From: Raillietiella orientalis
Taxonomy: Eukaryota
DNA length: 64,000 nucleotides
Direction: 5' to 3'
Assembly (NCBI GenBank): GCA_036172245.1
Contig: JAYWIR010000026.1
Coordinates: forward strand, 1 to 64,000
Position numbers and translations under genes: made by a program
Part shown: positions 1-64,000 of the stretch, piece by piece
Layout: every line of letters starts with the position of its first letter
How positions within the stretch are numbered: position 1 is the stretch's first letter
The notes under the pieces: model-generated
What the model was told of the DNA's origin: nothing
The model's database searches: none
What the model saw: the letters and a program-made list of their open reading frames with translations, nothing else

Positions 1-551
1 CAGTCATGTGGACCACCACGGAGCGGTCCATAGATACTGGCAGGATCTTGCGGCCGTCTACGTTCAGCGGCGCATGGATTAGGCGGTGAGCCAAGGTGAC
101 ATCTGTGCAGACCACCTCGACCCGCTGCCCGCCGCTGAGGACGGAGAGGCCGTCCAGATCCTTCTCTGCAACATTCGCGTCCTTCAACGCTTTGCTGAAG
201 GCGCGCGCTGTCCGGCCGTCGAACAAGTTGCCTACCTGGTAGACAAGCGATGGCTTGTACCCGGAGGCCTTGTATGCGGCCATCTCCGCCATGGCTTCTG
301 CGCTGGGCGCAACCACCATGGCGCTCCATGTCCTCGGCGTGGCCGGGGATGATTCCGGGGCGGCTGCCCCTGCTCCAGTAGGCTGTGGGGGCGAACTAGC
401 CTCCCCCACTCCCACCTCCATCGCGGTGTCCTCTGGCGTCGTGGCCATTGGACACCGACGATGTGCACAAAACACCACACACAAGAAAGCGCTTTCCTAC
501 TACCCTTTGAGGAGTGAAGGAAAAACACGTCCTCCAACTGGCCGCGGAGGT
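1..551 (-). mobile_element. L1/Tx1-like LINE, family A (copy A4): 5' UTR and ORF1 N-terminus, running off the left edge
   Basis: The minus strand has the 5' motif GGACGTGTTTTT (521-532) and an ATG at 448 (MATTPEDTAMEVGV..WSAMVVAP..GYKPSLVYQVG). The 5' UTR closely matches 53799-53900. Confidence 0.85.
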
Positions 552-1612
552 GGCTGGCTGCAACGATGCAGCCAGCTCCTCCGCCGCACGCTCGAAGGAG
601 GCGTCATCGATCACGGTGTCGATGACGGACGCTTCCGCCGGTTCGCTCCTCACGCTTTTGACATTTTTAACAGTGGGCTGCTCGTCGGTAGCAGCGATTT
701 CTCCCTTGCGCCGTTCGGTGGGAACGCGTTTCACGACTACGCTGCATTCTTTTAAATTCTCGCTAACCTGGTGTTTTTTATTTTGGTAGGCGAGCTTTTT
801 TTCAATTCGTCGTTCTTTCTTCGACTTTTTCTTTTTCGCTGTTGCTTCTTACCATTCCGGCACCTGAACGCTTTTGTCGATCTTTTTTGCATTCGTTGCC
901 GGGGTGTCGGTTGCGGCCTGGACCACGGGCGTGGGTGGCACAGCTTGAGCGGCAGCCTTCGCCGCCAGGCATTTCTGTAGACGCCGCGCGTGCTTTTTTA
1001 GGTTCCTTGCGGAAACCACGCGCACAGCGGATTGTGGGCACACTTCCCACGTGTGGTCCTTTGTCCCGCATACCTGGCACTGGACGTTGGGGCAACTCCT
1101 TTTGCGTTGTCTTGACGTGTTGCAGAAGCCTCAGTATTTGGGCTTCCCCACGTACCAGAGGTCGACGCTTTCTCCGCCGAAAACCAGTTTGTGGGGAAGG
1201 GTGGAACCCTCCCGAACGGTTACACGGGCAGCCATGAGGCCGCACTGAACTGTGGTATAGTCTTCGAAAGAACTAGGCTTGGTCCATACTGCATGGACCG
1301 CGACTTCTTTTCCCAACGAGGCGCGTAATTGTTCTTTCCGCATTTGCGCGGTAACTCCAAAAAGGTGGACCACCAAAATGTGATCCGCCGTAATAAGAAG
1401 AAGAATGCGTGTCCCCATTAGCACAGGGGTTTTGAAGCAGACGTTGGGTGAGATCTGCATGTTTTCAGATCACCTCTACGAACTGGCCCTCGCGAAGAAT
1501 GGTCATAGCGCAGAGCTCCTCCTCTTTAACATCAAGAGCGTGCATCTCCTTTGAAAAGGCGCGCGCACACTCAGAAGAATACAAATGTCCTCCTTTGTAG
1601 AACAATGAGGCC
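552..1612 (-). mobile_element. Degenerate 5'-truncated LINE ORF1 (family G), cut at ~551 by A4
   Basis: SLFYKGG..ARAFSKE, VVHLFGV, AARVTVREG..LPHKL, DLWYVGKPKY, two decayed CCHC knuckles and FERAAEELAASL; contains stops and frameshifts. Confidence 0.75.
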
Positions 1613-3684
1613 GTCCGAATTCAATAAGGTCATCGGACGCCAATTGTTCAGTTGGCGCAAATCTCCGCCTTTCGGCAGGAGACGCACCTTCGCTGAGCGA
1701 AACGAGGCGGGGACATCGCCCGCGTCTCGCATCAGCGACAAGAGTTGAAGCACCAGGGATATGAGCACCGCCGCAAAGCACTGCAATAATTCTGCGGGGA
1801 GTCCATCCTCGCCTGGCGCTTTTCGTCTCTTGAGCCGCGAGATGGCCGAAGAAATTTCTTCTGCCGTGAAGAGCTCATCAAGACGCTCGCGTTTCTCCTC
1901 GTCTACAACAGGTGCATCAATCGGCAGAAGCAGCTCGGAGAGACTGCGTTCCGTTGGTCTCGGTCCTGGTCGCCGAGCAGCACTGTCGCTCCAGACTGCC
2001 AGACCTGGCGCTCAGCCTTGGCCTTGTACTCGGATAATCGACCAACGTCCGCGCGCCTGGAGTAGGAGCGGGCCTGCAGAAAATCTCTGCTGTTGGCTAC
2101 ACCCTCTCCAAAGACGCGTGGAAGCTGGTGCAAGGAAAACCGGCAGCAAAACTCGCGGACACATCTTTTCAGATCGTCCCAGTCAGCGAGCTCACTTATG
2201 GCGAAGCCGCAAAGGTACTGGCGAAGATGCTCCGCCGCCTCCATGTGACTTGGCCAGTCTGCAGGCATCCTCCCAACACAGTTTGGAGGCCCCTTGCCTG
2301 GCGGGAGCAACTCCAACTCGAGCCTGTTGTGGTCTGAAAGCACGGACGGAATTGGACCTCTCTAACCCACTCGAGAGAGCAAGTGTTCATCAAGGAATAC
2401 ATGTCCTGGTGATGTCGCCATAACAAGGTCGTTAGCGAACAAGTTGCACACGTGCACGCACGCGTACATCTCTTCCACTAGCAACTTTTCCCTTTTGTGT
2501 GCGCTATTCTCGGTCAGCAGGTGGACGTTAAAGTCCCCCGCAATGACATACGCCACAGTAGGGTGAGAACGACTGAGCCACTGGCTCTGAACGGTACCGA
2601 AGAACTCAATCATTTCGGCCCATCGTCCAGCACCGCTCGGCGCGTACACGTTGGTTACGACAAGGTCGATCGAGTCGAACAACTTGAGTACAAGCTGTCC
2701 CACTCGGCCTTCCGTGTCGAAGCGAACGCCGCGCACCGCTCCCGCCAAAGTTCCTCGTACGAGGAAAGCGACGCTACACGTACGTGCGACGCCGCACCTA
2801 TAATGTAGCATTCCGCCCGCACGCCGTTCGATTTCGGCAGCCTGGTCTTCGGAGATGCTGTGAATCTCCTGCAGGAGCGTAAAGTCGAAGGCGCGCAGAG
2901 CGTGAGCCACTAGTCGCCTCTTCTCCTCGTGTTGGAGCACGTTGAAGGTCCAAGACGTCACGGCAACACGACGACAAGACGGGATTGCCCTCATCACGGC
3001 TGGGAAAGCGAGGCCGTGGTGCTCGCCTCACCCGGCGAGCGGGCAGGAAGCAGCCCGACGGGCTGGAGGGCGCGGTCGCCACCGGGCTCAACTGTGCTGC
3101 GCGTAATCGAGTGCTTCTCGCCGGGTGCAGAACCTGTGGGTTCCAGGGTGAGCACTCGCCGTTTCTCGAAGAGTGTGTCACGCCTCAGGGCTTCAGACCT
3201 GCGGGCGCTCCCTCCTGCGCGAGTAACTCGTCTTTGAGCGGCGTTATCGGACTCCTTTACGGAGTCTGATGCTCGCGTGATCCACGTGCCTTTGCATCAG
3301 TCCGGTCGCACCGGAATCGTCTTCTCATTGCTTAGAGGTGGACTTGCGAGCGTTGACGGCGCTGTCTTTTTCCTAGGTAGAAGAACCCTCCGCACGTGTT
3401 TTCTTGTTCACGTGGCTGTTTTTTGCCTTCAAAGAGTTCGCAGATGGAGGTTTCGAAGCATTCTTGGGAGATTTTTCTTTTTTCCTCTCCACAACCTTCC
3501 ATTCTCCGTCACGATTTATGGACGCTTCCGTGACTTTCTTCTCGGAAACCCACGGAGTTTTCGCTGCCGCCTCTTGGGACGCCGCTTCCACCACGCCTTT
3601 AGAAGGATGCAGCGGAGTCACCTTTTTGGCAGTCGGGAGATCGCTTTTCTCTTGCCGAGTCAATGACCTTGCTTTGCGGCTCAT
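1613..3684 (-). mobile_element. B-related LINE fragment: ORF1 C-terminus, APE endonuclease and start of RT
   Basis: TGATG stop/start overlap at 2992-2996. APE motifs LLQEIH, NVYAP, AGDFN, HVFLD, SDH (ORFs 2362-2997, 1903-2343). RT motifs APGEDGLPAE and LLPKGGD..WRPMTLLNSD, where it breaks. Confidence 0.85.
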
Positions 3685-4004
3685 TGTATTGCGCGCACGA
3701 CGACGATTAATCAGTTATTCTGATCGTGTGTGCCCGAAGAGGAAAAGTATACAGAATAAAGTGAGTGTGGACTAGAGTGTACTGCAAAGGATCTCCTCAT
3801 ACAGTTACAAAAGAAGCGCCGAAACTATCACGGCGGAAGACCTGCATTCGTCTGGTGCAGCAAGACCAGCTGCCAGGATGTAGGCACCTGGAGAAGGAGT
3901 GGAGAGACCGTCGTCCCCCATAGATGCGATGGAGGTAACGTGCGGTAACGGCGAGGCGGTGGTAGGCATGCCTATGTTCGCGCCCGAGGCGGGCTTTGCT
4001 GCGC

Positions 4005-4095
4005 CGGCGGCGGCGATGCCAAGGGTCGTGCACGCGGCGACGACGGCGGAGGTCGTGCCCGCGGCGGCGACGCCGAGGATCGTGCCAGCGGCGGG
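4005..4095. repeat. Imperfect GC-rich tandem repeat, ~27-30 bp x3
   Basis: gcggcgatgccaagggtcgtgcacgcg / gcgacgacggcggaggtcgtgcccgcg / gcggcgacgccgaggatcgtgccagcg. Confidence 0.55.
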
Positions 4096-4272
4096 GAAGG
4101 TCGCAACTGCGGCGGCGATGCAGAGGGTGCTGCTGGCGGCGGCAACGGTGGCAACGTCGAAGGCTGCGCCTTCGGCGGCGGCGTCCCAGACGGGATCCGC
4201 TGGCGTCCACGCGGTACAGGGCGTGACGCCATCTTGTTCGGCTGCGGCGGCGCATTCCTTTTCGTATGCGTC

Positions 4273-6428
4273 GTCTGACCGTTTCGTCCGTCGTCCCCAA
4301 AGCTCACGCCCTTCACGGCAGCGTCGACGGCCGTCTTCACGAAGAACGCGATCCCGCAGGTGTTGCGGAGGAAGTATTGCCAGTACAACCTACTCTTTGC
4401 GATCGTCTCGATCTCCTGGACATCTGCCGCTGTGATCACGTGGATCTTCTGCAGCAGGGCCAGGTCGAGCTCTCGCAGGGTGTCGGCTGTATCTCGCCTG
4501 TTACCGTCGTCGCGCAGTTCGTTGACATTCCAACAGGCTGCGCGAATCCGACGGTGACTTGCGAGCCCAGGTAATAATCCTGGGAAAGTGGCTGTGCTTC
4601 GACCGCCACCTGCTATGGCAGGACGCCAGGTGGAGAAGCTAGGGGTGCTGAGGGCAGCTGGTCCCCCTCCTCCTTTGGTGTGGGCGCGTCGATCGGGCCA
4701 CCATCAGGTGAGGTCGCGTCTACCTGTTGGCATTCTTCCTTAGAGGCGGACCATTCAGGGTGGGCGACAGCAAGGAGGCCTTTACCCCCTGCTTACCGTC
4801 CTCCATTTGGGTGGCCTGCACGACGACTTCCGAGTGTGGGAGTTCCTTCTCCGTGATTCCCACGCTGCTGCTGCCTTCCGGCTTCTCCTCCGCAGTGTTG
4901 GAGGTGGGCTTCTCCTCCTGGGCTTCTAGGACTTGCGTCCCGACTTCCTGGAGGATGCCTTTGCGAAGGAGGATGAGCTTACGGCACCCAAGTCGAACTC
5001 ACCTGTGGGGGCCTTTTTCACCATAGCCGGCCTTCGCACGGCCCTGCTTGAGTGGTTCTCACGCTCGGCCAGCGTGGTTGCGAGCTCCTCCGCCGCTTTT
5101 GCACACGTCACGTCCTCGCTTTCGGCGAGTTCGTCACCCGGCTGACTCTCTGCGCAAGCAGGGGGTGGGTTTTTGCGCGCATCTGTCTCGGCATGAACTT
5201 CAACGGAAGCCGTATCGCTTCGGTTGGCGTCGGCGGTAACGTCAATGCGCTTTAGCGTAACCGGGCACTAGCGGAGAGTTTTTACGCGCGGCACGGATTT
5301 CGCTTTTGTTCCGGACGCCGTCTTCTTTCCTTTCTTCGGGACATCTTTGTCCTTAATCACTTTTTTGGCTTTGACTAGCTGCCAGCCTTCTTCTCCCTCT
5401 GCGGTTTCAGGAAGCTTTTGCTCCGACGCCGCGCTTGGAGATTGGGTTTTTAGCAGCTGTTCTCGGCCAATTTTCCGGTTTTCCAATTTTTCTTTCCCCG
5501 CACGTTTTCCTTGCGCCTTTTTGGCGGCCGAGGGAATCGGAGTGGGGCGTTTAGGGCACACACGACGGACGTGTCCCTTCTCCCCGCACAAGTAGCATAC
5601 GATGTTTGGGCACCTCTTTCGGATGTGACCGGGTGCATCGCAGTAGCCAAAATACCGGGGCTTGCCCGCATATCAGAGGTCCACCGGTTCTCCCGCGACC
5701 TCAAGTTTGTGGGGAAGCTTCGCATTTTCCTTTGGGGTGGCACGTGCCGCGGCGAGGCAACCGAAGTGGCGTCGCTAGCCTTCAAAGTTTGTGGGCTTAC
5801 GCCCCAGAGCGTGTGCGTCCCCGTTTTTATTAAGTTCTTTTTCAACCGCAGTGCGCGTCATGCGCTTAGAGATTTCTGTCAAGTGGACCACTCGACAGGA
5901 ATTGACTCCGGGAAGATCTTACGGCCGTCCATGATCAGCGGGGTATTTATAAGGCGATCGGCTAGGCTGATACTCTTGCACACCAGCTCATCCCGCTGCG
6001 CCCCGCTGAGCACGCACAGACCTTCCAGATCTTCCTCACGGACATTAGCATTTTGAAGCGCTCTGCTGAAAGAGCGCGCCGTGCTTCCTTCAAATAAAGG
6101 GCCTACCTTGTATACAAGCGAAGGCTTGTATCCACATGCCCGATAGGCGGCTTCCTCGGTGAAGGCCTCCGCACTGGGGGCGGCGACCATATCGCTCTAA
6201 GTCTTCGCAGGCTGCGAAGACGGTCTTGGGGCTGTTGCCCCCACATCTATAGGTGGTATGGGAGGACTTGTCTCCCCCACGCCTACTTCCATTGTGGTGT
6301 CCTCTGGCGAAGGCTGCCATCGGAAACCGACGACCCACACTACATCTTGGAAAAAAAGAAACCAGAAGTTCCTTTCCAGACAGTCGCTGGCTGTGCGACC
6401 AAAAAAGACGTTCACCCACCCCGAAAGT
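4273..6428 (-). mobile_element. Family A LINE (copy A3): 5' UTR, decayed ORF1 and first half of APE
   Basis: 5' motif variant GAACGTCTTTTTT (~6401-6413); ATG at 6320; GYKPSLVYKVG; CGEKGHVRRVC; AAEELATTL; APE DTADTLRELDLALLQ..CGIAFFVK, ending at ~4273. Confidence 0.85.
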
Positions 6429-6770
6429 CTGCGAAGGCCTGAGAAACGACCGGGCATACGCCCGTCTTCACTGTTGGACTCTTAACGTTTGATGCCTGGC
6501 GGAGTATAAAGCAGGGGCTGAGGGACAGAACTGGCAATCCGGATCGGCCCGCTTGCTAGACGCCCAAGGCTGGGATTGCTCAGCTTTAGCGGAAATAAAC
6601 CGTATCCTGCGGGATTTTTACTCTTATGTGTACGCGCGCAGAACAACAGAGTGCGCCGTCACGCAGAGCTTGCTTCCGCAAGGCGCTCCTGCGTTACACG
6701 AGAAGCAGACACAACAACTAGAGGAGCCTTTCTTGATAGCGGAGATCATCTCTGCCATCGAGAAAGGAAA
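6429..6770 (+). mobile_element. Family C-like ORF2 linker fragment (downstream half of the host of A3)
   Basis: EGLRNDRAY..LAEYKAGAE..LLDAQG..INRILRD..LLPQGAPAL..LEEPF, colinear with 45569-45905. Confidence 0.8.
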
Positions 6771-8713
6771 TTCGTCGCGGCATCCGGCAGGGAGACAGCC
6801 TGACTGCCTTGTACCTACTTCGAGTTGATGCTGAGAGCATACAGAGAAACTCTAGCGCACCTGCCGAGCTCGTGTCCCGGCACGCCTGCGGTGTCAGCAT
6901 ATGCGGACGACCTACTGCTGCTCCTCCCTATGTCCAACCCGTCATCGGCGATCGAGAAGTTCTTCGACCTTCTAAGTCGGGGAACCGGGCTTAAGGTGAA
7001 CAGGGCGAAGTCGTCCGTCATGCCAATTGGTGCGGCGTGGGCACGGCAGCCGGACTGGGTCCGTTTCCGTATCCCCACGGTTCAGTACTTCAAGTACCTC
7101 GGTGTAACGATGGAAGATTATCTACCTTCGGATGCGTGGTCCAGCTGCCTTCAGGAGGTAGAGATTGCGATCGGCCCGTTCCAAGGCCGCAGGTTTTTCC
7201 TGCCGAGGCGGGCCGCGGTGTTAAACGCGTTCTCAGCCACCCTCCTCCGTTTCCTACTTTTTGTTTGTCCCCTCACCACAGAGACTAAAAAGCTGACGAA
7301 GGACCTTGTAAGGATTGCCCTGTGGGGTAATGGGAGGTCCCGATTCCGCTTTTCAAAAATGAGCGCTCCGCGTAGGGACGGCGGTTTCGGCCTCCTGACG
7401 CTGGAGCGGCTGAAGCTCCAGCTCAAGTTTCGACTACTCGCCCTACTGGCGAAGTATTGGAGTAGCATTGGTACGAGACCGCACGTCTCCTCGTCGAACA
7501 GGCAACTGGCAAGGAGAGACTGTCTTTCTTCCTTGCGCTCCTTCGTCGCCGCCAAGTTGGCCGCTGCGGTGAGTGGCTGATTTGATGAGGATGAACGCAG
7601 GATGGCATTCCTGTCGCCCCGTTAAGGGAACCGCCTGGCTAGAAAAAACCGTTTACAAGTGGGCGAGAATCAACGAGCACCGCGCCGGACAAGATCGAAG
7701 CCTGCTGTTTGCTAGCAACGACCGCCTTACGCTTCGTGAGATTCTGGAGAATCCCCAAAAACGAGCGTGGGCGAGGAAAACTCCCCTCCCTGGGATGGTG
7801 TCTTCCCTCGGTGAACATTTGGACAGCAACACTGCTGCGAAATAAGAAGTGTTTGTTAAAATCTCCGGTACGGAGAAAAAGATCGGGGAATGGAAAACGG
7901 GAATTCTCTGCGATACTGCGGCCGGAATTACCACCCCAATTGGGCTTTTGCGCTGAGTTGAGTTGCTGAAGGTTCCGACTGAATAACTTAAGTGTCCCCC
8001 GGTGCTGATGAACACCGTCGCTCTCCCCTTAAAGTGGCTGGAGTCGGCGTTACTGTTGCCGCATTGGGGAATCCCTTGCAACGCCCGCCGTCACCATTGG
8101 ACCTGGGCAGCGGTGGACCCTAATTGTGTGAGGTGTGGGAAAGGGAGTCCCTCCTCCACCTTCTTATGGATGGCGTTGCTCTTCGTCCCCTTTGGAGCCG
8201 CTTCGCCGCGGCAATCGGTATCCCCTGTGGTAACCCCAGAGACGCAGTTAGATCCCTCTTCGTTTGCGACCCCCTTCGGCCAGCGGCATCGTTAGCAGCC
8301 CTGTGCTGCTTTCGCAATGTTTCCGCTGCTTGGAGCAAGGCAACGGGAGGATCACACGATAAAAGTGCCGTCCAATACGCAGTCGAATTTATGACAGGGA
8401 CCGAATGGACCATTCTGTATACATCAATCAAAGAAAAGCTTGTCGGCATTCTAGAAAAAATGTAACGGCCATGCAGCAGACTGTGATACCTTTCCGTGCC
8501 CGCCAGAACTTGTTTCTAAACTTTGTATTTCTTATTTATTACTTTTTCTTCAATCCCAGCCCCCGCTGCTGCCGTGGTGAACCGTACCGGAATGCAACCC
8601 GGTGACCCAGCACGCTTGTTTTTGCTTGCCCATGCGTGGCTAGACCAACAGGTTAGCCACAGTGTCTCGATTTATTCAAAAGAATATACTCTTCGGGGCA
8701 ACCGGGTGATAAA
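6771..8713 (+). mobile_element. Family F LINE 3' half: RT motif 4 to zinc finger, 3' UTR and terminal hairpin
   Basis: RRGIRQGDSL, AYADDLLL, FKYLG, APRRDGGFG, C..CG..ES..H; T-rich 3' UTR; ends CGGGGCAACCGGGTGATAAA at 8713. Confidence 0.85.
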
Positions 8714-9945
8714 CGAGCTCCCAAACGACCAAGCTCCGGAAATGCTGGCGGAGGTGCTCCGCAGCCTGCGGATTTCTCAACCAGTCGGCCAGCAGCCTCC
8801 AGACGTGCGTGGGAGGACCCTTCCCAGGCGGGAGTAACTTCAAGTCCAGCCTGTGGTGGTCGGAAAGCTCGGACGGCACTGCATCTATTCGACCCACCCG
8901 ACAATGCAGTTGATCGTCGAGGAACACATGGTCCGGCAAAGCACTCATCCCGGGATCGTCGGCCAGCAAATTCGAAGCGTGCACGGATGCTCACACCTCG
9001 TTCACCAGCCACCTCTCCCGGCGACGGTGAGTCTCCTCCGATAGCGCGTGGACTTTAAAGTCCCTGGTTACGAGGTGAGCCACGTCGCGGCCGGAGTTGC
9101 TGAGCCAGCGGTCACGCAGTCTCTCGAAAAACTCGAGTTTCTCGGTGTGACGCGCGGAGCCGCTCGGCGCGTACACGTTCGTGACGACAAGGTTGATCGA
9201 TTCTTACCACTTGAAAACAAGCTGGCCCACACGATCTTCCTCGTGAAAACCAACGAACCGCACTGCTCCCGCCACCCTGCCTGGAACAAGGACTGCTACT
9301 CAGCAGGTATTCTGGGAGCCTGTCCTTTAATGGAGCGATACGCCTGCACAATGTGCCAGATCGGCCGCTTGCTGTTCGGAGAGTTTGTGAATCTCCTGCA
9401 GCAGGGCCAGATCGAAGTCGCGCAAGACGCTGGCAACCAATCTCCTCTTCTCGTTGTCCTGCAGGCCGTTGACGTTCCAACAGGCAACTCGGAGGCGACG
9501 AGAAGCGAGACCGCGCATTGCTGCTACGGACATGGAGGTGCGTTCCTTCCCTCCGTCCGGCAAATCATCAGCAGAGAGTACGGCGGATGTGGGAGCGCAA
9601 GCGCTCCCTGTCTCCGCAGCGCCGCTCGCGGCTGGCTCGGTGGAGTTGAGGACCATTGCCTCGAGCTCCGAGAAGCATCGGGAACCGTTCCCGGCATCAG
9701 ATTCTTGCTTGGCAAGTTCCGGCTTGCGCGCAGCCCTGGCCTTGACCGGGGCTGCTTTTTGCGCTGCCCTCGAACTCCACTTTGAAGTCCGAATTCCGCG
9801 TTTGCGGCGGGAGTTTCGCCTGCCGTTTCTTCTGCTGGCAGCTCGGAACTGGTCCAGCATTTTTTAAGGGTGCCTTAGGCGCCAATTCCCCTTCCGGGGT
9901 CACGGCATCGGCAGCTTCCTTCACGCCGCGGGTAACAGCGACGGC
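8714..9945 (-). mobile_element. Family E (B-related) LINE fragment: ORF1 C-terminus and APE
   Basis: MRGLASRRLRVACWNVNGL..LLQEIH, NVYAPSG, DHVFLD, ELSDHHRL; broken at VVWEL| by the F 3' end. Confidence 0.8.
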
Positions 9946-11830
9946 GCGCGCCTATTTACAGGCCCGTCGTTACCTGAGAACTACTAATGTCTGTCGCCTG
10001 GCGAAGCACCACGCTGGGGCCAAACTCCAAGCCTGGCAATCCGGGTCGGCCTGCTTGCTGAACGACCAGGTCCGGGAACGTTCGTCCCCGGCGTCGCTAC
10101 GTCATCTCCTACGGAGTCACTATTCCTCCCTTTGCGCCAGGGCGCCCCCGGCCCAAGATCACTCTTGGCGCTTGCTTCCGCACGGTTCCCCGGCAGTAGG
10201 GGAGGAGGAGAAGGAAAGCCTCGACGAGCTTTTTGCCACCGGCGAAATCCTCGCCGATATCAAAAGGCTCAAGAGGCGTAAGGCGCCACGGAAGGACTGC
10301 TTGCCGCGGAGTTCTTCCACTGCTTTGCGGAAGAGCTGGCCCCTCTTGTGAGCGAGTTGACAAGGTTGATCCGAGACGAAGGCGATGCTGCCGCCTCGTT
10401 TCGGTCAGCCAGGGTGGGGCTCTTTCCGAAAGGAGGGGACCTCACTAAACTCAGCAAGTGGCGTCCCATCACAATTGTGAACACGGACGGCAAGCTGATT
10501 GGCGGGCTATGGGCTTTGCGTATAGGACAGGTGGCAGACTCCATAATTAGCCCGGAACAGACTCACGCTGTTCCATGGCGAAGTATGGAGATCAACCTGT
10601 TCTTCGAGAGCACATGGTTGCATGTGCAGAGGAGTAATAAAAAAGGAAATGGGAAAATCGCAAACCCCACTTTAAGGCCGGCAGTCGGGCAGAAAAGACT
10701 TTCCCGTTCGGGGAAGGGGGTACTAGCGATCGCAGTCGATCTGCATAAAGCGTTCGCTTGCGTGGACCAAGATCTCCTATTAGATCTGTTGGATCGGATT
10801 TGCTTCCCACCCTCCTGGATAACCTACCAGGGCTCTTGTTGGCGCAGTGCGATAATTACCGTCGATTTCAGTGATAAGAAGGTGTATGGCGTGTTAGTGC
10901 ATCGGGGCATAAGGCAGGGCGATAGCCTGAGTCCCCTACTCTTTAGCACCAACTTTAATTTGGTGCTGAGAGCGCACAGGGTGACTTTGGCTTCCTTGCC
11001 GAGCTCGTGCCCCGGCAGTCTGCCTTAGCAGCGTATGCCGACGATATTCTGTTCTTGTTGCCGATGTCCACCCCGGCAGCGGCAGTCGGAGGTTCCTTCG
11101 ATCTGCTCAGCCGCAGGTCCGGACTGCATGTGAGCAGGGCGAGGTCATGGGTGGTGCCAGTTGGTGCGGTGTGAGCGGGGCAGCAGGACTGGGCCTGTTT
11201 GGGTATCCCCACGTCGAGGTGCTTCAAGTACCTTGGTGTGCCGTTGGGGGACTACTCCCCTGCGGAAGAGTGGCTTGGCTGCCTACAAAAAGTGGAGTTG
11301 GCAATCGGCCCGTTCCGAGTCGGCAGGTTTTTCCTACCTGCACAGGCCGCAGTTTGAAACACTTTCGCGGCTGCTCTCCTCCGCTCCCTGCTTTTTGTTC
11401 GCTCCCTTACAGAGCGAATCGAATAGTGGACAATGGACCCCCGTATCTTTCTTTGGGGAAACGGTACTGCGCAAGACCGCCTTAAGGACTTGTGCGCTTT
11501 GCGTCGGGACGGTACTCTCGGTCTCCTGACGCTGAAATGCTTGAAAATTAAGTTGCGTTTGCACCATGGCCATCGCAGCGAAGATGTACAGCATCCCTTG
11601 GTTCATTCCGTCCCGCCTCCTCGCCAGCCGTTTGTCTTGGTGCGAAGGACTCGCGTTTTCTCTTCTCTGCTTCGGGCGGAAGATCAGAAGATGCGGCCAA
11701 CTGCTCGGGCGCATAGCAGCTCTGGGGAAGTTGAACTGCTAAATGGTTTGCCGCTCCGCCAACTTTTCTTCCTGGCTGGAGAAGATTATAAGTACTTGGG
11801 CTGTTGTAAACCAGCGGAGCGACGACTCTA
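9946..11830 (+). mobile_element. Decayed A-type ORF2 fragment (linker and RT)
   Basis: AYLQARRY, WRPITIVNTD, AVDLHKAF, GIRQGDSLSPLLF, AYADD, FKYLG; colinear with ORF 34077-37220; has stops and frameshifts. Confidence 0.85.
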
Positions 11831-13807
11831 GCCATATTTCTTTAGTGTACACACTTTGTACGGTGTTCCGATGCGAGGAGGCATACTACCAGGTAACATC
11901 CAGAGTCCCTTTCTGTTGAGTAGGCACCTGGAATTGCTACTGAGAACATAAAGGAAAACTCAGGCGAACCTGCCGCTTAAATGTCGCGTTACGTCTTCTT
12001 GGCTTGCATCCAAAGGCGACATTTTCCTGCCGCTGTCTGTATGAATGCCTTTCTCCGCGGGCGATGGTTTCTTCGCCCTGCACAGTCGGGCAACGGGGCT
12101 GACGCTGAATAGGACGAAGTCGTGCATGATGCCAATTGGTGCGGCGTAAAAAGGGCAGCAGGACAGGGTACTCTTAAGGATCTTTACGGTAGAGTATTAG
12201 AAATAGCTTATTGTATCGAATGGGGACTATCCCCTTTCGAATGCGCGCTTCAGCTTAGTTCAGAAAGTAGAGCCGGCGATTGGTCGCTCCCAACGTGGCA
12301 GAATTTTATCGAGGAACGCGTGGTGGTGTTAAAGGCGCTTGGGGCGCCCCTGCACCGTTCCTTACCATTTGTTTGCCGTCTCACTGTGGAGACAAGAAAG
12401 CGGACTAAGTAGCGCTTACGTCTTGCAATATGGGGCAAACGGAGGACCCGTTATCCGTTGTGGACCTAAACTCTCTACGTCGAGGAGAAAGTTTCAGTCT
12501 TCTGATTTCGGAGTGGCTGGAGCTTCAACTCCAGTTAGGCGTATTCGCCCTAGCAACGAAGTTTTGGAGCAGACGCTGGTGTGACCTTCTATGTTTCCTC
12601 TAGGGAACAGACCACTGGAATTTTTGGACTGTCGGCCCTTTTTGCGCTCCGTCGTCTTCAACAGATCGTCAAATGCGGTTTAAAGCAGCGGAGAGAGAAT
12701 GATTTCTTGAGGGAGAACGTGGAACAACTCTTTTTTTCTCTCCGTTAACGGAAATGCCTGGGTTCATTTATCGTTCTAGCTTGACAGAATAGTAACGAAC
12801 AGCTCACTGATCAAGAAGGTGGAGACCTGTTTGCGTGCAACGAACCCTCACTCTCCGGTAGGAGCTAGAAAACCATCAGAAACGAATACAGGCAAGAAAA
12901 ACTCTTCTCGCTGCAATGTTCTTACCGCTTGTAGACCACCTGGACACAAACACCGCTGAGGCGTGGGAACTTTCAGAAAAAATCTCCAATACGGAGAAAA
13001 GGTTCGTAAAATGGAAATCAAAAAATCTCTGCGATATTCCGTCTAGGATTACCACTCCTTTCAGACATTTGGGCTGGAACGGGCTGCTGAAAGCTCCGTT
13101 GGAACAGCTGATGTGGCCTTCTGTATTATTGGACACTCTTAGCCCTTCGTTGAAGTGGAGAAGTAGGAGCTCGTGGGGTTGCACTGGGTTCTTCCGTGCA
13201 GCGCTCGCCTGCCCCACTGGACACTAGGATCGGTCAACGCAAATGATTTACGGTGTAGCGAGCGTGAACCCACTGCCAACTTCCTTGAAGATTGTGTTGC
13301 ACTGGGTCCCCTTTATAACAGCGCTGCCACGGCCCTCGGAAATCCCGGCGGCAGCCGCAGAGAGAGAATTGAAACCTTCTTCAATTGCGACGCCCTCCGG
13401 CCAGCAGCTCCGTTAGCAGCCCTGTGCTGCTTCCACCGGATAGTCGCTGCTTGGAGATGGCAACTGCAAACATGCGATAAGGGTGCCATCCTTTGTGGCG
13501 TCGAATTCCTGAGGAATGGCGAAAAGGATGGCCATACCTGAACACTTAAATAAAAGAATAGCTTGCCGGCATCTTAGGAAGAATTTAACGGCACCCGTGC
13601 TCATTGTAATCTCTTCCGTTTCCTGCCAGGAGTTATATCCCAGTTGTTTTTTTACTTTTATTTTTATTTTTTTTCTGAACCAATTTTGCTGTGGTGGTGG
13701 CCCGAAGCGGCCTGCAAACCAATGACAAGACAGGCTCTGCAGGTTGAGCCTAAGTTTCTCCATGTTTGATTCGAAAGAATGAACGCCCCGGCGCATCCGG
13801 CTGAGAA
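11831..13807 (+). mobile_element. Old, heavily decayed family F LINE 3' half
   Basis: YGVPMRGGI..SPFL..LELLLR, DHLDTNTA..ISNTEKR (cf. 7815-7880), DALRPAAPLAALCC; terminal AATGAACGCCCCGGCGCATCCGGCTGAGAA at 13778-13807. Confidence 0.7.
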
Positions 13808-14840
13808 GCGCCGTCACTTATGGAGAAGCAGCAAAGTTACCGGTATAAATGCTTCGCCGCCTCCGGATGGCTATGTCCGTGCTTAGGCATCCGCCAAACA
13901 CGGATCGGATGTCTCTTGCTAGGTGGAATCCTCTCGAACTCGAGGCTGTTATCTTCTGGAAGAACCGACGGCCTGGATGCTCTCCGACCCACTCGAGATA
14001 GTGGGTGTTCCTCGAGGAACACATGAGACCTCCATACCGTCATATCAGGGTCGATAGAAAGCAAGTTGCATGCATTCACGGATGCGCATATCTCGTCAAC
14101 CACCAACCTTTTTTTTTTGTAGGAGCTTTTCTCGCAAAGCAGGTGGAAGCAGCAATGAGATGCCCCACCGTAAAGTTTGCACGAGTTAGAAACTAGCTCA
14201 GAACACCGCCAATAATCTCAACTTGTACAGCCCAACGAACGGCACCGCTCACCGCGTACATTTTGCGTACGGTAACGACGAATCTGTCGTAACCCTAGAG
14301 TAAACGCTGTTCCACTCTGCCTTCCGCTCCCCAGGGAGCTTTGCCAGCGCTCCTGTCAAAGTTGCTCGCATGAGGGAAGCCACGCCGCACGTATGTGCGA
14401 CGTCGCTCCGCCTTAGTAGAGCTCCTCATGAGCGCTGTTCGATTTCGCCAGCCGATTCATTGAGGAAGCTGTGAATCTTCCGCAGGAGCGTTGAATCGAT
14501 GGCGTACACAGCGTTTGCTGCTTGTCGCCTCCAGTCGTCGTGCTGGAGACCGTTTAGTTTCGTGCACGCCACAGCAACACGACGAGAAGCGGCGATTGCT
14601 TTTATAACGACTGACAAAGCAAGGCCGTGGTGTACGTCTCACTCAGCGAAGGGGAGGTGAGCAGCACGACGGGCTAGAGGGCGCAGTCGCCACCGGCCTC
14701 CACCGTGCTGAACGCCAAAGGCACAGTCGCCACCTGACTCCACCGTGCTGCACGCCATCGAGGGCTCCTATCCGGGTACCGAACCTGTGGGTTCCGGGTG
14801 GAGCGCTAGCCGTTCAGCGGAGAATGTGTCACGCCAGTGG
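13808..14840 (-). mobile_element. Decayed B-related fragment (same family as 1613-3684): ORF1 end and APE
   Basis: 14620-14840 aligns by eye to 3005-3185. IAASRRVAV..NGLQ, HVFLEEH.LSRVGRR, PEAAKHL. Contains a ~40-bp tandem duplication at ~14683-14758. Confidence 0.7.
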
Positions 14841-17299
14841 AGTTGCAAGTGCTCAGGGATGAAGTTTGCCTTCTATTCTTTTAGCACTTGTCATTTCACC
14901 GCTCCACAACCTTCCATTCGCCTTTGCATTTTCCTGCAGCATTCTCCACTTTATTTGCAGGGAGACTCTAGGTGACTCGTCACGGCCTCCTGGGCGTTTC
15001 TTTCGCTTTGCCCCTTATGCTTGGGAATGGGGAATCCTTGATGCCAGTCTCGAGATTCTTCTCCTTGTACAGCGTAAAGGATGCGGCGGCTTAGTGCGTC
15101 ATGTGGTTCTTCAAATAACACGCTAACTTTCGTAATGCTGATTAGCATTCATGGTAACGCTCTGAACTCTTTTTCTTTTTAACACATCCCCTTCAGAGTT
15201 TCAAGTGGATAGAATGACTACCAATGAAGGATTTGATGTTCGGAGTAAAATAAAGTTTCTTCTGGAACGATGCCTCCATTTTGAAGAGAAATGTTTGCGT
15301 TGAAATCTCCTTAAATACAGAGTCCATCCGCCCCTCCCCTTTGGTGTTCGAATGCATCCTTGCACACCTCTCTAAGTGTGCATTTATTTGCGGCACGGAA
15401 ATTGAAATTTTCAATCATCACGAATGGTTTTTTCCTGAAGACTCCATTTTGTCGTTGTGATTTCAAACCTTTCAAATAAGAATTCAACCTTCAGAACACA
15501 CCACTATTCTTACCAACACATCTGAACACCTTATAGGCATCTTTACGACTCTATTCCGCAAAAACATCAATACCAGCATTCAGAAAAATTTATGAGCAAT
15601 GCAATGAACACACGGATGATTTTCCTTGTTCAGATTGGAATGTGCTCGCACTGCCGAGGGAATATTCGGTTTACAGTGCTGCTTGCGTGCGTATGACTGA
15701 TACGTTCACAGATGGGCACCTTCAGCAGAAAGTGCGCATTCCTCTCAAAAGGCATACAGACATAGTTGCATGTGTTTCTGAAAAGTTCATTCGAGAAATG
15801 TATTTCCATATGCACATTTGTGAGTAATGTTTCAACACAATCTGATTCGGAAAATTTATGTTCCTTTTTGGCAAGTTTTTGATACGTACTGAACAGGGAT
15901 TGATGCAGCACCAGAAGAAGTCGAATCGAGTAGTCACTCTTTGTTTCCTTGAGTCTTCCTTTTGGGATTGTTTGCGCTTAACTGACCAACTTCTTCATTG
16001 ATATAGTCAACCGGGTAAAGTTAGTTGATGACACAACAGATTTAGCCTGTGAGGGAAAAGTAGAAAGTAGAGATTATGCATCTCCCACCCTTTCAAGGAA
16101 TGGCCTACAGCACGGCATGGCTGATGAGCTTGTTCATAGCTCATCAGATGGACCATCACCTAAAGCGAATACTCAATTCAAGATCGCTGTGAAAACATCG
16201 AATTAGCAAATTTTCTTTCTCGGGTGTAATCATACAAGCAGCACATTCGCACCAACGAATTTATGGTTGACGAAATTACAAAGCTTGGATTTTGGATTTC
16301 CACTTTTACATTCGGGGTCGATGAGGCTCGTGATCGTTTCTTGCAGTACGTCCATTTTTAAAAGCCGATTGAGAAGAAGCTTAGAAATGTACTGTATGAA
16401 GGGAAGCAAAGAGGTTGCAGATAAAGTGAAGGCGTCCAATTTGCCCAATTTTGGACGTCTCACACGCAGACTTGCTGTGACGTTGATGCACCATCCAAGG
16501 CAGCCAGTTTTTTAGCTTTCAGTCGCCGACCAGCCGATAACTAGGCGAGAAACGCTCGTAACCCGCAGTGGGCTTTATGCTTTTCTTTGAAATAAATTGC
16601 TGTTTATCCTTCGTGGGATCACTTTCAAATATTCTGTTGTCCACCAGTATAGTCGATGAGGGAATCGAATTCTTTTTGATGTACATGAATTTTTCTATGT
16701 GCTTTTCAACCGTTCAAAGAAACTCAAAGAAACAGCTGAATCGAAAACTTCATGATCTCCTGACAACTTCGGAATGCTCTGAGAAAGTCAAGCAGGAAGA
16801 ACAATAAAAGCTAGTGCAAAGTAAAAAAACAACTTGGTGATAAGTTTTGATTGCCCTGTACAGTGATTACCTGCAAGTGATTTCCTTCATGGTTACAGAT
16901 CTGTTCCTCCTACTCCTTGGAGAGATTCGGCCAGCTTACGGTTATCCGCGAGAAAACGATCACGAAAGTTCAGGGTTCCGTTTTCGTCAGGAACGCGTTT
17001 TTATCTTCTTGTCGACGAGTGGACGCCACATAGCTTTGATCATCGCCCTAAGTGCCCTGCCGATGCAACTGAATACTTCTTTTGTCCCTTTTCTAGCAGT
17101 TTCCTTCTGCCTAACATAACTTTGGTAACTTTCCAATTTGCTGGTTGAGTTAGCGCACTTGGGATGAGTCAGGATCTGTGAGGTGAGTTCTAGAACAAGT
17201 GGTGCATAGGATGTCCCAAGCCGATTACTTAGGCTGCAATTCCGATCTCTTTTAGCCGCAGTAGATCACGCCTTTTTCTCCAGATCCACGCGTATTCCC

Positions 17300-17670
17300 A
17301 ACAGTGACAGACGTAAATATTTCCGCACCCTGAAACTGTTTCTTGTATACAGGCAGTGCAGCTGGTTAGCATTAGGGAGATCCAAGTGTTCTACTGCATC
17401 AGAGGAACCATTTGCTGAAGCATATGGCCATATTCCCTCAGGCTAATCTCGTTCCTCACGGCAATCGACGAGAGCACTTCGGATGGTGGCGCTCTTCTAG
17501 AAAGACTCTTCCTGTGCTCACGAAGACGTGGTCCATAGCTTCATCACAAGGGCACGTCCTCCGAACTCGAGCTCCAGCCTTAATCTCTCCAGAGTAAGGA
17601 GGCTTGGTAAACCATTCCAGATGGGAAAACACAATTCTTTGAATTGGGCACGGGACCTCTCTGTACAGAA
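17300..17670 (-). pseudogene. Ancient LINE ORF2 relic (post-RT region)
   Basis: RSRAQFKELCFP.WNG..SLLTLERLRLELEF..AL..KLWTT resembles RSRVRLKDLCAPRRNGGLGLLTLERIQLQ of the younger copies. Confidence 0.55.
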
Positions 17671-18399
17671 GAGAAAGAGAAAGAAGAGAGAAACAACAAG
17701 AGAAACAATCAAGAGAAACAACGTGAAGAAGTCCTAATACCGCTTTTTCATGGTGACAGGGCTCTTCGCAAAGAGGACAGAAATTCTCAGTGCTAACGAG
17801 TGACATGTAAACCAGTGGCTCCTCAAGCACTGCCGGTCGTTCTTTTTGGCTGACAGTGGAAACTTGGCTGATGCGTAGGAGTTAGGTTCTAGGCCTGTCT
17901 CCCGATCATTATCGCCAATCCGTGTGAGCGAATTCTGCAGCAAAGAGTTCCCAAAATTCTGCGGAAAACTCGCACGCGGGGAAGAAATGTTGGCTCTCTC
18001 CTCTGTAGTGGCTGCTGCATTCCTTTCCTCGAAACCTTTCCCGAGATAGTGGTGTGAATGAAGAAAAGTATCGCTAGTGTACTTATTTGCCCAAAGCCCC
18101 TTTCACCCTAGGCATCGCCTTGTTCACTAGAACTGCTGCTGGCATTCCACACCGTGCACTTTGCTACATTGCACCCTTTCGCAGTACCACTTTCTTCCTA
18201 TAAAATGCTATTTCTGGTAAGCATCTAGCTTCCTGCTTTCAGTGCGCCACATTCATAGGGCAATTTACTTTCCAAAGATTGTTTGGTTTCTAGTTGAGTT
18301 GGCAGCATGAATTGAATTTTCCGATTTCTTAGGCGATTTCAAAGTGACTGCCTTCCTTGTGCCCAAAATCTATTTGCGGGAATTTGTGGCTGTCGTGAA

Positions 18400-18950
18400 C
18401 CTATTTCTCTTTTATTAGTTTGCCACGTTGCCTGCAAATGAAAAATTTTCGCATCTTCTCAGCAGCGAGAGCGCCTGATGTTCGTTTCCTGTGACCTTAC
18501 AGAGTGTACAACTTTGAGCCTGACCAAGTAAAACCTGACGATTTCTTTGTTAAGGCATAGTTCTTCTAAGATAAGTGACCTATTCGCTGCACGCGTACGC
18601 ATTTCTTTCAGCCCACTGCACGTGCTGAAAGCCTGGTGTAACACTTTCTTAGTGGCAAACATCATGAACAGCACCGAACTTTGACCGTTCGGTAGCCACC
18701 GCAACTTTCTGCTTATCGGCAGCAATCCTCCTGGATGGTGCAACACGGAATCGCCCTAGGTGATAGAAGAGGTCACATCTCACCTTTCTACACACATTGA
18801 TTTCTATAGTATGCGGTGTACCAACGCTGTAGTTGTACTGCACCGCTCGAATAAGCTACCGCTACCAGCCCTCACCAGCACTCGTCAAGCTTTCTGGAAA
18901 ACGATGAAATTCCTGAAGGATCGAAATGGAAAAGGACTTTGATATCAGAT
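18400..18950 (-). pseudogene. Possible ancient LINE ORF1 relic
   Basis: SKFGAVH..PGFQ and GQAQSCTLCKVTG in shifting frames resemble B ORF1 AKFATVH..KDFP and GKVKTCEQCGKEGH. Confidence 0.35.
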
Positions 18951-21900
18951 GTACTTGTATTTAAGAGGAACTGTTGCATCCATGGACCTCAATACCAAAA
19001 GAAGTCCTGGTCAGCAGGCATATGTTTTTATCCCTGCTGATTGAGGCAGCAACGACTTTCAAAGACATTTCCAATGCGACTTTTGCCATAGGGAGATCAT
19101 CGGGCCCAACTTTTGAAGAGTCAATTCATGTTCAAGGGTCATTGGGAATGTAAAACCTCTCTTTGCCATCCGGGCCTTACTTGAAATGAAAAGCGTTGCT
19201 CAATTGTAGGATCAGCCGAACAACATGCGCACAGACAGGGCGACAGGCACCATCGTCTCTTCGGCTCAACCAGGAGAGAAGGCGTTTCTTGTAGAGTACG
19301 ACCCAATATTTCCAACCACCACAACGGATTGCCCTAGAATGCGGAGTGGCAGCGTTTTCCTGCTCGCTCGCTTTGCGACTGTAAGCTGCTTTTACACCTT
19401 GCAACATTCGGAAGAGCTACTTTCCCTCCGGCTGAAGTTCTTCCTCTCAGAGTAGACAGGGCTGTGAGAACCTTTCGCCTAAGTGATCGAGGAGAAAGCA
19501 AAACTCGAAAGGTTGGTTGTCATCGAAAAGAATCGTCAAGCCAGCGACGTTAATTTCGAAGGAGAAGCCACCCAGCACCTCGATGTGCGTAGGGCCTGGT
19601 CTGCACCTGTTGAAAAGAGAGGACGTCGCTCTGCGAGCTCCAGAACTTCAAAGCACTCGTTTGAGCGTAAAACCTCACAGTGGATTGACTTGCTTATTAC
19701 TTAATATGCGGAAAAAAACACTCCGTTCTATTTAAAAGAAATTGCATGAGAACAAAATGGAAGCGGATTCCAATAAGCGGTGATCCGCTTTTTTTCCCGC
19801 TACCTCATTGCAGCGAACCAAATGCGATCGAGCCATCGCGTAACAGTATGATCTACAAAATCCATGTGAATCACCGCGGATTACGAATAACTCCAAAACA
19901 TATGTTCTTTGTACGTAAGGTGGAATTCCTGTTTTTCTTCGATTATCTTCTGTTTGAATTTGCTTTGGATGAGTTGCTGCTTTCACGGAACATGTAAGGG
20001 CAGTGCGGCTTGCACTCTCCTTCAGGTCTTATCAGTTGACCAACTACGAAACGATGTGCAGCTGCCTACCCGAAACCTTTGCGATATTTCTCTCTTTCGA
20101 GGAACGAATACAATCTAGAAAATGGGATTGGCATCTGTGATGATGATGCTGGTTTCCTTTTTTAGCACTTGCGTCTAGGTTTGAGGATTTCGTGATAACT
20201 GACTCTGAGGTGACCTAATTGTGTAGCCGGAAACACTTGTTCAGCGGTGGAATCTGAATTTATTCTCAGTAAATAGCGCTCATTTCGCAGTTAACCATTA
20301 CAACTTTCGTGTAGTCTTGTTGCTGCATCGAATTCTCCGGTGGGCATCAGTAGGCAATCCACAGGAATTCCGGCAAAATGATTCTTCCTAGGATGCACTT
20401 TGTGAGAGTATTTTGCATCCTCCGCTTCTCAGTTAGGCGGACGGTAATAACATGCGTGGCCACTCTTCAGTGGAACCAGCGCATAGTGGCAAAGCTTCGA
20501 CTGGTCGACTTGTTTCCTTGAAAGCCTTTCTCCTCCTTCACAACACAAAGTGGGCAACTGCGTGCTCCTCGGCCTGTATCTAAAGATGCTTCAGCAGTCA
20601 GAGTCTCCTACTTTCAGAGCTGCAAACTGCGATTCGCGGCACATGGACGTTGGTTCCTTCTATGCGGATTGGCACTCCTAATCGGTTCTCGAACCGCTGT
20701 GGGATGCAGCACGCGCATTGCCACTACTCATAGATAGCACCGTAAGATGCGGGTTGTGCTCAACTTTGATCCTACCTTGCATTATTACGATTAAAATTGT
20801 GATACTATTCTTCCGGATGACATAACAACGTTTCTTGTTAAAGTCTCCCAAGCTAATGCGGAAAATGCGCTTGCAGGTCCAAAGATGAAGACTCTTTAGG
20901 TAAGATTTTATCAGAAGCAGACTCAAAGCTAGGATGCCTTACCAGTGAAGTGCGAAACTTCAGAAGGCTTCCGATATTAAGGTGCATCTCGGGATGACAT
21001 CGCAGCATTCTTGGGAGTGTGGGGACAAGGAACTGGACATCTCAGCGGGAATCCTTGCGTTGTTCAAATGTATCCACAAGGAACGCGCTGCGCTGTAATA
21101 TCGAGAAACACTGTTTGTTTCTGTCGAAGACTGGCACGCGCGAGGGGAATCGAGGTGGTTTCATGCCATTTGACTTTTCTTGCTACATCGAATCCTGGAT
21201 CCTTCCATGGATCAAGCACAACGCTGAAAAATTTTGCAACAAGATGGACCATACATTTCAGCTGCTCCTGCAGGCTCTAGTGCTTCTCTTGGGAATCAGA
21301 ATGCCTGCCGCAGCCGGGTTGAGTTGCAAACGGTCCTGGGAGCACTTGAAATTTTGGAAGTTTACTGGAAACTGTTCGTTGGAAATTCCGTTTGAAGACG
21401 AACCGCCATTAACTTCTTGTAGGGCAGGATGGGGACCTGATACACGGCCAACGGAACGTTAAGAACGATGCTCTGTCAGTGTCACGGTAAGATGACAATA
21501 CGCACTGAGAAATCATATCTTGGTTTCATCAGACAGACGATGGTCTCCCGGAGGATGTAAGTGTCTTCATCAACGGTCCCTGTAATCATGCTTGCACATT
21601 TTCACCTGAAAATGGGTAAGTGACCTTCCCATTTTGGCATCCAAGCATGCACGTTGCTTTCCCTCCTTTGCATTCATATTTCCTTATGACTACCGCATGC
21701 AATTCGAATTTGGACTTCTGTTCTGCGCCTCGATGAGATTCCTATGACAGTTTAAACGCGCAACTCTTTGCTTCTTAATTTCCTCATTTTAAAAGGAACG
21801 AATGCATGTCGATGATCAGCGATGCTTTGTTTTCGTGGTGTTTTCATCACTCCTGATAAACCTGCAAGGAAATGGACCCTCGCAACTGTAAAAAAGTTCA

Positions 21901-24900
21901 CTGCGTGGCTCAGGGTGTTAAACTTTACATCACGAATTTTTCCGATTTGTACACAGCTTTTGAGATGCAAATGAGGAAGTAAAAATGCAAACTTCTCATA
22001 AGAATGATTCAATGCGTTCACCAAACTCGCGGAATGAAAGCATCCAAATCCAACATTGCTGGACAGACTTCCTTTTCAAAGAGCATATATTTCACTTAAC
22101 CAAAACTGTATTTATTTCAGTAACCCTGAAGAGTTGGAGCATACCCTGCGAATATCAACTCCGTTCAGTGTATCATGCAGTTTTCATGAAAACTCTACAT
22201 GCTGGCTGGAATTCGGTCCACATGAGTAATCGGCAGGTCCAGACAAAGGCGTAGAACAGCATACCGTAAAATACCTTGCAAGCATTTAAAAATGATAGAA
22301 AAACTAATCATTTGTGGCTTTGCAAATAAGCCGTTTACCGTTCTTATTTATTTTATTTACTAATATGGCAGCATTATCGAAGAAGCCCATCAATCCACAG
22401 AGCATTCAAACACTTGGTCACCAGGTCTGTGCCTTACGTTCCGAGTCCCCATCAACTGCGGTGCACACATTGATGGCAGTTCGCGAGTGGGGTGCGTCCA
22501 GGTGAAAGATCATCTGATCATCTGACCTGTTTGCGGACACCTTCAGTGCTCTTTCTGAAAGTCATGCAGATGCGCACAACTGATGGCTCCCTAGAAGGAA
22601 ATTTCTCGGCACATGCACAGCGTGCTGCTACATGAATAGGGAGCGAACTCGCTGCTTCGCCGTTGAAGAGAACACGCGGTCATTCCAGAATCTCCTGGCT
22701 TTGAGAAGTAGTCCAATTGCAATCAATGGACGGAAGGCAACGAAGCCAATTAGCTGAGTTAACGGCTGCGATGCAGAAGCAATCACGGCATTAAGCTGCT
22801 GCTATGCATGTCCCAAAATAGGTTAACTCATACGAGAAGCCCGTATGTTGCAGCTTTTAGTCGAATTGTGATAATAACTCAAGAAACAGAAAAACCAAGA
22901 ACTGCTTCCAACTTCCGTGTGTTTCAGCTAAGGCTAAGATGAGCACGTGGGAACCTCTCCGGCATTTTTGTATGCAACCTGGAATCTCATCTGCGAAATT
23001 ATAGCGGGAATTGTAACTATTCTTCATCTACTGGACCACTTGGATGAAAACAACCAAATTCATGTGTCTTAATAAAGCAATGCGTCTGCAATCTTGAGAT
23101 GAGCCAGAATAACCTTATATTTTGAGTTGTACGTGCACTACTCAAAGAATTGCGCTGAAACAAAAAGTTCTGGATCTGTCTTCAGTGATCTCTTCTGTTT
23201 GAAGCCAGACTTGAATTTAGCACTCGATAAATGACGAAGGCTGAGGCGAGCTTCTGCAGCACCCCCCATCATTCTTGCAATGGGATATCCCCTATTCAAT
23301 TTTCTTCTCGAAACTTGCGAGGTTTTCAGCATATCATGCATGTAAAACATCGCGCGCATCTCTGCTCCAGCTTCCATACTTTCTTCAGAGGAAGCATCGT
23401 AGGCGTCTTCGCGGTCAATTGGAAGAATTCGCGCATCAACTGTTTCTGGAGGAAAAATTCCTATGGAACACGACGGACTACCCGCATTCCTTCTTACCAA
23501 GTTCTTGGCAGCTGGTAATTCCAGTGGCTAAGGAGACTTCTAGCATTCCTTGCGTACCCCACTGAGGTGAGCAGAGGCAATCTCTCACCGATAGTCCATG
23601 CCGATGATTTCTCTAAATTATTTCTAAAAATTCTGCTTGCACTAATTTTTACTCTCTTCTTTCGGGTCACTTGCATCACAAACAGTCACGCCACCTACTG
23701 TCCTCTGCTTTCCTTGATGATTCAACAGCTGATTGTGACCATTAAGACGACTATCTTCATCCATCACATTTCTTCAGTCGCACTAATCCAATGCACGCAA
23801 TATCGAAACGAATAACATCGTCTTCTCTCCTTCCATTTTCAGTAAATACAAATCTTATAGTTCAATCCATATCATATCATCAAGATCACCACGGGAAACA
23901 TTCTCTCTTTGGTATTCTGATATCGTCCCATCATTCTCACACCGCCATTCCCACTTGTTACCATGCAAGCAGCTGTAGCACTTATTCAAGGTTACATAGC
24001 CTTTCTACCAGAACCTCTCAATTTACAAAAATGCATTCGATATCAATACAGCTACTGTCTGTTTTACACCCCTGCATGCAGAACTCAACACTCACACTTT
24101 CTCAGCCCCACCGATAATTCTCTAACTAATCTTTACATACGCATGAAGACACTCTTTTTCTATGTCACAAATTTAGGTACATTTATCCAGCAGAACAGCA
24201 GTTTGCATTTCTGTATATATTTGCAAAAATGAAAATTCGCACCCAACACTGCAGCGTTCAAATCCATTCTGCGAAGAACTGTCTCACTCATTGCTTTCTT
24301 TTGAACATTCTTCAATGTTGGATTGTGGGTAAACTGAGAATTCACCATCTCCAGACACTCGTTTAACAGATTTGCTGGATACGGATGGGATGCAATGGTC
24401 TTTGCTCGACAGTATTTACTGCTATGGTAATCCGAAGTACTTCAGTGATTGCTGGGTTTCTTTGTTCTAGAATCATTTTGTTTTGAAGTTTTATTTTTTT
24501 ACTTTCTTCTTCTTGAGGTCTCTCTGTGTAACTCACACATCATTGATGTCGAGTGAGTACCATTGATTTGAACTCAGGCATACCACTGTTAAGGCAATTC
24601 ATTTCCTGAAATCAAAACACCTCAGAATTTCAGTAGACTGTCCTTCGGACTGCTTGGGGCCTAGAGACTTCTGGCGCATTGGTAAGCTCCAAGGAGAAAT
24701 TCAATACTGAATAGTAAGTAAAGATCATTCGGATCGGCGTTCGAGAGGAGGAACACTTTGCCATCATGCCTGCGGGCAGGACTGAATATACGAAGACACG
24801 GTACTCAAACGCGGCACTCGTGTTGCGTCTTCGGGGAGGGAATGCCCCTCCCCGAAGTTCCTTTATCGCAAAAATTCCGGGCACGGAAAAACGAATTGCC

Positions 24901-25002
24901 CGGAACTTGCTAGAAAAAGGTTCCCATCGGTACTTTCACACCGGTCAAAGAGACCACAGCAGAAAAAGCCGCTGCGCTTCCGAAGAGGTCGGGTCCGCAA
25001 AG

Positions 25003-26464
25003 TTTGTTACCCGGTCACGGCGGGACGTTTATTGTTATAAACTAGCTGCAAACAGTTGTTTCCAACCAACGACTACAAAAACCAACAACGGAGATCCCCC
25101 ACTGGCACGCAGACCAGGAAAACGGAAGGACCTGAACGGATGGAGGAGGAAGGGACTAGGAAAGAACATAGAAAAAAAACAAAAAAAACAAATAGGAGGA
25201 ATGGGCCAAGGAACTTTGGTAACGCTCCGTATTCACCGCAAAAAATAAAAAGTAAAAGCATCAAAGGCACTAAGGAGAAAATGGGAAGTGGGGCGCAAGA
25301 ACAAAAATAAAGTGAACAGGGTGATGCAGGAGGATGACCGGGTTCGTCGTTCCAAACCGTGTATCATACGGCGATAAATGCCAGTAAGCTCCTCCGTTGC
25401 ATTTTCGTCCAGGTGTCGCCACCCAGCTGCTGCTCTGACGAAGTCGGCTGCCTTCCTGGCGACACAGCATCGCTCAACAGTATTGTCCAGCACGTCTCGG
25501 ACCGTGACGATGACGCGGATGCAACCAACTGTAGAAATCATCGGAGCCGTCGAAAGTCCGTGGGCTTGGAAGAAACTTCGCACCACTTCTCGGGCGGTGA
25601 CCCTCGGTAGCAGGAGTGCTGCTTCCAACTTCCGCCAGGGTTCCTGGAGGGCACTACAGTCCAAAACAAGGTGCACAAAAGACTCCGTCGCACCGCACCG
25701 GCCACAGAAGGGTGAAGCCACCCCACCGAATACTCGGTGGCGCCGCTTGTTGTAGCGCAAGCCCCAGTGCAACAAGAGAAAGACGCCTTGCTTCCATGCA
25801 AGGGAAAACTTCGAGCCGTCGAAACAGCAGGAAGGGATCAGAAGTTCCTCCGGGGAAACACCAAAAGTTCTTTCCACCAAAGTAACCCATTTGGTGTAGC
25901 ACGAGGAGTGGCGGCATCCGCAAGCTCGCTCGTGGCCCATTGGCCAAGTGGTTTCGTTATTCCTGCAATGGTGCAGGGGAACTCCCACCTTGACGGAAAG
26001 CTACTGTCTTCTCGAAACTCGAGGGAACACAATGCTCCGGCAAGGGACGTATCGGCTAGGGAGGAAAACTTCACATCGTCATGCATCACATCTTGAAGTG
26101 ACCAAGGTTGAAAGTGACGCAGGGGGGGAAGATTTTCTAGGCTCATTCCTAAGGATGCAGCCAAGCAATCAATGGATTATTGCCGCCAAGCATTGTAGTT
26201 CATTGGGCGGCAGGAAATCCATGTGTTTGCTTCCAACATGGTGGTGAGCTCCCTCAAAGGATACCCAAATCCCTGTCTCCTGTGAAGCATGTCTGTCACC
26301 AGGGAAAGAAGTCCTTCGCTGCCGGCACACCTCCGTAGCAGGATGCGCGCGGGCGCACACAGGAGGGAAGTCTATAGCTCGGCACACAGTGCCAGGATCC
26401 GAAACTGCACTTGCAGTCCGATCCGCTTTATCGTCAGGATGCCAAGACCGACATCGCGGCATGC
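25003..26464 (-). mobile_element. B-related LINE 3' part (post-RT region, zinc finger, 3' UTR)
   Basis: RDVGLGILT..RIGLQVQFR, ELADAATPR, CGRCGATESFVHLVLDC; ends AATAAACGTCCCGCCGTGACCGGGTAACAAA (25033-25003). Confidence 0.85.
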
Positions 26465-26467
26465 GAT

Positions 26468-28553
26468 GACGTCACCGCAGTGAGTGGACGTGTTTTTGTG
26501 GAGCTCCCGAAAACCGTTTTTTTCGCGGGTGTTTGTGGTGTTTTTTGAGCGGTTGTTCCTGAGCAAAAATGCCCGAGGACGACGCCAACACGGCCTAGGG
26601 GGGCGAACGAGCGTCGTCCCCCCAACCCATGGATGTGGGCGCCATCTTACCCACAGATTCGTCCCCCGCCCTGGCGAGGGCTTGGAGCGCGGTGGTAGCG
26701 GCGCCTGCGCCACCCCCCGCAGAGGAATAGCGGGCGTATATGGCCGACGGATACAACCCGGCCCTACTGTATAAGGTAGGTGGGCTTTATTCTCCCGCGA
26801 TGTTGAGAACGTTTGCCGCGGAATTCAAAAAACTGAAAGTGCCGGAAGAAGAAGTTCTCGGCCTTTCCGTTCGCAGTGGCGGTCAGCTAGTCGAGCTGAA
26901 CTGCAGAACTGCAGGAATGACTCAGCAGTTGCTGAGATGCCCGGTGACCGTGAACGGGAGAAGGATCTTCCCGTTTACTGCCGACAAATCGATCGTCATC
27001 CACCTGACCGGGGTGACGATGCGAATGGCGAAAAATGCCGTTAGGCAGGAACTGGAAAAGTACGGGACCGTCCACGGTCTGTGGGCTAAGCCGAACACCC
27101 TGGGCTATACTAAGGCGTTCAGTGGCTATGCCGCCGCGCGTGTGACAGTCCGCGAGGGTAGTGGTTTACCCCACCGACTTCAGGTCGATGAAGAATACAT
27201 TGATCTGTGGTACATAGGAAAACCCAAATTTTGCGGAAACTGCGAGACTACAGGGCACCTTAAACGGAGGTGCCCCAACATCGTGTGTCTACGCTGCGGT
27301 AACAAGGGCCACGTAAGAAAGGTGTGCCCTCTTCGTTTTGCTTCCACTCCTGTTGGCAACAAGAGAACAGAGTCGCCACAGGAACCGGACAAACAGGATC
27401 CCCAATCGAGTGAAACCTCCCAGACAGGCGAGATATCGACGCCAGTGGAACAAAAACCGGAGGAGAGCGAAACTGTCGCCGAAAACAGTTGGCAGTTGGT
27501 GAAAAAGGAGAGCAAAGGGAAAGGTTGGCAGTTGTAGTGGCGAGCGAAAGCTCAGTTGCTGCGGTTCCGAACGATAGCGCGCCAGTTGCCGCTATCGAAT
27601 CGGTTGTTACGTCACCCGACTCGCCAACAGGCGGCAAAATCCGTGATGACGTGGAACGCATCTCTGATGCAAACTTCGCGCAAGCCGCGGAAGAGTTGGC
27701 TGCCTTCCTGAGGCAGCCCGTCAAGGCCGAGAAGAAAGCCTTTCGACGCCCGGCTACGGCAAAAGACCCGGAAACCTCCGAGACTGACGCCGAAAGCGGG
27801 AACTCACCTTCCGTTGGCTTGCCGACAAGAAAACATAAAAATACAACAGGAGCTCGTAGGCGTGCTGTCACCTCTCAGGAAGAGGTCGAAATGGCATCTG
27901 ACAGCGAGGAAGAGTCCATGTGCGTTGCACAATGCGACTCCGTGCCTGAGAGCATCCATTACGAACTGTTAACACAGTCCACGGCCAACGGAGTGAGCGA
28001 TGCTCCTGAACACTCCAACGACATGGACCCGGAACACCCGTCTTCTGAACAGGAGGCGGTTTCTACCACCCCACCATAACAACACCATTGCGTGGACTCG
28101 CCTCCTCTAGCGGCTTGCGAATAACCTGTTGGAACGTCAACGGGTTGAGCAGCGACGGGAAGAGGCGAGACGTAGCCGCCATTCTGCGAGACTTCGACCT
28201 GGCCCTACTGCAAGAGACTCACGTGCTCACAACAGAAGCAGGCCAGGATTTCGAAAGAATCACAGGAGGGCGACTACTGTGGAGGAACGGAACAGACTAC
28301 TGCGCAGTGGCCTTTCTGCTGAAGCCGGCCGTCGAAAACTCTCTGCGTAGCGTTCGCTTCGACGGGGACGGTCGAGTTGGACAGCTTGTTCCCAAGTGGT
28401 CTGATTCGATCGACCTCGTTGTGACGAACAGATACGCGCCAGTGAGCAACCACGGGGCCGAGGAACGCACTGCGTTTTTCGAATCCCTGCGGTGAGACTG
28501 GCTGGCTGAAGCAGGCGTACGGAAAGCGCACCTCATCGCGGGAGATTTCAATC
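26468..28553 (+). mobile_element. Family D LINE 5' half: 5' UTR, ORF1 (26569-28079, disrupted) and APE up to GDFN
   Basis: GGACGTGTTTTT at 26486; GYNPALLYKVG, CGNCETTGHLKRRC, CLRCGNKGHVRKVC, FAQAAEELAAFL; APE CWNVNGL..LQETH..YAP..HLIAGDFN. Confidence 0.9.
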
Positions 28554-31500
28554 GAGTGCGGACGTGTTTTTCTTCGCTCTCGTCTCCGTGCTTTCATCCT
28601 CTTCATCTTGGCGTCGTACATTTTGACGACGATGTCGACCCAACTCAAAGCTACTGAAGTTGGAGGAACAGCATCCGGATCTGCAATCGCGGAACCGACG
28701 GCCGCCTCCACTTCGTCTTTCTCGCCAATGGAGAGGAGTTTTGCTGACGTTGCTGCCACAGCAGCCGTCAAACGAAAACCACTCGACGAGTCGGAGTTGC
28801 GGGAATACGTAGCCCAAGGTTATAGACCTGCTCTCCGATATAAGGTGAGTGGCTTTCTTTCTGCGCGCGACGGAAATCAGTTCAACGATGAACTGACCCG
28901 TGTTGGCGCGCGGGAGGACGACCTTCTCGCCATTATGCCCGTAAAAGACATGGGCTATTTCAAGGTGCGTAGCAAAGACGCTGCACTTGTGCAACGCTTG
29001 CTGCGCACCCCGTTGTCGATCCGTGGCCAGAAGGTCTTCCCGGCCGCCATGGACGACTCATTTGTGGCGGAGATTTTCGACATCGAGACGGAAATCTCCG
29101 ATATTGATATTCGGAACGCGTTGGCAAAATTCCCCACGGTCCATGAGCTGTGGAGGGTGCGTAGCAACCTCAAGGACTTCCCGTCCATACACAGCGGAGT
29201 CGCTGGAGTCCGGCTTACCATGCCGGACCGCTGTCTGCTGCCCACCAAACTACAGGTGAAAGACACGGTCGTTCACCTGTGGTTCGTGGGAAAAGTAAAA
29301 ACGTGCGAGCAATGCGGGAAGGAGGGGCATTGTTTGGATAAATGCCCCTCTGGAAAATGCCGTTATTGCAAACTATCCGGGAACCAATTGAAAACTTGCC
29401 CGGATCTTTTGCGAAAAAAGGCAGCCGCGGAGCTTCATCGTAAGAAACAAAGCGCGGATAAAAAGAAAAACTCTGCGAAAGACCTGGAGACCCCACGGTA
29501 GAAATTCCGAAAAAACGCGAGGCGGAATGTCGCCCCAAAGCAGCAGGAAACCTCGCACGCGAAGCCCTGCGCTCCCCCTCTCGCGGCAAGGAAGCCGCAA
29601 AAGAAAGGGTGCGGGGAATCCGGGGCAATGGTAAGTCTCCCTAGGCGCAATAGCTGTCCTCACCAAGCACGCCCGGCTCTTTCGGAGTTCGAGCAACCGG
29701 CGGGGACGTCAATGGACAACGGCGGTAAGAACACTTCCAGTACCGTCAGATCCATTCCTTCACCTCCTGCAGTGGCTGAGAAGCTTAAATCCGGTAAGAA
29801 GGGTTGTGCCGTGTCGACTTCGAAAGTCGGCAAAAAAAAATCCGTGTCGCGATCCAACACCGCGAAAGCGAAGAAAAATCTCACGCCGTCGCAGTCGGAG
29901 AGCAAGCTCTCGACTGGCGCGGATGCCATGCCAACGAAGGGATTAAAAGCCCTTCCGAAAGCAGCGTCCATGTCGAGCGTGTCGAAGCCATCCAAAGTGC
30001 TCCCGTCCAAAGACAAGGATGGCATCAAAGATGGCAATGGAGCACAATCTCCATTTACGGCGCCACGCGAAGTGAGGAACCGTAATGAAGTAAAGAAGAC
30101 TTCAGCAAAGGTCCCTCGTGCAACTGCGCGTGAGCACGCTGAAAACGCGCGCGCCGGGAAAGTAGCCGTCACCAAAAGCGATGCTCAGGAGACGGAAAAA
30201 GACAACAGGACAGCAGTCAATCCAGCAGAACCTGTCACTACTTCGCGGAAGGCCGAAACCCGATCGAACATGCGCCGGTCGGACTCCAAAATGGATGCCG
30301 TTCCGATCACCGAGACGAGGACAACTCGTTCAAAAGCGTGTGCGCGCCGATCAAAAGTAGGCAGCCAGGCAACGCTCGCCGCGAAGCAACGGTAAGTCTC
30401 CACGAAACCCGACGGGATTAAGCCTGGCGTGGAGGCATTACATGCATGCAGAACGACGGAGGACGGTGGCGACCGTCCCCTCCAGTCAGTCGTGCTGCTC
30501 GCCGTCTGCTCGCCGGATAAAGCGAGCAAAAAGCCGCCACCTTCCCAGCAGTAATGCGGGGAATCGCATCTTCTCGTCGTCTGTCCGTAACTTCTTGGAA
30601 CGTGAACGGACTACAAAACGACAAGAAGAGGCGATTAGTAGCCAACGCCCTGCGCCCCTTCGACCTCGCGCTCCTGCAGGAGATTCACGTAATCTCCGAC
30701 GAGCAGGCAGCCGAAATCGAGGAGCGCGCAGGCGGAACGCTACATTGGCGGTGCGGCGGCGCACACACGTGCTGCGTCTTGTTCCTCGTAAGAGGAAAAA
30801 TGGCGGAAGCGGTGCGTAGTGTTCGTTTCGATGACGACGGGCGGATAGGCCAGCTTGTCATCAAGTGGTCCGAGTCCATCGATCTCGTCGTTACGAACGT
30901 CTACGCGCCGAGTGGCTCTCGCTACCTCGAAGAAAGAGTAGCTTTCTTTGGTGAGGTGCAGAGCCACTGGCTCAACAACTCCGGCTTTTAACTGGTGCAC
31001 CTCGTCGCTGGGGACTTTAACGTCCGCCTGCTCTCCGACGATTGGAGCAGCCCGAGGGAGCGCGCGCTGCCCATCGAGATGTGCGCGTCAGTGCACGCCG
31101 CCAAATTGATGGTCAGCGAACCTGGAATGGAAAGATCGCTCGATTACGTTTTCCTCGATGAAAACCTGCATTCGCGTGTGGGTAGGAGAGGAAGATTGTT
31201 GACTAGGCTTTCTGACCACCACAGGTTGGGGTTTTTGATCCTTCCGCCAGGCAGGGGGCCTCCGTTGCAAAACTGGAGGATGCAGGCGGATTGGCTTAGC
31301 CAACCGGAGGCTGCGGAGCGTCTTCGTGGATACCTCCGAGGCTTTGCCATTCAAGAACTTGCGGACTGGGACGATCTCAAAAGATCTGTCCGCGAGTTCT
31401 GCTGTCAATTCCCCTTGCAACGGCTTCCACGCGGTTTCGGAGAGGGCGTGGCCAACAGTAGAGACTTTCTGCAGGACCGCACGTTTTCGAGACGCGCGGA

Positions 31501-32531
31501 TGTCGGGCGTCTCGCAGAGTACAAGGCGAGGGCCGAGCGCCAGGTCTGGCAGTCCGGAGCAGCATGCCTGTTGGACGACAAGTGCCAGGAATGTTCGGCC
31601 CCAGCCGAAGTACGCCGCATTGTGAGACGCTACTACTTCTCGCTGTACGCGGAATCCTCGACGGAGGATATTCTCTCTGAGATACTCCTGTCTCAGGATG
31701 CTCGTGTTGTCGGCGAGGAGGAACGCGAACGCCTCAACGAGCCCTTCACGGCGGATGAATTTTCGTCCGCCGTCGCTGGGCTGAAGTGACGAAAGGCGCC
31801 ATGCGAGGATGGGCTCCCTGGAGAGTTTTATCAGTGCTTTGAAGTGGAGCTCATTCCCTTGATGCTGAGACTCGCGACGCTGATGAGTGAATCCGGGAAT
31901 GTCCCGGATTCCTTCCGCTCAGCGAAGGTGCGTCTCCTGCCGAAAGGCGGAGACTTGCGTCAACTTAACTACTGGCGTCCGATCACCTCTGTGTACTCGG
32001 ACGTCAAGTTGTTTTCCAAACTGTGGGTCGCGCGGTTAGGAAGTATCGCGGAATCTGTGGTGAGCCCGGAACAAACCTACGCGGTTCCGGGACGATCCAT
32101 GGAGGCGAACATCCTTTTCTCGCGTACATGGATGCATTTGCAGGAAGTTGTTGCGCAGGAAAGCCAGGCTGCTGCGAAAGTCACTGCCGCAGGCAAGGAG
32201 AACAGGCGCCGATGGCAGGAGGGAACGCCAGGCGCCTTGGCGTTAGCGGTCGATTTCCACAAGGCGTTCGACTGCGTAACCGAGTAGCTGCTTTTGGAGC
32301 TTATGGAACGCCTTGGGTTCCCGGCGCAACTCCTGCTGTACTTGCGCGCGTGCTGCCGCCACATGCTAACATGCATTACTTCCAGCGGCTGCCGCGTGTA
32401 TGGTATTCCCGTTCGTAGGGGCATCCAACAGGGCGACAGCTTAAGCCCGTTGCTCTTCTGCATCTTCTTAGAGTTGGTGCTAAGAGCATACAGGCTGACG
32501 CTGTCTCACTTGCCAAGCTCCTGCTCGGGAA
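28554..32531 (+). mobile_element. Family B LINE copy B1, left part (5' UTR, ORF1 28632-30554, ORF2 to just before YADD)
   Basis: Near-identical by eye to the reverse complement of 39145-43114. TAATG junction at 30552-30556; APE and RT motifs; several premature stops. Confidence 0.92.
28560..28571 (+). promoter_or_regulatory. Putative internal promoter motif GGACGTGTTTTT (also at 521, ~6401, 26486, ~43097, 45533, 53817, 56112)
   Basis: Present within ~25 nt of every intact 5' end, in otherwise unalignable UTRs of families A, B and D. Function is inferred. Confidence 0.5.
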
Positions 32532-33871
32532 GTCGCGAGCCCACCGTGAGCAGCGACGACCGGGACTTCAAGAAGGCGGCGGAAGAGTTGGCAGCCATGC
32601 TTTAGCAGCCTCACAAGGCCCAGAAGAAGGCCTTGAGGCGTCCGGCTGAGGCGAAAGGACCGGAGACTTCCGAGTCCGAAGCTGGCAAGGCTCCGGCTGT
32701 CGCTTCCCCGAAGCGCAAAGCCGGCCGCAAGGTAGGCAACCCGCGGCGCTCCGCACCTCCACCGGCGGAGGAGGAAATGCGGTCGGACCACGACGACGGG
32801 GAGGCGATGTCCGCGAGGTCTCGCGACTCCTCGCCGGAGACGTCCCTGGCCAAGCAGGATCCTCCAACCACCACCAGAACCACCGACGGACCGCCTCCTT
32901 GAGAGGAAAAGCCCGTCGCAATGGATACACAACTCCCGCCTGCTGAACAGCAGGCGGAGGACGGTAAGCAAACACCATAAAGCCACCAACGCGAGGACTC
33001 TTCTCCTGCCGGCGACTGCGCGTAATCTGTTGGAACGTCAACGGGTTGCGCGACGACGGCAAGAGGAGAGAAGTGGCCGCCAGCCTGCGGGACTTCGACC
33101 TGGCGCTTCTGCAGGAGACGCACGTTCTCCACGCAGGGGAGGCTCAGGAAATCGAACGGATCGCAGGCGGGCGGCTCGTATACCAAAACGGGAGAGACCA
33201 CACCCGCGGTGTGGCTTTCATGCTGAAGCCAGCCGTCGTTAATGCGCTGCGCGACGTGCACTTCGACGGGGAAGGTCTAATCGGGCAGCTTGTTGCCAAG
33301 TGGTCCGACGCGATCGACCTCGTCGTGACCAATGTGTACGCGCCCGGCACGAGCCACAGGCGCGGGGAACGCACTGCGTTCTTCGAAGGCCTGCGGCGAG
33401 ATTGGCTGGCCGAAGCAGACATGCGAAAGGCGCACCTCATTGCCGGGGACTTTAACGTCCGCCTGCTGGCAGGTGCGCCCGACATTCGCGCACAGCTGGT
33501 CAACGAGATGTGCGCTGCCATGCACGCGCGCAACTTGTTGGCCGGTGACGCCGGGACGGAGACGAGGATCGACCACATGTTCCTCGACAACCACCTGTGT
33601 TCGCGGGTGGGAAATCGAGGGGCAGTGCCATCCGAACTTTCCGACCATCCTCGGCTCGTGCTAGAAAGACACCCGCGCGGTAGAAGTCCACCCTCTACAG
33701 CGTGGCGTTTGCCAGGGGACTGGTTGCGCCTCGCAGGAGCAGCGCAACATCTTCGCTCGTTCCTGCAAGGCTTCCATCTGCAGTCGCTCGCGGACTGGGA
33801 CGACTTGAAGAGCTCAGTCCGCGAGTTCTGCGACCAGTTTCCCCTGAACCGTCTCCCTCCAGGTTTCGGCG
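32532..33871 (+). mobile_element. Family C LINE (5'-truncated), left part: ORF1 C-terminus and complete APE
   Basis: FKKAAEELAAML; ORF1 stop at 32978-32980; CWNVNGL, LQETH, NVYAP, AGDFN, IDHMFLD, SDH, ending LPPGFG. Confidence 0.9.
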
Positions 33872-34076
33872 TTGTCACCCGGGTACGCCCCGGGCGTTTA
33901 TTAATAAACTTTACATGCGTGGTACAAGGCCTTACCACGGCCGTAAACACAGGACCTGTCGGGACACCGGGACGCAGCCCGGCGTGGCACTCCCCGACAG
34001 CGAAGGGGGATGGGGATAAGACAAAAGGTAAAATAAAAAGAAACAAACAAAAAGAAGTTGGAGGGCAGAGAAGGGA

Positions 34077-37000
34077 TCACTGTTCGCTGTGGAGAGGGCC
34101 CATCCGTCGAACGAAGCCCTCGAGGTCAGTCCTCATATTCCCCAGTTGGGGCCATCCGGCAGCTCTTCGCAAGAAGCGTTGGGCATATGGGATGACATCC
34201 CTCGCGTGTTGACCCACTCCTTCCTTGTTGGTGTCGCTCCACGCCGCCACGATGCCTCGGACGCAGCACAAGGCTGCAAGGGCTGCGGCTGGCTGCAGGG
34301 CGTCCTTCACGAAGAGGGGCCGAAGAACGTCTCTAGGGGAACTGCCCGTTGGGAGACCGAGGATCGTCCCAAACCGTTCCCAAAGGGGACGAAGGGCAGC
34401 ACAGTCCACAATAAGGTGGGAGAGCGATTCCCGCTCTCCGCACCTGACACACGCAGGATCCACAACTCCTCTTGTCCAGTGAGAGCGGCGTACGTTGAAG
34501 GGTAAACTCCAATGCAACAACAGCAACGCCGACTCTTTCCACTTAAGAGGCAGGATCCTGGATTCCTGAAGAAGCGACGGCCACTTCAGCACATCCATAG
34601 GGATGGCCAGCAGCTCGCTCCATCTTCTTAGTCCTCGCGGCTGGACGCTCGGGGTCGTGGCGTCTGCCAGTTCTCCTGTTGTCCAGCCGCTGATCAACTT
34701 TTCGCGTCCCTCGATGCAGCAGGAGACTTGCCACCTTGGCGTACGGCTGCTGTGAAGTGCCCTCTTCAGGAAGGGCAGCGCCGTAGCTAGACAGGTCGTC
34801 TCTGCCCACATGCATCTTGCTGGAATCTCCAGGAGATTCCGCAGCGTGCAGCGGGCGTAGGGGCTGCATCGGAGACGATTCCACGTCTCGTGGCTTGTCT
34901 TGTTAACCACTGCCCACGTTCCAATATTTTCCTCCAGCCAGGCGGGGGAGTTGGCGGGGCAGCAAACCATCCAGCTGTTCTCCTTGGCCAATGTTGCCAT
35001 GCGCCCGAGCAGTAGGCCGCATCTTCGCATCTTCCGGCCACGGCTCAGAAGAAAAGACGCGAGTCCATCGCACCGGGACACACGGTTGGCCAGGAGGCGG
35101 GCCGGAGTGCACCAAGGGGTGTTCCACATCTTTGCTGCGATGGCGAGGGTTCGCCACCGCAGCTGCTTTTCCACGCGCTCCAGCGTCAGCAGGCCAAGAC
35201 CGCCGCCCCGACGCGGAGCGCACAAGTCCTTCAGTGGGACTCGGGGCCTCCCCTTGCCCCAAAGGGCGATACGGAGGAGGTCCCTCGTCCTTTTCTTGGA
35301 TTCCACGGTGGGAGCGCAAACAAAAAGCAAGGGGCGGAGGATGGGGGCCGCGAAGGCGTTCCAAACCGCGGCCCGTTCCGGCAAGTGAAACTTGCCTTCC
35401 AGGAACGGGCCGATCGCCGTCTGCACTTTTTGGAGGCAGCTGGACCACGCTTCCGCAGGGGAGTAGTCCCCCAACGGCACACCAAGGTACTTGAAGCACC
35501 TTGCCGTGGGGATCCCCAGACGGACCCAGTCCTGCTGCCCTGCCCACGCCGCACCTATTGGCACAACCGACGACTTCGCCCTGTTAACCTGCAGTCCGGT
35601 CCCGCGGCTGAGCAGATCGAAGAAGTCTCCGACCGCCTTCGCCGGGATGGACATTGGCAACAAGAGCAGAAGATCATCGGCGTACGCTGCTACGGCGGGC
35701 GTGCCGGGGCACGAGCTCGGCAAGGGGGCCAAAGTCACCCTGTACGCTCTCAGCAATAACTCAAAGTAGGTGCTAAAGAGCAGGGGGCTGAGGCTATCGC
35801 CCTGCCTTATGCCCCGCCGCACCGGCACGCCATACACCTTCTGTCCACTGAAACAGACGGTAATCATCGCATTCCGCCAGCAAGAGCGCAGGTAGGAAAT
35901 CAGGGAGGGTGGGAAGCCCATGCGACCCAGGAGCTCCAAGAGGAGTTCCTGGTCTACACAGTCAAACGCCTTGTGGAGATCGACTGCGAGCGCTAGGGCC
36001 CCCTTCCCTGCCCGGGGGTCCCTTCCCAGCCCGGCTGGCGGCCCCAATGTGGGGTTGCCGACTTTCCCTATCCCTTTCTTCTCTCTTCTCTGCTGGTGCA
36101 CCCATGTGCTTGCGAAGAAGAGGTTGGCATCCATACTTCGACCGGGAACAGCATAAGTCTGCTCCGGGCTAATTACGGATTCTGCCACCTGCCCCAGACG
36201 CGAAGCCCATAGCCCTGCTATCAACTTGGCGTCCGTATTCACGATTGTGATCGGACGCCAGTTCTTTAAATTCCTGAAGTCTCCCCCTTTCGGAAGGAGC
36301 CTCACTCTGGCTGACCGAAACGAGGCGGGAACATCGCCTTCATCTCGGATCAGCCTGATCAACTTAAGCAGCAGGGGTGCCAGCTCTTCCGCGAAGCTCT
36401 GAAAGAACTCCGCAGGCAAGCCGTCTTCCCCTGGAGCTTCACGCCTCTTGAGCCTTTTGATACCGGCGAGAATTTCGCCGGTGGTAAAAGGCTCGTCGAG
36501 GATTTCCATCTCCTCCTCCCCTATTGCCGGGGTGCCATCCGGAAGCAAGCGTCGAGAGGCGTTTCGATCCGGGGGCTCCCTGGCGTAAAGGGAGGAATAA
36601 AAACTCCGCTCGAGATGCCGTACCGACGCCAGGGACGAACATTCGCGGCCCTGGCCGTCCAGCAAGCTGGCAGACCCGGATTGCCAGGCTCGGCGTTCGG
36701 CCCCGGCGCGGTACTCGGCCAGGCAACGGATATTAGAGGTTCTCTCGTACCTACGAGCCTGTAAATAGGCCCAATGGTTGCGAGCACCCTCGCCGAATCC
36801 GGGGGGCAGGCGATCCAGGGGGAACTGCTCACAGAACTCGCGGACCGATTCCTTAAAAAGGTCCCAGTCCTGGAGATTCCGGAGCGTGACGCCTCTAAGG
36901 TATTCGCGAAGGTGTTCCTTCGCACCTGAGAGTCGCGTCCAGTCATCCGGCAGACGCCAATCCCTGGATGGCGGTCCTTTGTCGCGAGGCCGCATCTCGA

Positions 37001-37213
37001 AAATTAGCCGGGAATATTCCGACAACGTCGACACAACCCTCCCCCGTTTGCCGACCCGTGAACACAGGTCAGCGTCCAGGAAGACGTGGTCGATGCTGCG
37101 GACCATTCCTTTCTCACCCGCGAACAAGTTGCGCGCACGCATGGCGGCGCACAATTCGTTCATCGCGTTCACTTTTGTTTCCGGCTCACCTGTTAGCAGG
37201 CGGAGATTGACAT
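34077..37213 (-). pseudogene. A1 ORF2, downstream part (APE C-half, RT, zinc finger): an uninterrupted ~1045-codon frame separated from its N-terminus by B2
   Basis: IDHVFLD, APGEDGLPAEF, WRPITIVNTDAK, DLHKAFD, GIRQGDSLSPLLF, AYADD, FKYLG, CVRCGERESLSHLIVDC. Confidence 0.93.
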
Positions 37214-37526
37214 TTATCACCCGGTCACGCCGGGGCGTTTATTAATAATAATAAACTGGTCAGGGACAATGTCCCCAACCAAGAGAACGACAGAGAACAT
37301 AGAAAAATTACCGGCACGCAGGCCTGTTAAACAAACCGCTCGCAGCGTGGGGGGAATGAGGGGAAACAAACAAAAATCAAAAACTGGAGGGAAGGGTAAC
37401 GGGTTTTTGGTTAGGCTCCGTACTCACGGGGATTTATACGATGAGCACCTAAAATGTTGCGGAGCCTATGGGGACGCGGGTGTAAAAAGAAAATACAAAT
37501 TTAGTTTATGGAGGGTAGGGCAATGA

Positions 37527-40500
37527 TCACCGGGTTGGCCGCTGATGAGGGTGTGTAAACCGGCGGTGTATTGCGGCGAGATTCCTCTTTGTCTCCTCTG
37601 TCAAATGAGGCCATCTAGCGGATGCTCCCATGTAGAAGGATGCTTTGCTGATTACTTCTTGGTGCTGTCCGTTGATTACCAACGCCTGGCGGACGGAAAC
37701 TATCGCGCGTATGCAACCGATGGTTGCAATCCTTGCGCTTAGTGAAAGCCCGCTCGGCGTGAAGAATCGTCGCAGCAAGTCTCTTGCGGTGTCCACGGGA
37801 TGCAATAGTGCCGTTGCCAGCCTACGCCACAGTCCTTGTAGGACACCGCAGTCCAGAAGTAGGTGCGGAATCGACTCCGTCGATCCGCACCGAACGCAGT
37901 TCCCAGACGCAAGTCCCCAGGAGTCACGATGCCAACGCTCGTTGCACTGAAAACCCCAGTGAACGAAAAGCAGCACGGCTTGTTTCCAAGCAAGGGGGAG
38001 CAGCGAACTGTCAATACACTGTGGAGGGACTACAAGTTCTTCGGGGGTGACAGCAAGTTCTTCTGACCATCGGAGGAGTCCCTTTGCAGTAACACGAGGA
38101 GTGGCGGCGTCCGCCAACTCACTCGTCTTCCAGGCGCCAAGGATTTTGGTTTTTCCCGCTATCGTGCAGGAAACCTCCCACCTCGTCGGTTAGTAACTGT
38201 CGTTTCTTGCCCTGAGTGCAGACAGCGCTGCGGCAAGAGGCGTGGCAGCCAGGGTAGAAAACTTCACCTAGTCCTGCAGTACTTCTTCCAAGGATCGTGG
38301 AAAAAATTGGCGCAGGGGGCGAAGATCTTCAGGGCGTATTCCTTGGAACGCCGCCCAGGATTCAACAGACTCCTGCCGCCAAGCTTCAAAGTTCATTGGG
38401 CGGCAGGAGATCCAAGAGTGTGCTTCCAGAAGTGCGGTCAACTGCCGCAATGGAAAACCGAAACCCCGCTTCCTGTATTGAGTGCCCGGCAAAAGCGAGA
38501 GAAATCTTCCGCTGCCGGCGCATCTCCGCAGGAAAATGCGAGCTGGCACACACAGGGGGGATGTCCATAGCTGGGCACACAGTGCCAGCAGTCGGAACTG
38601 CACCTGCAGTCCGATTCGCTCCATTGTCAGGATACCCAAACCAGCATCCCGACGCGGAGCTGACAAATCTTTAAGGCGGATCCTGGATCTCGCCGGACCC
38701 CAGAGAGCGTTCCTGAGCTGGCGCTTAGCCCGCTGTTTTGCCGCATAGGGGGGGTCCAAAACAAAAAACAGGGGACGGAGGAGGGGGCCACAAAGGTGTT
38801 CCAAATAGTCGCCCGTTCCTGCAAGGTAAACTTGCCGTTAAAGAACGGGCTGATGGCCAACTCTGCTTTCTGAAGACAGTCCGCCCACGCTTCGGCTGCG
38901 CCGAAAGCGCCCAAGGGAACGCCAAGGTACTTAAAGTACCCGCCCGTGGGGATCCATAGGCGGATCCAGTCGGACTGCCCCTCCCACGACGTACCCACAG
39001 GAACGACCACGCTCTTCTCTCTGTTCACGCTCACGCCCGCTCCCCGACGAATCAGGTCGAAGAAATCCTCGACACTGGACGCCGGGGTGGACATGGGGAG
39101 CAGAAGAAGCAGGTCATCAGCGTAGGCGGCCACGGCAGGCGTTCCCGGGCAGGAGCTCGGCAAGTGAGACAGCGTCAGCCTGTATGCTCTTAGCACCAAC
39201 TCAAAGAAGATGCTGAAGAGCAACGGGCTTAAGCTGTCGCCCTGTCGGATGCCCCTACGAACGGGAATACCATACACGCGGTAGCCGCTAAAAGTGATGC
39301 AGGTTAGCGCGTGGCGCCAGCACGTGCGCAAATACAGCAGGAGTTGCGCCGGGAACCCAAGGCGTTCCATAAGCTCCAAAAGCAGCTTCTGGTTTACGCA
39401 GTCGAACGCCTTGTGGAGATCGACCGCGAACAACAAGGCACCTGGCGTTCCCTCCTGCCGTCGGCGCCTGTTCTTTTTGCCTGCGGCAGTGACTTTCGCA
39501 GCAGCCTGGCTTTGCTGCGCCACAACTTCCTTCAGCTGCATCCATGTACGCGCGAAAAGGATGTTCGCCTCCATGGATCGTCCCGGAACCGCGTAGGTTT
39601 GTTCCGGTCTCACCACAGATTTCGCGATTCTTCCTAACCGCGCGACCCACAGCTTGGAAAACAACTTGACGTCCGAGTTCACCAAGGTGATCGGACGCCA
39701 GTTGTTAAGTTGGCGCAAGTCTCCGCCTTTCGGCAGGAGACGCACCTTCGCAGAGCGGAAGGAATCAGGGACATTCCCGGATTCACTCATCAGCGTCGCG
39801 AGCTTAAGCATCAAGGGAAAGCTCCACTGCAAAGCACTGATAAAACTCTGCAGGGAGCCCATCCTCGCCTGGCGCCTTTCGTCTCTTCAGCCCAGCGATG
39901 GCGGACGAAAATTCATCCGCTGTGAAGGGCTCGTCGAGACGTTCGCGTTCCTCCTCGCCGACAACACGAGCATCCTGAGACAGGAGTATCTCAGAAAGAA
40001 TATCCTCCGTCGAAGATTCCGCGTAGAGCGAGGAGTAGTAGCGTCTCACAATGCGGCGTACTACGGCTGGGGCCGAACATTCCTGGCACTTGTCGTCCAA
40101 CAGGCATGCTGCTCCGGACTGCCAGACCTGGCGCTCGGCCCTCGCCTTGTACTCTGCGAGACGCCCGACATCCGCGCGTCTCGAAAACGTGCGGGCCTGC
40201 AGAAAGTCTCTACTGTTGGCCACGCCCTCTCCGAAACCTTGTGGAAGCCGGTGCAAGGGGAATTGGCAACAGAACTCGCGGACAGATCTTTTGAGATCGT
40301 CCCAGTCCGCAAGTTCTTGAATGGCAAAGCCCCGGAGGTATCCACGTAGATGCTCCGCAGCCTCCGGTTGGCTAAGCCAATCCGCCTGCATCCTCCAGCT
40401 TTGCAACGGAGGCCCCCTGCCTGGCGGAAGGATCTCAAACTCCAACCTGTGGTGGTCAGAAAGCTCAGTCAACATTCTTCCTCTCCTACCCACACGCGAA

Positions 40501-41117
40501 TGCAGGTTTTCATCGAGGACAACGTGATCGAGCGATCTTTCCATTCCAGGTTCGCTGACCATCAAGTTGGCGGCGTGCACGGACGCGCACATCTCGATGG
40601 GCAGCGCGCGCTCCCTCGGGCGGCTCCAATCGTCGGAGAGCAGGCGGACGTTGAAGTCCCCAGCGACGAGGTGCGCCACTTGGGAGCCGGAGTTGTTGAG
40701 CCACTGGCTCTGCACCTCACCAAAGAAAGCCACTCTTTCTTCGAGGTAGCGAGAGCCACTCGGCGCGTAGACGTTCGTAACGACGAGATCGATGGACTCG
40801 GGCCACTTGATAACAAGCTGGCCTATCCGTCCGTTGTCATCGAAACGAACACTACGCACCGCTTCCGCCATTTTTCCTCTTACGAGGAACGCGACGCCGC
40901 ATGTGTGTGCGCCGCCGCACCGCCAATGTAGCGTTCCGCCTGCGCGCTCCTCGATTTCGGCTGCCTGCTCGTCGGAGATTACGTGAATCTCCTGCAGCAG
41001 CGCGAGGTCGAAGGGGCGCAGGGCGTTGGCTACTAATCGCCTCTTCTCGTCGTTCTGCAGTCCGTTCACGTTCCAACACGTTACGGACAGACGACGAGAA
41101 GACGCGATTCCCCGCAT
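37527..41117 (-). pseudogene. B2 ORF2 (APE-RT-zinc finger, ~1200 codons), frameshifted
   Basis: Track ORFs 39804-41117, 38627-39862, 38268-38804 and 37527-38117 are consecutive pieces carrying all APE/RT motifs and CVRCGSTESIPHLLLDC. Confidence 0.9.
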
Positions 41118-43036
41118 TACTGCTGGGAAGGTGGCAGCTTTTTGCTCGCTTTATCAGGCGAGCAGACGGCGAGCAGCACGACTGGCTGGCGGGGACGGTC
41201 GCCACCGTCCTCTGTCGTGCTGCATGCATGTAATGCCTCCACGCCAGGCTTATCCCCGTCGGGTTTCGTGGAGACTCCGCGTGGCTTCGCGGCTAGAGTT
41301 GCCTGGCTGCCTACTTTTGATCGGCGCGCACACGCTTTCGAACGAGTTGTCCTCGTCTCGGTGATCGGAACGGCATCCATTTCGGAGTCCGACCGGCGCA
41401 TGTTCGATCGGGTTTCGGCCTTCCGCGAAGCAGTGACAGGTTCTGCTGTATTGACAGCTGTCCTGTTTTCGTTTTCCGTCACCAGAGCATGCTTTTGGTG
41501 ACGGCTGCTTTCCCGGCGCGCGCGTTTTCAGCGTGCTCACGCGCAGTTGCACGAGGGACCTTTGCTGAAGTCTTCTTTACTTCATTACGGTTCCTCACTT
41601 CGCGTGGCGCCGTAAATGGAGATTGTGCTTCATGGCCATCTCTGAAGCCATCCGCGTCTTTGGACGGGAGCACTTTCGATGGCTCCGACACGCTCGTCAT
41701 GGACGCTGCTTTCGGAAGGACTTTTAATCCCTTCGTTGGCATGGCATCCGCGTCAGTCGAGAGCTTGCTCTCCGACTGCGACGGCGTGAGATTTTTCTCC
41801 GCTTTCGCGGTGTTGGATCGCGACGCGGATTTTTTTTTTGCCGACTTTCGAAGTCGAAACGGCACAACCCTTCTTACCCGATTTGGGCTTCTTAGCCACT
41901 GCAGGAGGTGAAGGGATGGATCTGACGGTACTGGAAGTGTCCTTACCGCCGTTGTCCATTGGCGTCCCCGCCGGTTGCTCGAACTCCGAGAGAGCCGGGC
42001 GTGCTTGGGAAGGACAGCTATTGCGCCTAGGGGGACTTACCATTGCCCCGGATTCCCCGCACCCTTTCTTTTGCGGCTGATCTGCCGCGAGAGGGGGTGC
42101 GCAGGGCTTCGCGTGCGAGGTTTCCTGCTGCTCTTGGGCGACATTCCGCCTCGCGTTTTTACCGAATTTCTGCCGTGGGGTCTCCAGGTTTTTCGCAAAT
42201 TTTTTCTTTTTATCCGCGCTTTGTTTTTTAAAATGGAGCTCCGCGGCTGCCTTTTTTCGCAAAAGATCCGGGCAATTTTTCAATTGGTTCCCGGATAGTT
42301 TGCAATAACGGCATTTTCCGGAGGGGCATTTATCCAAACAATGCCCCTCCTTCCCGCATTGCTCGCACGTTTTTACTTTGCCAGAGAACCACAGGTGAAC
42401 GACCGTGTCTTTCACCTGTAGTTTGGTGGGCAGCAGACGGCGGTCCGGCATTGTAAGCCGGACTCCAGCGACTCCGCTGTGTATGGACGGGAAGTCCTTG
42501 AGGTTGCTACGCAACCTCCACAGCGCATGGACCGTGGCGAATTTCGCCAACGCGTTCCGAATATCAGTATCGGAGATTTCCGACTCGATGTCGAAAATCT
42601 CCACCACAAATGAGTAGTCCATGGCGGCCGGGAAGACCTTCTGGCCACGGATCGACAACGGGGTGCGCAGCAAGCGTTGCACAAGTGCAGCGTCTTTGCA
42701 ACGCACCTTGAAATAGCCCATGTCTTTTACGGGCATAATGGCGAGAAGGTCCTCCTCCCGCACGCCAACACGGGTCAGTTCATCGTTGAACTGATTCCCG
42801 TCGCGCGCAGAAAGAAAACCACTGACCTTATTTCGGAGAGCAGGTCTATAGCCTTGGGCTACGTATGCCCGCAACTCCGACTTGTCGGGTGGTTTTCGTT
42901 TGACGGCTGCTGTGGCAGCAACGTCAGCAAATCTCTCCATTGGCGAGAAAGACGAAGTGGAGGCGGCCGTCGGTTCCGCGATTGCAGATCCGGATGCTGT
43001 TCCTCCAACTTCAGTAGCTTCAAGTTGGGTCGACAT
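41117..43036 (-). pseudogene. B2 ORF1 (RRM-like region, two zinc knuckles, basic disordered tail), two frameshifts
   Basis: MSTQLEATEV.., CEQCGKEGHCLDKC, CRYCKLSG(N/H)QLKNC; pieces 41753-43045, 41479-41865, 41117-41482. Confidence 0.88.
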
Positions 43037-43581
43037 CGTCGTCAAAATGTACGACGCGAAGATGAAGCGGATGAAAGCACGGAGACGAGAGCGAAGAAAA
43101 CCACGTTCGCACTCGATTGAAATCTCCCGCTATCAGGTGAGCCTTTCGCACATTGGTATCCGCCAGCCAGTCGCGCTTCAGGGTTTCCAGCAGCCTGGTG
43201 CAGTCGCGGTAACCCTGTTTGCCGCTGGGGCCATACACGTTTGTGACGATTAGGTCGATCGAGTCGTACCAGCTGAGAATCATTTGACCGATCCGACCGT
43301 CGTCATCAAACCGCACGCCCTTTACGGCAGCGTCGATGGCCGGCTTCACGAAGAACGCGACCCCGCAGGTGTTGCGGAGGCCGCATCGCCAATACAACCG
43401 ACCCCCCGCGATCGTCTCGATTTCCTGGGCGTCTGCCGCGGTGATCACGTGGATCTCCTGCAGCAGCGCCAGGTCGAGCTCACGCAGGGTGTCGGCTGTA
43501 TCTCGCCTGTTGCGTCGTCGCGCAGCCCGTTGATGTTCCAACAGGCCGCGCGAATCCGACGGCGACTGGTGAGCCCAGGTG

Positions 43582-45456
43582 TTAGTCCAGGGAAAACGGC
43601 GATGCGGCGTCCGCCACCTGCTGGGACGGGACGCTAGGTGGAGGGGGAGGAGGGACAGGTACTGAAGGCACCTTTTCCTCCTCCTCCATCGGTGCCGGCG
43701 CGTCGGCCGGATCACCCGCACGTGGAGTCGCGCCTACCTGTTCGCCTTCCTCCATAGGTTCGGGCTGCTCAGGTTTCGCGACTGCGGGGAGGACTTCACC
43801 CCCCTGCTCTCCCTCCTCCATGGGGGTGGCCGACTCGACGGCTTCCGGGCGTAAGTATTCCCTCTCCGGGATTCCCACGCTGCCGCTTCCTTCCGGTTTC
43901 TCCTCCTCGCTGGTGGAGGGGAGGCGCCTCCTGGGTTTCTGGGACTTGCGTCCCGACTTCCTGGGGGGTGCCTCCGAGGAGAAGGATCCGCTTCCGGCCC
44001 CCAGGTCGCACTCACCTGCGGGGGCCTTCTTCGTCGGAGCCGACCTGCGTACGCCCTTGCGCGAAGGGGTTTCGCGCTTGGCGAGCGTTGCTGCGAGCTC
44101 CTCCGCCGCTTTCTCGAAGGCCGCGTCTTCGCCAGCGGCGACCGTTGCCGCGGGCTGCTCCGCGACCTTATCGATCGCGGCTTCATCGTTCACGGCGAAC
44201 GTTGCCGCGGGCTCCTCCGCGACTTTATCGAGCGCGGCGTCCTGGCTGTCGGCGCGCGAGTCTCGCGTCTCACCCTCTCCACGTAGATTGGGCTCGTCCA
44301 CGCGAGTATTCATCGCGTCCGCATCAGCTGTTCCGCGAACATTCCCGCGGGCGGACTCGGCAGGAACGGCTAAGCGTTCCAGTGCCACCGAGCATTCGCG
44401 GAGTTTTTTTTTTGAAAGCGGCGCGGCTTTTTTCTTGTTGCCGGCAGTTTTCTTTACCGAATTTTCTTCTATCATCACTTTCTTTTTTTTCTCTTTTCTG
44501 GCCTGAACCAGCTGCCAACCCTCCTCCATTCCCGCGTCCACGGGAGCTATTTCCTCCGACGTATGTACGGGAGGAAGGGAGGCTGGCAGTTGGGAACGGC
44601 CATTTTCGCGAGCTGGTCTTTCTACCAGCTTTCCACGTTTTCCCTGCGCCTTTTTGGAGGCAGGGGGCACCGGGGTGGGGCGCTTGGGGCACACGCGCCG
44701 AACGTGACCCTTTTCGCCGCATAGGTAGCACACAATGTTCGGACACCTTTTTCGTAGATGCCCTACTGCATTGCAGTAGCCACAAAATTGGCGTTTTCCC
44801 ACGTACCAGAGGTCCACCGCTTCTTGGCAGACCTCCAGCTTGTGGGGAAGCGCACCACCCTCTTTTACTGTGATACGCGCCGCAGCTTGACCCCCGAAAA
44901 GGCTATTGTAGCCTTGGAAAATCGTGGACTTCGGCCACAACGCGTGCACTTCTCCGTGCTCTTGTAGCTGTTCTCGAACCGCTGACCTCGTCATGCGACT
45001 TGAGATCCCAGTGAGATGGACCACCACCGAGCGGTCCATCGTTATCGGTAAGATCTTCCGACCATCAACGATCAGCGGGTCGGTGATCAGGTGTCGGGCC
45101 AAGGTGATATCCTTGCATACCACCTCGACCCGCTGCCCGCCGCTGAGGACGCAGAGGCCGTCGAGATCTTTTTCAAAAATATTGGCGTTCTGCAGCGCCT
45201 TCGTAAAGGCGCGTGCAGTTCGCCCATCGAAAAGGTTGCCTACCTTGTAGACTAGCGAGGGTTTATACCCCGCTTTCTTGTAGGCTTCCATCTCGGCCAT
45301 GGCTTCCACGCTAGGCGCGGCCACCATGGCGCTCCAGGACCTCGGCGTCGCCGGGGACGATTCCGGGGCGGATGCCCCTGATCCAGTAGGCTGTGGGGAC
45401 GAACAAGCCTCCATCACGCCTACTTCCATCGCGGTGTCCTCTGGCAACGCTGCCAT
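43582..45456 (-). CDS. A1 ORF1 protein, 624 aa, Tx1/L1-type nucleic-acid-binding protein
   Basis: Open frame from MAALPEDTAMEV; LWYVGKRQF-CGYCNAVGHLRKRC-PNIV-CYLCGEKGHVRRVC; low-complexity C-terminus. Confidence 0.9.
   Translation of the reverse strand: MAALPEDTAMEVGVMEACSSPQPTGSGASAPESSPATPRSWSAMVAAPSVEAMAEMEAYKKAGYKPSLVYKVGNLFDGRTARAFTKALQNANIFEKDLDGLCVLSGGQRVEVVCKDITLARHLITDPLIVDGRKILPITMDRSVVVHLTGISSRMTRSAVREQLQEHGEVHALWPKSTIFQGYNSLFGGQAAARITVKEGGALPHKLEVCQEAVDLWYVGKRQFCGYCNAVGHLRKRCPNIVCYLCGEKGHVRRVCPKRPTPVPPASKKAQGKRGKLVERPARENGRSQLPASLPPVHTSEEIAPVDAGMEEGWQLVQARKEKKKKVMIEENSVKKTAGNKKKAAPLSKKKLRECSVALERLAVPAESARGNVRGTADADAMNTRVDEPNLRGEGETRDSRADSQDAALDKVAEEPAATFAVNDEAAIDKVAEQPAATVAAGEDAAFEKAAEELAATLAKRETPSRKGVRRSAPTKKAPAGECDLGAGSGSFSSEAPPRKSGRKSQKPRRRLPSTSEEEKPEGSGSVGIPEREYLRPEAVESATPMEEGEQGGEVLPAVAKPEQPEPMEEGEQVGATPRAGDPADAPAPMEEEEKVPSVPVPPPPPPSVPSQQVADAASPFSLD
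44080..44245 (-). repeat. In-frame 57-bp (19-aa) tandem repeat x3 in A1 ORF1
   Basis: DAALDKVAEEPAATFAVND / EAAIDKVAEQPAATVAAGE / DAAFEKAAEELAATL. Confidence 0.8.
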
Positions 45457-45558
45457 CGGACACCGACGATGTGCACGCACAAATCACTTAAGAAGAAAAA
45501 ACACTCGCTTTGCCACGCAGGCGGAGCGCAGGAAAAGCACGTCCTCTCTCCACAGCGG

Positions 45559-48544
45559 GGATTCGGCGAAGGGCTGAGGAACGACCGGGCATACCACCAC
45601 GCCCGTCTTTACTCTAGGACTCCCGACGTTCGACGCCTGGCGGAGTATAAAGCTGGGGCTGAGCGACAGACCTGGCAATCCGGGTCGGCCAGCTTGCTGG
45701 ACGCCCAAGGCCAAGAATGCTCAGCTCCGGCAAGAATAAACCGCATCCTGCGGGACTATTACTCCTCCTTGTACGCGCGTAGAACAACGGAGCGCGCCGT
45801 GGCGCAGCGCTTGCTGCCGCAAGGCGCCCCCGCGCTGCAGGAGGAGCAGGCACATCAACTCGAGGAGCCTTTCTCGATGTCGGAGATCGTCTCCGCCATC
45901 GGAAAGCTCCGAAAGAGGAAAGCACCAGGGGAAGACGGTCTGCCCGCGGAGTTCTACTAAGGCTTCGTGGCGGAGCTGGCCCCCCTGGTGCATCGGCTAT
46001 GCATGCTGATCCGAGAACAAGGGGACGTCCCCAAATCGTTCCGGTCAGCTAGAGTACGTCTTCTGCCGAAAGGAGGAGACAATCGCAACGTAGGCAACTA
46101 ACGTCCCATCACAGTAGTGAATGCGGATGCGAAGTTGCTTGCCAAGCTTTGGGCTGAGCGACTGGGACGGGTGGCGGAATCCGTGGTGAGTCCGTTGCAG
46201 ACATACGCTGTTCCAAGACGAAGCATGGAGGCCAACCTGTTCCTCGCCAGTACATGGTGCCAGTTGCAACAAGGCGAAGACCAGGGAGGTCAAGAGAATC
46301 CTGGATTCTCCTCTGACCAGGGAGGGGACGCCCTTCATGGAAGAGCCGCGCCCGGTGCCCTTGCGGTCGCAGTCGATCTGCGTAAAGCGTTCGATTGCGT
46401 CGACCAGGAACTGCTTCTGGAGCTCCTAGAACGCGTGCGATTCCCGGCCGTCTTCCGGGCTTACCTGCGCTCCTGCTGGCGCTTCGCTCTAATAAACATC
46501 TCTTTTAGCGGCCGGCACGTGTACGGCGTGCCGGTTCGGCGTGGCATAAGGCAGGGTGACAGTCTGAGCCCCTTGCTCTTCAGCATCTACTTCGAGCTGG
46601 TGCTGAGGGCATACAGGGAGACTCTGGCAACCCTGCCAAGCTCGTGTCCCGGCACGCCTGCCGTGTCGGCCTACGCCGACGACCTTCTGCTCCTGCTCCC
46701 CGGGTCCACCCCGGCGTCGGCGCTCGACGATTTCTTTGAGTTGCTGCGCCGCGGGACGGGCCTCGAGGTGAACAGAGAGGCATCTTCCATCGTTCCAACA
46801 TCACCACAACTTTTCAACCATACGGCGTGGGCCGGACGGCCGGACTGGATCCGCTTGGGGATCCCCACGGGCAGGTGCTTCAAGTACCTTGGCGTTCCGT
46901 TGGGGGACTTCTGCGTTGCAGAAACCTGGTCCGACCGTCTCCAAAAGGTGGAGTTGGCGATCGGCCCGTTCCGGAACGGCAAGTTTTACTTGCAGGAGCG
47001 GGCCGCGGTGTGGAACGCGTTCGCGGCCCCCCTCCTTCGCCCCTTACTTTTTGTTTGCCCCGCCCCTCCCATCATACAGAGACGGACGAAAGCCCTCTTG
47101 AGGACTGCCGTTTGGGGCACAGCGAGGTCGCGAGTCCGATTGAAAGACTTGTGCGCTCCACGCAGAAATGGTGGCTTGGGCCTCCTTACGTTGGAGCGCA
47201 TCCAACTACAGACAACACTTCGGAAGTTAGCCCTTGCGGCTAGCTTATGGATGACGCCATTGTGCGATCCGGCACGGCTCCTCGCCAGAAGAGCGACCGG
47301 CTGCGAAGGATTGTCCTCGATCCTCGTGGCCTACCAGCGCAGACTCTCCAACTGTGGCCATGATTTGCACTAGATGGTCGTCCTGATGAGGGAGAATACC
47401 TGGATCTCCTGCATCCCCTCGAACTGCACTGCCTGGCTTCAGGAGTCAGCTTCCGCGTGGGCTAAGATCAACGGCACGAGCGAGGCGGAATACAACTGCC
47501 TACGACGAGGACCGTACGCTCGACAGCCGCTGCAGGAGATTATCAACACGCCCCGGAAGTTTCTGTGGGCTTCTTTCAGCCCCCTTGCCCCCGTTCTGTC
47601 CTCCCTGAAAAACACTAGGAGCAGCAACGAGCTGGCATCGTGGGAAATGTCCTGCCTCATCTGAGGCAGGAAAAAACCTTCAAAGGCGTGGACGACTCGA
47701 GAGCTCACGGACGCTGCCACCCCGAGCGTCCCGCCTCACGGACTTGCGCGCTGGGGAGAGCTGCTCGCAATACATCCGGAGGAGGTGAAGTGGCCCCCAG
47801 CGTGTTGGGATTGCGGCACACTTCCGTTGAAGTGGCAGGAGACGGCGTTGCTATTTCTGCACTGGGGACTGTTAAGCAGAGCACGCCTGTCTCACTGGAC
47901 ACTGGGAAATGTGGATGCCCGCTGTGTCGAGTGCGGAGAAAGGGAAACCTTCCCGCATCTCACCCTCAAGTGTGTCGCCCTGGATGGACTCTGGAGTCGA
48001 ATCGCCCCACTCCTCCATCTTCCAGTAGGCTACCCTAAGGAAATTTACCGTCGCCTCTTTCTGCGTGACGGCCTGCGCACCGCTGCGTCTCTAGCAGTCC
48101 TCTGCTGCGTGCGCAGCATTGTGCAAAGGTGGCACGCCAGAAGAAGAAGCCCAAGATGCAAAGACGCCAACCACTGGACGACGATCTCTTTAGAGACGGC
48201 GACAAGGTGGCGTCTAGATTTCACAATAAAAACTAAACTTGACTGCATCCTCAACAGGATGCGGAGGACCGACCCAGGCACCCAGTGATCCCTTCCCTTC
48301 CCCCCCTCTCCCCATGCAACTGTTTGCTCCCTCGTTATCTATCTTTTTGTTTATTTTTGTGCTAGTTTTCCCTTCCCATGCGCCTCGGGAATGGACCTAA
48401 CCGGTCTATGCACCGGCAACCGACACGTCCAGCAAGGTGGTAGAACCCAGTGTTTTCCCACAGAAAAAATCTTTTTAAAGACTTTATTATCTAATTTTTG
48501 TAGAAAATTAGAATAATCAATGCCCCGGCATATCCAAGTGGCAA
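45559..48544 (+). mobile_element. Family C LINE, right part (linker, RT, zinc finger, 3' UTR)
   Basis: Resumes GFGEGLRNDRAY; DLRKAFD, GIRQGDSLSP, AYADD, CVECGERETFPHLTLKC; ends AATAATCAATGCCCCGGCATATCCAAGTGGCAAA. Confidence 0.9.
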
Positions 48545-50453
48545 ACGCTGATGACCTGCTTCTTCTGCTCCCCATGTCCACCCCGGCGTCCAGTGTCGAG
48601 GAATTCTTCGACCTGATTCGTCGGGGAGCAAGCGTAAGCGTGAACAGAGAGAAGAGCGTGGTCGCTACTGTGGGTACGTCGTGGGAGGGGCAGTCCGACT
48701 GGATCCGCCTGGGGATCCCCACGAAAGCGAACTTTAAGTACCTTGGCGTTTCGTTGGGCGCTCTCGGCGCAGTTGAAGCGTGGTCCGACTGCCTTCAGAA
48801 AGCGACGCTGGCCGTCAGCCCGTTCATCAATGGCAAGTTCACCTTGCAGGAACGGGCGACTATTTGGAACACCTTTGTGGCCCCCCTCCTCCGTCCTCTC
48901 TTTTTTGCTTTGAACCTCCCCTATGCGGCAAAACAGCGGGCTTAACTCCTGCTTGGAAACGCGCTTAGGGGTCCGGCGAGATCCAGGATCCGCCTTAAAG
49001 ATTTGTTAGCTCTTCGTCGAAATGCTGGTTTGGGTATCCTGACAATAGAGCGAATCGAACTGCAGGTGCAGTTCCGACTGCTGGCACTGTGTGCCTAGCT
49101 ATGGACATCCCCCTGTGTGTGCCAGCCCGCATTCTCCTGCGGAGATGCGCCGCAAGCGGAGGATTTCTCTCGCTTTTGCCTGGCACTAAATACACGAAGC
49201 GGGGTTTCGGGTTTCCATTGCGGCAGTTGACCGCACTTCTGGAAGCTCACTCGTGGATCTCCTGCCACCCAATGAACTTTGAAGCTTGGCGGCAGGAGTC
49301 TGTTGAATCCTGGGCGGCGTTCCAAGGAATACGCCCTGAAGATCTTCGCCCCCTGCGCCAATTTTTTCCTCGATCCTTGGAAGAAGTACTGCAGGACGAG
49401 GTGAAGTTTTCTACCCTGGCTGCCACGCCTGTTGCCACAGCCCTGTATTCCCTCAGAGCAAGAAACGACAGTTACCAACCGGCGAGGTAAGAGGTTTCCT
49501 GCACGATAGCGGGAAAAGCAAACTCCTTGACGCCTGGAAAACGAGTGAGTTAGCGGACGCCGCCACTCCTCGTGTTACTGCAAAGGGACTCCTCCGGTGG
49601 GCAGAAGAACTTGCTGTCACCCCCGAAGAACTTGTAGTCCCTCCACAGTGTGTTGAAGTTCGCTGCTCTTCCTTGCTTGGAAACAAGCCATGCTGCTTTT
49701 CGTTCACTGGGGTTTTCAGTGCAACGAGCGTTGCCATCGTGACTCCGGGGGACTTGCATCTTCCAACTGCGTTCCGTGCGGATCGACGGAGTCGATCCCG
49801 CACCTACTTCGGGAATGCAATGTCCTACAAGGACCGTCGCGTAAACTGGCAACAGCGCTAATGCATTCCGTGGACACCGCAAGAGACTTGCTGCGACGAT
49901 TCTTCACGCCGAGCGGGCTGTCCTTAAGCGCAAGGATTGCAACCATCGGTTGCATACGCGCGATAGTTTTCGTCCGCCAGGCGTTGGTAAACAACGGACA
50001 GCACCAAGAGGTAATCAGCAAAGCATCCTTCTACATGGGAGCATCCGCTAGATGGCCTCATTTCACAGAGAAGGCAAAAAGGAATCTCGCCGCAATACAC
50101 CGCCGGTTTACACACGCTCAGCAGCGGCCAAACCGGTGATCATTGCCCTACCCTCCATAAACTAATTTTGTATTTTCGTTTTACACCCGCGTCCCCATAG
50201 GCTCCGGAATATTTCAGGTGCTCCCCGATTAAATCCCCGCGAGTACGGAGCCTAACCAAAGACCCGTTACCCTTCCCTCCAGTTTTTGATTTTTGTTTGT
50301 TATCCCCTTATTCCTCCCACGTTGCAAGCGGTTTGTTTACCAGGCCTGCGTGCCGGTAATATCTCTATGTTTCCTGTCATTCTGTTGGTTGAGGACATTT
50401 TGCCTGACCAGTTTATTATTATTAATAAATGCCCCGGCGTGACCGGGTGATAA
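48545..50453 (+). mobile_element. Family B copy B1, right part
   Basis: Resumes at ACGCTGATGAC (ADDLLLLLPMSTPASSVE); matches the reverse complement of 37214-39123 including the 3' UTR and hairpin. Confidence 0.92.
50424..50453 (+). terminator. Element 3' signal: AATAAA followed by a CCCGG-loop-CCGGG hairpin and TGATAA (variants at all 8 element 3' ends)
   Basis: Seen at 8683-8713, 13778-13807, 25003-25033, 33872-33902, 37214-37243, 48512-48544, 53768-53798 and partially at 61635-61652. Confidence 0.65.
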
Positions 50454-53400
50454 ATTTCAATCCATGCCTGCTAACAGGTGAGCCGGAAACACAAGTGAAC
50501 GCGATGAACGAGTTGTGCCCCGCCATGCGTGCGCGCAACTTGTTCGCGGGTGAGAGGGGAATGTTCCGCAGCATCGATTACGTCTTCCTCGACGCTGACC
50601 TGTGTTCACGGGTCGGCAAACGAGGGAGGGTTGGGTCAACGTTGTCGGACCATTTCCGGTTAATTTTCGAGATGCGTCCTCGCGACAAAGGACCGCCATT
50701 CAGGGACTGGCGTCCACCCGGGGACTGGACGCGACTCTGAGGTGCGAAGGAACACCTTCGCGAATACCTGGGAGGCGTCACGCTCCGGAATCTCCAAGAC
50801 TGGGACCTTTTTAAGGAATCGGTCCAGGAGTTCTGCGAGCAGTTCCCCCTTGACCGCCTATTCTCCGGATTCGGCGAGGATCCTCGCAACCATCGGGCCT
50901 ATTTACAGGCCCGTAGGTACGAGCGAACCCCTAATGTCCGTCGCTTGGCCGAGTATCGCGCCGGGGCCGAACGCCAAGCCTGGCAATCCAAGTCGGCCAG
51001 CAAGCTGGACGACCAGGGCCGGGAATGTTCGTCCCCGGCGTCGGTATGGCATCTCGTGCGGAGTTAGTATTCTTTCCTTTACGCCAAAGCGCCTCCGGAT
51101 GAAGATATCTCTCAACTCTCGCTTCCGGTTGGTGCCGCGGCAATAGCGGAATAGGAGTCGTTAAGCCTTGATGAGCCTTTTACCACCGGCGAAATTCTCG
51201 CCGGTATCAAAAGGCTCAAGAGGCGTAAAGCTCCAGGGGAAGACGGCTTGCCCGCGGAGTTCTATCAAAGCTTCGCGGAAGAGCTGGCACCCCTGCTGCT
51301 TCAGCTGACAAGGCTGATTTGAGACCAAGGCGATGTTCGCGCCTCGTTTCGGTCAGCCAGAGTAAAGCTCCTTCCGAAAGGGGGAGACCTTAGGAATTTG
51401 AACAGCTGGCGTCCGATCACGATTGTGAATACGGACGCCAAGTTGGTTGCCGGGATATGGGCTTCGCGTCTGGGTTAGGTGGCAGAATCCATAATTAGCC
51501 CGGAGCAGTCATATGCTGTTCCCGGGCGAAGTATGGATGCCAACCTCTTCTTCGCGAGCACATGGATACACGCGCAGAGGTGTCAAAAGGAAGGGAAAGG
51601 AAAAATCGGCTACCCCACTTTGGGGCCGCCAGCAGGGCAGGGAATGGACTCCCGGGCGGGGAAGGGGGCCTTAGCGCTCGCAGTCGATCTCCATAAGGCG
51701 TTCGACTGTGTTGACCAGGAGCTTTTGTTGGAGCTCCTGGGTCGCATGGGCTTCCCACCCTCCTTGAACAACTACCTGCGCTCCTGCTGGCGCCATGCGA
51801 TGATTTCCGTCTCTTTCAGCAGTCAGAAGGTGCATGGCGTGCCGGTGCGGCGGGGCATCAGGCAGGGAGATAGCCTGAGTCCCCTGCTCTTCAGCACCTA
51901 CTTTGAGTTGGTTCTGAGAGCCTACAGGGTGACTTTGGCCTCCTTGCCTAGCTCGTGTCCCGGCACGCCCGCAGTAGCAGCCTATGCCAACGACCTTCTG
52001 CTCCTGTTACCTATGTCCACCCCGGCGAAGGCGGTCGGAGACTTCTTCGATCTGCTCATCCGTGGGACCTTACTGCAGGTCAACAGGGCGAAATCGTCGG
52101 TGGGGCCAGTAGGTGCGGCGTGGGCAGGGCAGCAGGACTGGGTCCGTCTGGGGATCCCCACGGCGAGGTGCCTCAAGTACGTTGGTGTGCCATTGGGTGA
52201 CTACTCCCCTGCGGAAGCGTATTCCAGCTGTCTTGAAAAAGTTGAGACGGCGATCGGCCCGTTCCTGGAAGGCAAGTTTCACTTGCAGGAACGAGACGCC
52301 GTTTGGAACGCCTTCGCGGCCCCCATCCTCGGCTTCTTGCTTTTTGTTTGCGCCGCCCCCAGAGAATGCAAAAATAGGACAAAGGACCTCCTCCTCATAG
52401 CCCTTTGGGGCAAGGGGAGGCCCCGAGTCCCTCTGCAGGACTTGAGTTCTCCGCGTCGGGACGGCGGCCTTGGCCTCCTGACGCTGGAGCGCGTGGAAAT
52501 CCAGCTGCGGTGGCGAACCCTCGCCATCGCAGCGAAGATGTGGAACACCCCTTGGTGGGTTCCGGCCCGCCTCCTTGCCAATCGTGTGTCCCGATGCGAA
52601 GGACTCGAGTCGTTTCTTCTGTGTCCTGGCCGGAAGATCCGAAGATGCAGCCTTATGCTCGGACGCATAGCAACCCTGGCGAAGACGAACGGTTGGATGG
52701 TTTGTGGCCCCGTCAACTCCTCCGCCTGGTTAGAGCAGTCTGCTGGCACATGGGCTAAGCAGAACCGGAGAAGTGAAAACAATATGAACTGCCTGCAAAT
52801 CGGCCCATGCGCCAACCGCATCCTGCGGGAAATACTGGAATATCCCCGAAGTCGCAGGTAAGCGTTGACGACTCCCCTTGCTACGGCGATGCCCTACAGC
52901 CTGAGGGCGCTTCAGGATCGCCAGAAGCCGAGGTGGCAAGTCACCTACCAAATCGCAGGCAGGGAGAAGATTTTAAGCAGCTGGACCACAGGAGAACTGG
53001 CGGACGCCACGACCCCGAGCGTCCGACCGCATGGATTGATGAGATGGGGCGAGCTGCTCGCAATCCCTACGGATGTGCTGAAGTGGCCCCCGGTGCTGAA
53101 GGAATCCAGGATCCTGCCCTTTAAGTGGCAAGAGTCGGCGTTGCTACTGCTGCACTGGGGTTTACCCTGCAACGCACGCCGCTTCCACTAAACAAGGGGA
53201 GCTGTGGATCCTTAGTGTGTCAGGTGCGGAGAGCGGGAATCGCTCTCCCACCTTATTGTGGACTGTGCTGCCATCCGACCCCTCTGGGAACGGTTCGAGG
53301 CGACCCTCGGGCTCCCTACGGGCAGCACCCCCAGAGACGTTCTTCGGCCCCTCTTCGTGAAGGACGCACTGCAGCCAGCCGCAGCCATCGCAGCCTTGTG

Positions 53401-53798
53401 CTGTGTCCGTGGCATCGTGGCGGCATGGAGCGACGCCAATAACGAAGGAGTGGGTCCACACGCGAGGGATGTCATCCCATACTCCCAACGCTTCATGCGG
53501 AGAGCTGCCGGATGGACCCAACTGGGTAAATATACGGACGGACCTCGAGGGCTTCCTTCGACGGATGGGCCCTCCTCACAGCGTTTAGTGATCCCTTCCC
53601 TGCCTTCCAACTTCTTTTTGTCAGTTTATTTTTTATTTTTTTGTTGTTTTATTCCCATACCCCTTCGCTGCTGAGGAACGCTACGCTGGGCTGCGTTTTG
53701 GTGTCCTGGCAGGTCGAGTGTATATGGCCGTGAGCAAGGCCTTGTACCGCGGATGTAGAGTTTTAACAATAAACGCCCCGGGCGTACCCGGGTGTAAA
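50454..53798 (+). mobile_element. A-type LINE 3' half starting at the GDF|N target site (right flank of B1)
   Basis: FN..LLTGEPETQVNAMNEL, IDYVFLD, SDH, RT motifs (YAND variant), finger; ends AATAAACGCCCCGGGCGTACCCGGGTGTAAA. Confidence 0.9.
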
Positions 53799-56105
53799 CC
53801 TCCTAGGCCAGATGAAGGACGTGTTTTTCTTTCCTTCTCAAAGAGTAGTAGGAAAGCGTTTTTCTTGTGTGTTGTGCTTTGTGTACATCGTCGGTGTCCA
53901 ATGGCTATGACGCCCGAGGACATCGCGATGGAGGTAGGCGTGGAGGAGGCTAGTTCGCCTCTACACCCTACTTGAGCAGGGGCAGCCGCCCCGGAATCAT
54001 CGCCGGCCACGCCGTGGACATGGAGCGCCATGGTGGCCGCGCACAGAGCGGAAGCCATGGCGGAGATGGACGCATACAAGGCCTCCGGGTACAAGTTATC
54101 GCTTTTCTACCAGGTAGGGAACTTGTTTGACAGCAGAAATGCACGCGCATTTAGCAAAGCGCTGCAGGAGGCGAATATATTAGAAAGGGATCTTAAAGGC
54201 CTCTCCGTCCTCAGCGGCGGGAAGCGGGTCGAGGTGGTGTGTACAGACGTCACCTTGGCTCACCGCCTGATTCATGCTCCGCTAAACGTGGACGGCCACA
54301 AGATCCTGCCTATGTCAATGGACCGCTCCGTCGTGGTCCACGTGACCGGCATTAGCAGCCGCATGACTCGATCTGCGGTCGGAGAAGAACTACGAAAGTT
54401 CGGGGAGGTGCACGCACTGTGGCCCAAACCCACCATTTTTGACGGCTACGGTAGCCTTTTTGATGGTCAGGCTGCAGCGCGGTCCACCGACAAAGAGAAT
54501 TGTTGACTGCCCCACAAACTGAAGGTCACGCAAGAAAGCGTCGACCTTTGGTACGCGTGGAAACCATGATACTGCGGATACTGTGATGCCGTGGTACACC
54601 TCCGTAAGAGGTGTCCTAGCATCCAGTGCCACCTGTGCGGGGAGAAGGGCCACGTTAGGCGTGTGTGCCCCAAGCGCCCCTCTCCAGTTCCCCCTGCCGC
54701 CAAAAAAGCGCAGGGGAAACGTGCCTTGAAGGTCGCAAGACCTAATGCGCAAAGTGTCCAGCAGAAGCTGCCAGCACCTCAACTTCCGGCGCAAAACCCG
54801 AAGGATAAACCTTCCGAAGTAATGGAAGGGGAAGAGGTCTGGCAACTTGTTGCTGCCAGAAAAGCCAAGAAAGGCCCATCCGCGGAGCAGAAAGAGCGCT
54901 AGCCGGCAGGTAAGCCGGAAAATCCCGGTCCGCGCTCGAAAACTCTGCGCGAGTGTACGGTGACACTGGAACGAATCGTGTTCCCGTGGCTGCAAACCGG
55001 GGCGACGAGCCTTCCCTCGCCGTTTCCGCCGCGCTCGAGATTCGCGACGGCGAACCCTCTGTTTACACAGAGAGTGAGCCACGCGACATAGCGGCGGGCG
55101 AAGCCGCGGACGCCGCGTTCGCGCAGGCGGCGGAGGAGCTCGCGGTCACGCTGGCCGAGCGTGAGAACCCCTCGCGCAAGGCCGTGAAAAGGCCGGCTCC
55201 GCGGAAGAAGGCCCCCATAGGTGAGTTAGACCTGGGGGCCGGAAGTACATCCTCCCCCTCGGAGGCACCACTCCAGGAAGTCGGAACGCAAGTCTTAGAA
55301 GCCGAGGAGGCGCCTCCCCTCCACCAGCGAGGAGGAGAAGACGGAAGCCGTCGCCAACGTGGGAATTCCCACGCTCGGAAGCCGTCGATCCGGCCACCCC
55401 CATGGAGGAGGGTGAACAGGAAGTGAAGTCCCCCCTGCAGGCGCCGACCCTGAACAGCCCGCCTCCATGGAGGAGGACGAACAGGTAGGCGCGACCCCAC
55501 CTGTGGGTGACCCGCTCGACGCTCCGTTACCTATGGAGGAGAGGGACCAGGTGCCTTCAGCAACCGACCCTCCTCCTCCACATAGCGTCCCGCCCCAGCA
55601 GGTGGCGGACGCCACATTGCCACCTTCTCAGGAGTGACACCTGGGCTCGCCAGTCACCGTCGGATTCGCGCCGCCTGTTGGAATGTCAACGGGCTGCGCG
55701 CCGACGGTAACAGGCGAGATACAGCCGACACCCTGCGGGAGTTCGACCTGGCCCTGTTGCAGGAGATCCATGCGATCAACGCGGCGGACGTCCAGGAGAT
55801 CGAGACGATCGCAGGGGGTCGGCTGTACTGGCAATGCGGCATCCGCTACACCTGCGGGGTCGCTTTCTTCGTGAAGCCGGCCATCGACGCTGCCGTGAAG
55901 GGCGTGCGCTCTGATGAGGACGGTCGGGTCGGTCAGCTGATTCTCGGCTGGTCCGACTCGATCGATCTGATCGTCACGAATGTGTACGCCCCAAACGGTC
56001 AAAATGGATACAGCCACCGTAGCAGGTTGCTTGAATCTCTAAAGCGCGACTGGCTTGCGAACACGAACGTGCGGAAGGCTCACCTGATAGCGGGAGATTT
56101 CGATC
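53799..56105 (+). mobile_element. Family A copy A2, 5' half (ORF1 53901-55637 disrupted; APE to GDF)
   Basis: GGACGTGTTTTT at 53817; MAMTPEDIAMEVGV; CGYCDAVVHLRKRC, CHLCGEKGHVRRVC; CWNVNGL..LQEIH..NVYAP..HLIAGDF. Confidence 0.9.
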
Positions 56106-57950
56106 GAGTGCGGACGTGTTTTTCTTCGCTCTCGTCTCCGTGCTTTCATCCGCTTCATCTTCGCGTCGTACATTTTGACGACGATGTCGATCCAACTTGA
56201 AGCTACTGAAGTTGGAGGAACAGCATCCGGATCTGCAATCGCGGAACTGACGGCCGCCTCCACTTCGTCTTTCTCGCCAATGGAGAGATTTGCTGACGTT
56301 CCTGCCACAGCAGCCGTCAAAGGGAAACCACTCGACGAGTCGGAGTTGCGGGCATACGTAGCCCAAGGCTATAGACCTGCTCTCCGATATAAGGTGAGTG
56401 GCTTTCTTTCTGCTTGCGACGGAAATCAGTTCAACGATGAACTGACCCGTGTTGGCGTGCGGGAGGATGACCTTCTCGCCATTATGCCCGTAAAAGACAT
56501 GGGCTATTTCAAGGTGCGTTGCAAAGACGCTGCACTTGTGCAACGCTTGCTGCGCACCCCGTTGTCGATCCGTGGCCAGAAGGAATTCCCGGCCGCCATG
56601 GACGACTCATTTGTGGCGGAGATTTTCGACATCGAGTCGGAAATCTCCGATATTGATATTCGGAACGCGTTGGCGAAATTCGCCACGGTCCATGCGCTGT
56701 GGAGGATGCGTAGCAACCCCAAGGACTTCCCGTCCATACACAGCGGAGTCGCTGGAGTCCGGCTTACCATGCCGGACCGCCGTCTGCTGCCCACCAAGCT
56801 ACAGGTGAAAGACACGGTCGTTCACCTGTGGTTCGTGGGCAAAGTAAGAACGTGCGAGCAACGCGGGAAGGAGGGGCATTGTTTGGATAAATGTTCCTCT
56901 GGAAAATGCCGTTATTGCAAACTATCCGGGCACCAATTAAAAAATTGCCCGGATCTTTTGCGAAAAAAGGCAGCCGCGGAGCTCCATTTTAAAAAACAAA
57001 GCGCGGATAAAAAGAAAAAATTTGTGAAAAACCTGGAGACCCCACGTCAGAAATTCCGAAAAATCCCGAGGCGGAATGTCGCTCCAAAGCAGCAGCAAAC
57101 CTCGCACGCGAAGCTTTGCGCGCCCCCTCTCGCAGCAGGGGAGCCGCAAAAGAAAGGGTGCGGGGAATCCGGGGCAATGGTCAGTCCCCCTAGGCGCAAT
57201 AGCTGTCCTTCCCAAGCACGCCCGGCTCTTTCGGAGTTCGAGCAACCGGCGGGGACGTCAATGGACAACGGCGGTAAGGACACTTCCTGTACCGTCAGAT
57301 CCATCCCTTCACCTCCTGCAGTGGCTGAGAAGCCCAAATCGGGTAAGAAAGGTTGTGCCGTTTCGACTTCGAAAGTCAGCAAAAAAAAATCCGCGTCGCG
57401 ATCCAACACCGCGAAAGCGGAGAAAAATCCCACGCAGTCGCAATCGGAGAACAAGCTCTCGACTGGCGCGGATGCCATGCCAACGAAGGGATTAAAAGCC
57501 CTTCCGAAGGCAGCGTCCATGACGAGCGTGTCGAAGCCATCCAAAGTGCTCCCGTCCAAAGACGCGGATGGCTTCAACGATGGCAATGGAGCACAATCTC
57601 CATTTACGGCGCCACGAGAATTGAGGAACCGTAATGAAGTAAAGAAGACTCCAGCAAAGGTCCCTCGTGCAACTGCGCGTGAGCACGCTGAAAACGCGCG
57701 CGCCGGGAAAGCAGCCGTCACCAAAAGCGATGCTCTGGTGACGGAAAACGAAAACAGGACAGCTGTTAATCCAGCAGAACCTGTCACTGCTTCGCGGAAG
57801 GCCGAAACCCGATCGAACATGCGCCGGTCGGACTCCGAAATGGATGCCGTTCCGATCACCGAGACGAGAACAACTCGCTCGAAAGCGTGTGCGCGCCGAT
57901 CAAAAGTAGGCAGCCAGGCAACTGTAGCCGCGAAGCCACGCGAAGTCTCC
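56106..57950 (+). mobile_element. Family B copy B3: 5' UTR and almost complete ORF1 (ATG at 56184)
   Basis: Same 5' start as B1 and B2; frame is open to ..AKPREVS, where it is cut. Confidence 0.9.
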
Positions 57951-60900
57951 GACGATCGATGTCGACCCAACCCGAAGCTACTGAAGTTGCAGAAACAGCA
58001 TCCGGATCTGCAATCGCGGAACCGACGGCCGCTTCTACTTCGTCTTGCTCGCCAATTGCGAGAAGTTTTGCTGACGTTGCTGCCGCGGCAGCCGTCAAAG
58101 AAGTACCGCCCAACGAGGCGGAGGTGCACGCCTACGTAGCCCAGGGCTACAATTCCGCACTCCGCTACCAGGTCAGTGAATTTCTTTCTGTTCGCGACGG
58201 TAATCAGTTCAACGATGAACTGACTCGTGTTGGCGTGCGTTAGGAATACCTTCTCGCCATTATGTCCATCAAAATCTTGGGATATTTCAAAGTGCGCTGC
58301 AAAGACGCGGCTGTTGTGCAACGCTTGCTGCGCACTCCTTTGTCCATCCGTGGTAAGAAGGTCTTCCCGTCTACCATGGATGAGTCGTTCGTGGCGGAGC
58401 TTTACGGCATCGAACCGGAAACTTGCGACCGCGAATTCAGGACTGTGTTAGCAAAATTCGCCACAGTTCATGCTTTGTGGAATGTTGGAAGCAGCCTTAA
58501 GGACTTTCCATCTATTGTCAGCGGTAGTGCCGCGGTTCGACTAACCATGCCGGACCGCCGGCTTCTACCCTCTAGGCTGCAGGTGAACGACACGGTCGTT
58601 CACCTGTGGCATGCAGGCAAGCCTCGAGTATACAAGGGATGCGGCGAAGAGGTACATTATCCACAAAAGTGCCCTTCTGGTAAATGCCGCTATTGCAAGC
58701 AATCCGGGCACAACTTGAAGAAATGCCCGGACCTTGCTAGAAAAAAGGAAGCCGCAAAGCATCAACGCGCGAAATACGTCGCGAAAACGACAAACGCGCC
58801 AGAGGAAAAACAGTGCGCACGGGCTTAGTCTCGTTCCGATGCGAAGCGAAATGCCGGACAACAGCAGGGGTCCTCAACGTTGAAGCCCCTCGCGTCCCAC
58901 TCAGCGGCAGGGAAGCTGCAAAAGAAACGGCGCGGGAACTCAAAGGACGACTCCAGAGCTCGTGTCAACGATCGCGGAACCGCGGTTTCAACCCAGGGCA
59001 ATACGAAGACCAAGGGAAAAGAACCTCTAAACGGCGATCGTGGTCAAGTGGAAAATAAACATTTCACAACCTTGCCCCCTTAAGGGCCGAAGAAGCCCAA
59101 TGGCCAAAAAAGGAAGGAGGCCTTCGTTCCGGATTCGGAAACCGGAAAAAATAATCCCGCGCCTCGCGACTGCACCCCGTCAGCGGAGAAACGCTCTCCG
59201 CGCGCACGATCGGAGAGCAAACTCCCGACTGACAGGGATGCGACCCCGACGGAGAAGTCAACGCCGGTCGAGCACGCAGCGCCGCTGACGGCCGAGGAGT
59301 TAACCTCAGGGGTTCTCGCGGCGCAACAGATCGCCTCCGAATACGGCGAGAGCGAGTGGACGATGGTGGAGAGGAGCGGTAAGAAAAAAGCTTGTAAAAA
59401 CGCTCCACAGCATCCGTCGAAAGCTCTCCTGAAGGCGAGGAACTCTCGAGTGATAAAAAAGACTCGCGCGAAAGTTCCTCGTGCAATATCGCGCTCTGAT
59501 GCTGACATCGCGGGAGCTGTAAAAACAGCCTCCGAAAAAAGCGACGCAACATTACCGAAGAGCGCAACAACGATCGCTGTCCAACGAAAAAACACCAGTA
59601 GCTCTTCGCGTGACGCGAAGAGCGAGTCACGCGAACGCCATACGGACTCCGCATCGGAGAACGACCCGATTTCCGAACGTCGGGTAACTCGTTCGGAAAC
59701 GGAGCGGCGTCGCGCAAAAGCCGGCAGGCGGGAGACTCCCGCCGCGAAGCAGCTTGAGTTCCCCCCAAAATCCGAGAAGGAGAAACATGGGGTGGGCACC
59801 TGAACTGCATGCAGCACGACGGAGGACGGTGGCGACCGTCCCCTCCAGCCGGTCGTGCTGCTCGCCGTCCGCTCGCCGGATAAGAGCGAGCAAAAAGCCG
59901 CCGCCTTCCCAGCAGTAATGCGGGGAATCGCATTCTCTCGTCGTCTGTCCGTTGCGTCCTGGAACGTGAACGGACTGCACAACGACGAGAAGAGGTGGTT
60001 AGTAGCCAACGCCCTGCGCGCCTTCGACCTCGTGCTCCTGCAGGGAATTCACGTAATCTCCGACGAGCAGGCAGCCGAAATCGAGGAGCGCGCAGGCGGA
60101 ACACTACATTGGCGGTGTGACGACGCCCACACGTGCGGCGTCGCGTTCCCCGTTAAAGGGAAAAATGACGGGAGCGGTGCATAATGTTCGTTTCGACGAC
60201 GAAAGTCGGGTAGGCCAGCTTGTCATCAAGTGGTCCGAGCCCACCGATCTCGTCGTTACCAACGTCTACGCGCCGAGTGGCTCTCGCTACCTCGAAAAAA
60301 GAGTAGCTTTCTTTGGTGAGGTGCAGAGCCACTGGCTGAACAACTGCGGCTTCCAAGTGGCGCACCTCGTCGCTGACACTTCAACGTCCGCCTGCTCTCC
60401 GAAGATTGGAGCCGCCCAAGGGAGCGCGCGCTGCCCATCGAGATGTGCGCGTCGTTGCACGCCGCCAACTTGATGGTCAGCGAACCTGGAATGGAAAGAT
60501 CGCTCGATCATGTTTTCCTTGATGAACACCTGCATTCGCGTGTGGGTAGGAGAGGAAGATTGTTGACTAGGCTTTCTGAAAACCACAGGTTGGAGTTTGA
60601 GATCCTTCCGCCAGGCAAGAAGCCTCCGTTGCAAAACTGGAGGATGCAGGTGGATTGGCTTAGCCATCAGGAGGCTGCAGAGCATCTCCGTGAACACCTC
60701 CGAAGCTTCGCCATTCAAGAACACGCGGACTGGGACGATCTCAAAAGATCTGTCCGCGAGTTCTGCTGCCAATTCCCCTTGCACCGGCTTCCACGCGGTT
60801 TCGGAGAGGGCGTGGCCAACAGTAGAGACTTTCTGCAGGCCCGCACGTTTTCGACACGCGCGGATGTCGGGCGTCTCGCGGAGTACAAGGCGAGGGCCGA

Positions 60901-61634
60901 GCGCCAGGTCTGGCAGTCCGGAGCAGCATGCCTGTTGGACGACAAGGGCCAGGAATGTTCGGCCCCAGCCGAAATACGCCGCATTGTAAGATGCTACTTC
61001 TCGTCGCTGTACGTGGAAACCCCGACGGAGGATATCCTCTCAAAGATAGTCCTGCCGCAGGATGCTCCTGTCGTCGGCGAGCAGAAACGCCAACGTCTCA
61101 ACGAGCCCTTCAAGGCGGATGAATTCTCGTCCGTCATTGCTAGGCTGAAGAGACGAAAGCCGCCAGGCGAGGATATACTCCCTGCAGAGTTTGATCAGTG
61201 CTTTTCAGTGAAGCTCATCCCCTTGATGCTGAGACTCGCGTCGCTGATGAGGGAATTTGGGAAAGTCCTGGATTCCTTCCGCTCAGCAAAGGTGCGTCTC
61301 CTGCCGAAACGCGGAGACTCGCGCCAACTTAACAAATAGCGTCCGATCACCTTGCTGAACTCAAAAATTAAGTTGTTCTGCAGGCTGTGGGTCCCGCGAT
61401 TACGAAGTATCGCGGAATCTGTGGTGAGCCTGGAACAAACCTACGCGGTTCCCGGGCGATTCAAGGAGGCAAACATCCTTTTCGCGCGTACCTAAATGCA
61501 GCCGCAGGGAGTCGTGGCAGAGCAAAGCCTGGCTAAGGCAAAAGTCGCAGTCCCAGGCAAGAACCACAGCCGTCGAAGGCACCACGGAACGCCAGGTGCC
61601 TTGATATCGCAGTCGACCGCCACAAGGCGTTCGA
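57951..61634 (+). mobile_element. Diverged B subfamily copy (B'): ORF1 (ATG at 57959), APE and RT up to KAFD
   Basis: MSTQPEATEV.., CRYCKQSGHNLKKC, TAATG at 59916-59920, APE/RT motifs, ends AVDRHKAFD. Confidence 0.88.
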
Positions 61635-64000
61635 TTTTCACCCGGATATCGGAGAGGATTCCGATGGCAGCAACAAAGCGAAACCAAACGAGCCGAAGGG
61701 CAACACAATCCACTAGCAGGTGGGGGAGGGATTCCCATTCCCAACACCTAACGCAATTGCGGTACACAGCTCCCCAGGTCCAGTGGTATCGGCGGGCGTT
61801 GCAATGGAGTCCCCAGTGCTGCAACAAGAGAGCCGAATCCTGCCATTTTAAAGGGAGGGCGGATGTGTTGATGAGCACCGGGGGCCACTTCAGATGTTCA
61901 ATGGGAACATCGAGCAGCGCGCCACAGCGCAGAAGTCCATTGGAAGGCGTACTCGGAAACGCAGCGTCTGTTACCTGGCCCGTCTTCCACTCTCCTATCT
62001 TCTTCTCCTTTTTGGAGATTGTTACTGTAAACTCCCACTTCGCCGCAACATCGCTGTCCAGATCCTTTAGCAGGGAGGGCAGCGCAGCAGCGAGAAGGGT
62101 TCTTCCTGCCCACGCTCTCTTCTTTGGATCCTCCAGGCTCTCGTGGAGCGTGCAACCTGTGTAACCCCCAAACAGGAACCTTCGTTCCTGTTGGGAGCGT
62201 TGCAAGCCGAACTCTTCCCACGTCCGAACGATTTCCTGCAACCAGGCACTATTGTTCAAAGGGCGACAGGTGAGCAATCCTGGGTTTTTCCGATACAGCG
62301 CAGCCACCCTCCGTAGCTGGAGTCCGCATCAGTTGACGCGGCGACGGAGTGTAAGAAACGACGTCAGTCCCGTCTTGCCGGTGGGTTGCTGGAGAAGGAG
62401 ACGTGCATGGACGCACCAACAGGTGCACCACAACTCTGGAACGAGTGCCGACAATCGGAACTGGAGCTGAAGCTCCAGCCGCTCCAGCGTCAGGAGGCCC
62501 AGACCACCATCCCGACGAGGAGCGCACAAGTCCTTTAAGCGGAATCGGGCCCTCCTGTTGCCCAAAAGGGCAATACGAAGGAGGTCCTTTGTCCACTTTT
62601 TAATTCTCTCTGTGGGGGGGTAAACAAAAAGCAGGGGGCGGAAGAGAGGAGCAGCGAACGTGTTCCAAGCAGCGGCCCGTTCAGTCAGGAAAAACCTGCC
62701 TCCTCGGAACGGGCCGATCGCCGTCTCTACTTTTTGAGGCAGCCGGACCACGCTTCCGCAGGACAGTAGTCCCCCAACGGCAGACCAAGGTACTTGAAGT
62801 ACCTCACCGTGGGGATCCCCAAACGGACCCAGTCCTGCTGCCCTGCCGACACCGCACCCACTGGCATCACGGGCGACTTCGCCCTCTTCACCGTAAGTCC
62901 GGTTCCCTTATGCAGCAGGTCGAAGAACTCCTCGACCGCCGAAGCCGGGGAGGACATAGGGAGCAGCAGCAAAAGGTCGTCCGCGTACCCTGAAACGGCT
63001 GAACTACCGGCACAGTCGTGCGGCAGGTGCGCCAGTGTTCCCCTGTACGCTCTCAGTACCAACTCAAAGTAGGTACTGAACTGCAAGGGGCTCCGGCTGT
63101 CTCCCTACCGGATCCCACGCCGCACTGGCACGCTGTGCACGGTCTGTTCGCTAAAAGAAACGTTGATGAGTGCGTCGCGCCAGCAGGAGCGCAGATAGGC
63201 TACTAATGAGGCCGGGAAGCCCAAGCGTTACAGAAGCTCCAGAAGGAGATTCTGGTCGACGCAATCGAATGCCTTGCGCAAGTGGATTGCGACCCCAAGG
63301 GCTTCCTCCCCCACCCGACCTTCCGACCCCTTGCCGGCGCACGCGCCGAAATTCCGGCTGCGCACCAAGCTTTTTTTTTCTTGGAGCTCTAGCCAGGCGG
63401 AAGCGTGGAACACGTTCGTTTCCATGCTTCGCCCGGGAACAGCATATGTCTCTTCCGGGCTGACGAAGGTGTTAACAACCCGTCCCAGACGCTGTGCTTA
63501 AACGTGAGCCAGCAACATGGCGTCCGCATTCACTATTGTGATGGAACATCAGTTGTTAATGCTCCTCAGATCTCCTCTCTTAGGGAGGAGCCGCACCTTT
63601 GCCTGACGAAACGAGGCGGGAACGTCACCTGTTCCGCGTAATAGCAAGGTGAGTTGCTGTACCAGGGCGGTAAGCTCAGCCGCGAAAGTTTGGTGAAACT
63701 CCGCGGGCAGGCCATCCTCCCTTGGAGCTTTGCGCCTTTTGAGCTTTCCGATGGCCGAGAGGATCTCGTCCATCGTGAAAGGCTCGTCGAGGGTCTTTCT
63801 CTCCTCCTCCCCGATTGCTGGAGCGCCTCCCGGGAGCAAGAGTCGTGAGCGGTTCCTCTCCGGAGGTGCCCTGGAATACACGGAGGAGTAGTAACTCCGC
63901 GTCCGGCCGTGGATTTGGGCGCGTGCCGAGTGCTCCTGACCCTGATCGTCCAGCAAGCTGGCCTATCCGGACTGCCAGGCTTGCCACTTCTTCTCCCGCT
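61635..64000 (-). mobile_element. F-related LINE 3' part, antisense, running off the right edge
   Basis: APREDGLPAEF, HLRKAFD, GYADD, FKYLG, APRRDGGLG, CVRCWEWESLPHLLVDC; then jumps (3' UTR deleted) to the terminus CCGATATCCGGGTGAAAA. Confidence 0.85.

Follow-up and report, generated by a model that had tools for sequence, protein, structure and literature searches.

The 64-kb window, that is, the whole stretch of DNA analysed, contains a nest of LINEs with a GC content of 55-62% in its LINE parts, in which one family, here called B, is present in three copies. The outermost element, host H1, begins with a 5' part at 26470-28553 on the plus strand, of which the 5' boundary is approximate; it is the element designated 'D' in the preliminary description. 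It comprises a 5' motif (26486), an ORF1 with a CCHC knuckle (26731-27534), both also on the plus strand, and the N-terminal part of an AP-endonuclease (APE) gene, closing in the codons for G-D-F-N. There begins the 5' segment of the first B copy, B-I (28554-32531, plus strand, B positions 1-3973, 94.7% identity to B2), with its own APE codons reading GGGGACTTTAAC at 31010. It is followed by a first segment of LINE X (32532-33871, plus strand), which is 5'-truncated and contains the end of ORF1 and the whole APE; the G-D-F-N site of X, at 33445-33457, reads GGGGACTTTAACG and is unoccupied. The next host, A1, lies on the minus strand. Its 3' part (33872-37213), with the C-terminal part of the APE and the reverse transcriptase (RT), contains a single open frame of 1,053 aa (34080-37238) and has a 3' tail finishing in CCCGGGTGACAA; its 5' part (43115-45557) consists of the 5' UTR, ORF1 with a CCHC knuckle (43585-45483, minus strand) and the N-terminal part of the APE. 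The second B copy, B2, fills the interval between the two.

Beyond A1, a second segment of X (45558-48544, plus strand) provides the rest of its ORF2, with the RT at 46102-47370, a zinc-binding region and a 3' end in CCAAGTGGCAA. Then comes the 3' segment of B-I (48545-50453, plus strand, B positions 3992-5901, 92.0% identity to B2); 18 B bases are absent between the two B-I segments, at the Y-A-D-D codons. The 3' part of H1, the second host 3' end of the preliminary description, occupies 50454-53797 (plus strand, 85.5% identity to the A1 3' part) and contains the C-terminal part of the APE, the RT and a 3' tail ending in CCCGGGTGTAA. Straight after it begins the 5' part of host A2 (53798-56105, plus strand), in which the N-terminal part of the APE closes in GGAGATTTCGATC (56093-56105). 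The third B copy, B3 (56106-57955, plus strand, 95.5% identity to B2), covers B positions 1-1849 and is then broken. The element at 57956-61634 (plus strand), B', is a relative of B with 78% identity in the ORF1 region and 87% in ORF2; its first base corresponds to B position 72, and the join, which shows a short microhomology, lies within B3 at B position 1849 and not at G-D-F-N codons. The window contains no tRNA genes and no telomeric or satellite repeats, and no recognisable genes are present between 14 and 25 kb.

B, an autonomous non-LTR retrotransposon of the APE type, belongs to the L1 superfamily. With 5,901 bp, this LINE comprises ORF1, AP-endonuclease, reverse transcriptase and a putative zinc-binding tail, and it is devoid of poly(A) and LTRs. 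Copy B2 (37214-43114, minus strand) is full-length. Its ORF1 of 427 aa extends from the ATG at 43036 to 41756; the translation contains CEQCGKEGHCLDKC, a CCHC knuckle that was spotted by eye, Pfam having no match to ORF1 at E <= 0.001. A fusion of ORF1 to the host frame is ruled out by the position of the ATG, at B position 79 and off the host APE frame. Further along the same strand lie the APE (39807-41150; PF03372, 49.3 bits for a cut-off of 24.5), the RT (38630-39886; PF00078, 78.9 bits for a cut-off of 29.6) and the putative zinc-binding region (37530-38189), for which PF13966 scores 21 bits (E 5e-4), below its cut-off of 27.5. The 3' hairpin tail finishes in CCGGGTGATAA. In the PDB, the APE of B matches human L1 endonuclease chains (best E 3.7e-6), and there is no R1 or TRAS endonuclease chain among its nine matches at E <= 0.01. 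Among named proteins, plant L1-like ones come closest, with 22-31% identity, and the matches include no named Tx1 reference; the nearest relative overall is one unnamed protein with 59%. No Rfam family reaches its gathering score in the window, and a search for a self-cleaving ribozyme in 601 bases spanning the 5' end of B2 gave only a match to mir-1175 (E 0.49). The ORF2 of B2 is split into at least three frames and, as ORF2 is broken in all B copies, no present activity of B is evident.

The number of B copies follows from the architecture of the nest. The stretches 28554-32531 and 48545-50453 together make up a single copy, B-I, which X interrupts, and the two 3' ends therefore do not represent additional copies; the count of four given earlier, and with it an independent host 'A3', was wrong. 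X is in turn split by A1, the carrier of B2: its ORF2 runs on from one half directly into the other, and A1 is bracketed by the 10-bp duplication that it made, GGATTCGGCG at 45558-45567 repeating GGTTTCGGCG at 33862-33871. The nesting is thus five deep, with H1 containing B-I, B-I containing X, X containing A1 and A1 containing B2, and whichever element is taken, the sequences to its left and right agree with this order. Since X lies between B positions 3973 and 3992, A1 between the X halves and B2 within A1, B-I was inserted before X and X before A1. B must therefore have inserted at a G-D-F-N site on at least two separate occasions.

All B copies begin at the same nucleotide (28554, plus strand; 43114, minus strand; 56106, plus strand), directly after GCGGGAGATTTCAATC, which at 56090-56105 has the form GCGGGAGATTTCGATC. 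Three out of three follow the codons with which a host LINE encodes G-D-F-N, GGAGATTTC(A/G)ATC, and three out of three have the sense orientation relative to the host. The first bases common to all copies are GAGTGCG(G/A)ACGTG. These starts confirm what the preliminary description had noticed, namely a fixed 5' end after codons for A-G-D-F-N. Its observation on the 3' side also holds: the B terminus, ending in GACCGGGTGATAA, is visible at 37214 (minus strand) and at 50453 (plus strand), where it is followed by ATGTCAATC and ATTTCAATC, respectively, and then by the remaining APE frame of the host. A target duplication, now fixed at 9 bp, is present in both copies of which the two ends are visible. 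In B-I, ATTTCAATC at 28545-28553 is repeated perfectly (9/9) at 50454-50462; in B2, the upstream 9-mer ATTTCAATC (43115-43123) and the downstream 9-mer ATGTCAATC (37205-37213) agree in 8/9 positions, so that each complete copy has a 9-mer pair of its own. It should be kept in mind that the B events examined number three, and that a 28-kb stretch of a single nest contains them all.

When at most 1 mismatch is allowed, the 13-mer GGAGATTTCAATC is found in only three places in the 64 kb, each of them a B junction. With up to 3 mismatches there are 34 matches, for an expectation of 17.55, and none of 100 shuffles reached 34. One contig of the public sequencing run X1 joins 37204 to 43115 and thereby skips 5,910 bases, the length of B together with a single 9-mer; in this contig, the A-type host site is seen without B. 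Run X1 was the one sequencing run listed as containing the sequence (share of words 0.54), no RNA run being among those listed. Two added runs contained nearly none of the words; the assembled contigs numbered zero for X2 and one for X3.

The three copies of B are much more alike than the DNA into which they are inserted. Overall, B copies share 92-96% identity, against 66% for the host flanks of D versus A and 84-86% for those of A1 versus A2. In global alignments, the B pairs have 94.5-95.6% identity over 1.85 kb (81-101 differing sites out of about 1,848), while 430 bp of flank give 65.7% for D/A1, 65.9% for D/A2 (146-147 differences in 428 sites) and 86.0% for A1/A2, the latter pair falling to 84.0% over 1 kb (159/995). 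Expressed as K2P distances, the host flanks (0.16-0.47) are 3 to 10 times as divergent as B (0.045-0.057). The step in identity is located exactly at the B 5' junction: in 100-bp bins downstream of it, B has 85-98% (90-98% without the last, partial bin), and in the nearest 500 bp upstream the values are 53-72% for D versus A and 80-90% for A1 versus A2, lower further out. Past about 500 bp, the D flank can no longer be aligned with A. The 3' junction shows only a modest step, with 92.2% for B versus 85.5% for the host over 3.3 kb, and 90.2% for the host over the first 430 bp. The pairwise comparison of both thus bears out the earlier statement that the hosts are far more diverged than the B copies, and the distances contradict a single duplicated composite, which had been named as the outcome that would refute independent insertion. 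Host H1 itself is chimeric, X-like upstream of B (75.9% in the last 430 bp) and A-like downstream (90.2% in the first 430 bp), the two types of sequence changing over some 5-15 bp before the B 5' end. At least the 5' junction of B-I may thus owe its form to recombination.

Occupied and empty sites also differ in codon choice. In the LINE APE context, seven G-D-F-N sites are present. Three of these read GGAGATTTC(A/G)AT and all are occupied by B; the other four, in X, in F and twice in B, read GGGGACTT(T/C)AAC(G) and all are empty, although with three lineages only among the empty sites, this correlation rests on few independent points. By using synonymous codons, related APE genes escape the 13-mer, so that constraint on the amino acids does not hold the target in place. 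The proposal that B uses a constrained motif as a safe harbour and inactivates competitors is accordingly speculative.

Taken together, site-specific insertion of B into the endonuclease codons of other LINE families is probably the best reading of the nest. From the earlier interpretation, it retains the independent, site-specific insertions, on account of distances and nesting, and drops the four copies, 'A3' and the constraint-locked target. In mechanistic terms, B would integrate by target-primed reverse transcription at 5'-GGAG^ATTTCAATC^-3', a target that spells out G-D-F-N and the opening base of the codon after it, within the endonuclease gene of the related A-type and D-type LINE families. 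The bottom-strand nick of the B endonuclease would fall between G and A (GGAG|ATTTC), and the top-strand nick would be placed 9 bp downstream of the bottom-strand one. Recognition of the target appears to operate at the nucleotide level, since the same four residues in other codons (GGGGACTT(T/C)AACG) are unoccupied, and the recoded motif of B would shield the element from itself. As each B insertion splits the ORF2 of its host, the host copy is presumably killed. The other families in the nest have varied insertion sites; hence, a regional preference alone does not explain the recurrence of B. Site specificity of the A-family hosts themselves is ruled out, the upstream flanks of A1, A2 and A4 being unrelated.

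Other explanations can be weighed against site-specific insertion. B could use many kinds of sites, G-D-F-N being merely a favoured one of which the frequency is inflated in a nest so dense in endonuclease genes. The position of B', a relative at 78-87% identity that sits elsewhere, within B3, agrees with such a hot spot, as do two contigs of run X1, among the loose ends listed, in which an unrelated flank comes after a B-type tail (loose end at 37212). However, the tail of the A family resembles that of B, so these loose ends need not derive from B, and with all three copies at the identical nucleotide and every 13-mer (0-1 mismatch) occupied, a mere hot spot seems unlikely. Somewhat less probable still is that one or a few true insertions were followed by recombinational spread in a homing-like manner, through gene conversion, break repair or unequal crossing-over. 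A tract of co-conversion or crossover, in which the junction and the 9-mer are copied along with B, would give the pattern of H1, where the switch lies no more than about 15 bp from the B 5' junction and the whole 3' part is A-like. Against this, the A1 and A2 flanks remain at 84-86% up to the junction, versus 95.6% for B, with no co-converted flank visible; the host of B2 was inserted later than B-I; and the complete copies each have their own 9-mer pair (9/9 and 8/9).

An explanation devoid of any specificity, in which segmental duplication, or the retrotransposition of a whole composite RNA, amplified one composite of host and B, the B parts later being homogenised by conversion, or in which the picture is an assembly artefact in repeats, is already disfavoured and very improbable. 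It could draw on the small contrast at the 3' junction (92.2% for B versus 85.5-90.2% for the host) and on the presence of all copies inside a single 28-kb nest. It is opposed by host flanks with 3 to 10 times the divergence of B and a step exactly at the junction, by a D flank that is unalignable with A past some 500 bp, and by a nesting order that agrees on both sides of each element.

Searches for further copies covered several collections. An exact 24-mer from the B 5' region had no match among metagenome, genome and viral contig collections, and a search by RT alignment gave 72 loci, all distant (best-segment identity 21-44%) and none usable. With the peptide across the A2/B3 junction, a protein word search retrieved two candidates, neither of which was scored. 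When the 204-aa frame across this junction was compared with 1.84 billion representatives, 129 matches were obtained, the best having 52% identity over residues 20-123; none of the 129 covers the B-encoded tail. Atlas matches were to generic endonuclease clusters only. In the articles searched in full text, no LINE is described as targeting the endonuclease codons of other LINEs.

Target-specific LINEs of the APE type are known from the R1 clade (28S rDNA), from TRAS and SART (telomeric repeats) and from the Tx1 clade, with Tx1L in the Tx1D DNA transposon, Keno in U2 and Mutsu in 5S. Such elements are known to aim at RNA genes, at simple repeats and telomeres, and at one DNA transposon. B resembles these elements in its APE, its fixed nucleotide and orientation of insertion, its precise 5' end, its short constant target duplication and its multicopy target. 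Unlike the targets of R1, TRAS, SART and Tx1, that of B lies in protein-coding sequence, namely in a catalytic motif of other LINE families that are themselves autonomous, and its own copy of the motif is written in different codons. In certain aspects, B is also reminiscent of homing endonuclease genes and mobile group I and II introns, which reside in conserved codons of essential genes: the target codes for a conserved catalytic site and the element's own allele lacks it. Given its target duplications, RT and APE, reverse transcription is the most likely means by which B moves, in place of the break repair used by homing elements, and because B does not splice out, as introns do, the host copy is destroyed.

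LINEs that nest in their own kind, Zepp and Cnl1, are known as well, without a defined mechanism. Cnl1 of Cryptococcus shares with B a LINE sequence as preferred target and the same orientation; it targets its own copies, in subtelomeres, whereas B is found in other families and leaves its own motif empty. The Zepp and ZeppL LINEs of green algae form nested clusters that are putative centromeres; one GC-rich cluster per chromosome is reported (PMC3446292). The present nest has in common with them that L1-type LINEs are piled together in GC-rich DNA, a resemblance only. Zepp is described as inserting into its own copies, with arrays of 3' ends, and is not known to have a defined nucleotide target in an endonuclease motif of other families.

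If the site-specific reading is true, B would be a hyperparasite aiming at the active-site codons of autonomous LINEs, which gains a multicopy harbour harmless to the cell and disables a competitor with every jump. The near-identical pair of GGAGATTTCAATC, which is hit, and GGGGACTTTAACG, which is spared, would then be informative on the reading of DNA by AP-type endonucleases. Such targeting could also help explain the build-up of LINE-only clusters, for example, the putative algal centromeres. It could even be imagined that there is a guild of LINEs, each homing to the nucleotides that encode catalytic motifs of its rivals and each protected by synonymous recoding of its own motif, but we regard this as doubtful. 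The events that would belong to it are the three insertions of B at G-D-F-N, one of X at the Y-A-D-D codons of the B RT, and one of an element Y at K-A-F-D codons in the RT of B'.

The three 5' ends of the LINE family B lie at the same nucleotide of their hosts. They are found at 28554 (plus strand), 43114 (minus) and 56106 (plus), all start with GAGTGCG(G/A)ACGTG and are directly preceded by GCGGGAGATTTCAATC, or by ...TTCGATC at 56105, which encodes A-G-D-F-N in the N-terminal half of a host LINE's AP-type endonuclease (APE). Behind both visible 3' ends, at 37214 (minus) and 50453 (plus), stands ATGTCAATC or ATTTCAATC, after which the host APE resumes in frame with its C-terminal half. Both the common 5' position behind the A-G-D-F-N codons and the continuation of the two 3' ends into a duplicated site and the rest of the APE were reported in the preliminary description and are borne out here, with a duplication of 9 bp. 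In the 64 kb, the 13-mer GGAGATTTCAATC occurs, at 0 or 1 mismatch, only at the three B junctions. Host LINE A1, minus B and one 9-mer, aligns with the uninterrupted APE of another LINE, X, at 33445, and at least one contig of the public sequencing run X1 joins 37204 to 43115, skipping 5,910 bases, that is, B plus 9. Since the host is restored by this removal and the same join exists in X1, B is a true insertion that duplicated 9 bp of its target.

These junctions belong to three copies (B-I, B2 and B3) and not to four. By BLAST against B2, the stretch 28554-32531 corresponds to B positions 1-3973 and the stretch 48545-50453 to positions 3992-5901; lying on either side of the block of X and A1, the two pieces form one copy, B-I. 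Consequently, host 'D' and the second 3' host are the two ends of a single LINE, H1. The intervening block consists of a first piece of X, a 5'-truncated LINE (32532-33871, plus), A1 with B2 inside (33872-45557, minus) and the remainder of X (45558-48544, plus). The X pieces follow on from one another in ORF2 (...FPLNRLPPGFG to GFGEGLRND...) and bordered by GGTTTCGGCG (33862-33871) and GGATTCGGCG (45558-45567), the 10-bp duplication made by A1, which is inserted antisense in X ORF2 and measures 11.7 kb including B2. The order of events is H1, B-I, X, A1 and B2, so this site received B on two occasions well separated in time. The 3' remainder of A1 ORF2 is one open frame of 1,053 aa (34080-37238), indicating that A1 was young when B2 inserted.

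In global alignments, the B copies share 94.5-95.6% identity over the first 1.85 kb (81-101 mismatches in about 1,848 positions; K2P 0.045-0.057), 94.8% over positions 1850-3973 and 92.2% over the last 1.9 kb. The hosts differ more, as was proposed earlier: D is 65.7% identical to A1 and 65.9% to A2, the host of B3 (K2P 0.47 in both cases), A1 and A2 are 86.0% identical over the last 430 bp and 84.0% over the last 1 kb (159 mismatches in 995), and the 3' parts of H1 and A1 are 85.5% identical over 3.3 kb. In a 100-bp profile the identity step coincides exactly with the B 5' junction; at the 3' junction it is smaller, with 92% for B versus 85.5% for the host overall and 90% over its first 430 bp. 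A single composite multiplied by duplication would predict equal divergence of B and hosts, and the inequality contradicts it.

The window has seven sites for G-D-F-N, the APE active-site motif, in a LINE APE context. Those reading GGA GAT TTC (A/G)AT carry B in three of three cases, those reading GGG GAC TT(T/C) AAC in none of four (X, 33445; the LINE F, 2538; B's own APE, 31010 and 40661). The site within B' itself, a relative of B, is degenerate and empty, and so is that of element G. The codon pattern fits recognition of a DNA sequence and not of the motif as such, the four empty sites representing three lineages only; if true, nucleotide-level recognition would spare B from itself. F is a B-like LINE (72-80% to B; 1612-4268, minus) inserted about 170 bp ahead of the G-D-F-N codons within an A-like LINE's APE; it starts at 4268/4269 after ...FGDDGRNGQ, and its own site, GGGGACTTTAACG, is empty.

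It could be argued that B is not simply site-specific. Its three events all lie within one nest, and B' (78-87% to B), inserted in B3, sits at B position 1849 in a site unlike the 13-mer, starting at B position 72 with short microhomology. In at least two X1 contigs a B-type tail is followed by an unrelated flank, although A-family tails resemble those of B. Furthermore, H1 is chimeric, X-like upstream of B and A-like from the 13-mer onward. Its upstream part (28380-28553) is 75.9% identical to X and 65.7% to A1, remaining X-like up to ...CACCTCATCGCG, while the first 430 bp downstream (50454-50900 region) are 90.2% identical to A1 and 64.0% to X; the change-over is placed about 5-15 bp ahead of where B starts. 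Three origins are conceivable: H1 may be a recombinant LINE whose parts were joined in the best-conserved stretch; recombination between hosts bearing B may have created or reshaped the junction; or break repair may account for part of B's spread. The non-B families insert at varied places, which makes the region a general sink for LINEs, and among the families of the nest recurrence at one base is seen for B only. Site-specific insertion of B, with three events in one nest, is the best-supported reading, and we hold it with moderate confidence; a homing-like adaptive account of B is plausible. In at least two other X1 contigs, an A-type host leads into the last 30 tail bases only (37214-37243) and then into unrelated A-rich sequence, which could represent a short non-autonomous element using B's tail at the same site.

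Both target-specific LINEs of the APE type and LINEs nested in LINE sequence are well known. Zepp 'targets existing copies' (PMC8226300; PMC3446292), and insertion of Cnl1 is 'preferentially within itself' (PMC9942834). In the full-text literature, with subscription papers and Repbase reports mostly outside, no LINE was found that has a defined target at the nucleotide level within the codons for the endonuclease active site of other LINE families. Given the 9-bp duplication ATTTCAATC, B would prime its first strand at a nick in the bottom strand, between G and A of GGAG/ATTTC, and the top-strand cut would fall behind ...CAATC. The hairpin tail, similar in families A and B, is the likely reverse transcriptase (RT) recognition element.

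The best view of B is given by B2 (43114 down to 37214, minus, 5,901 bp). A 78-nt leader stands before ORF1 (427 aa, with a CCHC knuckle); the APE domain (39807-41150), the RT (38630-39886) and a weak zf-RVT match (37530-38189) are all on the minus strand, and the A/T-rich 3' region lacks poly(A), its end being a GC hairpin and ...CCGGGTGATAA. Compared with structures, the APE matches human L1 endonuclease (best E 3.7e-6); the RT has a single unnamed relative at 59% identity, the others being plant-type L1-like at 31% or less. Together, these domains and relatives identify B as an autonomous L1-superfamily LINE of a poorly sampled organism. ORF2 is broken in every copy, ORF1 is out of the host frame, and no ribozyme was found at B with Rfam. 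The motif GGACGTGTTTTTC, common to A, B and D, has 7 matches versus 1.97 expected (a count reached in 0 of 100 shuffles), at 520, 26486, 28560, 43096, 45532, 53817 and 56112, a few bases from 5' ends. This sharing suggests that B has its own internal promoter, independent of host transcription. A, B and D also have a similar 3' tail, AATAAA(C/T)GCCCCGG..CCGGGTGA(T/C)AA. Judged from sequence, the shared motif and tail may mean that these families have a promoter and an RT recognition signal in common, which, if true, would permit cross-mobilisation.

Nested LINE copies fill 0-14 kb of the window and everything beyond about 26.4 kb. A Pfam scan of 147 stop-to-stop frames of at least 130 aa gave PF03372 endonuclease, PF00078 reverse transcriptase, CCHC knuckle and zf-RVT matches on both strands. 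Within the window, neither tRNA genes nor satellite or telomeric arrays were found, and no Rfam family reached its gathering score. The stretch 14000-25000, with a GC content of 44-48% versus 55-62% in the LINE parts, is without long ORFs, Pfam matches or likeness to the window's LINE families. A2 is placed directly behind the H1 tail: at 53797/53798 this tail (...CCCGGGTGTAA) abuts the A2 5' end (ACCTCCTAGGCCAG...) head-to-tail with zero spacer. An A-type 5' end at 551 (minus) instead comes after an X-like ORF1 end.

Other catalytic-motif codons are interrupted as well. Within B-I, X lies in sense orientation where B's RT has its Y-A-D-D codons (32531/32532 and 48544/48545), its 3' end ...GTGGCAA adjoining ACGCTGATGAC, with 18 B bases missing; one of six Y-A-D-D sites in RT context within the window is interrupted, by X. 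The minus-strand LINE Y ends with ...CCGGGTGAAAA at 61634/61635, immediately next to the codons for K-A-F-D (RT motif A) in B', and it interrupts one of seven K-A-F-D sites. These single events, X at Y-A-D-D and Y at K-A-F-D, hint that catalytic-motif codons may be hit above chance.

Follow-up and report, generated by a model that had tools for sequence, protein, structure and literature searches.

A LINE found three times at one nucleotide within the catalytic GDFN codons of other LINEs

The 64-kb window, the whole stretch of DNA analysed here, is a nest of L1-like LINEs in which one element, B, interrupts other LINEs at the same nucleotide of the codons for the GDFN motif of their APE endonuclease. 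Three diverged hosts share this junction, the insertions carry a target-site duplication, and occupied and empty GDFN sites are written in two different codon spellings. Our best explanation, which we consider probable, starts from B being a sequence-specific LINE of the L1-like (APE) type. The two codon spellings are best taken as a footprint of the specificity of its enzyme, not as evidence of immunity.

Nesting in the window is four deep (A1/4 > B1/4 > C/E > A2 > B2), and every level has its own junction signature. The outermost host opens with A1 (26500-28552, plus strand; 5′ limit approximate), which comprises ORF1 and an N-terminal APE ending in GDFN. It carries the first hit site, GGA GAT TTC AAT (28541-28552, plus), with the left copy of the duplication, ATTTCAAT, at 28545-28552. 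B1, the 5′ segment of copy B1/4 (28553-32531, plus), follows with a 5′ UTR, ORF1 (start ATG at 28632), APE and the start of the RT; its own GDFN (GGG GAC TTT AAC, GGGGACTTTAAC; 31010-31021, plus) is unhit. B1 is interrupted at 32531 by the insertion of C/E, whose 5′ half, C (32532-33871, plus), holds the end of ORF1 and a whole APE, again with an unhit GDFN (GGG GAC TTT AAC, GGGGACTTTAAC; 33445-33456, plus). C is itself interrupted at 33871 by A2, which lies wholly antisense within C/E and has its own duplication, CGCCGAA (45568 down to 45562 and 33871 down to 33865). The 3′ part of A2 (33872-37205, minus) runs from the APE codon after GDFN through RT and zf-RVT to a 3′ stem-loop and GACAA tail, in a frame open for ~1,042 codons. 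Its 5′ part (43116-45561, minus) contains ORF1 with a CCHC knuckle, the N-terminal APE and the second hit site, GGA GAT TTC AAT (43116-43127, minus; left duplication copy 43123 down to 43116). B2, inserted there, is a full-length B of 5,902 bp (37214-43115, minus) with 5′ UTR, ORF1, APE, RT, 3′ stem-loop and GATAA tail; its ORF2 is split over three frames and its own GDFN (GGG GAC TTC AAC, GGGGACTTCAAC; 40650-40661, minus) is unhit. The right duplication copy of B2, ATGTCAAT (37206-37213, minus), has one mismatch to the left copy.

Beyond A2 lie E, the 3′ half of C/E (RT, zf-RVT and 3′ end; 45562-48545, plus), and B4, the 3′ segment of copy B1/4 (48546-50453, plus), which in B2 coordinates resumes 19 nt past the point where B1 stops. 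The right duplication copy of B1/4, ATTTCAAT (50454-50461, plus), leads into A4, the 3′ part of the host after B1/4 (50462-53798, plus), which is A2-like (84-91% nucleotide identity in most 200-nt bins). Host A3 (ORF1 and N-terminal APE; 53799-56104, plus) begins right after the A4 tail and ends in the third hit site, GGA GAT TTC GAT (56093-56104, plus), a single A>G away from sites 1 and 2. It is followed by B3, a B copy represented by its first 1,851 nt (56105-57955, plus; 90-98% identity to B1 and B2), and by B′, a diverged B-like element (57956-61634, plus; identity to B ~75% over the ORF1 region, 87-90% over ORF2) with a damaged, unhit GDFN of the unhit kind (GCTGACACTTCAAC; 60372-60385, plus). 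Two relatives of the B group also have unhit GDFN sites: X2527 (GGG GAC TTT AAC, GGGGACTTTAAC; 2527-2538, minus) and the decayed X9055 (AGG GAC TTT AAA, AGGGACTTTAAA; 9054-9065, minus). In a decayed APE, the X14k copy (13795-14710, minus), a 10-nt deletion removes bases 2-11 of the GDFN 12-mer.

At the N-terminus of its ORF2, B2 encodes an APE domain (PF03372; E 6.7e-13, 49.3 bits against a cutoff of 24.5), which is also found in B1, C, A1, A3 and X2527. Downstream of it lies an RT (PF00078; E 5.4e-22), found likewise in the 3′ part of A2 (2.1e-22), in E and in A4. The zf-RVT domain (PF13966) scores below its cutoff of 27.5 bits in both B2 (21 bits) and E (26.9 bits), and this region is homologous across families by tblastn. 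The best solved relatives of the B APE are chains of the human L1 endonuclease (PDB 2v0s, 2v0r and 1vyb; E 6e-6 to 2e-5). A protein search that used ORF2 of A2, not of B, as its query returned one near relative (67% identity, on a 2.9-kb JGI contig); the remaining matches are distant LINEs, and the matches carry no clade names. The ORF spanning the junction at 28446-29498 had no match with E ≤ 1e-5 among proteins of 193-615 aa. A fusion of B ORF1 in frame to the host APE was considered and rejected, as ORF1 is read in a different frame and stop codons in the B leader close the APE frame. Metagenome scans found nothing for the 5′ end of B, and 0 of their 597 pattern matches for APE relatives were confirmed by tblastn; a protein atlas returned generic RT and APE clusters only.

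B starts directly after GGA GAT TTC (A/G)AT at 28552, 43116 (minus) and 56104; 7-8 bp of the target (ATTTCAAT) are duplicated. The hit sites read GGAGATTTCAAT at 28541-28552, GGAGATTTCAAT at 43127 down to 43116 (minus) and GGAGATTTCGAT at 56093-56104, and each adjoins the B 5′ end CGAGTGCG(G/A)ACGTG, giving three identical 5′ junctions. Two 3′ junctions consist of the GATAA tail followed by ATTTCAAT or ATGTCAAT. Insertion is thus at the same nucleotide, with three 5′ and two 3′ junctions matching to the base. All B insertions at GDFN sites are in sense orientation, and all B ends in the window lie at such sites except the joint between B3 and B′ (57955/57956).

Across the 5′ junction, the B parts of the three copies are 90-98% identical, whereas host identity in 200-nt bins is 46-72% for A1 versus A2, 39-72% for A1 versus A3 and 57-88% for A2 versus A3. 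The step in identity coincides with the junction, so these are at least three independent site-specific insertions in two host lineages. In the tree, A1 groups with C (support 96), and A2 and A3 form a separate clade (support 100). Identity across the 3′ junction is 78-96% for B and mostly 84-91% for the host. It could be argued that the three hits are a single insertion, copied by segmental duplication or by retrotransposition of host and B together, or that B spread by gene conversion: single blastn alignments do extend across the junctions, and the A1/A4 host is a chimera, so recombination acts within the nest. We regard such non-independence as very improbable, however, given that in every pair the host identity is far under that of B and changes at the junction, that A1 and A2 come from different clades, and that the copies sit at different depths of a single nest. 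A copied host-plus-B composite, in particular, is rejected by the identity profiles.

Over 1,849 nt, B2 has 34 private substitutions and B1 has 54. Together with the nest order, these counts fit a B family that was active both before and after the arrival of C. In run X1, a contig passes directly from 37204 to 43115 and omits 5,910 bases, equal to B plus one duplication copy; this is a weak hint of the empty site of B2, because the shorter side has only 30 letters. In the same run, two contigs with a loose end at 37212 continue from a B-like 3′ tail into another flank, so B or a sister family may sit elsewhere too. The contigs of X1 are short, and runs X2 and X3 contain almost nothing of the window. 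Exposure of the unhit sites to B is our inference; B2 could have come already inside A2.

As the preliminary description had stated, interrupted sites read GGA GAT TTC (A/G)AT (3/3 in the letters) and uninterrupted ones (G/A)GG GAC TTY AA(C/A). The latter spelling is confirmed in all five sites then listed and extended by B′ to a sixth, so that the readable APE sites of B1, B2, B′, C, X2527 and X9055 are all of this kind and all unhit. Counted by copies, occupancy is 3/3 for the hit spelling and 0/6 for the other (Fisher 1/84 = 0.012); counted by lineages, it is 2/2 versus 0/4 (1/15). The earlier caution about a small and phylogenetically non-independent sample is justified: there are three events in two host lineages, and the unhit copies all belong to lineages or sub-lineages other than these. 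B occupies both exact GATTTCAAT sites of the window and also the A3 site, which carries one mutation. Three minus-strand matches to GGNGAYTTYAAY, at 7855, 15299 and 20837, are outside any APE context and were dismissed as GDFN targets, being chance matches. The motif of B had been said to differ from its target at three synonymous positions; this is so for B2 (3/12 bases), while B1 differs at 4/12. B copies are therefore without the occupied spelling. Synonymous codons do separate the two classes as claimed, but the codon after GDFN, a non-synonymous difference (hosts have CTC or CCA, all unhit copies GTC), separates them equally well.

Most likely, the B endonuclease reads wobble bases, and the codon split between hit and unhit sites is a by-product of that. 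In the mechanism that we propose, the target would be the DNA that codes for Gly-Asp-Phe-Asn, the catalytic motif in the endonucleases of other LINEs. At nick positions that we infer, the enzyme would cut the bottom strand at GGAG^ATTTCAAT and, 7-8 bases beyond this point, the top strand, and B would insert in sense orientation by target-primed reverse transcription. Because recognition would act at the nucleotide level, wobble bases included, only elements spelled GGA GAT TTC AAT would be substrates; GGG GAC TTY AAC elements, B among them, would not. The synonymous split would then reflect the specificity of B together with lineage history, and the unhit spelling is the common and GC3-favoured one, and probably ancestral. 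We take the deciding bases to be the wobble bases rather than their neighbours; the window alone leaves several candidate bases.

One of those candidates is the base directly after the duplication: both known host 3′ flanks have C there, and five of five unhit copies have G. A near-perfect 12-mer, GGAGATTTCAAC, at 15310 (minus) and a copy of ATTTCAAT at 15408 (minus) lie outside any APE and are empty. These observations favour a reading in which the wobble bases are passengers whose synonymous differences only travel along with the host lineages, while B recognises the next codon (CTC versus GTC), the GCG in front of the motif, or some longer sequence that can pair with read-through RNA of B. 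We consider this unlikely. The host flanks differ right up to the 12-mer (CTCATCGCG versus CTGATAGCG on one side, CCATGC versus CTCCGC on the other), and the 12-mer is the sole block common to hosts that are 62% alike. In an 85-codon alignment, moreover, 8/255 sites have a state that all hits share and no unhit copy shows, and three of these eight fall within the 12-mer. The third base of the preceding codon, G in the hosts, is also G in 2/5 unhit copies (X2527 and the decayed X14k). Between A1 and A2, the GDFN wobble bases are shared at 4/4 positions, against a background of 18/43.

The spellings had also been read as self-immunity of B and resistance of C, both by synonymous change, and neither claim is supported as evolved. 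The B spelling is common to X2527, X9055 and C, and is thus probably inherited, not acquired. It also fits the codon usage of B (AAC 91%, GAC 52%, non-GGA 68%), under which three wobble differences have p ~0.32 and at least one mismatch is expected with ~99% probability; no change need therefore be assumed. Judged from the sequences, the non-target spelling does not appear to be derived in, or specially maintained by, the protected lineage. Hit or unhit status is confounded with lineage. The sole within-clade contrast, A1 (hit) versus C (unhit), involves a chimeric host: the N-terminal APE of A1 is C-like (75% nucleotide identity to C, 62% to A2), parentage of the A1/A4 host switches 13-19 nt upstream of the hit site, and the A1 spelling may have come by recombination.

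A synonymous-site arms race, in which attacks by B select GDFN re-spelling in its targets and B keeps a non-target spelling to spare its own copies, would account for some striking counts. The sisters A1 and C share 0/4 wobble bases at GDFN and 37/57 elsewhere (0.35^4 = 0.015). C, B1 and X2527, all with the unhit spelling, have identical codons at 4/4 GDFN positions against a background of 12/30 (p ~0.03), an identity that codon usage alone does not predict. With catalytic codons as the target, the host element can change only silently. We nonetheless find an arms race quite doubtful. Besides the spelling common to B relatives, its fit to codon usage and the chimeric A1 host, escape from B does not demand one particular alternative spelling, the identity at hit sites is ascertainment because B itself selected the hit copies, and the comparison is of 3 versus 6 sites. 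Improbable, with all its parts taken jointly, is a wider wobble-position conflict between retrotransposons: the B endonuclease, in contrast to homing endonucleases, would be intolerant of silent change, the LINE lineages of this nest would have susceptible and resistant spellings, attacks would weed out susceptible master copies and hold four lineages frozen in the resistant spelling, and the 10-nt deletion of exactly the GDFN core in the decayed APE at 14150 would be the repair scar of a B attack.

Site-specific LINEs are known for safe multicopy targets in the host, namely rDNA, snRNA genes and telomeres. For B as a sequence-specific LINE, the safe harbour would be the catalytic-motif codons of rival LINEs, so that one selfish element would live by disabling others. 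If B does tell two silent spellings apart, it would provide a natural retrotransposon endonuclease with ~12-base specificity, a contrast to the wobble-tolerant homing endonucleases, and a system in which to measure inter-element conflict at synonymous sites. The literature that we searched, with most subscription journals outside the search, held no description of a LINE aimed at the endonuclease codons of another LINE.

In its features of insertion, B resembles the target-specific LINEs of the Tx1 and R1 clades (Tx1L, Keno, R1Bm, TRAS/SART), which likewise combine an APE endonuclease and one exact site with a fixed orientation and a short target-site duplication. The sites known for such LINEs are in rDNA, snRNA genes, simple or telomeric repeats, or a DNA transposon (Tx1D, in the case of Tx1L), whereas B sits in protein-coding sequence of another LINE, at the catalytic codons of its endonuclease. 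Tx1 and R1 are named as the APE-encoding target-specific groups in PMC4640811. Zepp and ZeppL, L1-type LINEs of green algae, recall the window in forming GC-rich nests by inserting into existing copies, a likeness of architecture. The available portion of the Zepp article describes clusters of nested elements but, unlike what we see for B, no fixed nucleotide target, between-family targeting or role of codon spelling (PMC3446292). Homing endonucleases and inteins are, like B, selfish elements aimed at the codons of an indispensable motif: according to the sections available of PMC3159444, they target conserved catalytic motifs, in which the victim can change only silently. The same sections report that PI-SceI and PI-PspI cleave fully re-spelled targets and tolerate silent changes at all wobble positions, whereas B is found, in a small sample, at one spelling only. 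B also differs in its means, an APE nickase with reverse transcription rather than a LAGLIDADG enzyme, and in its victim, which is itself a selfish element.

Outside ~14–25 kb, the window is a nest of decayed non-LTR retrotransposons with two ORFs each. ORF1 includes a CCHC knuckle in some families; ORF2 encodes an APE endonuclease (PF03372) together with a reverse transcriptase (PF00078) and, at its C-terminus, a region resembling zf-RVT. The stretch at 14000–25000 has a GC content of 44–48%, versus 55–62% elsewhere in the window, and no LINE domains were detected in it at the thresholds applied. It may be a non-repeat flank or another sequence type within the nest.

One of these elements, the L1-like LINE B, interrupts other LINEs (hosts A1, A2 and A3) at the catalytic GDFN codons of their APE domains. 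The 5′ end of B, CGAGTGCG(G/A)ACGTG..., directly follows all three hit sites with the same sequence each time, and 3′ of B the host reading frame restarts at the codon after GDFN. Copy B2 is full length (43115→37214, 5,902 bp), and its 3′ junction into A2 reads ...CCGGGTGATAA ATGTCAAT CTCCGCCTG; that of B4 (the 3′ segment of copy B1/4) into A4, the 3′ part of its host, reads ...GGGTGATAA ATTTCAAT CCATGCCTG. The target-site duplication is ATTTCAAT, and its length is ambiguous (7 or 8 bp) because the B tail ends in A. Insertion would involve a bottom-strand nick at GGAG^ATTTCAAT and a top-strand nick after AAT. The B2 tail carries a stem-loop (CCCGG/CCGGG) upstream of GATAA, and the A family closes with similar stem-loops. 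The A and B families have in common the 5′ leader motif GGACGTG(T/C)TTTTC (28553–28575; 43093–43115 and 45520–45545 on the minus strand; 53815–53835); at the 3′ end, both combine AATAAA with a GC stem-loop and a short A-rich tail. These shared ends suggest that the two families rely on common signals, both in transcription and in recognition by the reverse transcriptase.

The preliminary description proposed that synonymous codon choice at GDFN separates hit from unhit elements, and all eight of its sites (three interrupted, five uninterrupted) were confirmed letter for letter. The hit sites read GGAGATTTCAAT at 28541–28552 (+) and 43127→43116 (−), and GGAGATTTCGAT at 56093–56104 (+). The unhit sites read GGGGACTTTAAC in B1, the 5′ segment of B1/4 (31010, +), in C, the 5′ half of the LINE C/E within B1/4 (33445, +), and in the B-group relative X2527 (2538→2527, −); GGGGACTTCAAC in B2 (40661→40650, −); and AGGGACTTTAAA in a second relative, X9055 (9065→9054, −). 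To these we add a damaged, unhit-type site at 60372–60385 in B′, a diverged B-like element, and a decayed APE at 13795–14710 (−), which has lost the motif. Three more pattern matches lacked APE context and were dismissed as sites. The proposed separation stands: in the window, B occupies the two exact GATTTCAAT sites as well as the A3 site, which carries one mutation, versus 0/6 sites of the alternative spelling. The Fisher probability of this split is 1/84 by copies and 1/15 by lineages (2/2 versus 0/4).

The three B insertions are independent. At the 5′ junction, in 200-nt bins, the B parts are 90–98% identical, while the host parts share 46–72% (A1 versus A2), 39–72% (A1 versus A3) and 57–88% (A2 versus A3), and the change in identity coincides with the junction. 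At the 3′ junction, B is 78–96% identical and the host mostly 84–91%, in bins placed 33 nt off the true junction, an offset immaterial at bin scale. A tree built from the 460 nt upstream of GDFN, with the motif itself left out, places A1 beside C (support 96) and A2 beside A3 (100), and unites B1, B2, B′, X2527 and X9055 (100).

Eight of 255 aligned sites upstream of the junction are fixed in hits and absent in every unhit copy, and three of the eight lie within the 12-mer of GDFN codons. A1 and A2 agree at 4/4 GDFN wobble bases versus 18/43 elsewhere, which is the expected trace of a nucleotide-specific enzyme picking its own substrates. The first base of the codon after GDFN, a non-synonymous position, is C in the hosts and G in all unhit copies; because it splits the classes as well, the wobble bases are not the sole candidates.

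The further proposal that B and C evolved their spelling as self-immunity or escape was not borne out. The spelling of B fits its own codon usage (AAC 91%, GAC 52% and non-GGA 68% in ORF2), under which three differences from the target are unremarkable (p ∼0.32) and a perfect self-match would be rare (p ∼0.007). Since this spelling is common to X2527, X9055 and C, inheritance is the simplest account; it is the host spelling that is unusual (p ∼0.02 by A2's own usage). The GDFN codons of C, B1 and X2527 are identical at 4/4 positions versus 12/30 elsewhere (p ∼0.03), which is mildly odd, though avoidance of B would not demand retention of that one spelling. A1 and its unhit sister C, the sole sister contrast, agree at 0/4 GDFN wobble bases versus 37/57 elsewhere; this is striking, but it falls within a chimeric host. 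Evolved self-avoidance or escape is unsupported, and we consider it improbable.

The host of B1/4 joins 28049–28552 with 50462–53798. Its N-terminal APE part resembles C (75% identity, versus 62% to A2; 65–83% to C in 60-nt bins) until ∼19 nt upstream of the insertion point, and the host is A2-like from 13 nt upstream onward, including the whole 3′ part. A1 matches C but not A2 or A3 at 44 sites, none in the last 18 nt, and matches A2 and A3 but not C at 20 sites, five of them in the last 13 nt. A recombination breakpoint 13–19 nt upstream of the A1 hit site is plausible, because conservation between the families peaks here. The other explanation is that B chose a C-like element that chanced to carry the target.

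B copies sit at differing depths within one nest. B1, which ends at 32531, and B4, which begins at 48546, form a single copy split by C/E, which lies in sense orientation in the B reverse transcriptase with a 19-nt target deletion (junctions 32531/32532 and 48545/48546). C/E is split by A2, antisense, at the codons for the conserved ...PxGFG stretch after the APE (33865–33871 and 45562–45568); A2 is flanked by the 7-bp duplication CGCCGAA and contains B2. Consistent with this order, B2 carries fewer private substitutions (34 of 1,849) than B1 (54 of 1,849; p ∼0.04, normal approximation). Provided that B2 inserted into A2 in situ, B was probably active both before and after the arrival of C, and the C site remained empty while A2, within C/E, was hit.

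Other joints also mark the nest. The A4 3′ tail (GGGTGTAAA, last base 53798) directly abuts the A3 5′ leader (53790–53830), so that two host elements lie head to tail without a spacer. B3, the copy in A3, ends after 1,851 nt, where it is joined to B′, which begins ∼70 nt into the B leader (57940–57975) and shares ∼75% identity with B in ORF1 and 87–90% in ORF2; the joint stems either from a deletion that fused two elements or from the insertion of a sister family. The decayed APE aligns to X2527 at 68% nucleotide identity over 872 nt with two internal gaps only. The larger, a 10-nt deletion within 14142–14162 (−), takes out bases 2–11 of the 12-mer; it may be a scar left by the repair of an endonuclease cut, or a chance event.

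Beyond the window, the sequencing run X1 contains 53% of the window's sampled words. One X1 contig joins 37204 to 43115, skipping 5,910 bases, exactly B plus one duplication copy; six letters fit either side, and because the shorter side has only 30 letters we take this contig as a hint of an empty A2-like site. Two X1 contigs carry a B-like 3′ tail and then, at 37212, a flank unlike the GDFN host, which may reflect a second site type for B or a sister family. The junction-spanning ORF had no relatives among proteins of 193–615 aa in the protein collection. Two metagenome scans, one for the B 5′ end and one for APE relatives, gave no finds.

We conclude that B belongs to a known general kind of element, the site-specific LINEs, and that its target is unusual. 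The codon split is best interpreted as a trace of the specificity of B. The nearest solved structure to the B APE is the human L1 endonuclease. APE-type target-specific LINEs occur in the Tx1 and R1 clades (PMC4640811), and the green-algal Zepp and ZeppL form nests by insertion into existing copies (PMC8226300; PMC3446292). The precise A2 and C/E nest junctions fit a pattern of LINEs targeting LINEs. The available portions of these Tx1/R1 and Zepp/ZeppL accounts (PMC4640811, PMC8226300, PMC3446292) describe no fixed target inside the coding sequence of another LINE, and our literature search found no report of one. Homing endonucleases likewise target catalytic-motif codons, but silent changes at any wobble position are tolerated by them (PMC3159444); B appears to lack this tolerance.

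Follow-up and report, generated by a model that had tools for sequence, protein, structure and literature searches.

LINEs with fixed insertion sites have been described in rDNA, telomeres and snRNA genes, and also in a small number of DNA and LTR transposons. Group II introns, which are ribozyme-guided and occur in bacteria and archaea, home into the YADD codons of RT. In the R1/R2 and TRAS/SART elements, sequence-specific endonucleases nick multicopy targets and target-primed reverse transcription follows (excerpts of PMC1919474 and PMC7265360). The excerpted text of PMC4494074 describes the Tx1 clade as animal-borne LINEs that occupy fixed positions in fixed orientation inside other transposons, with tandem insertions at one target. 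Examples given there are Tx1 in the Tx1D piggyBac element, Tx1-Mar in Mariner-N4_AMi, and Tx1-8_Crp and Tx1-4_AMi in LTR retrotransposons. Zepp of Coccomyxa ("Chlorella") and ZeppL-1 of Chlamydomonas are GC-rich L1-type LINEs; through nested insertion into existing copies they build islands consisting only of LINEs. Such clusters consist mostly of 5´-truncated 3´ ends that belong to one family (C. reinhardtii has one ZeppL family), and the excerpts from which this is taken (PMC3446292, PMC8226300, PMC9940879) name no fixed nucleotide targets for Zepp or ZeppL.

The locus described here lies in a 64-kb window (the whole stretch of DNA analysed, 64,000 nucleotides) of Raillietiella orientalis contig JAYWIR010000026.1, about 84% of which is LINE sequence. 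The elements are APE-type LINEs of the L1 superfamily: they possess an ORF2 in which RT follows an N-terminal APE, a zinc-binding region beyond RT, an ORF1 with CCHC, target-site duplications and 5´ truncation. Pfam detects APE (PF03372) and RT (PF00078) in the A, B and C types, zf-CCHC in ORF1 of A1 (E 3e-6) and zf-RVT (PF13966) in C (E 8e-6) and, weakly, in B2. The best solved relative is human LINE-1 ORF2p (E 6e-42); a further match is the L1 endonuclease (E ~2e-5). The 3´ ends have the form AATAAA-Y-GC-rich hairpin-GA(Y)AA and lack the poly(A) or A-rich tail expected of L1. A search for protein homologues gave 34 matches, one of them close (67%, on a 2.9-kb contig), and Rfam gave none. Seven metagenome loci with the degenerate B/C tail pattern were rejected as chance matches, showing no blastn similarity to the window.

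As far as the cited excerpts go, the likeness to the Tx1 clade lies in APE-type LINEs with CCHC ORF1 relatives at fixed sites in other transposons. One fixed site in a repeated target is found for B at three of three sites and for A-type elements in two of two C-type copies; C provides a single event. The difference is that the targets here would be coding motifs of sister LINEs from the same clade, with several lineages targeting one another. R1/R2 and TRAS/SART, according to the same partial sources, use host rDNA or telomeric repeats, whereas here the genes of other LINEs are occupied. Clusters grown by nested insertion into existing copies are shared with Zepp and ZeppL, but the excerpted accounts differ from our locus, in which copies are mostly full-length, lineages are many and insertion points exact. 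Full-length copies are A1, B1 and B2; A2 and A3 have a complete 5´ end (the 3´ part of A3 and the closure of A2 are out of view). As with group II introns, a retroelement has landed in conserved RT coding sequence of other retroelements; here, however, the elements belong to the eukaryotic APE-type LINEs, and YADD codons were hit in a single event.

No account of transposons targeting one another in a cycle came up in our literature search, and none of lineages whose targets are conserved endonuclease or RT codons in sister LINEs. If such targeting is genome-wide, it would offer a simple route for growth of LINE-only islands with host genes unharmed, as well as a source of natural endonucleases specific for 9-16 nt. 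Junctions would then directly reveal transposon ecology, with one element serving another as a niche.

Architecture of the nest

A four-level nest, B1 > C > A1 > B2 at 28554..50453, had been proposed in a preliminary description and is confirmed. Its eight boundaries fall where they had been placed, all flank pairs align collinearly with relatives that have no interruption (sequence alignment within the window), and duplications are present at B1, B2 and A1. Nesting continues outward, as B1 sits inside another A-like LINE (A2, ~26470-28553 and 50454-53797), which in turn adjoins element E (25004..26458, minus strand). E represents the 3´ portion of an L1-like LINE, with the C-terminal part of RT and a 3´ hairpin tail; it matches residues 677-1046 of A1 ORF2 (tblastn), its tail AATAAACGTCCCGCCGTGACCGGGTAACAA stops at 25004 and it borders the 5´ end of A2. 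By inference, the nest is at least six levels deep.

The 5´ part of A2 (26470..28553, plus strand, start approximate; motif GGACGTGTTTTTG at 26486) contains ORF1 and the N-terminal half of APE up to the GDFN codons. It is followed by the 5´ part of B1 (28554..32531, plus), comprising 5´ UTR, ORF1, APE and RT to ...LPSSCSG. The 5´ part of C (32532..33871, plus) is truncated within ORF1, retains APE (Pfam Exo_endo_phos, E 2.4e-14) and ends with ...FPLNRLPPGFG. Inside C, the 3´ part of A1 (33872..37213, minus) has a 1,053-codon open frame and carries the rest of APE, RT, the zf region and the 3´ hairpin tail ...CCCGGGTGACAA. B2 (37214..43114, minus) is a full-length B of 5,901 bp with ORF1, APE, RT and zf-RVT, its ORF2 being broken into several frames. 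Beyond it come the 5´ part of A1 (43115..45558, minus; 5´ end CCGCTGTGGAGAGAGGACGTG..., ORF1 of 633 codons with zf-CCHC, N-terminal half of APE to GDFN), the 3´ part of C (45559..48544, plus; GFGEGLRND, RT, zf-RVT, tail ...GCCCCGGCATATCCAAGTGGCAA), the 3´ part of B1 (48545..50453, plus; beginning (N)ADDLLLL) and the 3´ part of A2 (50454..53797, plus; tail ...CCCGGGTGTAA).

Three of the elements are bounded by duplications. B1 is flanked by the 9-bp ATTTCAATC at 28545-28553 (plus strand, the D-F-N codons of GDFN) and at 50454-50462, where the 3´ part of A2 opens. B2 lies, on the minus strand, between ATTTCAATC (43115-43123) and ATGTCAATC (37205-37213), and A1 between the 10-bp copies GGTTTCGGCG (33862-33871, plus) and GGATTCGGCG (45559-45568). 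When B2 and one duplicate are excised in silico, A1 regains a 1,248-codon open frame across GDFN|LRLL; when A1 and one duplicate are excised, C regains a 431-codon frame across LPPGFG|EGLRND. Both restorations had been predicted, of the A1 APE and of C ORF2 respectively, and both hold. In controls shifted by one base, the C frame is broken and the upstream frame of A1 altered.

Uninterrupted B2 served as reference for mapping the B1 halves. The left one (28554-32531) aligns with B2 positions 1-3973 at 94.7% identity over 3,979 columns (K2P 0.053), and the right one (48545-50453) with positions 3992-5901 at 92.0% (K2P 0.082). B1 and B2, previously described as very similar, are thus 92-95% identical, which falls short of near-identity.

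The sequence of insertion events follows from the nesting of one element inside another. In-frame stops become fewer inward: 12 in the outer host, seven in B1 (plus three frame changes), five in C and none in A1. B2, the innermost element, runs against this trend, its frame being broken more often than that of A1, in which it sits. The innermost order could in principle change if A1 was mobilised together with B2 as a single composite of 11.7 kb. The suggestion that the whole cycle fell within the active period of B is supported in so far as B activity brackets the C and A1 insertions.

Recurrent insertion points of the B and A lineages

All three matches in the window to the 16-nt site GCGGGAGATTTCAATC with at most one mismatch carry B. 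The sole further match there, with three mismatches, lies outside any GDFN site. The third host is the A-type element A3 (53798..56105, plus), whose 5´ end stands directly on the 3´ end of A2 and which is broken at its GDFN site (GCGGGAGATTTCGATC). At that site begins the third B copy, B3 (56106..57955, plus; B2 positions 1-1849, 95.5% identity to B2, K2P 0.048), and the B-related element B' comes next. APE copies spanning the GDFN site number ten; A1, A2 and A3 are interrupted and seven have no insertion there, including B itself, C and G. Read individually, uninterrupted B, C and G spell the site GGG GAC TTT/C AAC.

Insertion of B into A thus recurs at the same nucleotide, or within ~3 nt, in three events, and B is apparently site-specific for the GDFN codons of A-type elements (n = 3 insertions). 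Judging from the junctions, the B endonuclease would recognise about 16 nt at these codons of A-type endonuclease genes, and B would insert in sense orientation, duplicating 9 bp.

The LINE that houses B1 is of mosaic make-up: C-like up to a point ~17 nt short of the B1 insertion, it is A-like beyond it. The N-terminal APE half of A2 has 71% amino acid identity to C and 56% to A1, its nucleotide identity to C being 77% in every bin. The 3´ part is A-like from its first base, with ~90% identity to A1 (90, 93, 91 and 89% in successive bins). This switch hints at recombination near the site of B.

For the A lineage, the relevant position is the GFG|EG codons. Two of the eight elements covering them are interrupted, namely both C-type copies, and in both an A-type 5´ end lies at GFG|EG, within ~3 nt. 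Besides A1 in C, the second case is found at 4275..6766 (no strand assigned), with the 5´ junction alone visible. There A4 (A-type, minus strand, 4275 to ~6420) abuts by its 5´ end a C-type fragment (6421-6766, plus) that is 82% identical to C and opens at codons homologous to GFG|EGLRND. For A-type elements, insertion is seemingly specific for GFG|EG codons in C-type copies (n = 2, one by 5´ junction only). We propose, from the junctions, that the A1/A4 lineage recognises these codons and inserts antisense, duplicating 10 bp; the host range would be determined by synonymous codons that differ between families at the target.

Two candidates were rejected: A5 (9947-11829), as a third GFG|EG insertion, begins 19 nt downstream of the site, and "C2" is not a single C-type element, its RT part K (6770-8712) being nearer to A than to C. 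A-type elements also occur at other spots in the window (A2 against E, an A3-type element in ORF1 of F, A3 arranged in tandem after A2). GGATTCGGCG also occurs within A-type sequence, so A need not be self-immune.

The C insertion and the question of a cycle

C interrupts B1 with loss of 18 bp of B1 (39124-39141 in the window coordinates of B2, codons TPAVAA of ...GTPAVAAYADD). Its excision in silico gives ...SSCSG|NADDLLLL, so the expected restoration of the B1 RT just before ADDLLL is achieved as regards the frame, while the sequence stays incomplete by these 18 bp. The C copy is 5´-truncated and has a degenerate 3´ hairpin. No target duplication surrounds C in B1, and no second C-into-B instance exists in the window. 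The entry of C into the B1 YADD codons is best read, from these sequence features, as a single imprecise and possibly untargeted insertion. About one third of the LINE DNA in the window is B-type, hence it is not improbable for a random insertion to fall in B; chance landing in an island rich in B accounts for C-into-B equally well. The YADD codons of B read ACGCTGATGAC.

We consider it probable that the locus is a genuine nest of APE-type, L1-like LINEs in which B and the A1/A4 lineage target fixed codons, the third edge is atypical and the cycle is a by-product. The nest would have been built by successive events of target-primed reverse transcription, and the B > C > A > B cycle would result from many mutually targeting lineages packed in a LINE-only island. 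The cycle is present as topology; rock-paper-scissors dynamics do not follow from it.

The alternative is that three co-active families form a closed non-transitive cycle, whose cyclic dominance stabilises coexistence and builds arrays. One nest does contain all three edges, a conserved ORF2 motif is the site of each, and two of them recur at the same site. Synonymous differences set the targets of the families apart, which allows host ranges specific to a family, and none of the reverse edges (A into B, B into C, C into A) is present among the resolved junctions, which involve a handful of copies. Against this, the edge closing the cycle is the one atypical event, lacking a duplication and showing the 18-bp deletion and 5´ truncation. 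The window is not a clean three-family cycle either, because it holds about 16 labelled LINE pieces (labelling resolves its left 15 kb in part only) with other edges: A-type into E and into ORF1 of F, B' into B3, D into B', and K and I into H and J. D lies antisense at HKAFD codons, and K and I antisense at the IQEL|ADWDD codons of H and J. Further, the host class of B is not purely A, given the C-like left flank of B1, and the C-like half of A2 adjoins E at a different site. Finally, insertions into single, often dead copies need not reduce the fitness of a family. We regard such a closed cycle as unlikely.

Of the cyclic targeting put forward in the preliminary description, two edges recur (B into A, A into C) and the third, C into B, occurs once, in atypical form. 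All three hits do lie in conserved ORF2 motifs, as it stated, although that of C in B may be untargeted. A broader reading is equally doubtful when taken as a whole: a LINE community in which each lineage lands in a conserved coding motif of another, synonymous codons set host range, and non-transitive cycles lead to coexistence and to LINE-only chromosome islands, possibly centromeres.

Copied composites and assembly

Recurrence of B at GDFN might also arise with no endonuclease specificity at all, if B-in-A spread by copying of a composite, gene conversion or recombination between copies. An identical junction with duplication is seen three times, the 5´ end of A3 directly follows the 3´ end of A2 with B in both, and the mosaic host of B1 switches ~17 nt from the insertion; all this would fit. 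Copying, however, predicts equal divergence of insert and host, whereas the B copies differ by K2P 0.048-0.082 and their hosts by 0.156-0.470. Because hosts diverge far more than the inserts, the three insertions are independent, and duplication of a composite was rejected on these unequal divergences. Nor does the right-side host flank show a gradient toward the junction in the bins given above. Such spread is, in our opinion, highly improbable, and site-specific insertion by B is preferred.

False nesting through mis-joining of ~95%-alike repeats is barely credible: the region does consist of repeats alone, and the frame breaks of B2 lie at places with small indels in the contigs of another run (two in homopolymers), but mis-joins would not provide three elements with a target duplication on either side, flank pairs restore long open frames to the base, and nested partners are just 64-71% identical at junctions. 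Junction bridging was assessed with one public DNA run (contigs only, 0.29 of words), an overhang of at least 31 nt being required. By this rule no junction is bridged by its contigs on 30601-50600. These contigs are 95-99% alike to the region, and two of them extend 19 and 30 nt past the two ends of B2.

LINE elements of the window and the structure of the nest

The window is made of related repeats, 64-95% alike in self-comparison, and its GC content is 55-62% except between 12 and 26 kb, where it lies at 44-50%. Long frames in it match AP-endonuclease, reverse transcriptase, zf-RVT and the CCHC knuckles of ORF1 (Pfam). Among solved structures, the ORF2 parts come closest to human LINE-1 ORF2p (E 6e-42) and to the L1 endonuclease. 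Judged by these matches, the elements are L1-like LINEs of APE-type. Common to them are the 5´ start motif GGACGTGYTTTTY (six matches against 0.53 expected) and a 3´ end consisting of AATAAA, Y, a short GC hairpin and GAYAA, without poly(A). Homologous proteins were few, and a pattern scan of metagenomes gave chance matches only.

According to the preliminary description, positions 28554..50453 hold a four-level nest, B1 containing C, C containing A1 and A1 containing B2. Collinear flanks, duplications and restored frames confirm it. B2 (37214-43114, minus strand, 5,901 bp) is not interrupted. The left part of B1 (28554-32531) aligns with B2 positions 1-3973 at 94.7% identity and the right part (48545-50453) with positions 3992-5901 at 92.0%; because the halves are collinear with B2, B1 is a single element split by intervening DNA, with 18 bp missing. 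The left flank of C (32532-33871) ends with ...FPLNRLPPGFG (33870) and the right one (45559-48544) restarts with GFGEGLRND (45559), collinear with the unbroken ...RLPPGFGEGARN of A1 and A2 (the outer host of B1) and ...GFGEGVAN of B. Flanks of A1 (minus strand, 33872-37213 and 43115-45558) end at the GDFN codons of ORF2 (43116) and restart at the codons that come after GDFN in C and B. Duplications flank B1 (ATTTCAATC at both ends), B2 (ATTTCAATC / ATGTCAATC) and A1 (GGTTTCGGCG / GGATTCGGCG).

Excision was performed by scripted removal of an element by coordinates, in the case of B2 and A1 together with one duplicate. As had been claimed, removal of B2 restores the AP-endonuclease half of ORF2 (APE) in A1, with an open frame of 1,248 codons spanning the joint, and removal of A1 restores ORF2 of C at GFG/EGLRND, with 431 open codons across it. 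The same claim for the reverse transcriptase of B1 stands in part: excision of C keeps the frame, but six codons are lost (...SSCSG/NADDLLLL vs ...SSCPGTPAVAAYADDLLLL in B2) and the domain is not restorable. B2 itself is broken: its frame changes two or three times and it has up to four stops. Five small indels distinguish contigs of another public run from B2, of which four (at 38782, 39819, 41490 and 41830) lie in or beside its zones of reading-frame change; two affect homopolymers. Private mutations or errors of assembly may account for the breaks. Among contigs of the sole public run covering part of the stretch (95-99% alike), none bridged a junction by 31 nt. Within the open ORF1 of A1 there is a 57-bp tandem repeat (44080-44241; 2.8 copies, 79% matches).

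Landing sites of B in A and of A in C

When up to one mismatch is allowed, the window contains three copies of the 16-mer GCGGGAGATTTCAATC. The 5´ end of a B element directly follows all three, which bears out the proposed insertion of B at a conserved ORF2 motif of A. The only further match in the window has three mismatches and lies outside GDFN sites. Ten APE copies reach the GDFN codons and three are interrupted by B, namely A1, A2 and A3 (an A-type element behind A2); the seven others include B1, B2, C and the LINE piece G, all four of which spell GDFN as GGG GAC TTT/C AAC. K2P distances among the three B copies are 0.048-0.059 over their first 1.85 kb, and the parts of B1 differ from B2 by 0.053 and 0.082. 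Their host flanks are separated by 0.156-0.470. Since the inserts are far less diverged than the hosts, we regard them as independent insertions at one nucleotide; copying of an A-with-B composite as a unit would need equal divergence of host and insert, and is rejected.

A2 is a mosaic, with a C-like left and an A1-like right flank. The left flank is 77% identical to C at nucleotide level in every bin, and its N-terminal APE part shares 71% of amino acids with C vs 56% with A1; the right flank matches A1 at about 90% identity, beginning with its very first base. The sequence switches from one type to the other about 17 nt upstream of where B1 inserted, the final 16 nt being the A-type target. 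A2 may represent a recombinant lineage, its crossover falling within the conserved AHLIAGDFN; alternatively, a B-linked rearrangement may have produced it.

The claimed insertion of A into C at the GFG/EG codons is likewise upheld. Eight elements cover these codons and two are interrupted, C and a C-type fragment (6421-6766, 82% to C). In each, an A-type element on the minus strand has its 5´ end at the site, within about 3 nt; both junctions are visible in C only. Because A-type elements carry the core of their own target, GGATTCGGCG, self-immunity is not established for A.

The third edge and the cyclic reading

C entered B once in the window. The insertion claimed in B1 is present but atypical: C is 5´-truncated inside ORF1, lacks a duplication and removed 18 bp of B1. 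In the C tail (48495-48544) the GC hairpin retained by A1, B1 and B2 is lost (CCAAG instead of CCGGG). What remains is a degenerate hairpin of -4.4 kcal/mol (z +0.84), compared with -12 to -17 in those three, and it is predicted to be no more stable than shuffled sequence. The sole other C-like 5´ end, in the left half of A2, adjoins the LINE piece E, a different place. As B-type DNA makes up about one third of LINE sequence in the window (by summed alignment coordinates), untargeted landing of C in B is not improbable.

The order B > C > A > B is thus true of this nest. The proposed cyclic targeting is supported in part: for non-transitive dynamics, two of its edges are solid and the third is anecdotal. 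A rock-paper-scissors ecology would be hypothetical, and it is weak at that third edge. Target sequences differ between families at synonymous positions, which makes family-restricted host ranges plausible; such differences are also expected from drift alone, the families being just 64-71% alike. In the literature searched, we found no report of LINEs whose lineages use the ORF2 motifs of one another as targets, nor of rock-paper-scissors relations among such transposons. Zepp and ZeppL clusters are described as products of nested insertion into existing copies; they are mostly 5´-truncated, and C. reinhardtii has a single ZeppL family (PMC8226300, PMC3446292, PMC9940879). Tx1-clade LINEs occupy fixed positions in DNA and LTR transposons and also insert in tandem (PMC4494074).

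Outer levels and further junctions

Plus-strand LINE sequence flanks B1 on both sides: the left part of A2 (26470-28553), with 5´ motif, ORF1 and the APE half ending in GDFN, and the right part (50454-53797), with the remainder of ORF2 and the tail. A2 adjoins E (25004-26458, minus strand; C-terminal RT part and tail). As this 5´ junction with E is the only one visible there, the two outermost levels are deduced but not closed. We read the region as a nest in which sequence-specific LINEs of L1-like type target one another, presumably at least six levels deep. In-frame stops in ORF-homologous segments number 12 in A2, 7 in B1 (plus three frame changes), 5 in C and 0 in A1; this inward fall fits the nesting order, B2 being the exception. 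An ORF1-like fragment (24697-24918) lies shortly before the 3´ end of E. The roughly 10 kb at 14710-24700 have a lower GC content (44-48%), and neither LINE homology nor Pfam hits in 50 frames of at least 70 aa were found there.

A3 (plus strand) starts at 53798 directly behind the A2 tail, its 5´ end (ACCTCCTAGGCCAG...GGACGTG) joining ...CCCGGGTGTAA with zero bases between. It is interrupted at GDFN by the third B copy, B3 (56106-57955, plus strand), so A2 and A3 form a head-to-tail tandem of A-type elements with B at GDFN in each. B3 is followed at B position 1849 by the B-related element B´, at whose HKAFD codons, part of an RT motif, D (minus strand, 61635 to the window end) lies antisense, with the junction at 61634/61635 and its end ...CCGGGTGAAA set against the codons D-R-H-K-A-F-D.

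Lineages and edges in the window are many more than three. K (6770-8712, plus strand) and I (11841-13807, plus strand) end antisense at the IQEL/ADWDD codons of H (8715-9548, minus strand; junction at 8712) and J (about 13808-14710, minus strand; junction at 13807), respectively, and these codons look like another fixed landing site. At the left edge, 1-6766 holds a second deep nest, its junctions checked in part. It runs from the C-type fragment (6421-6766, plus strand) through A4 (6420-4275, minus strand), G to 1612 and the ORF1-like F (1611-552) to an A3-type 5´ part (551-1); G is broken after its LLNSD codons (1611/1612), and the A3-type 5´ end lies within ORF1 of F, at 551.
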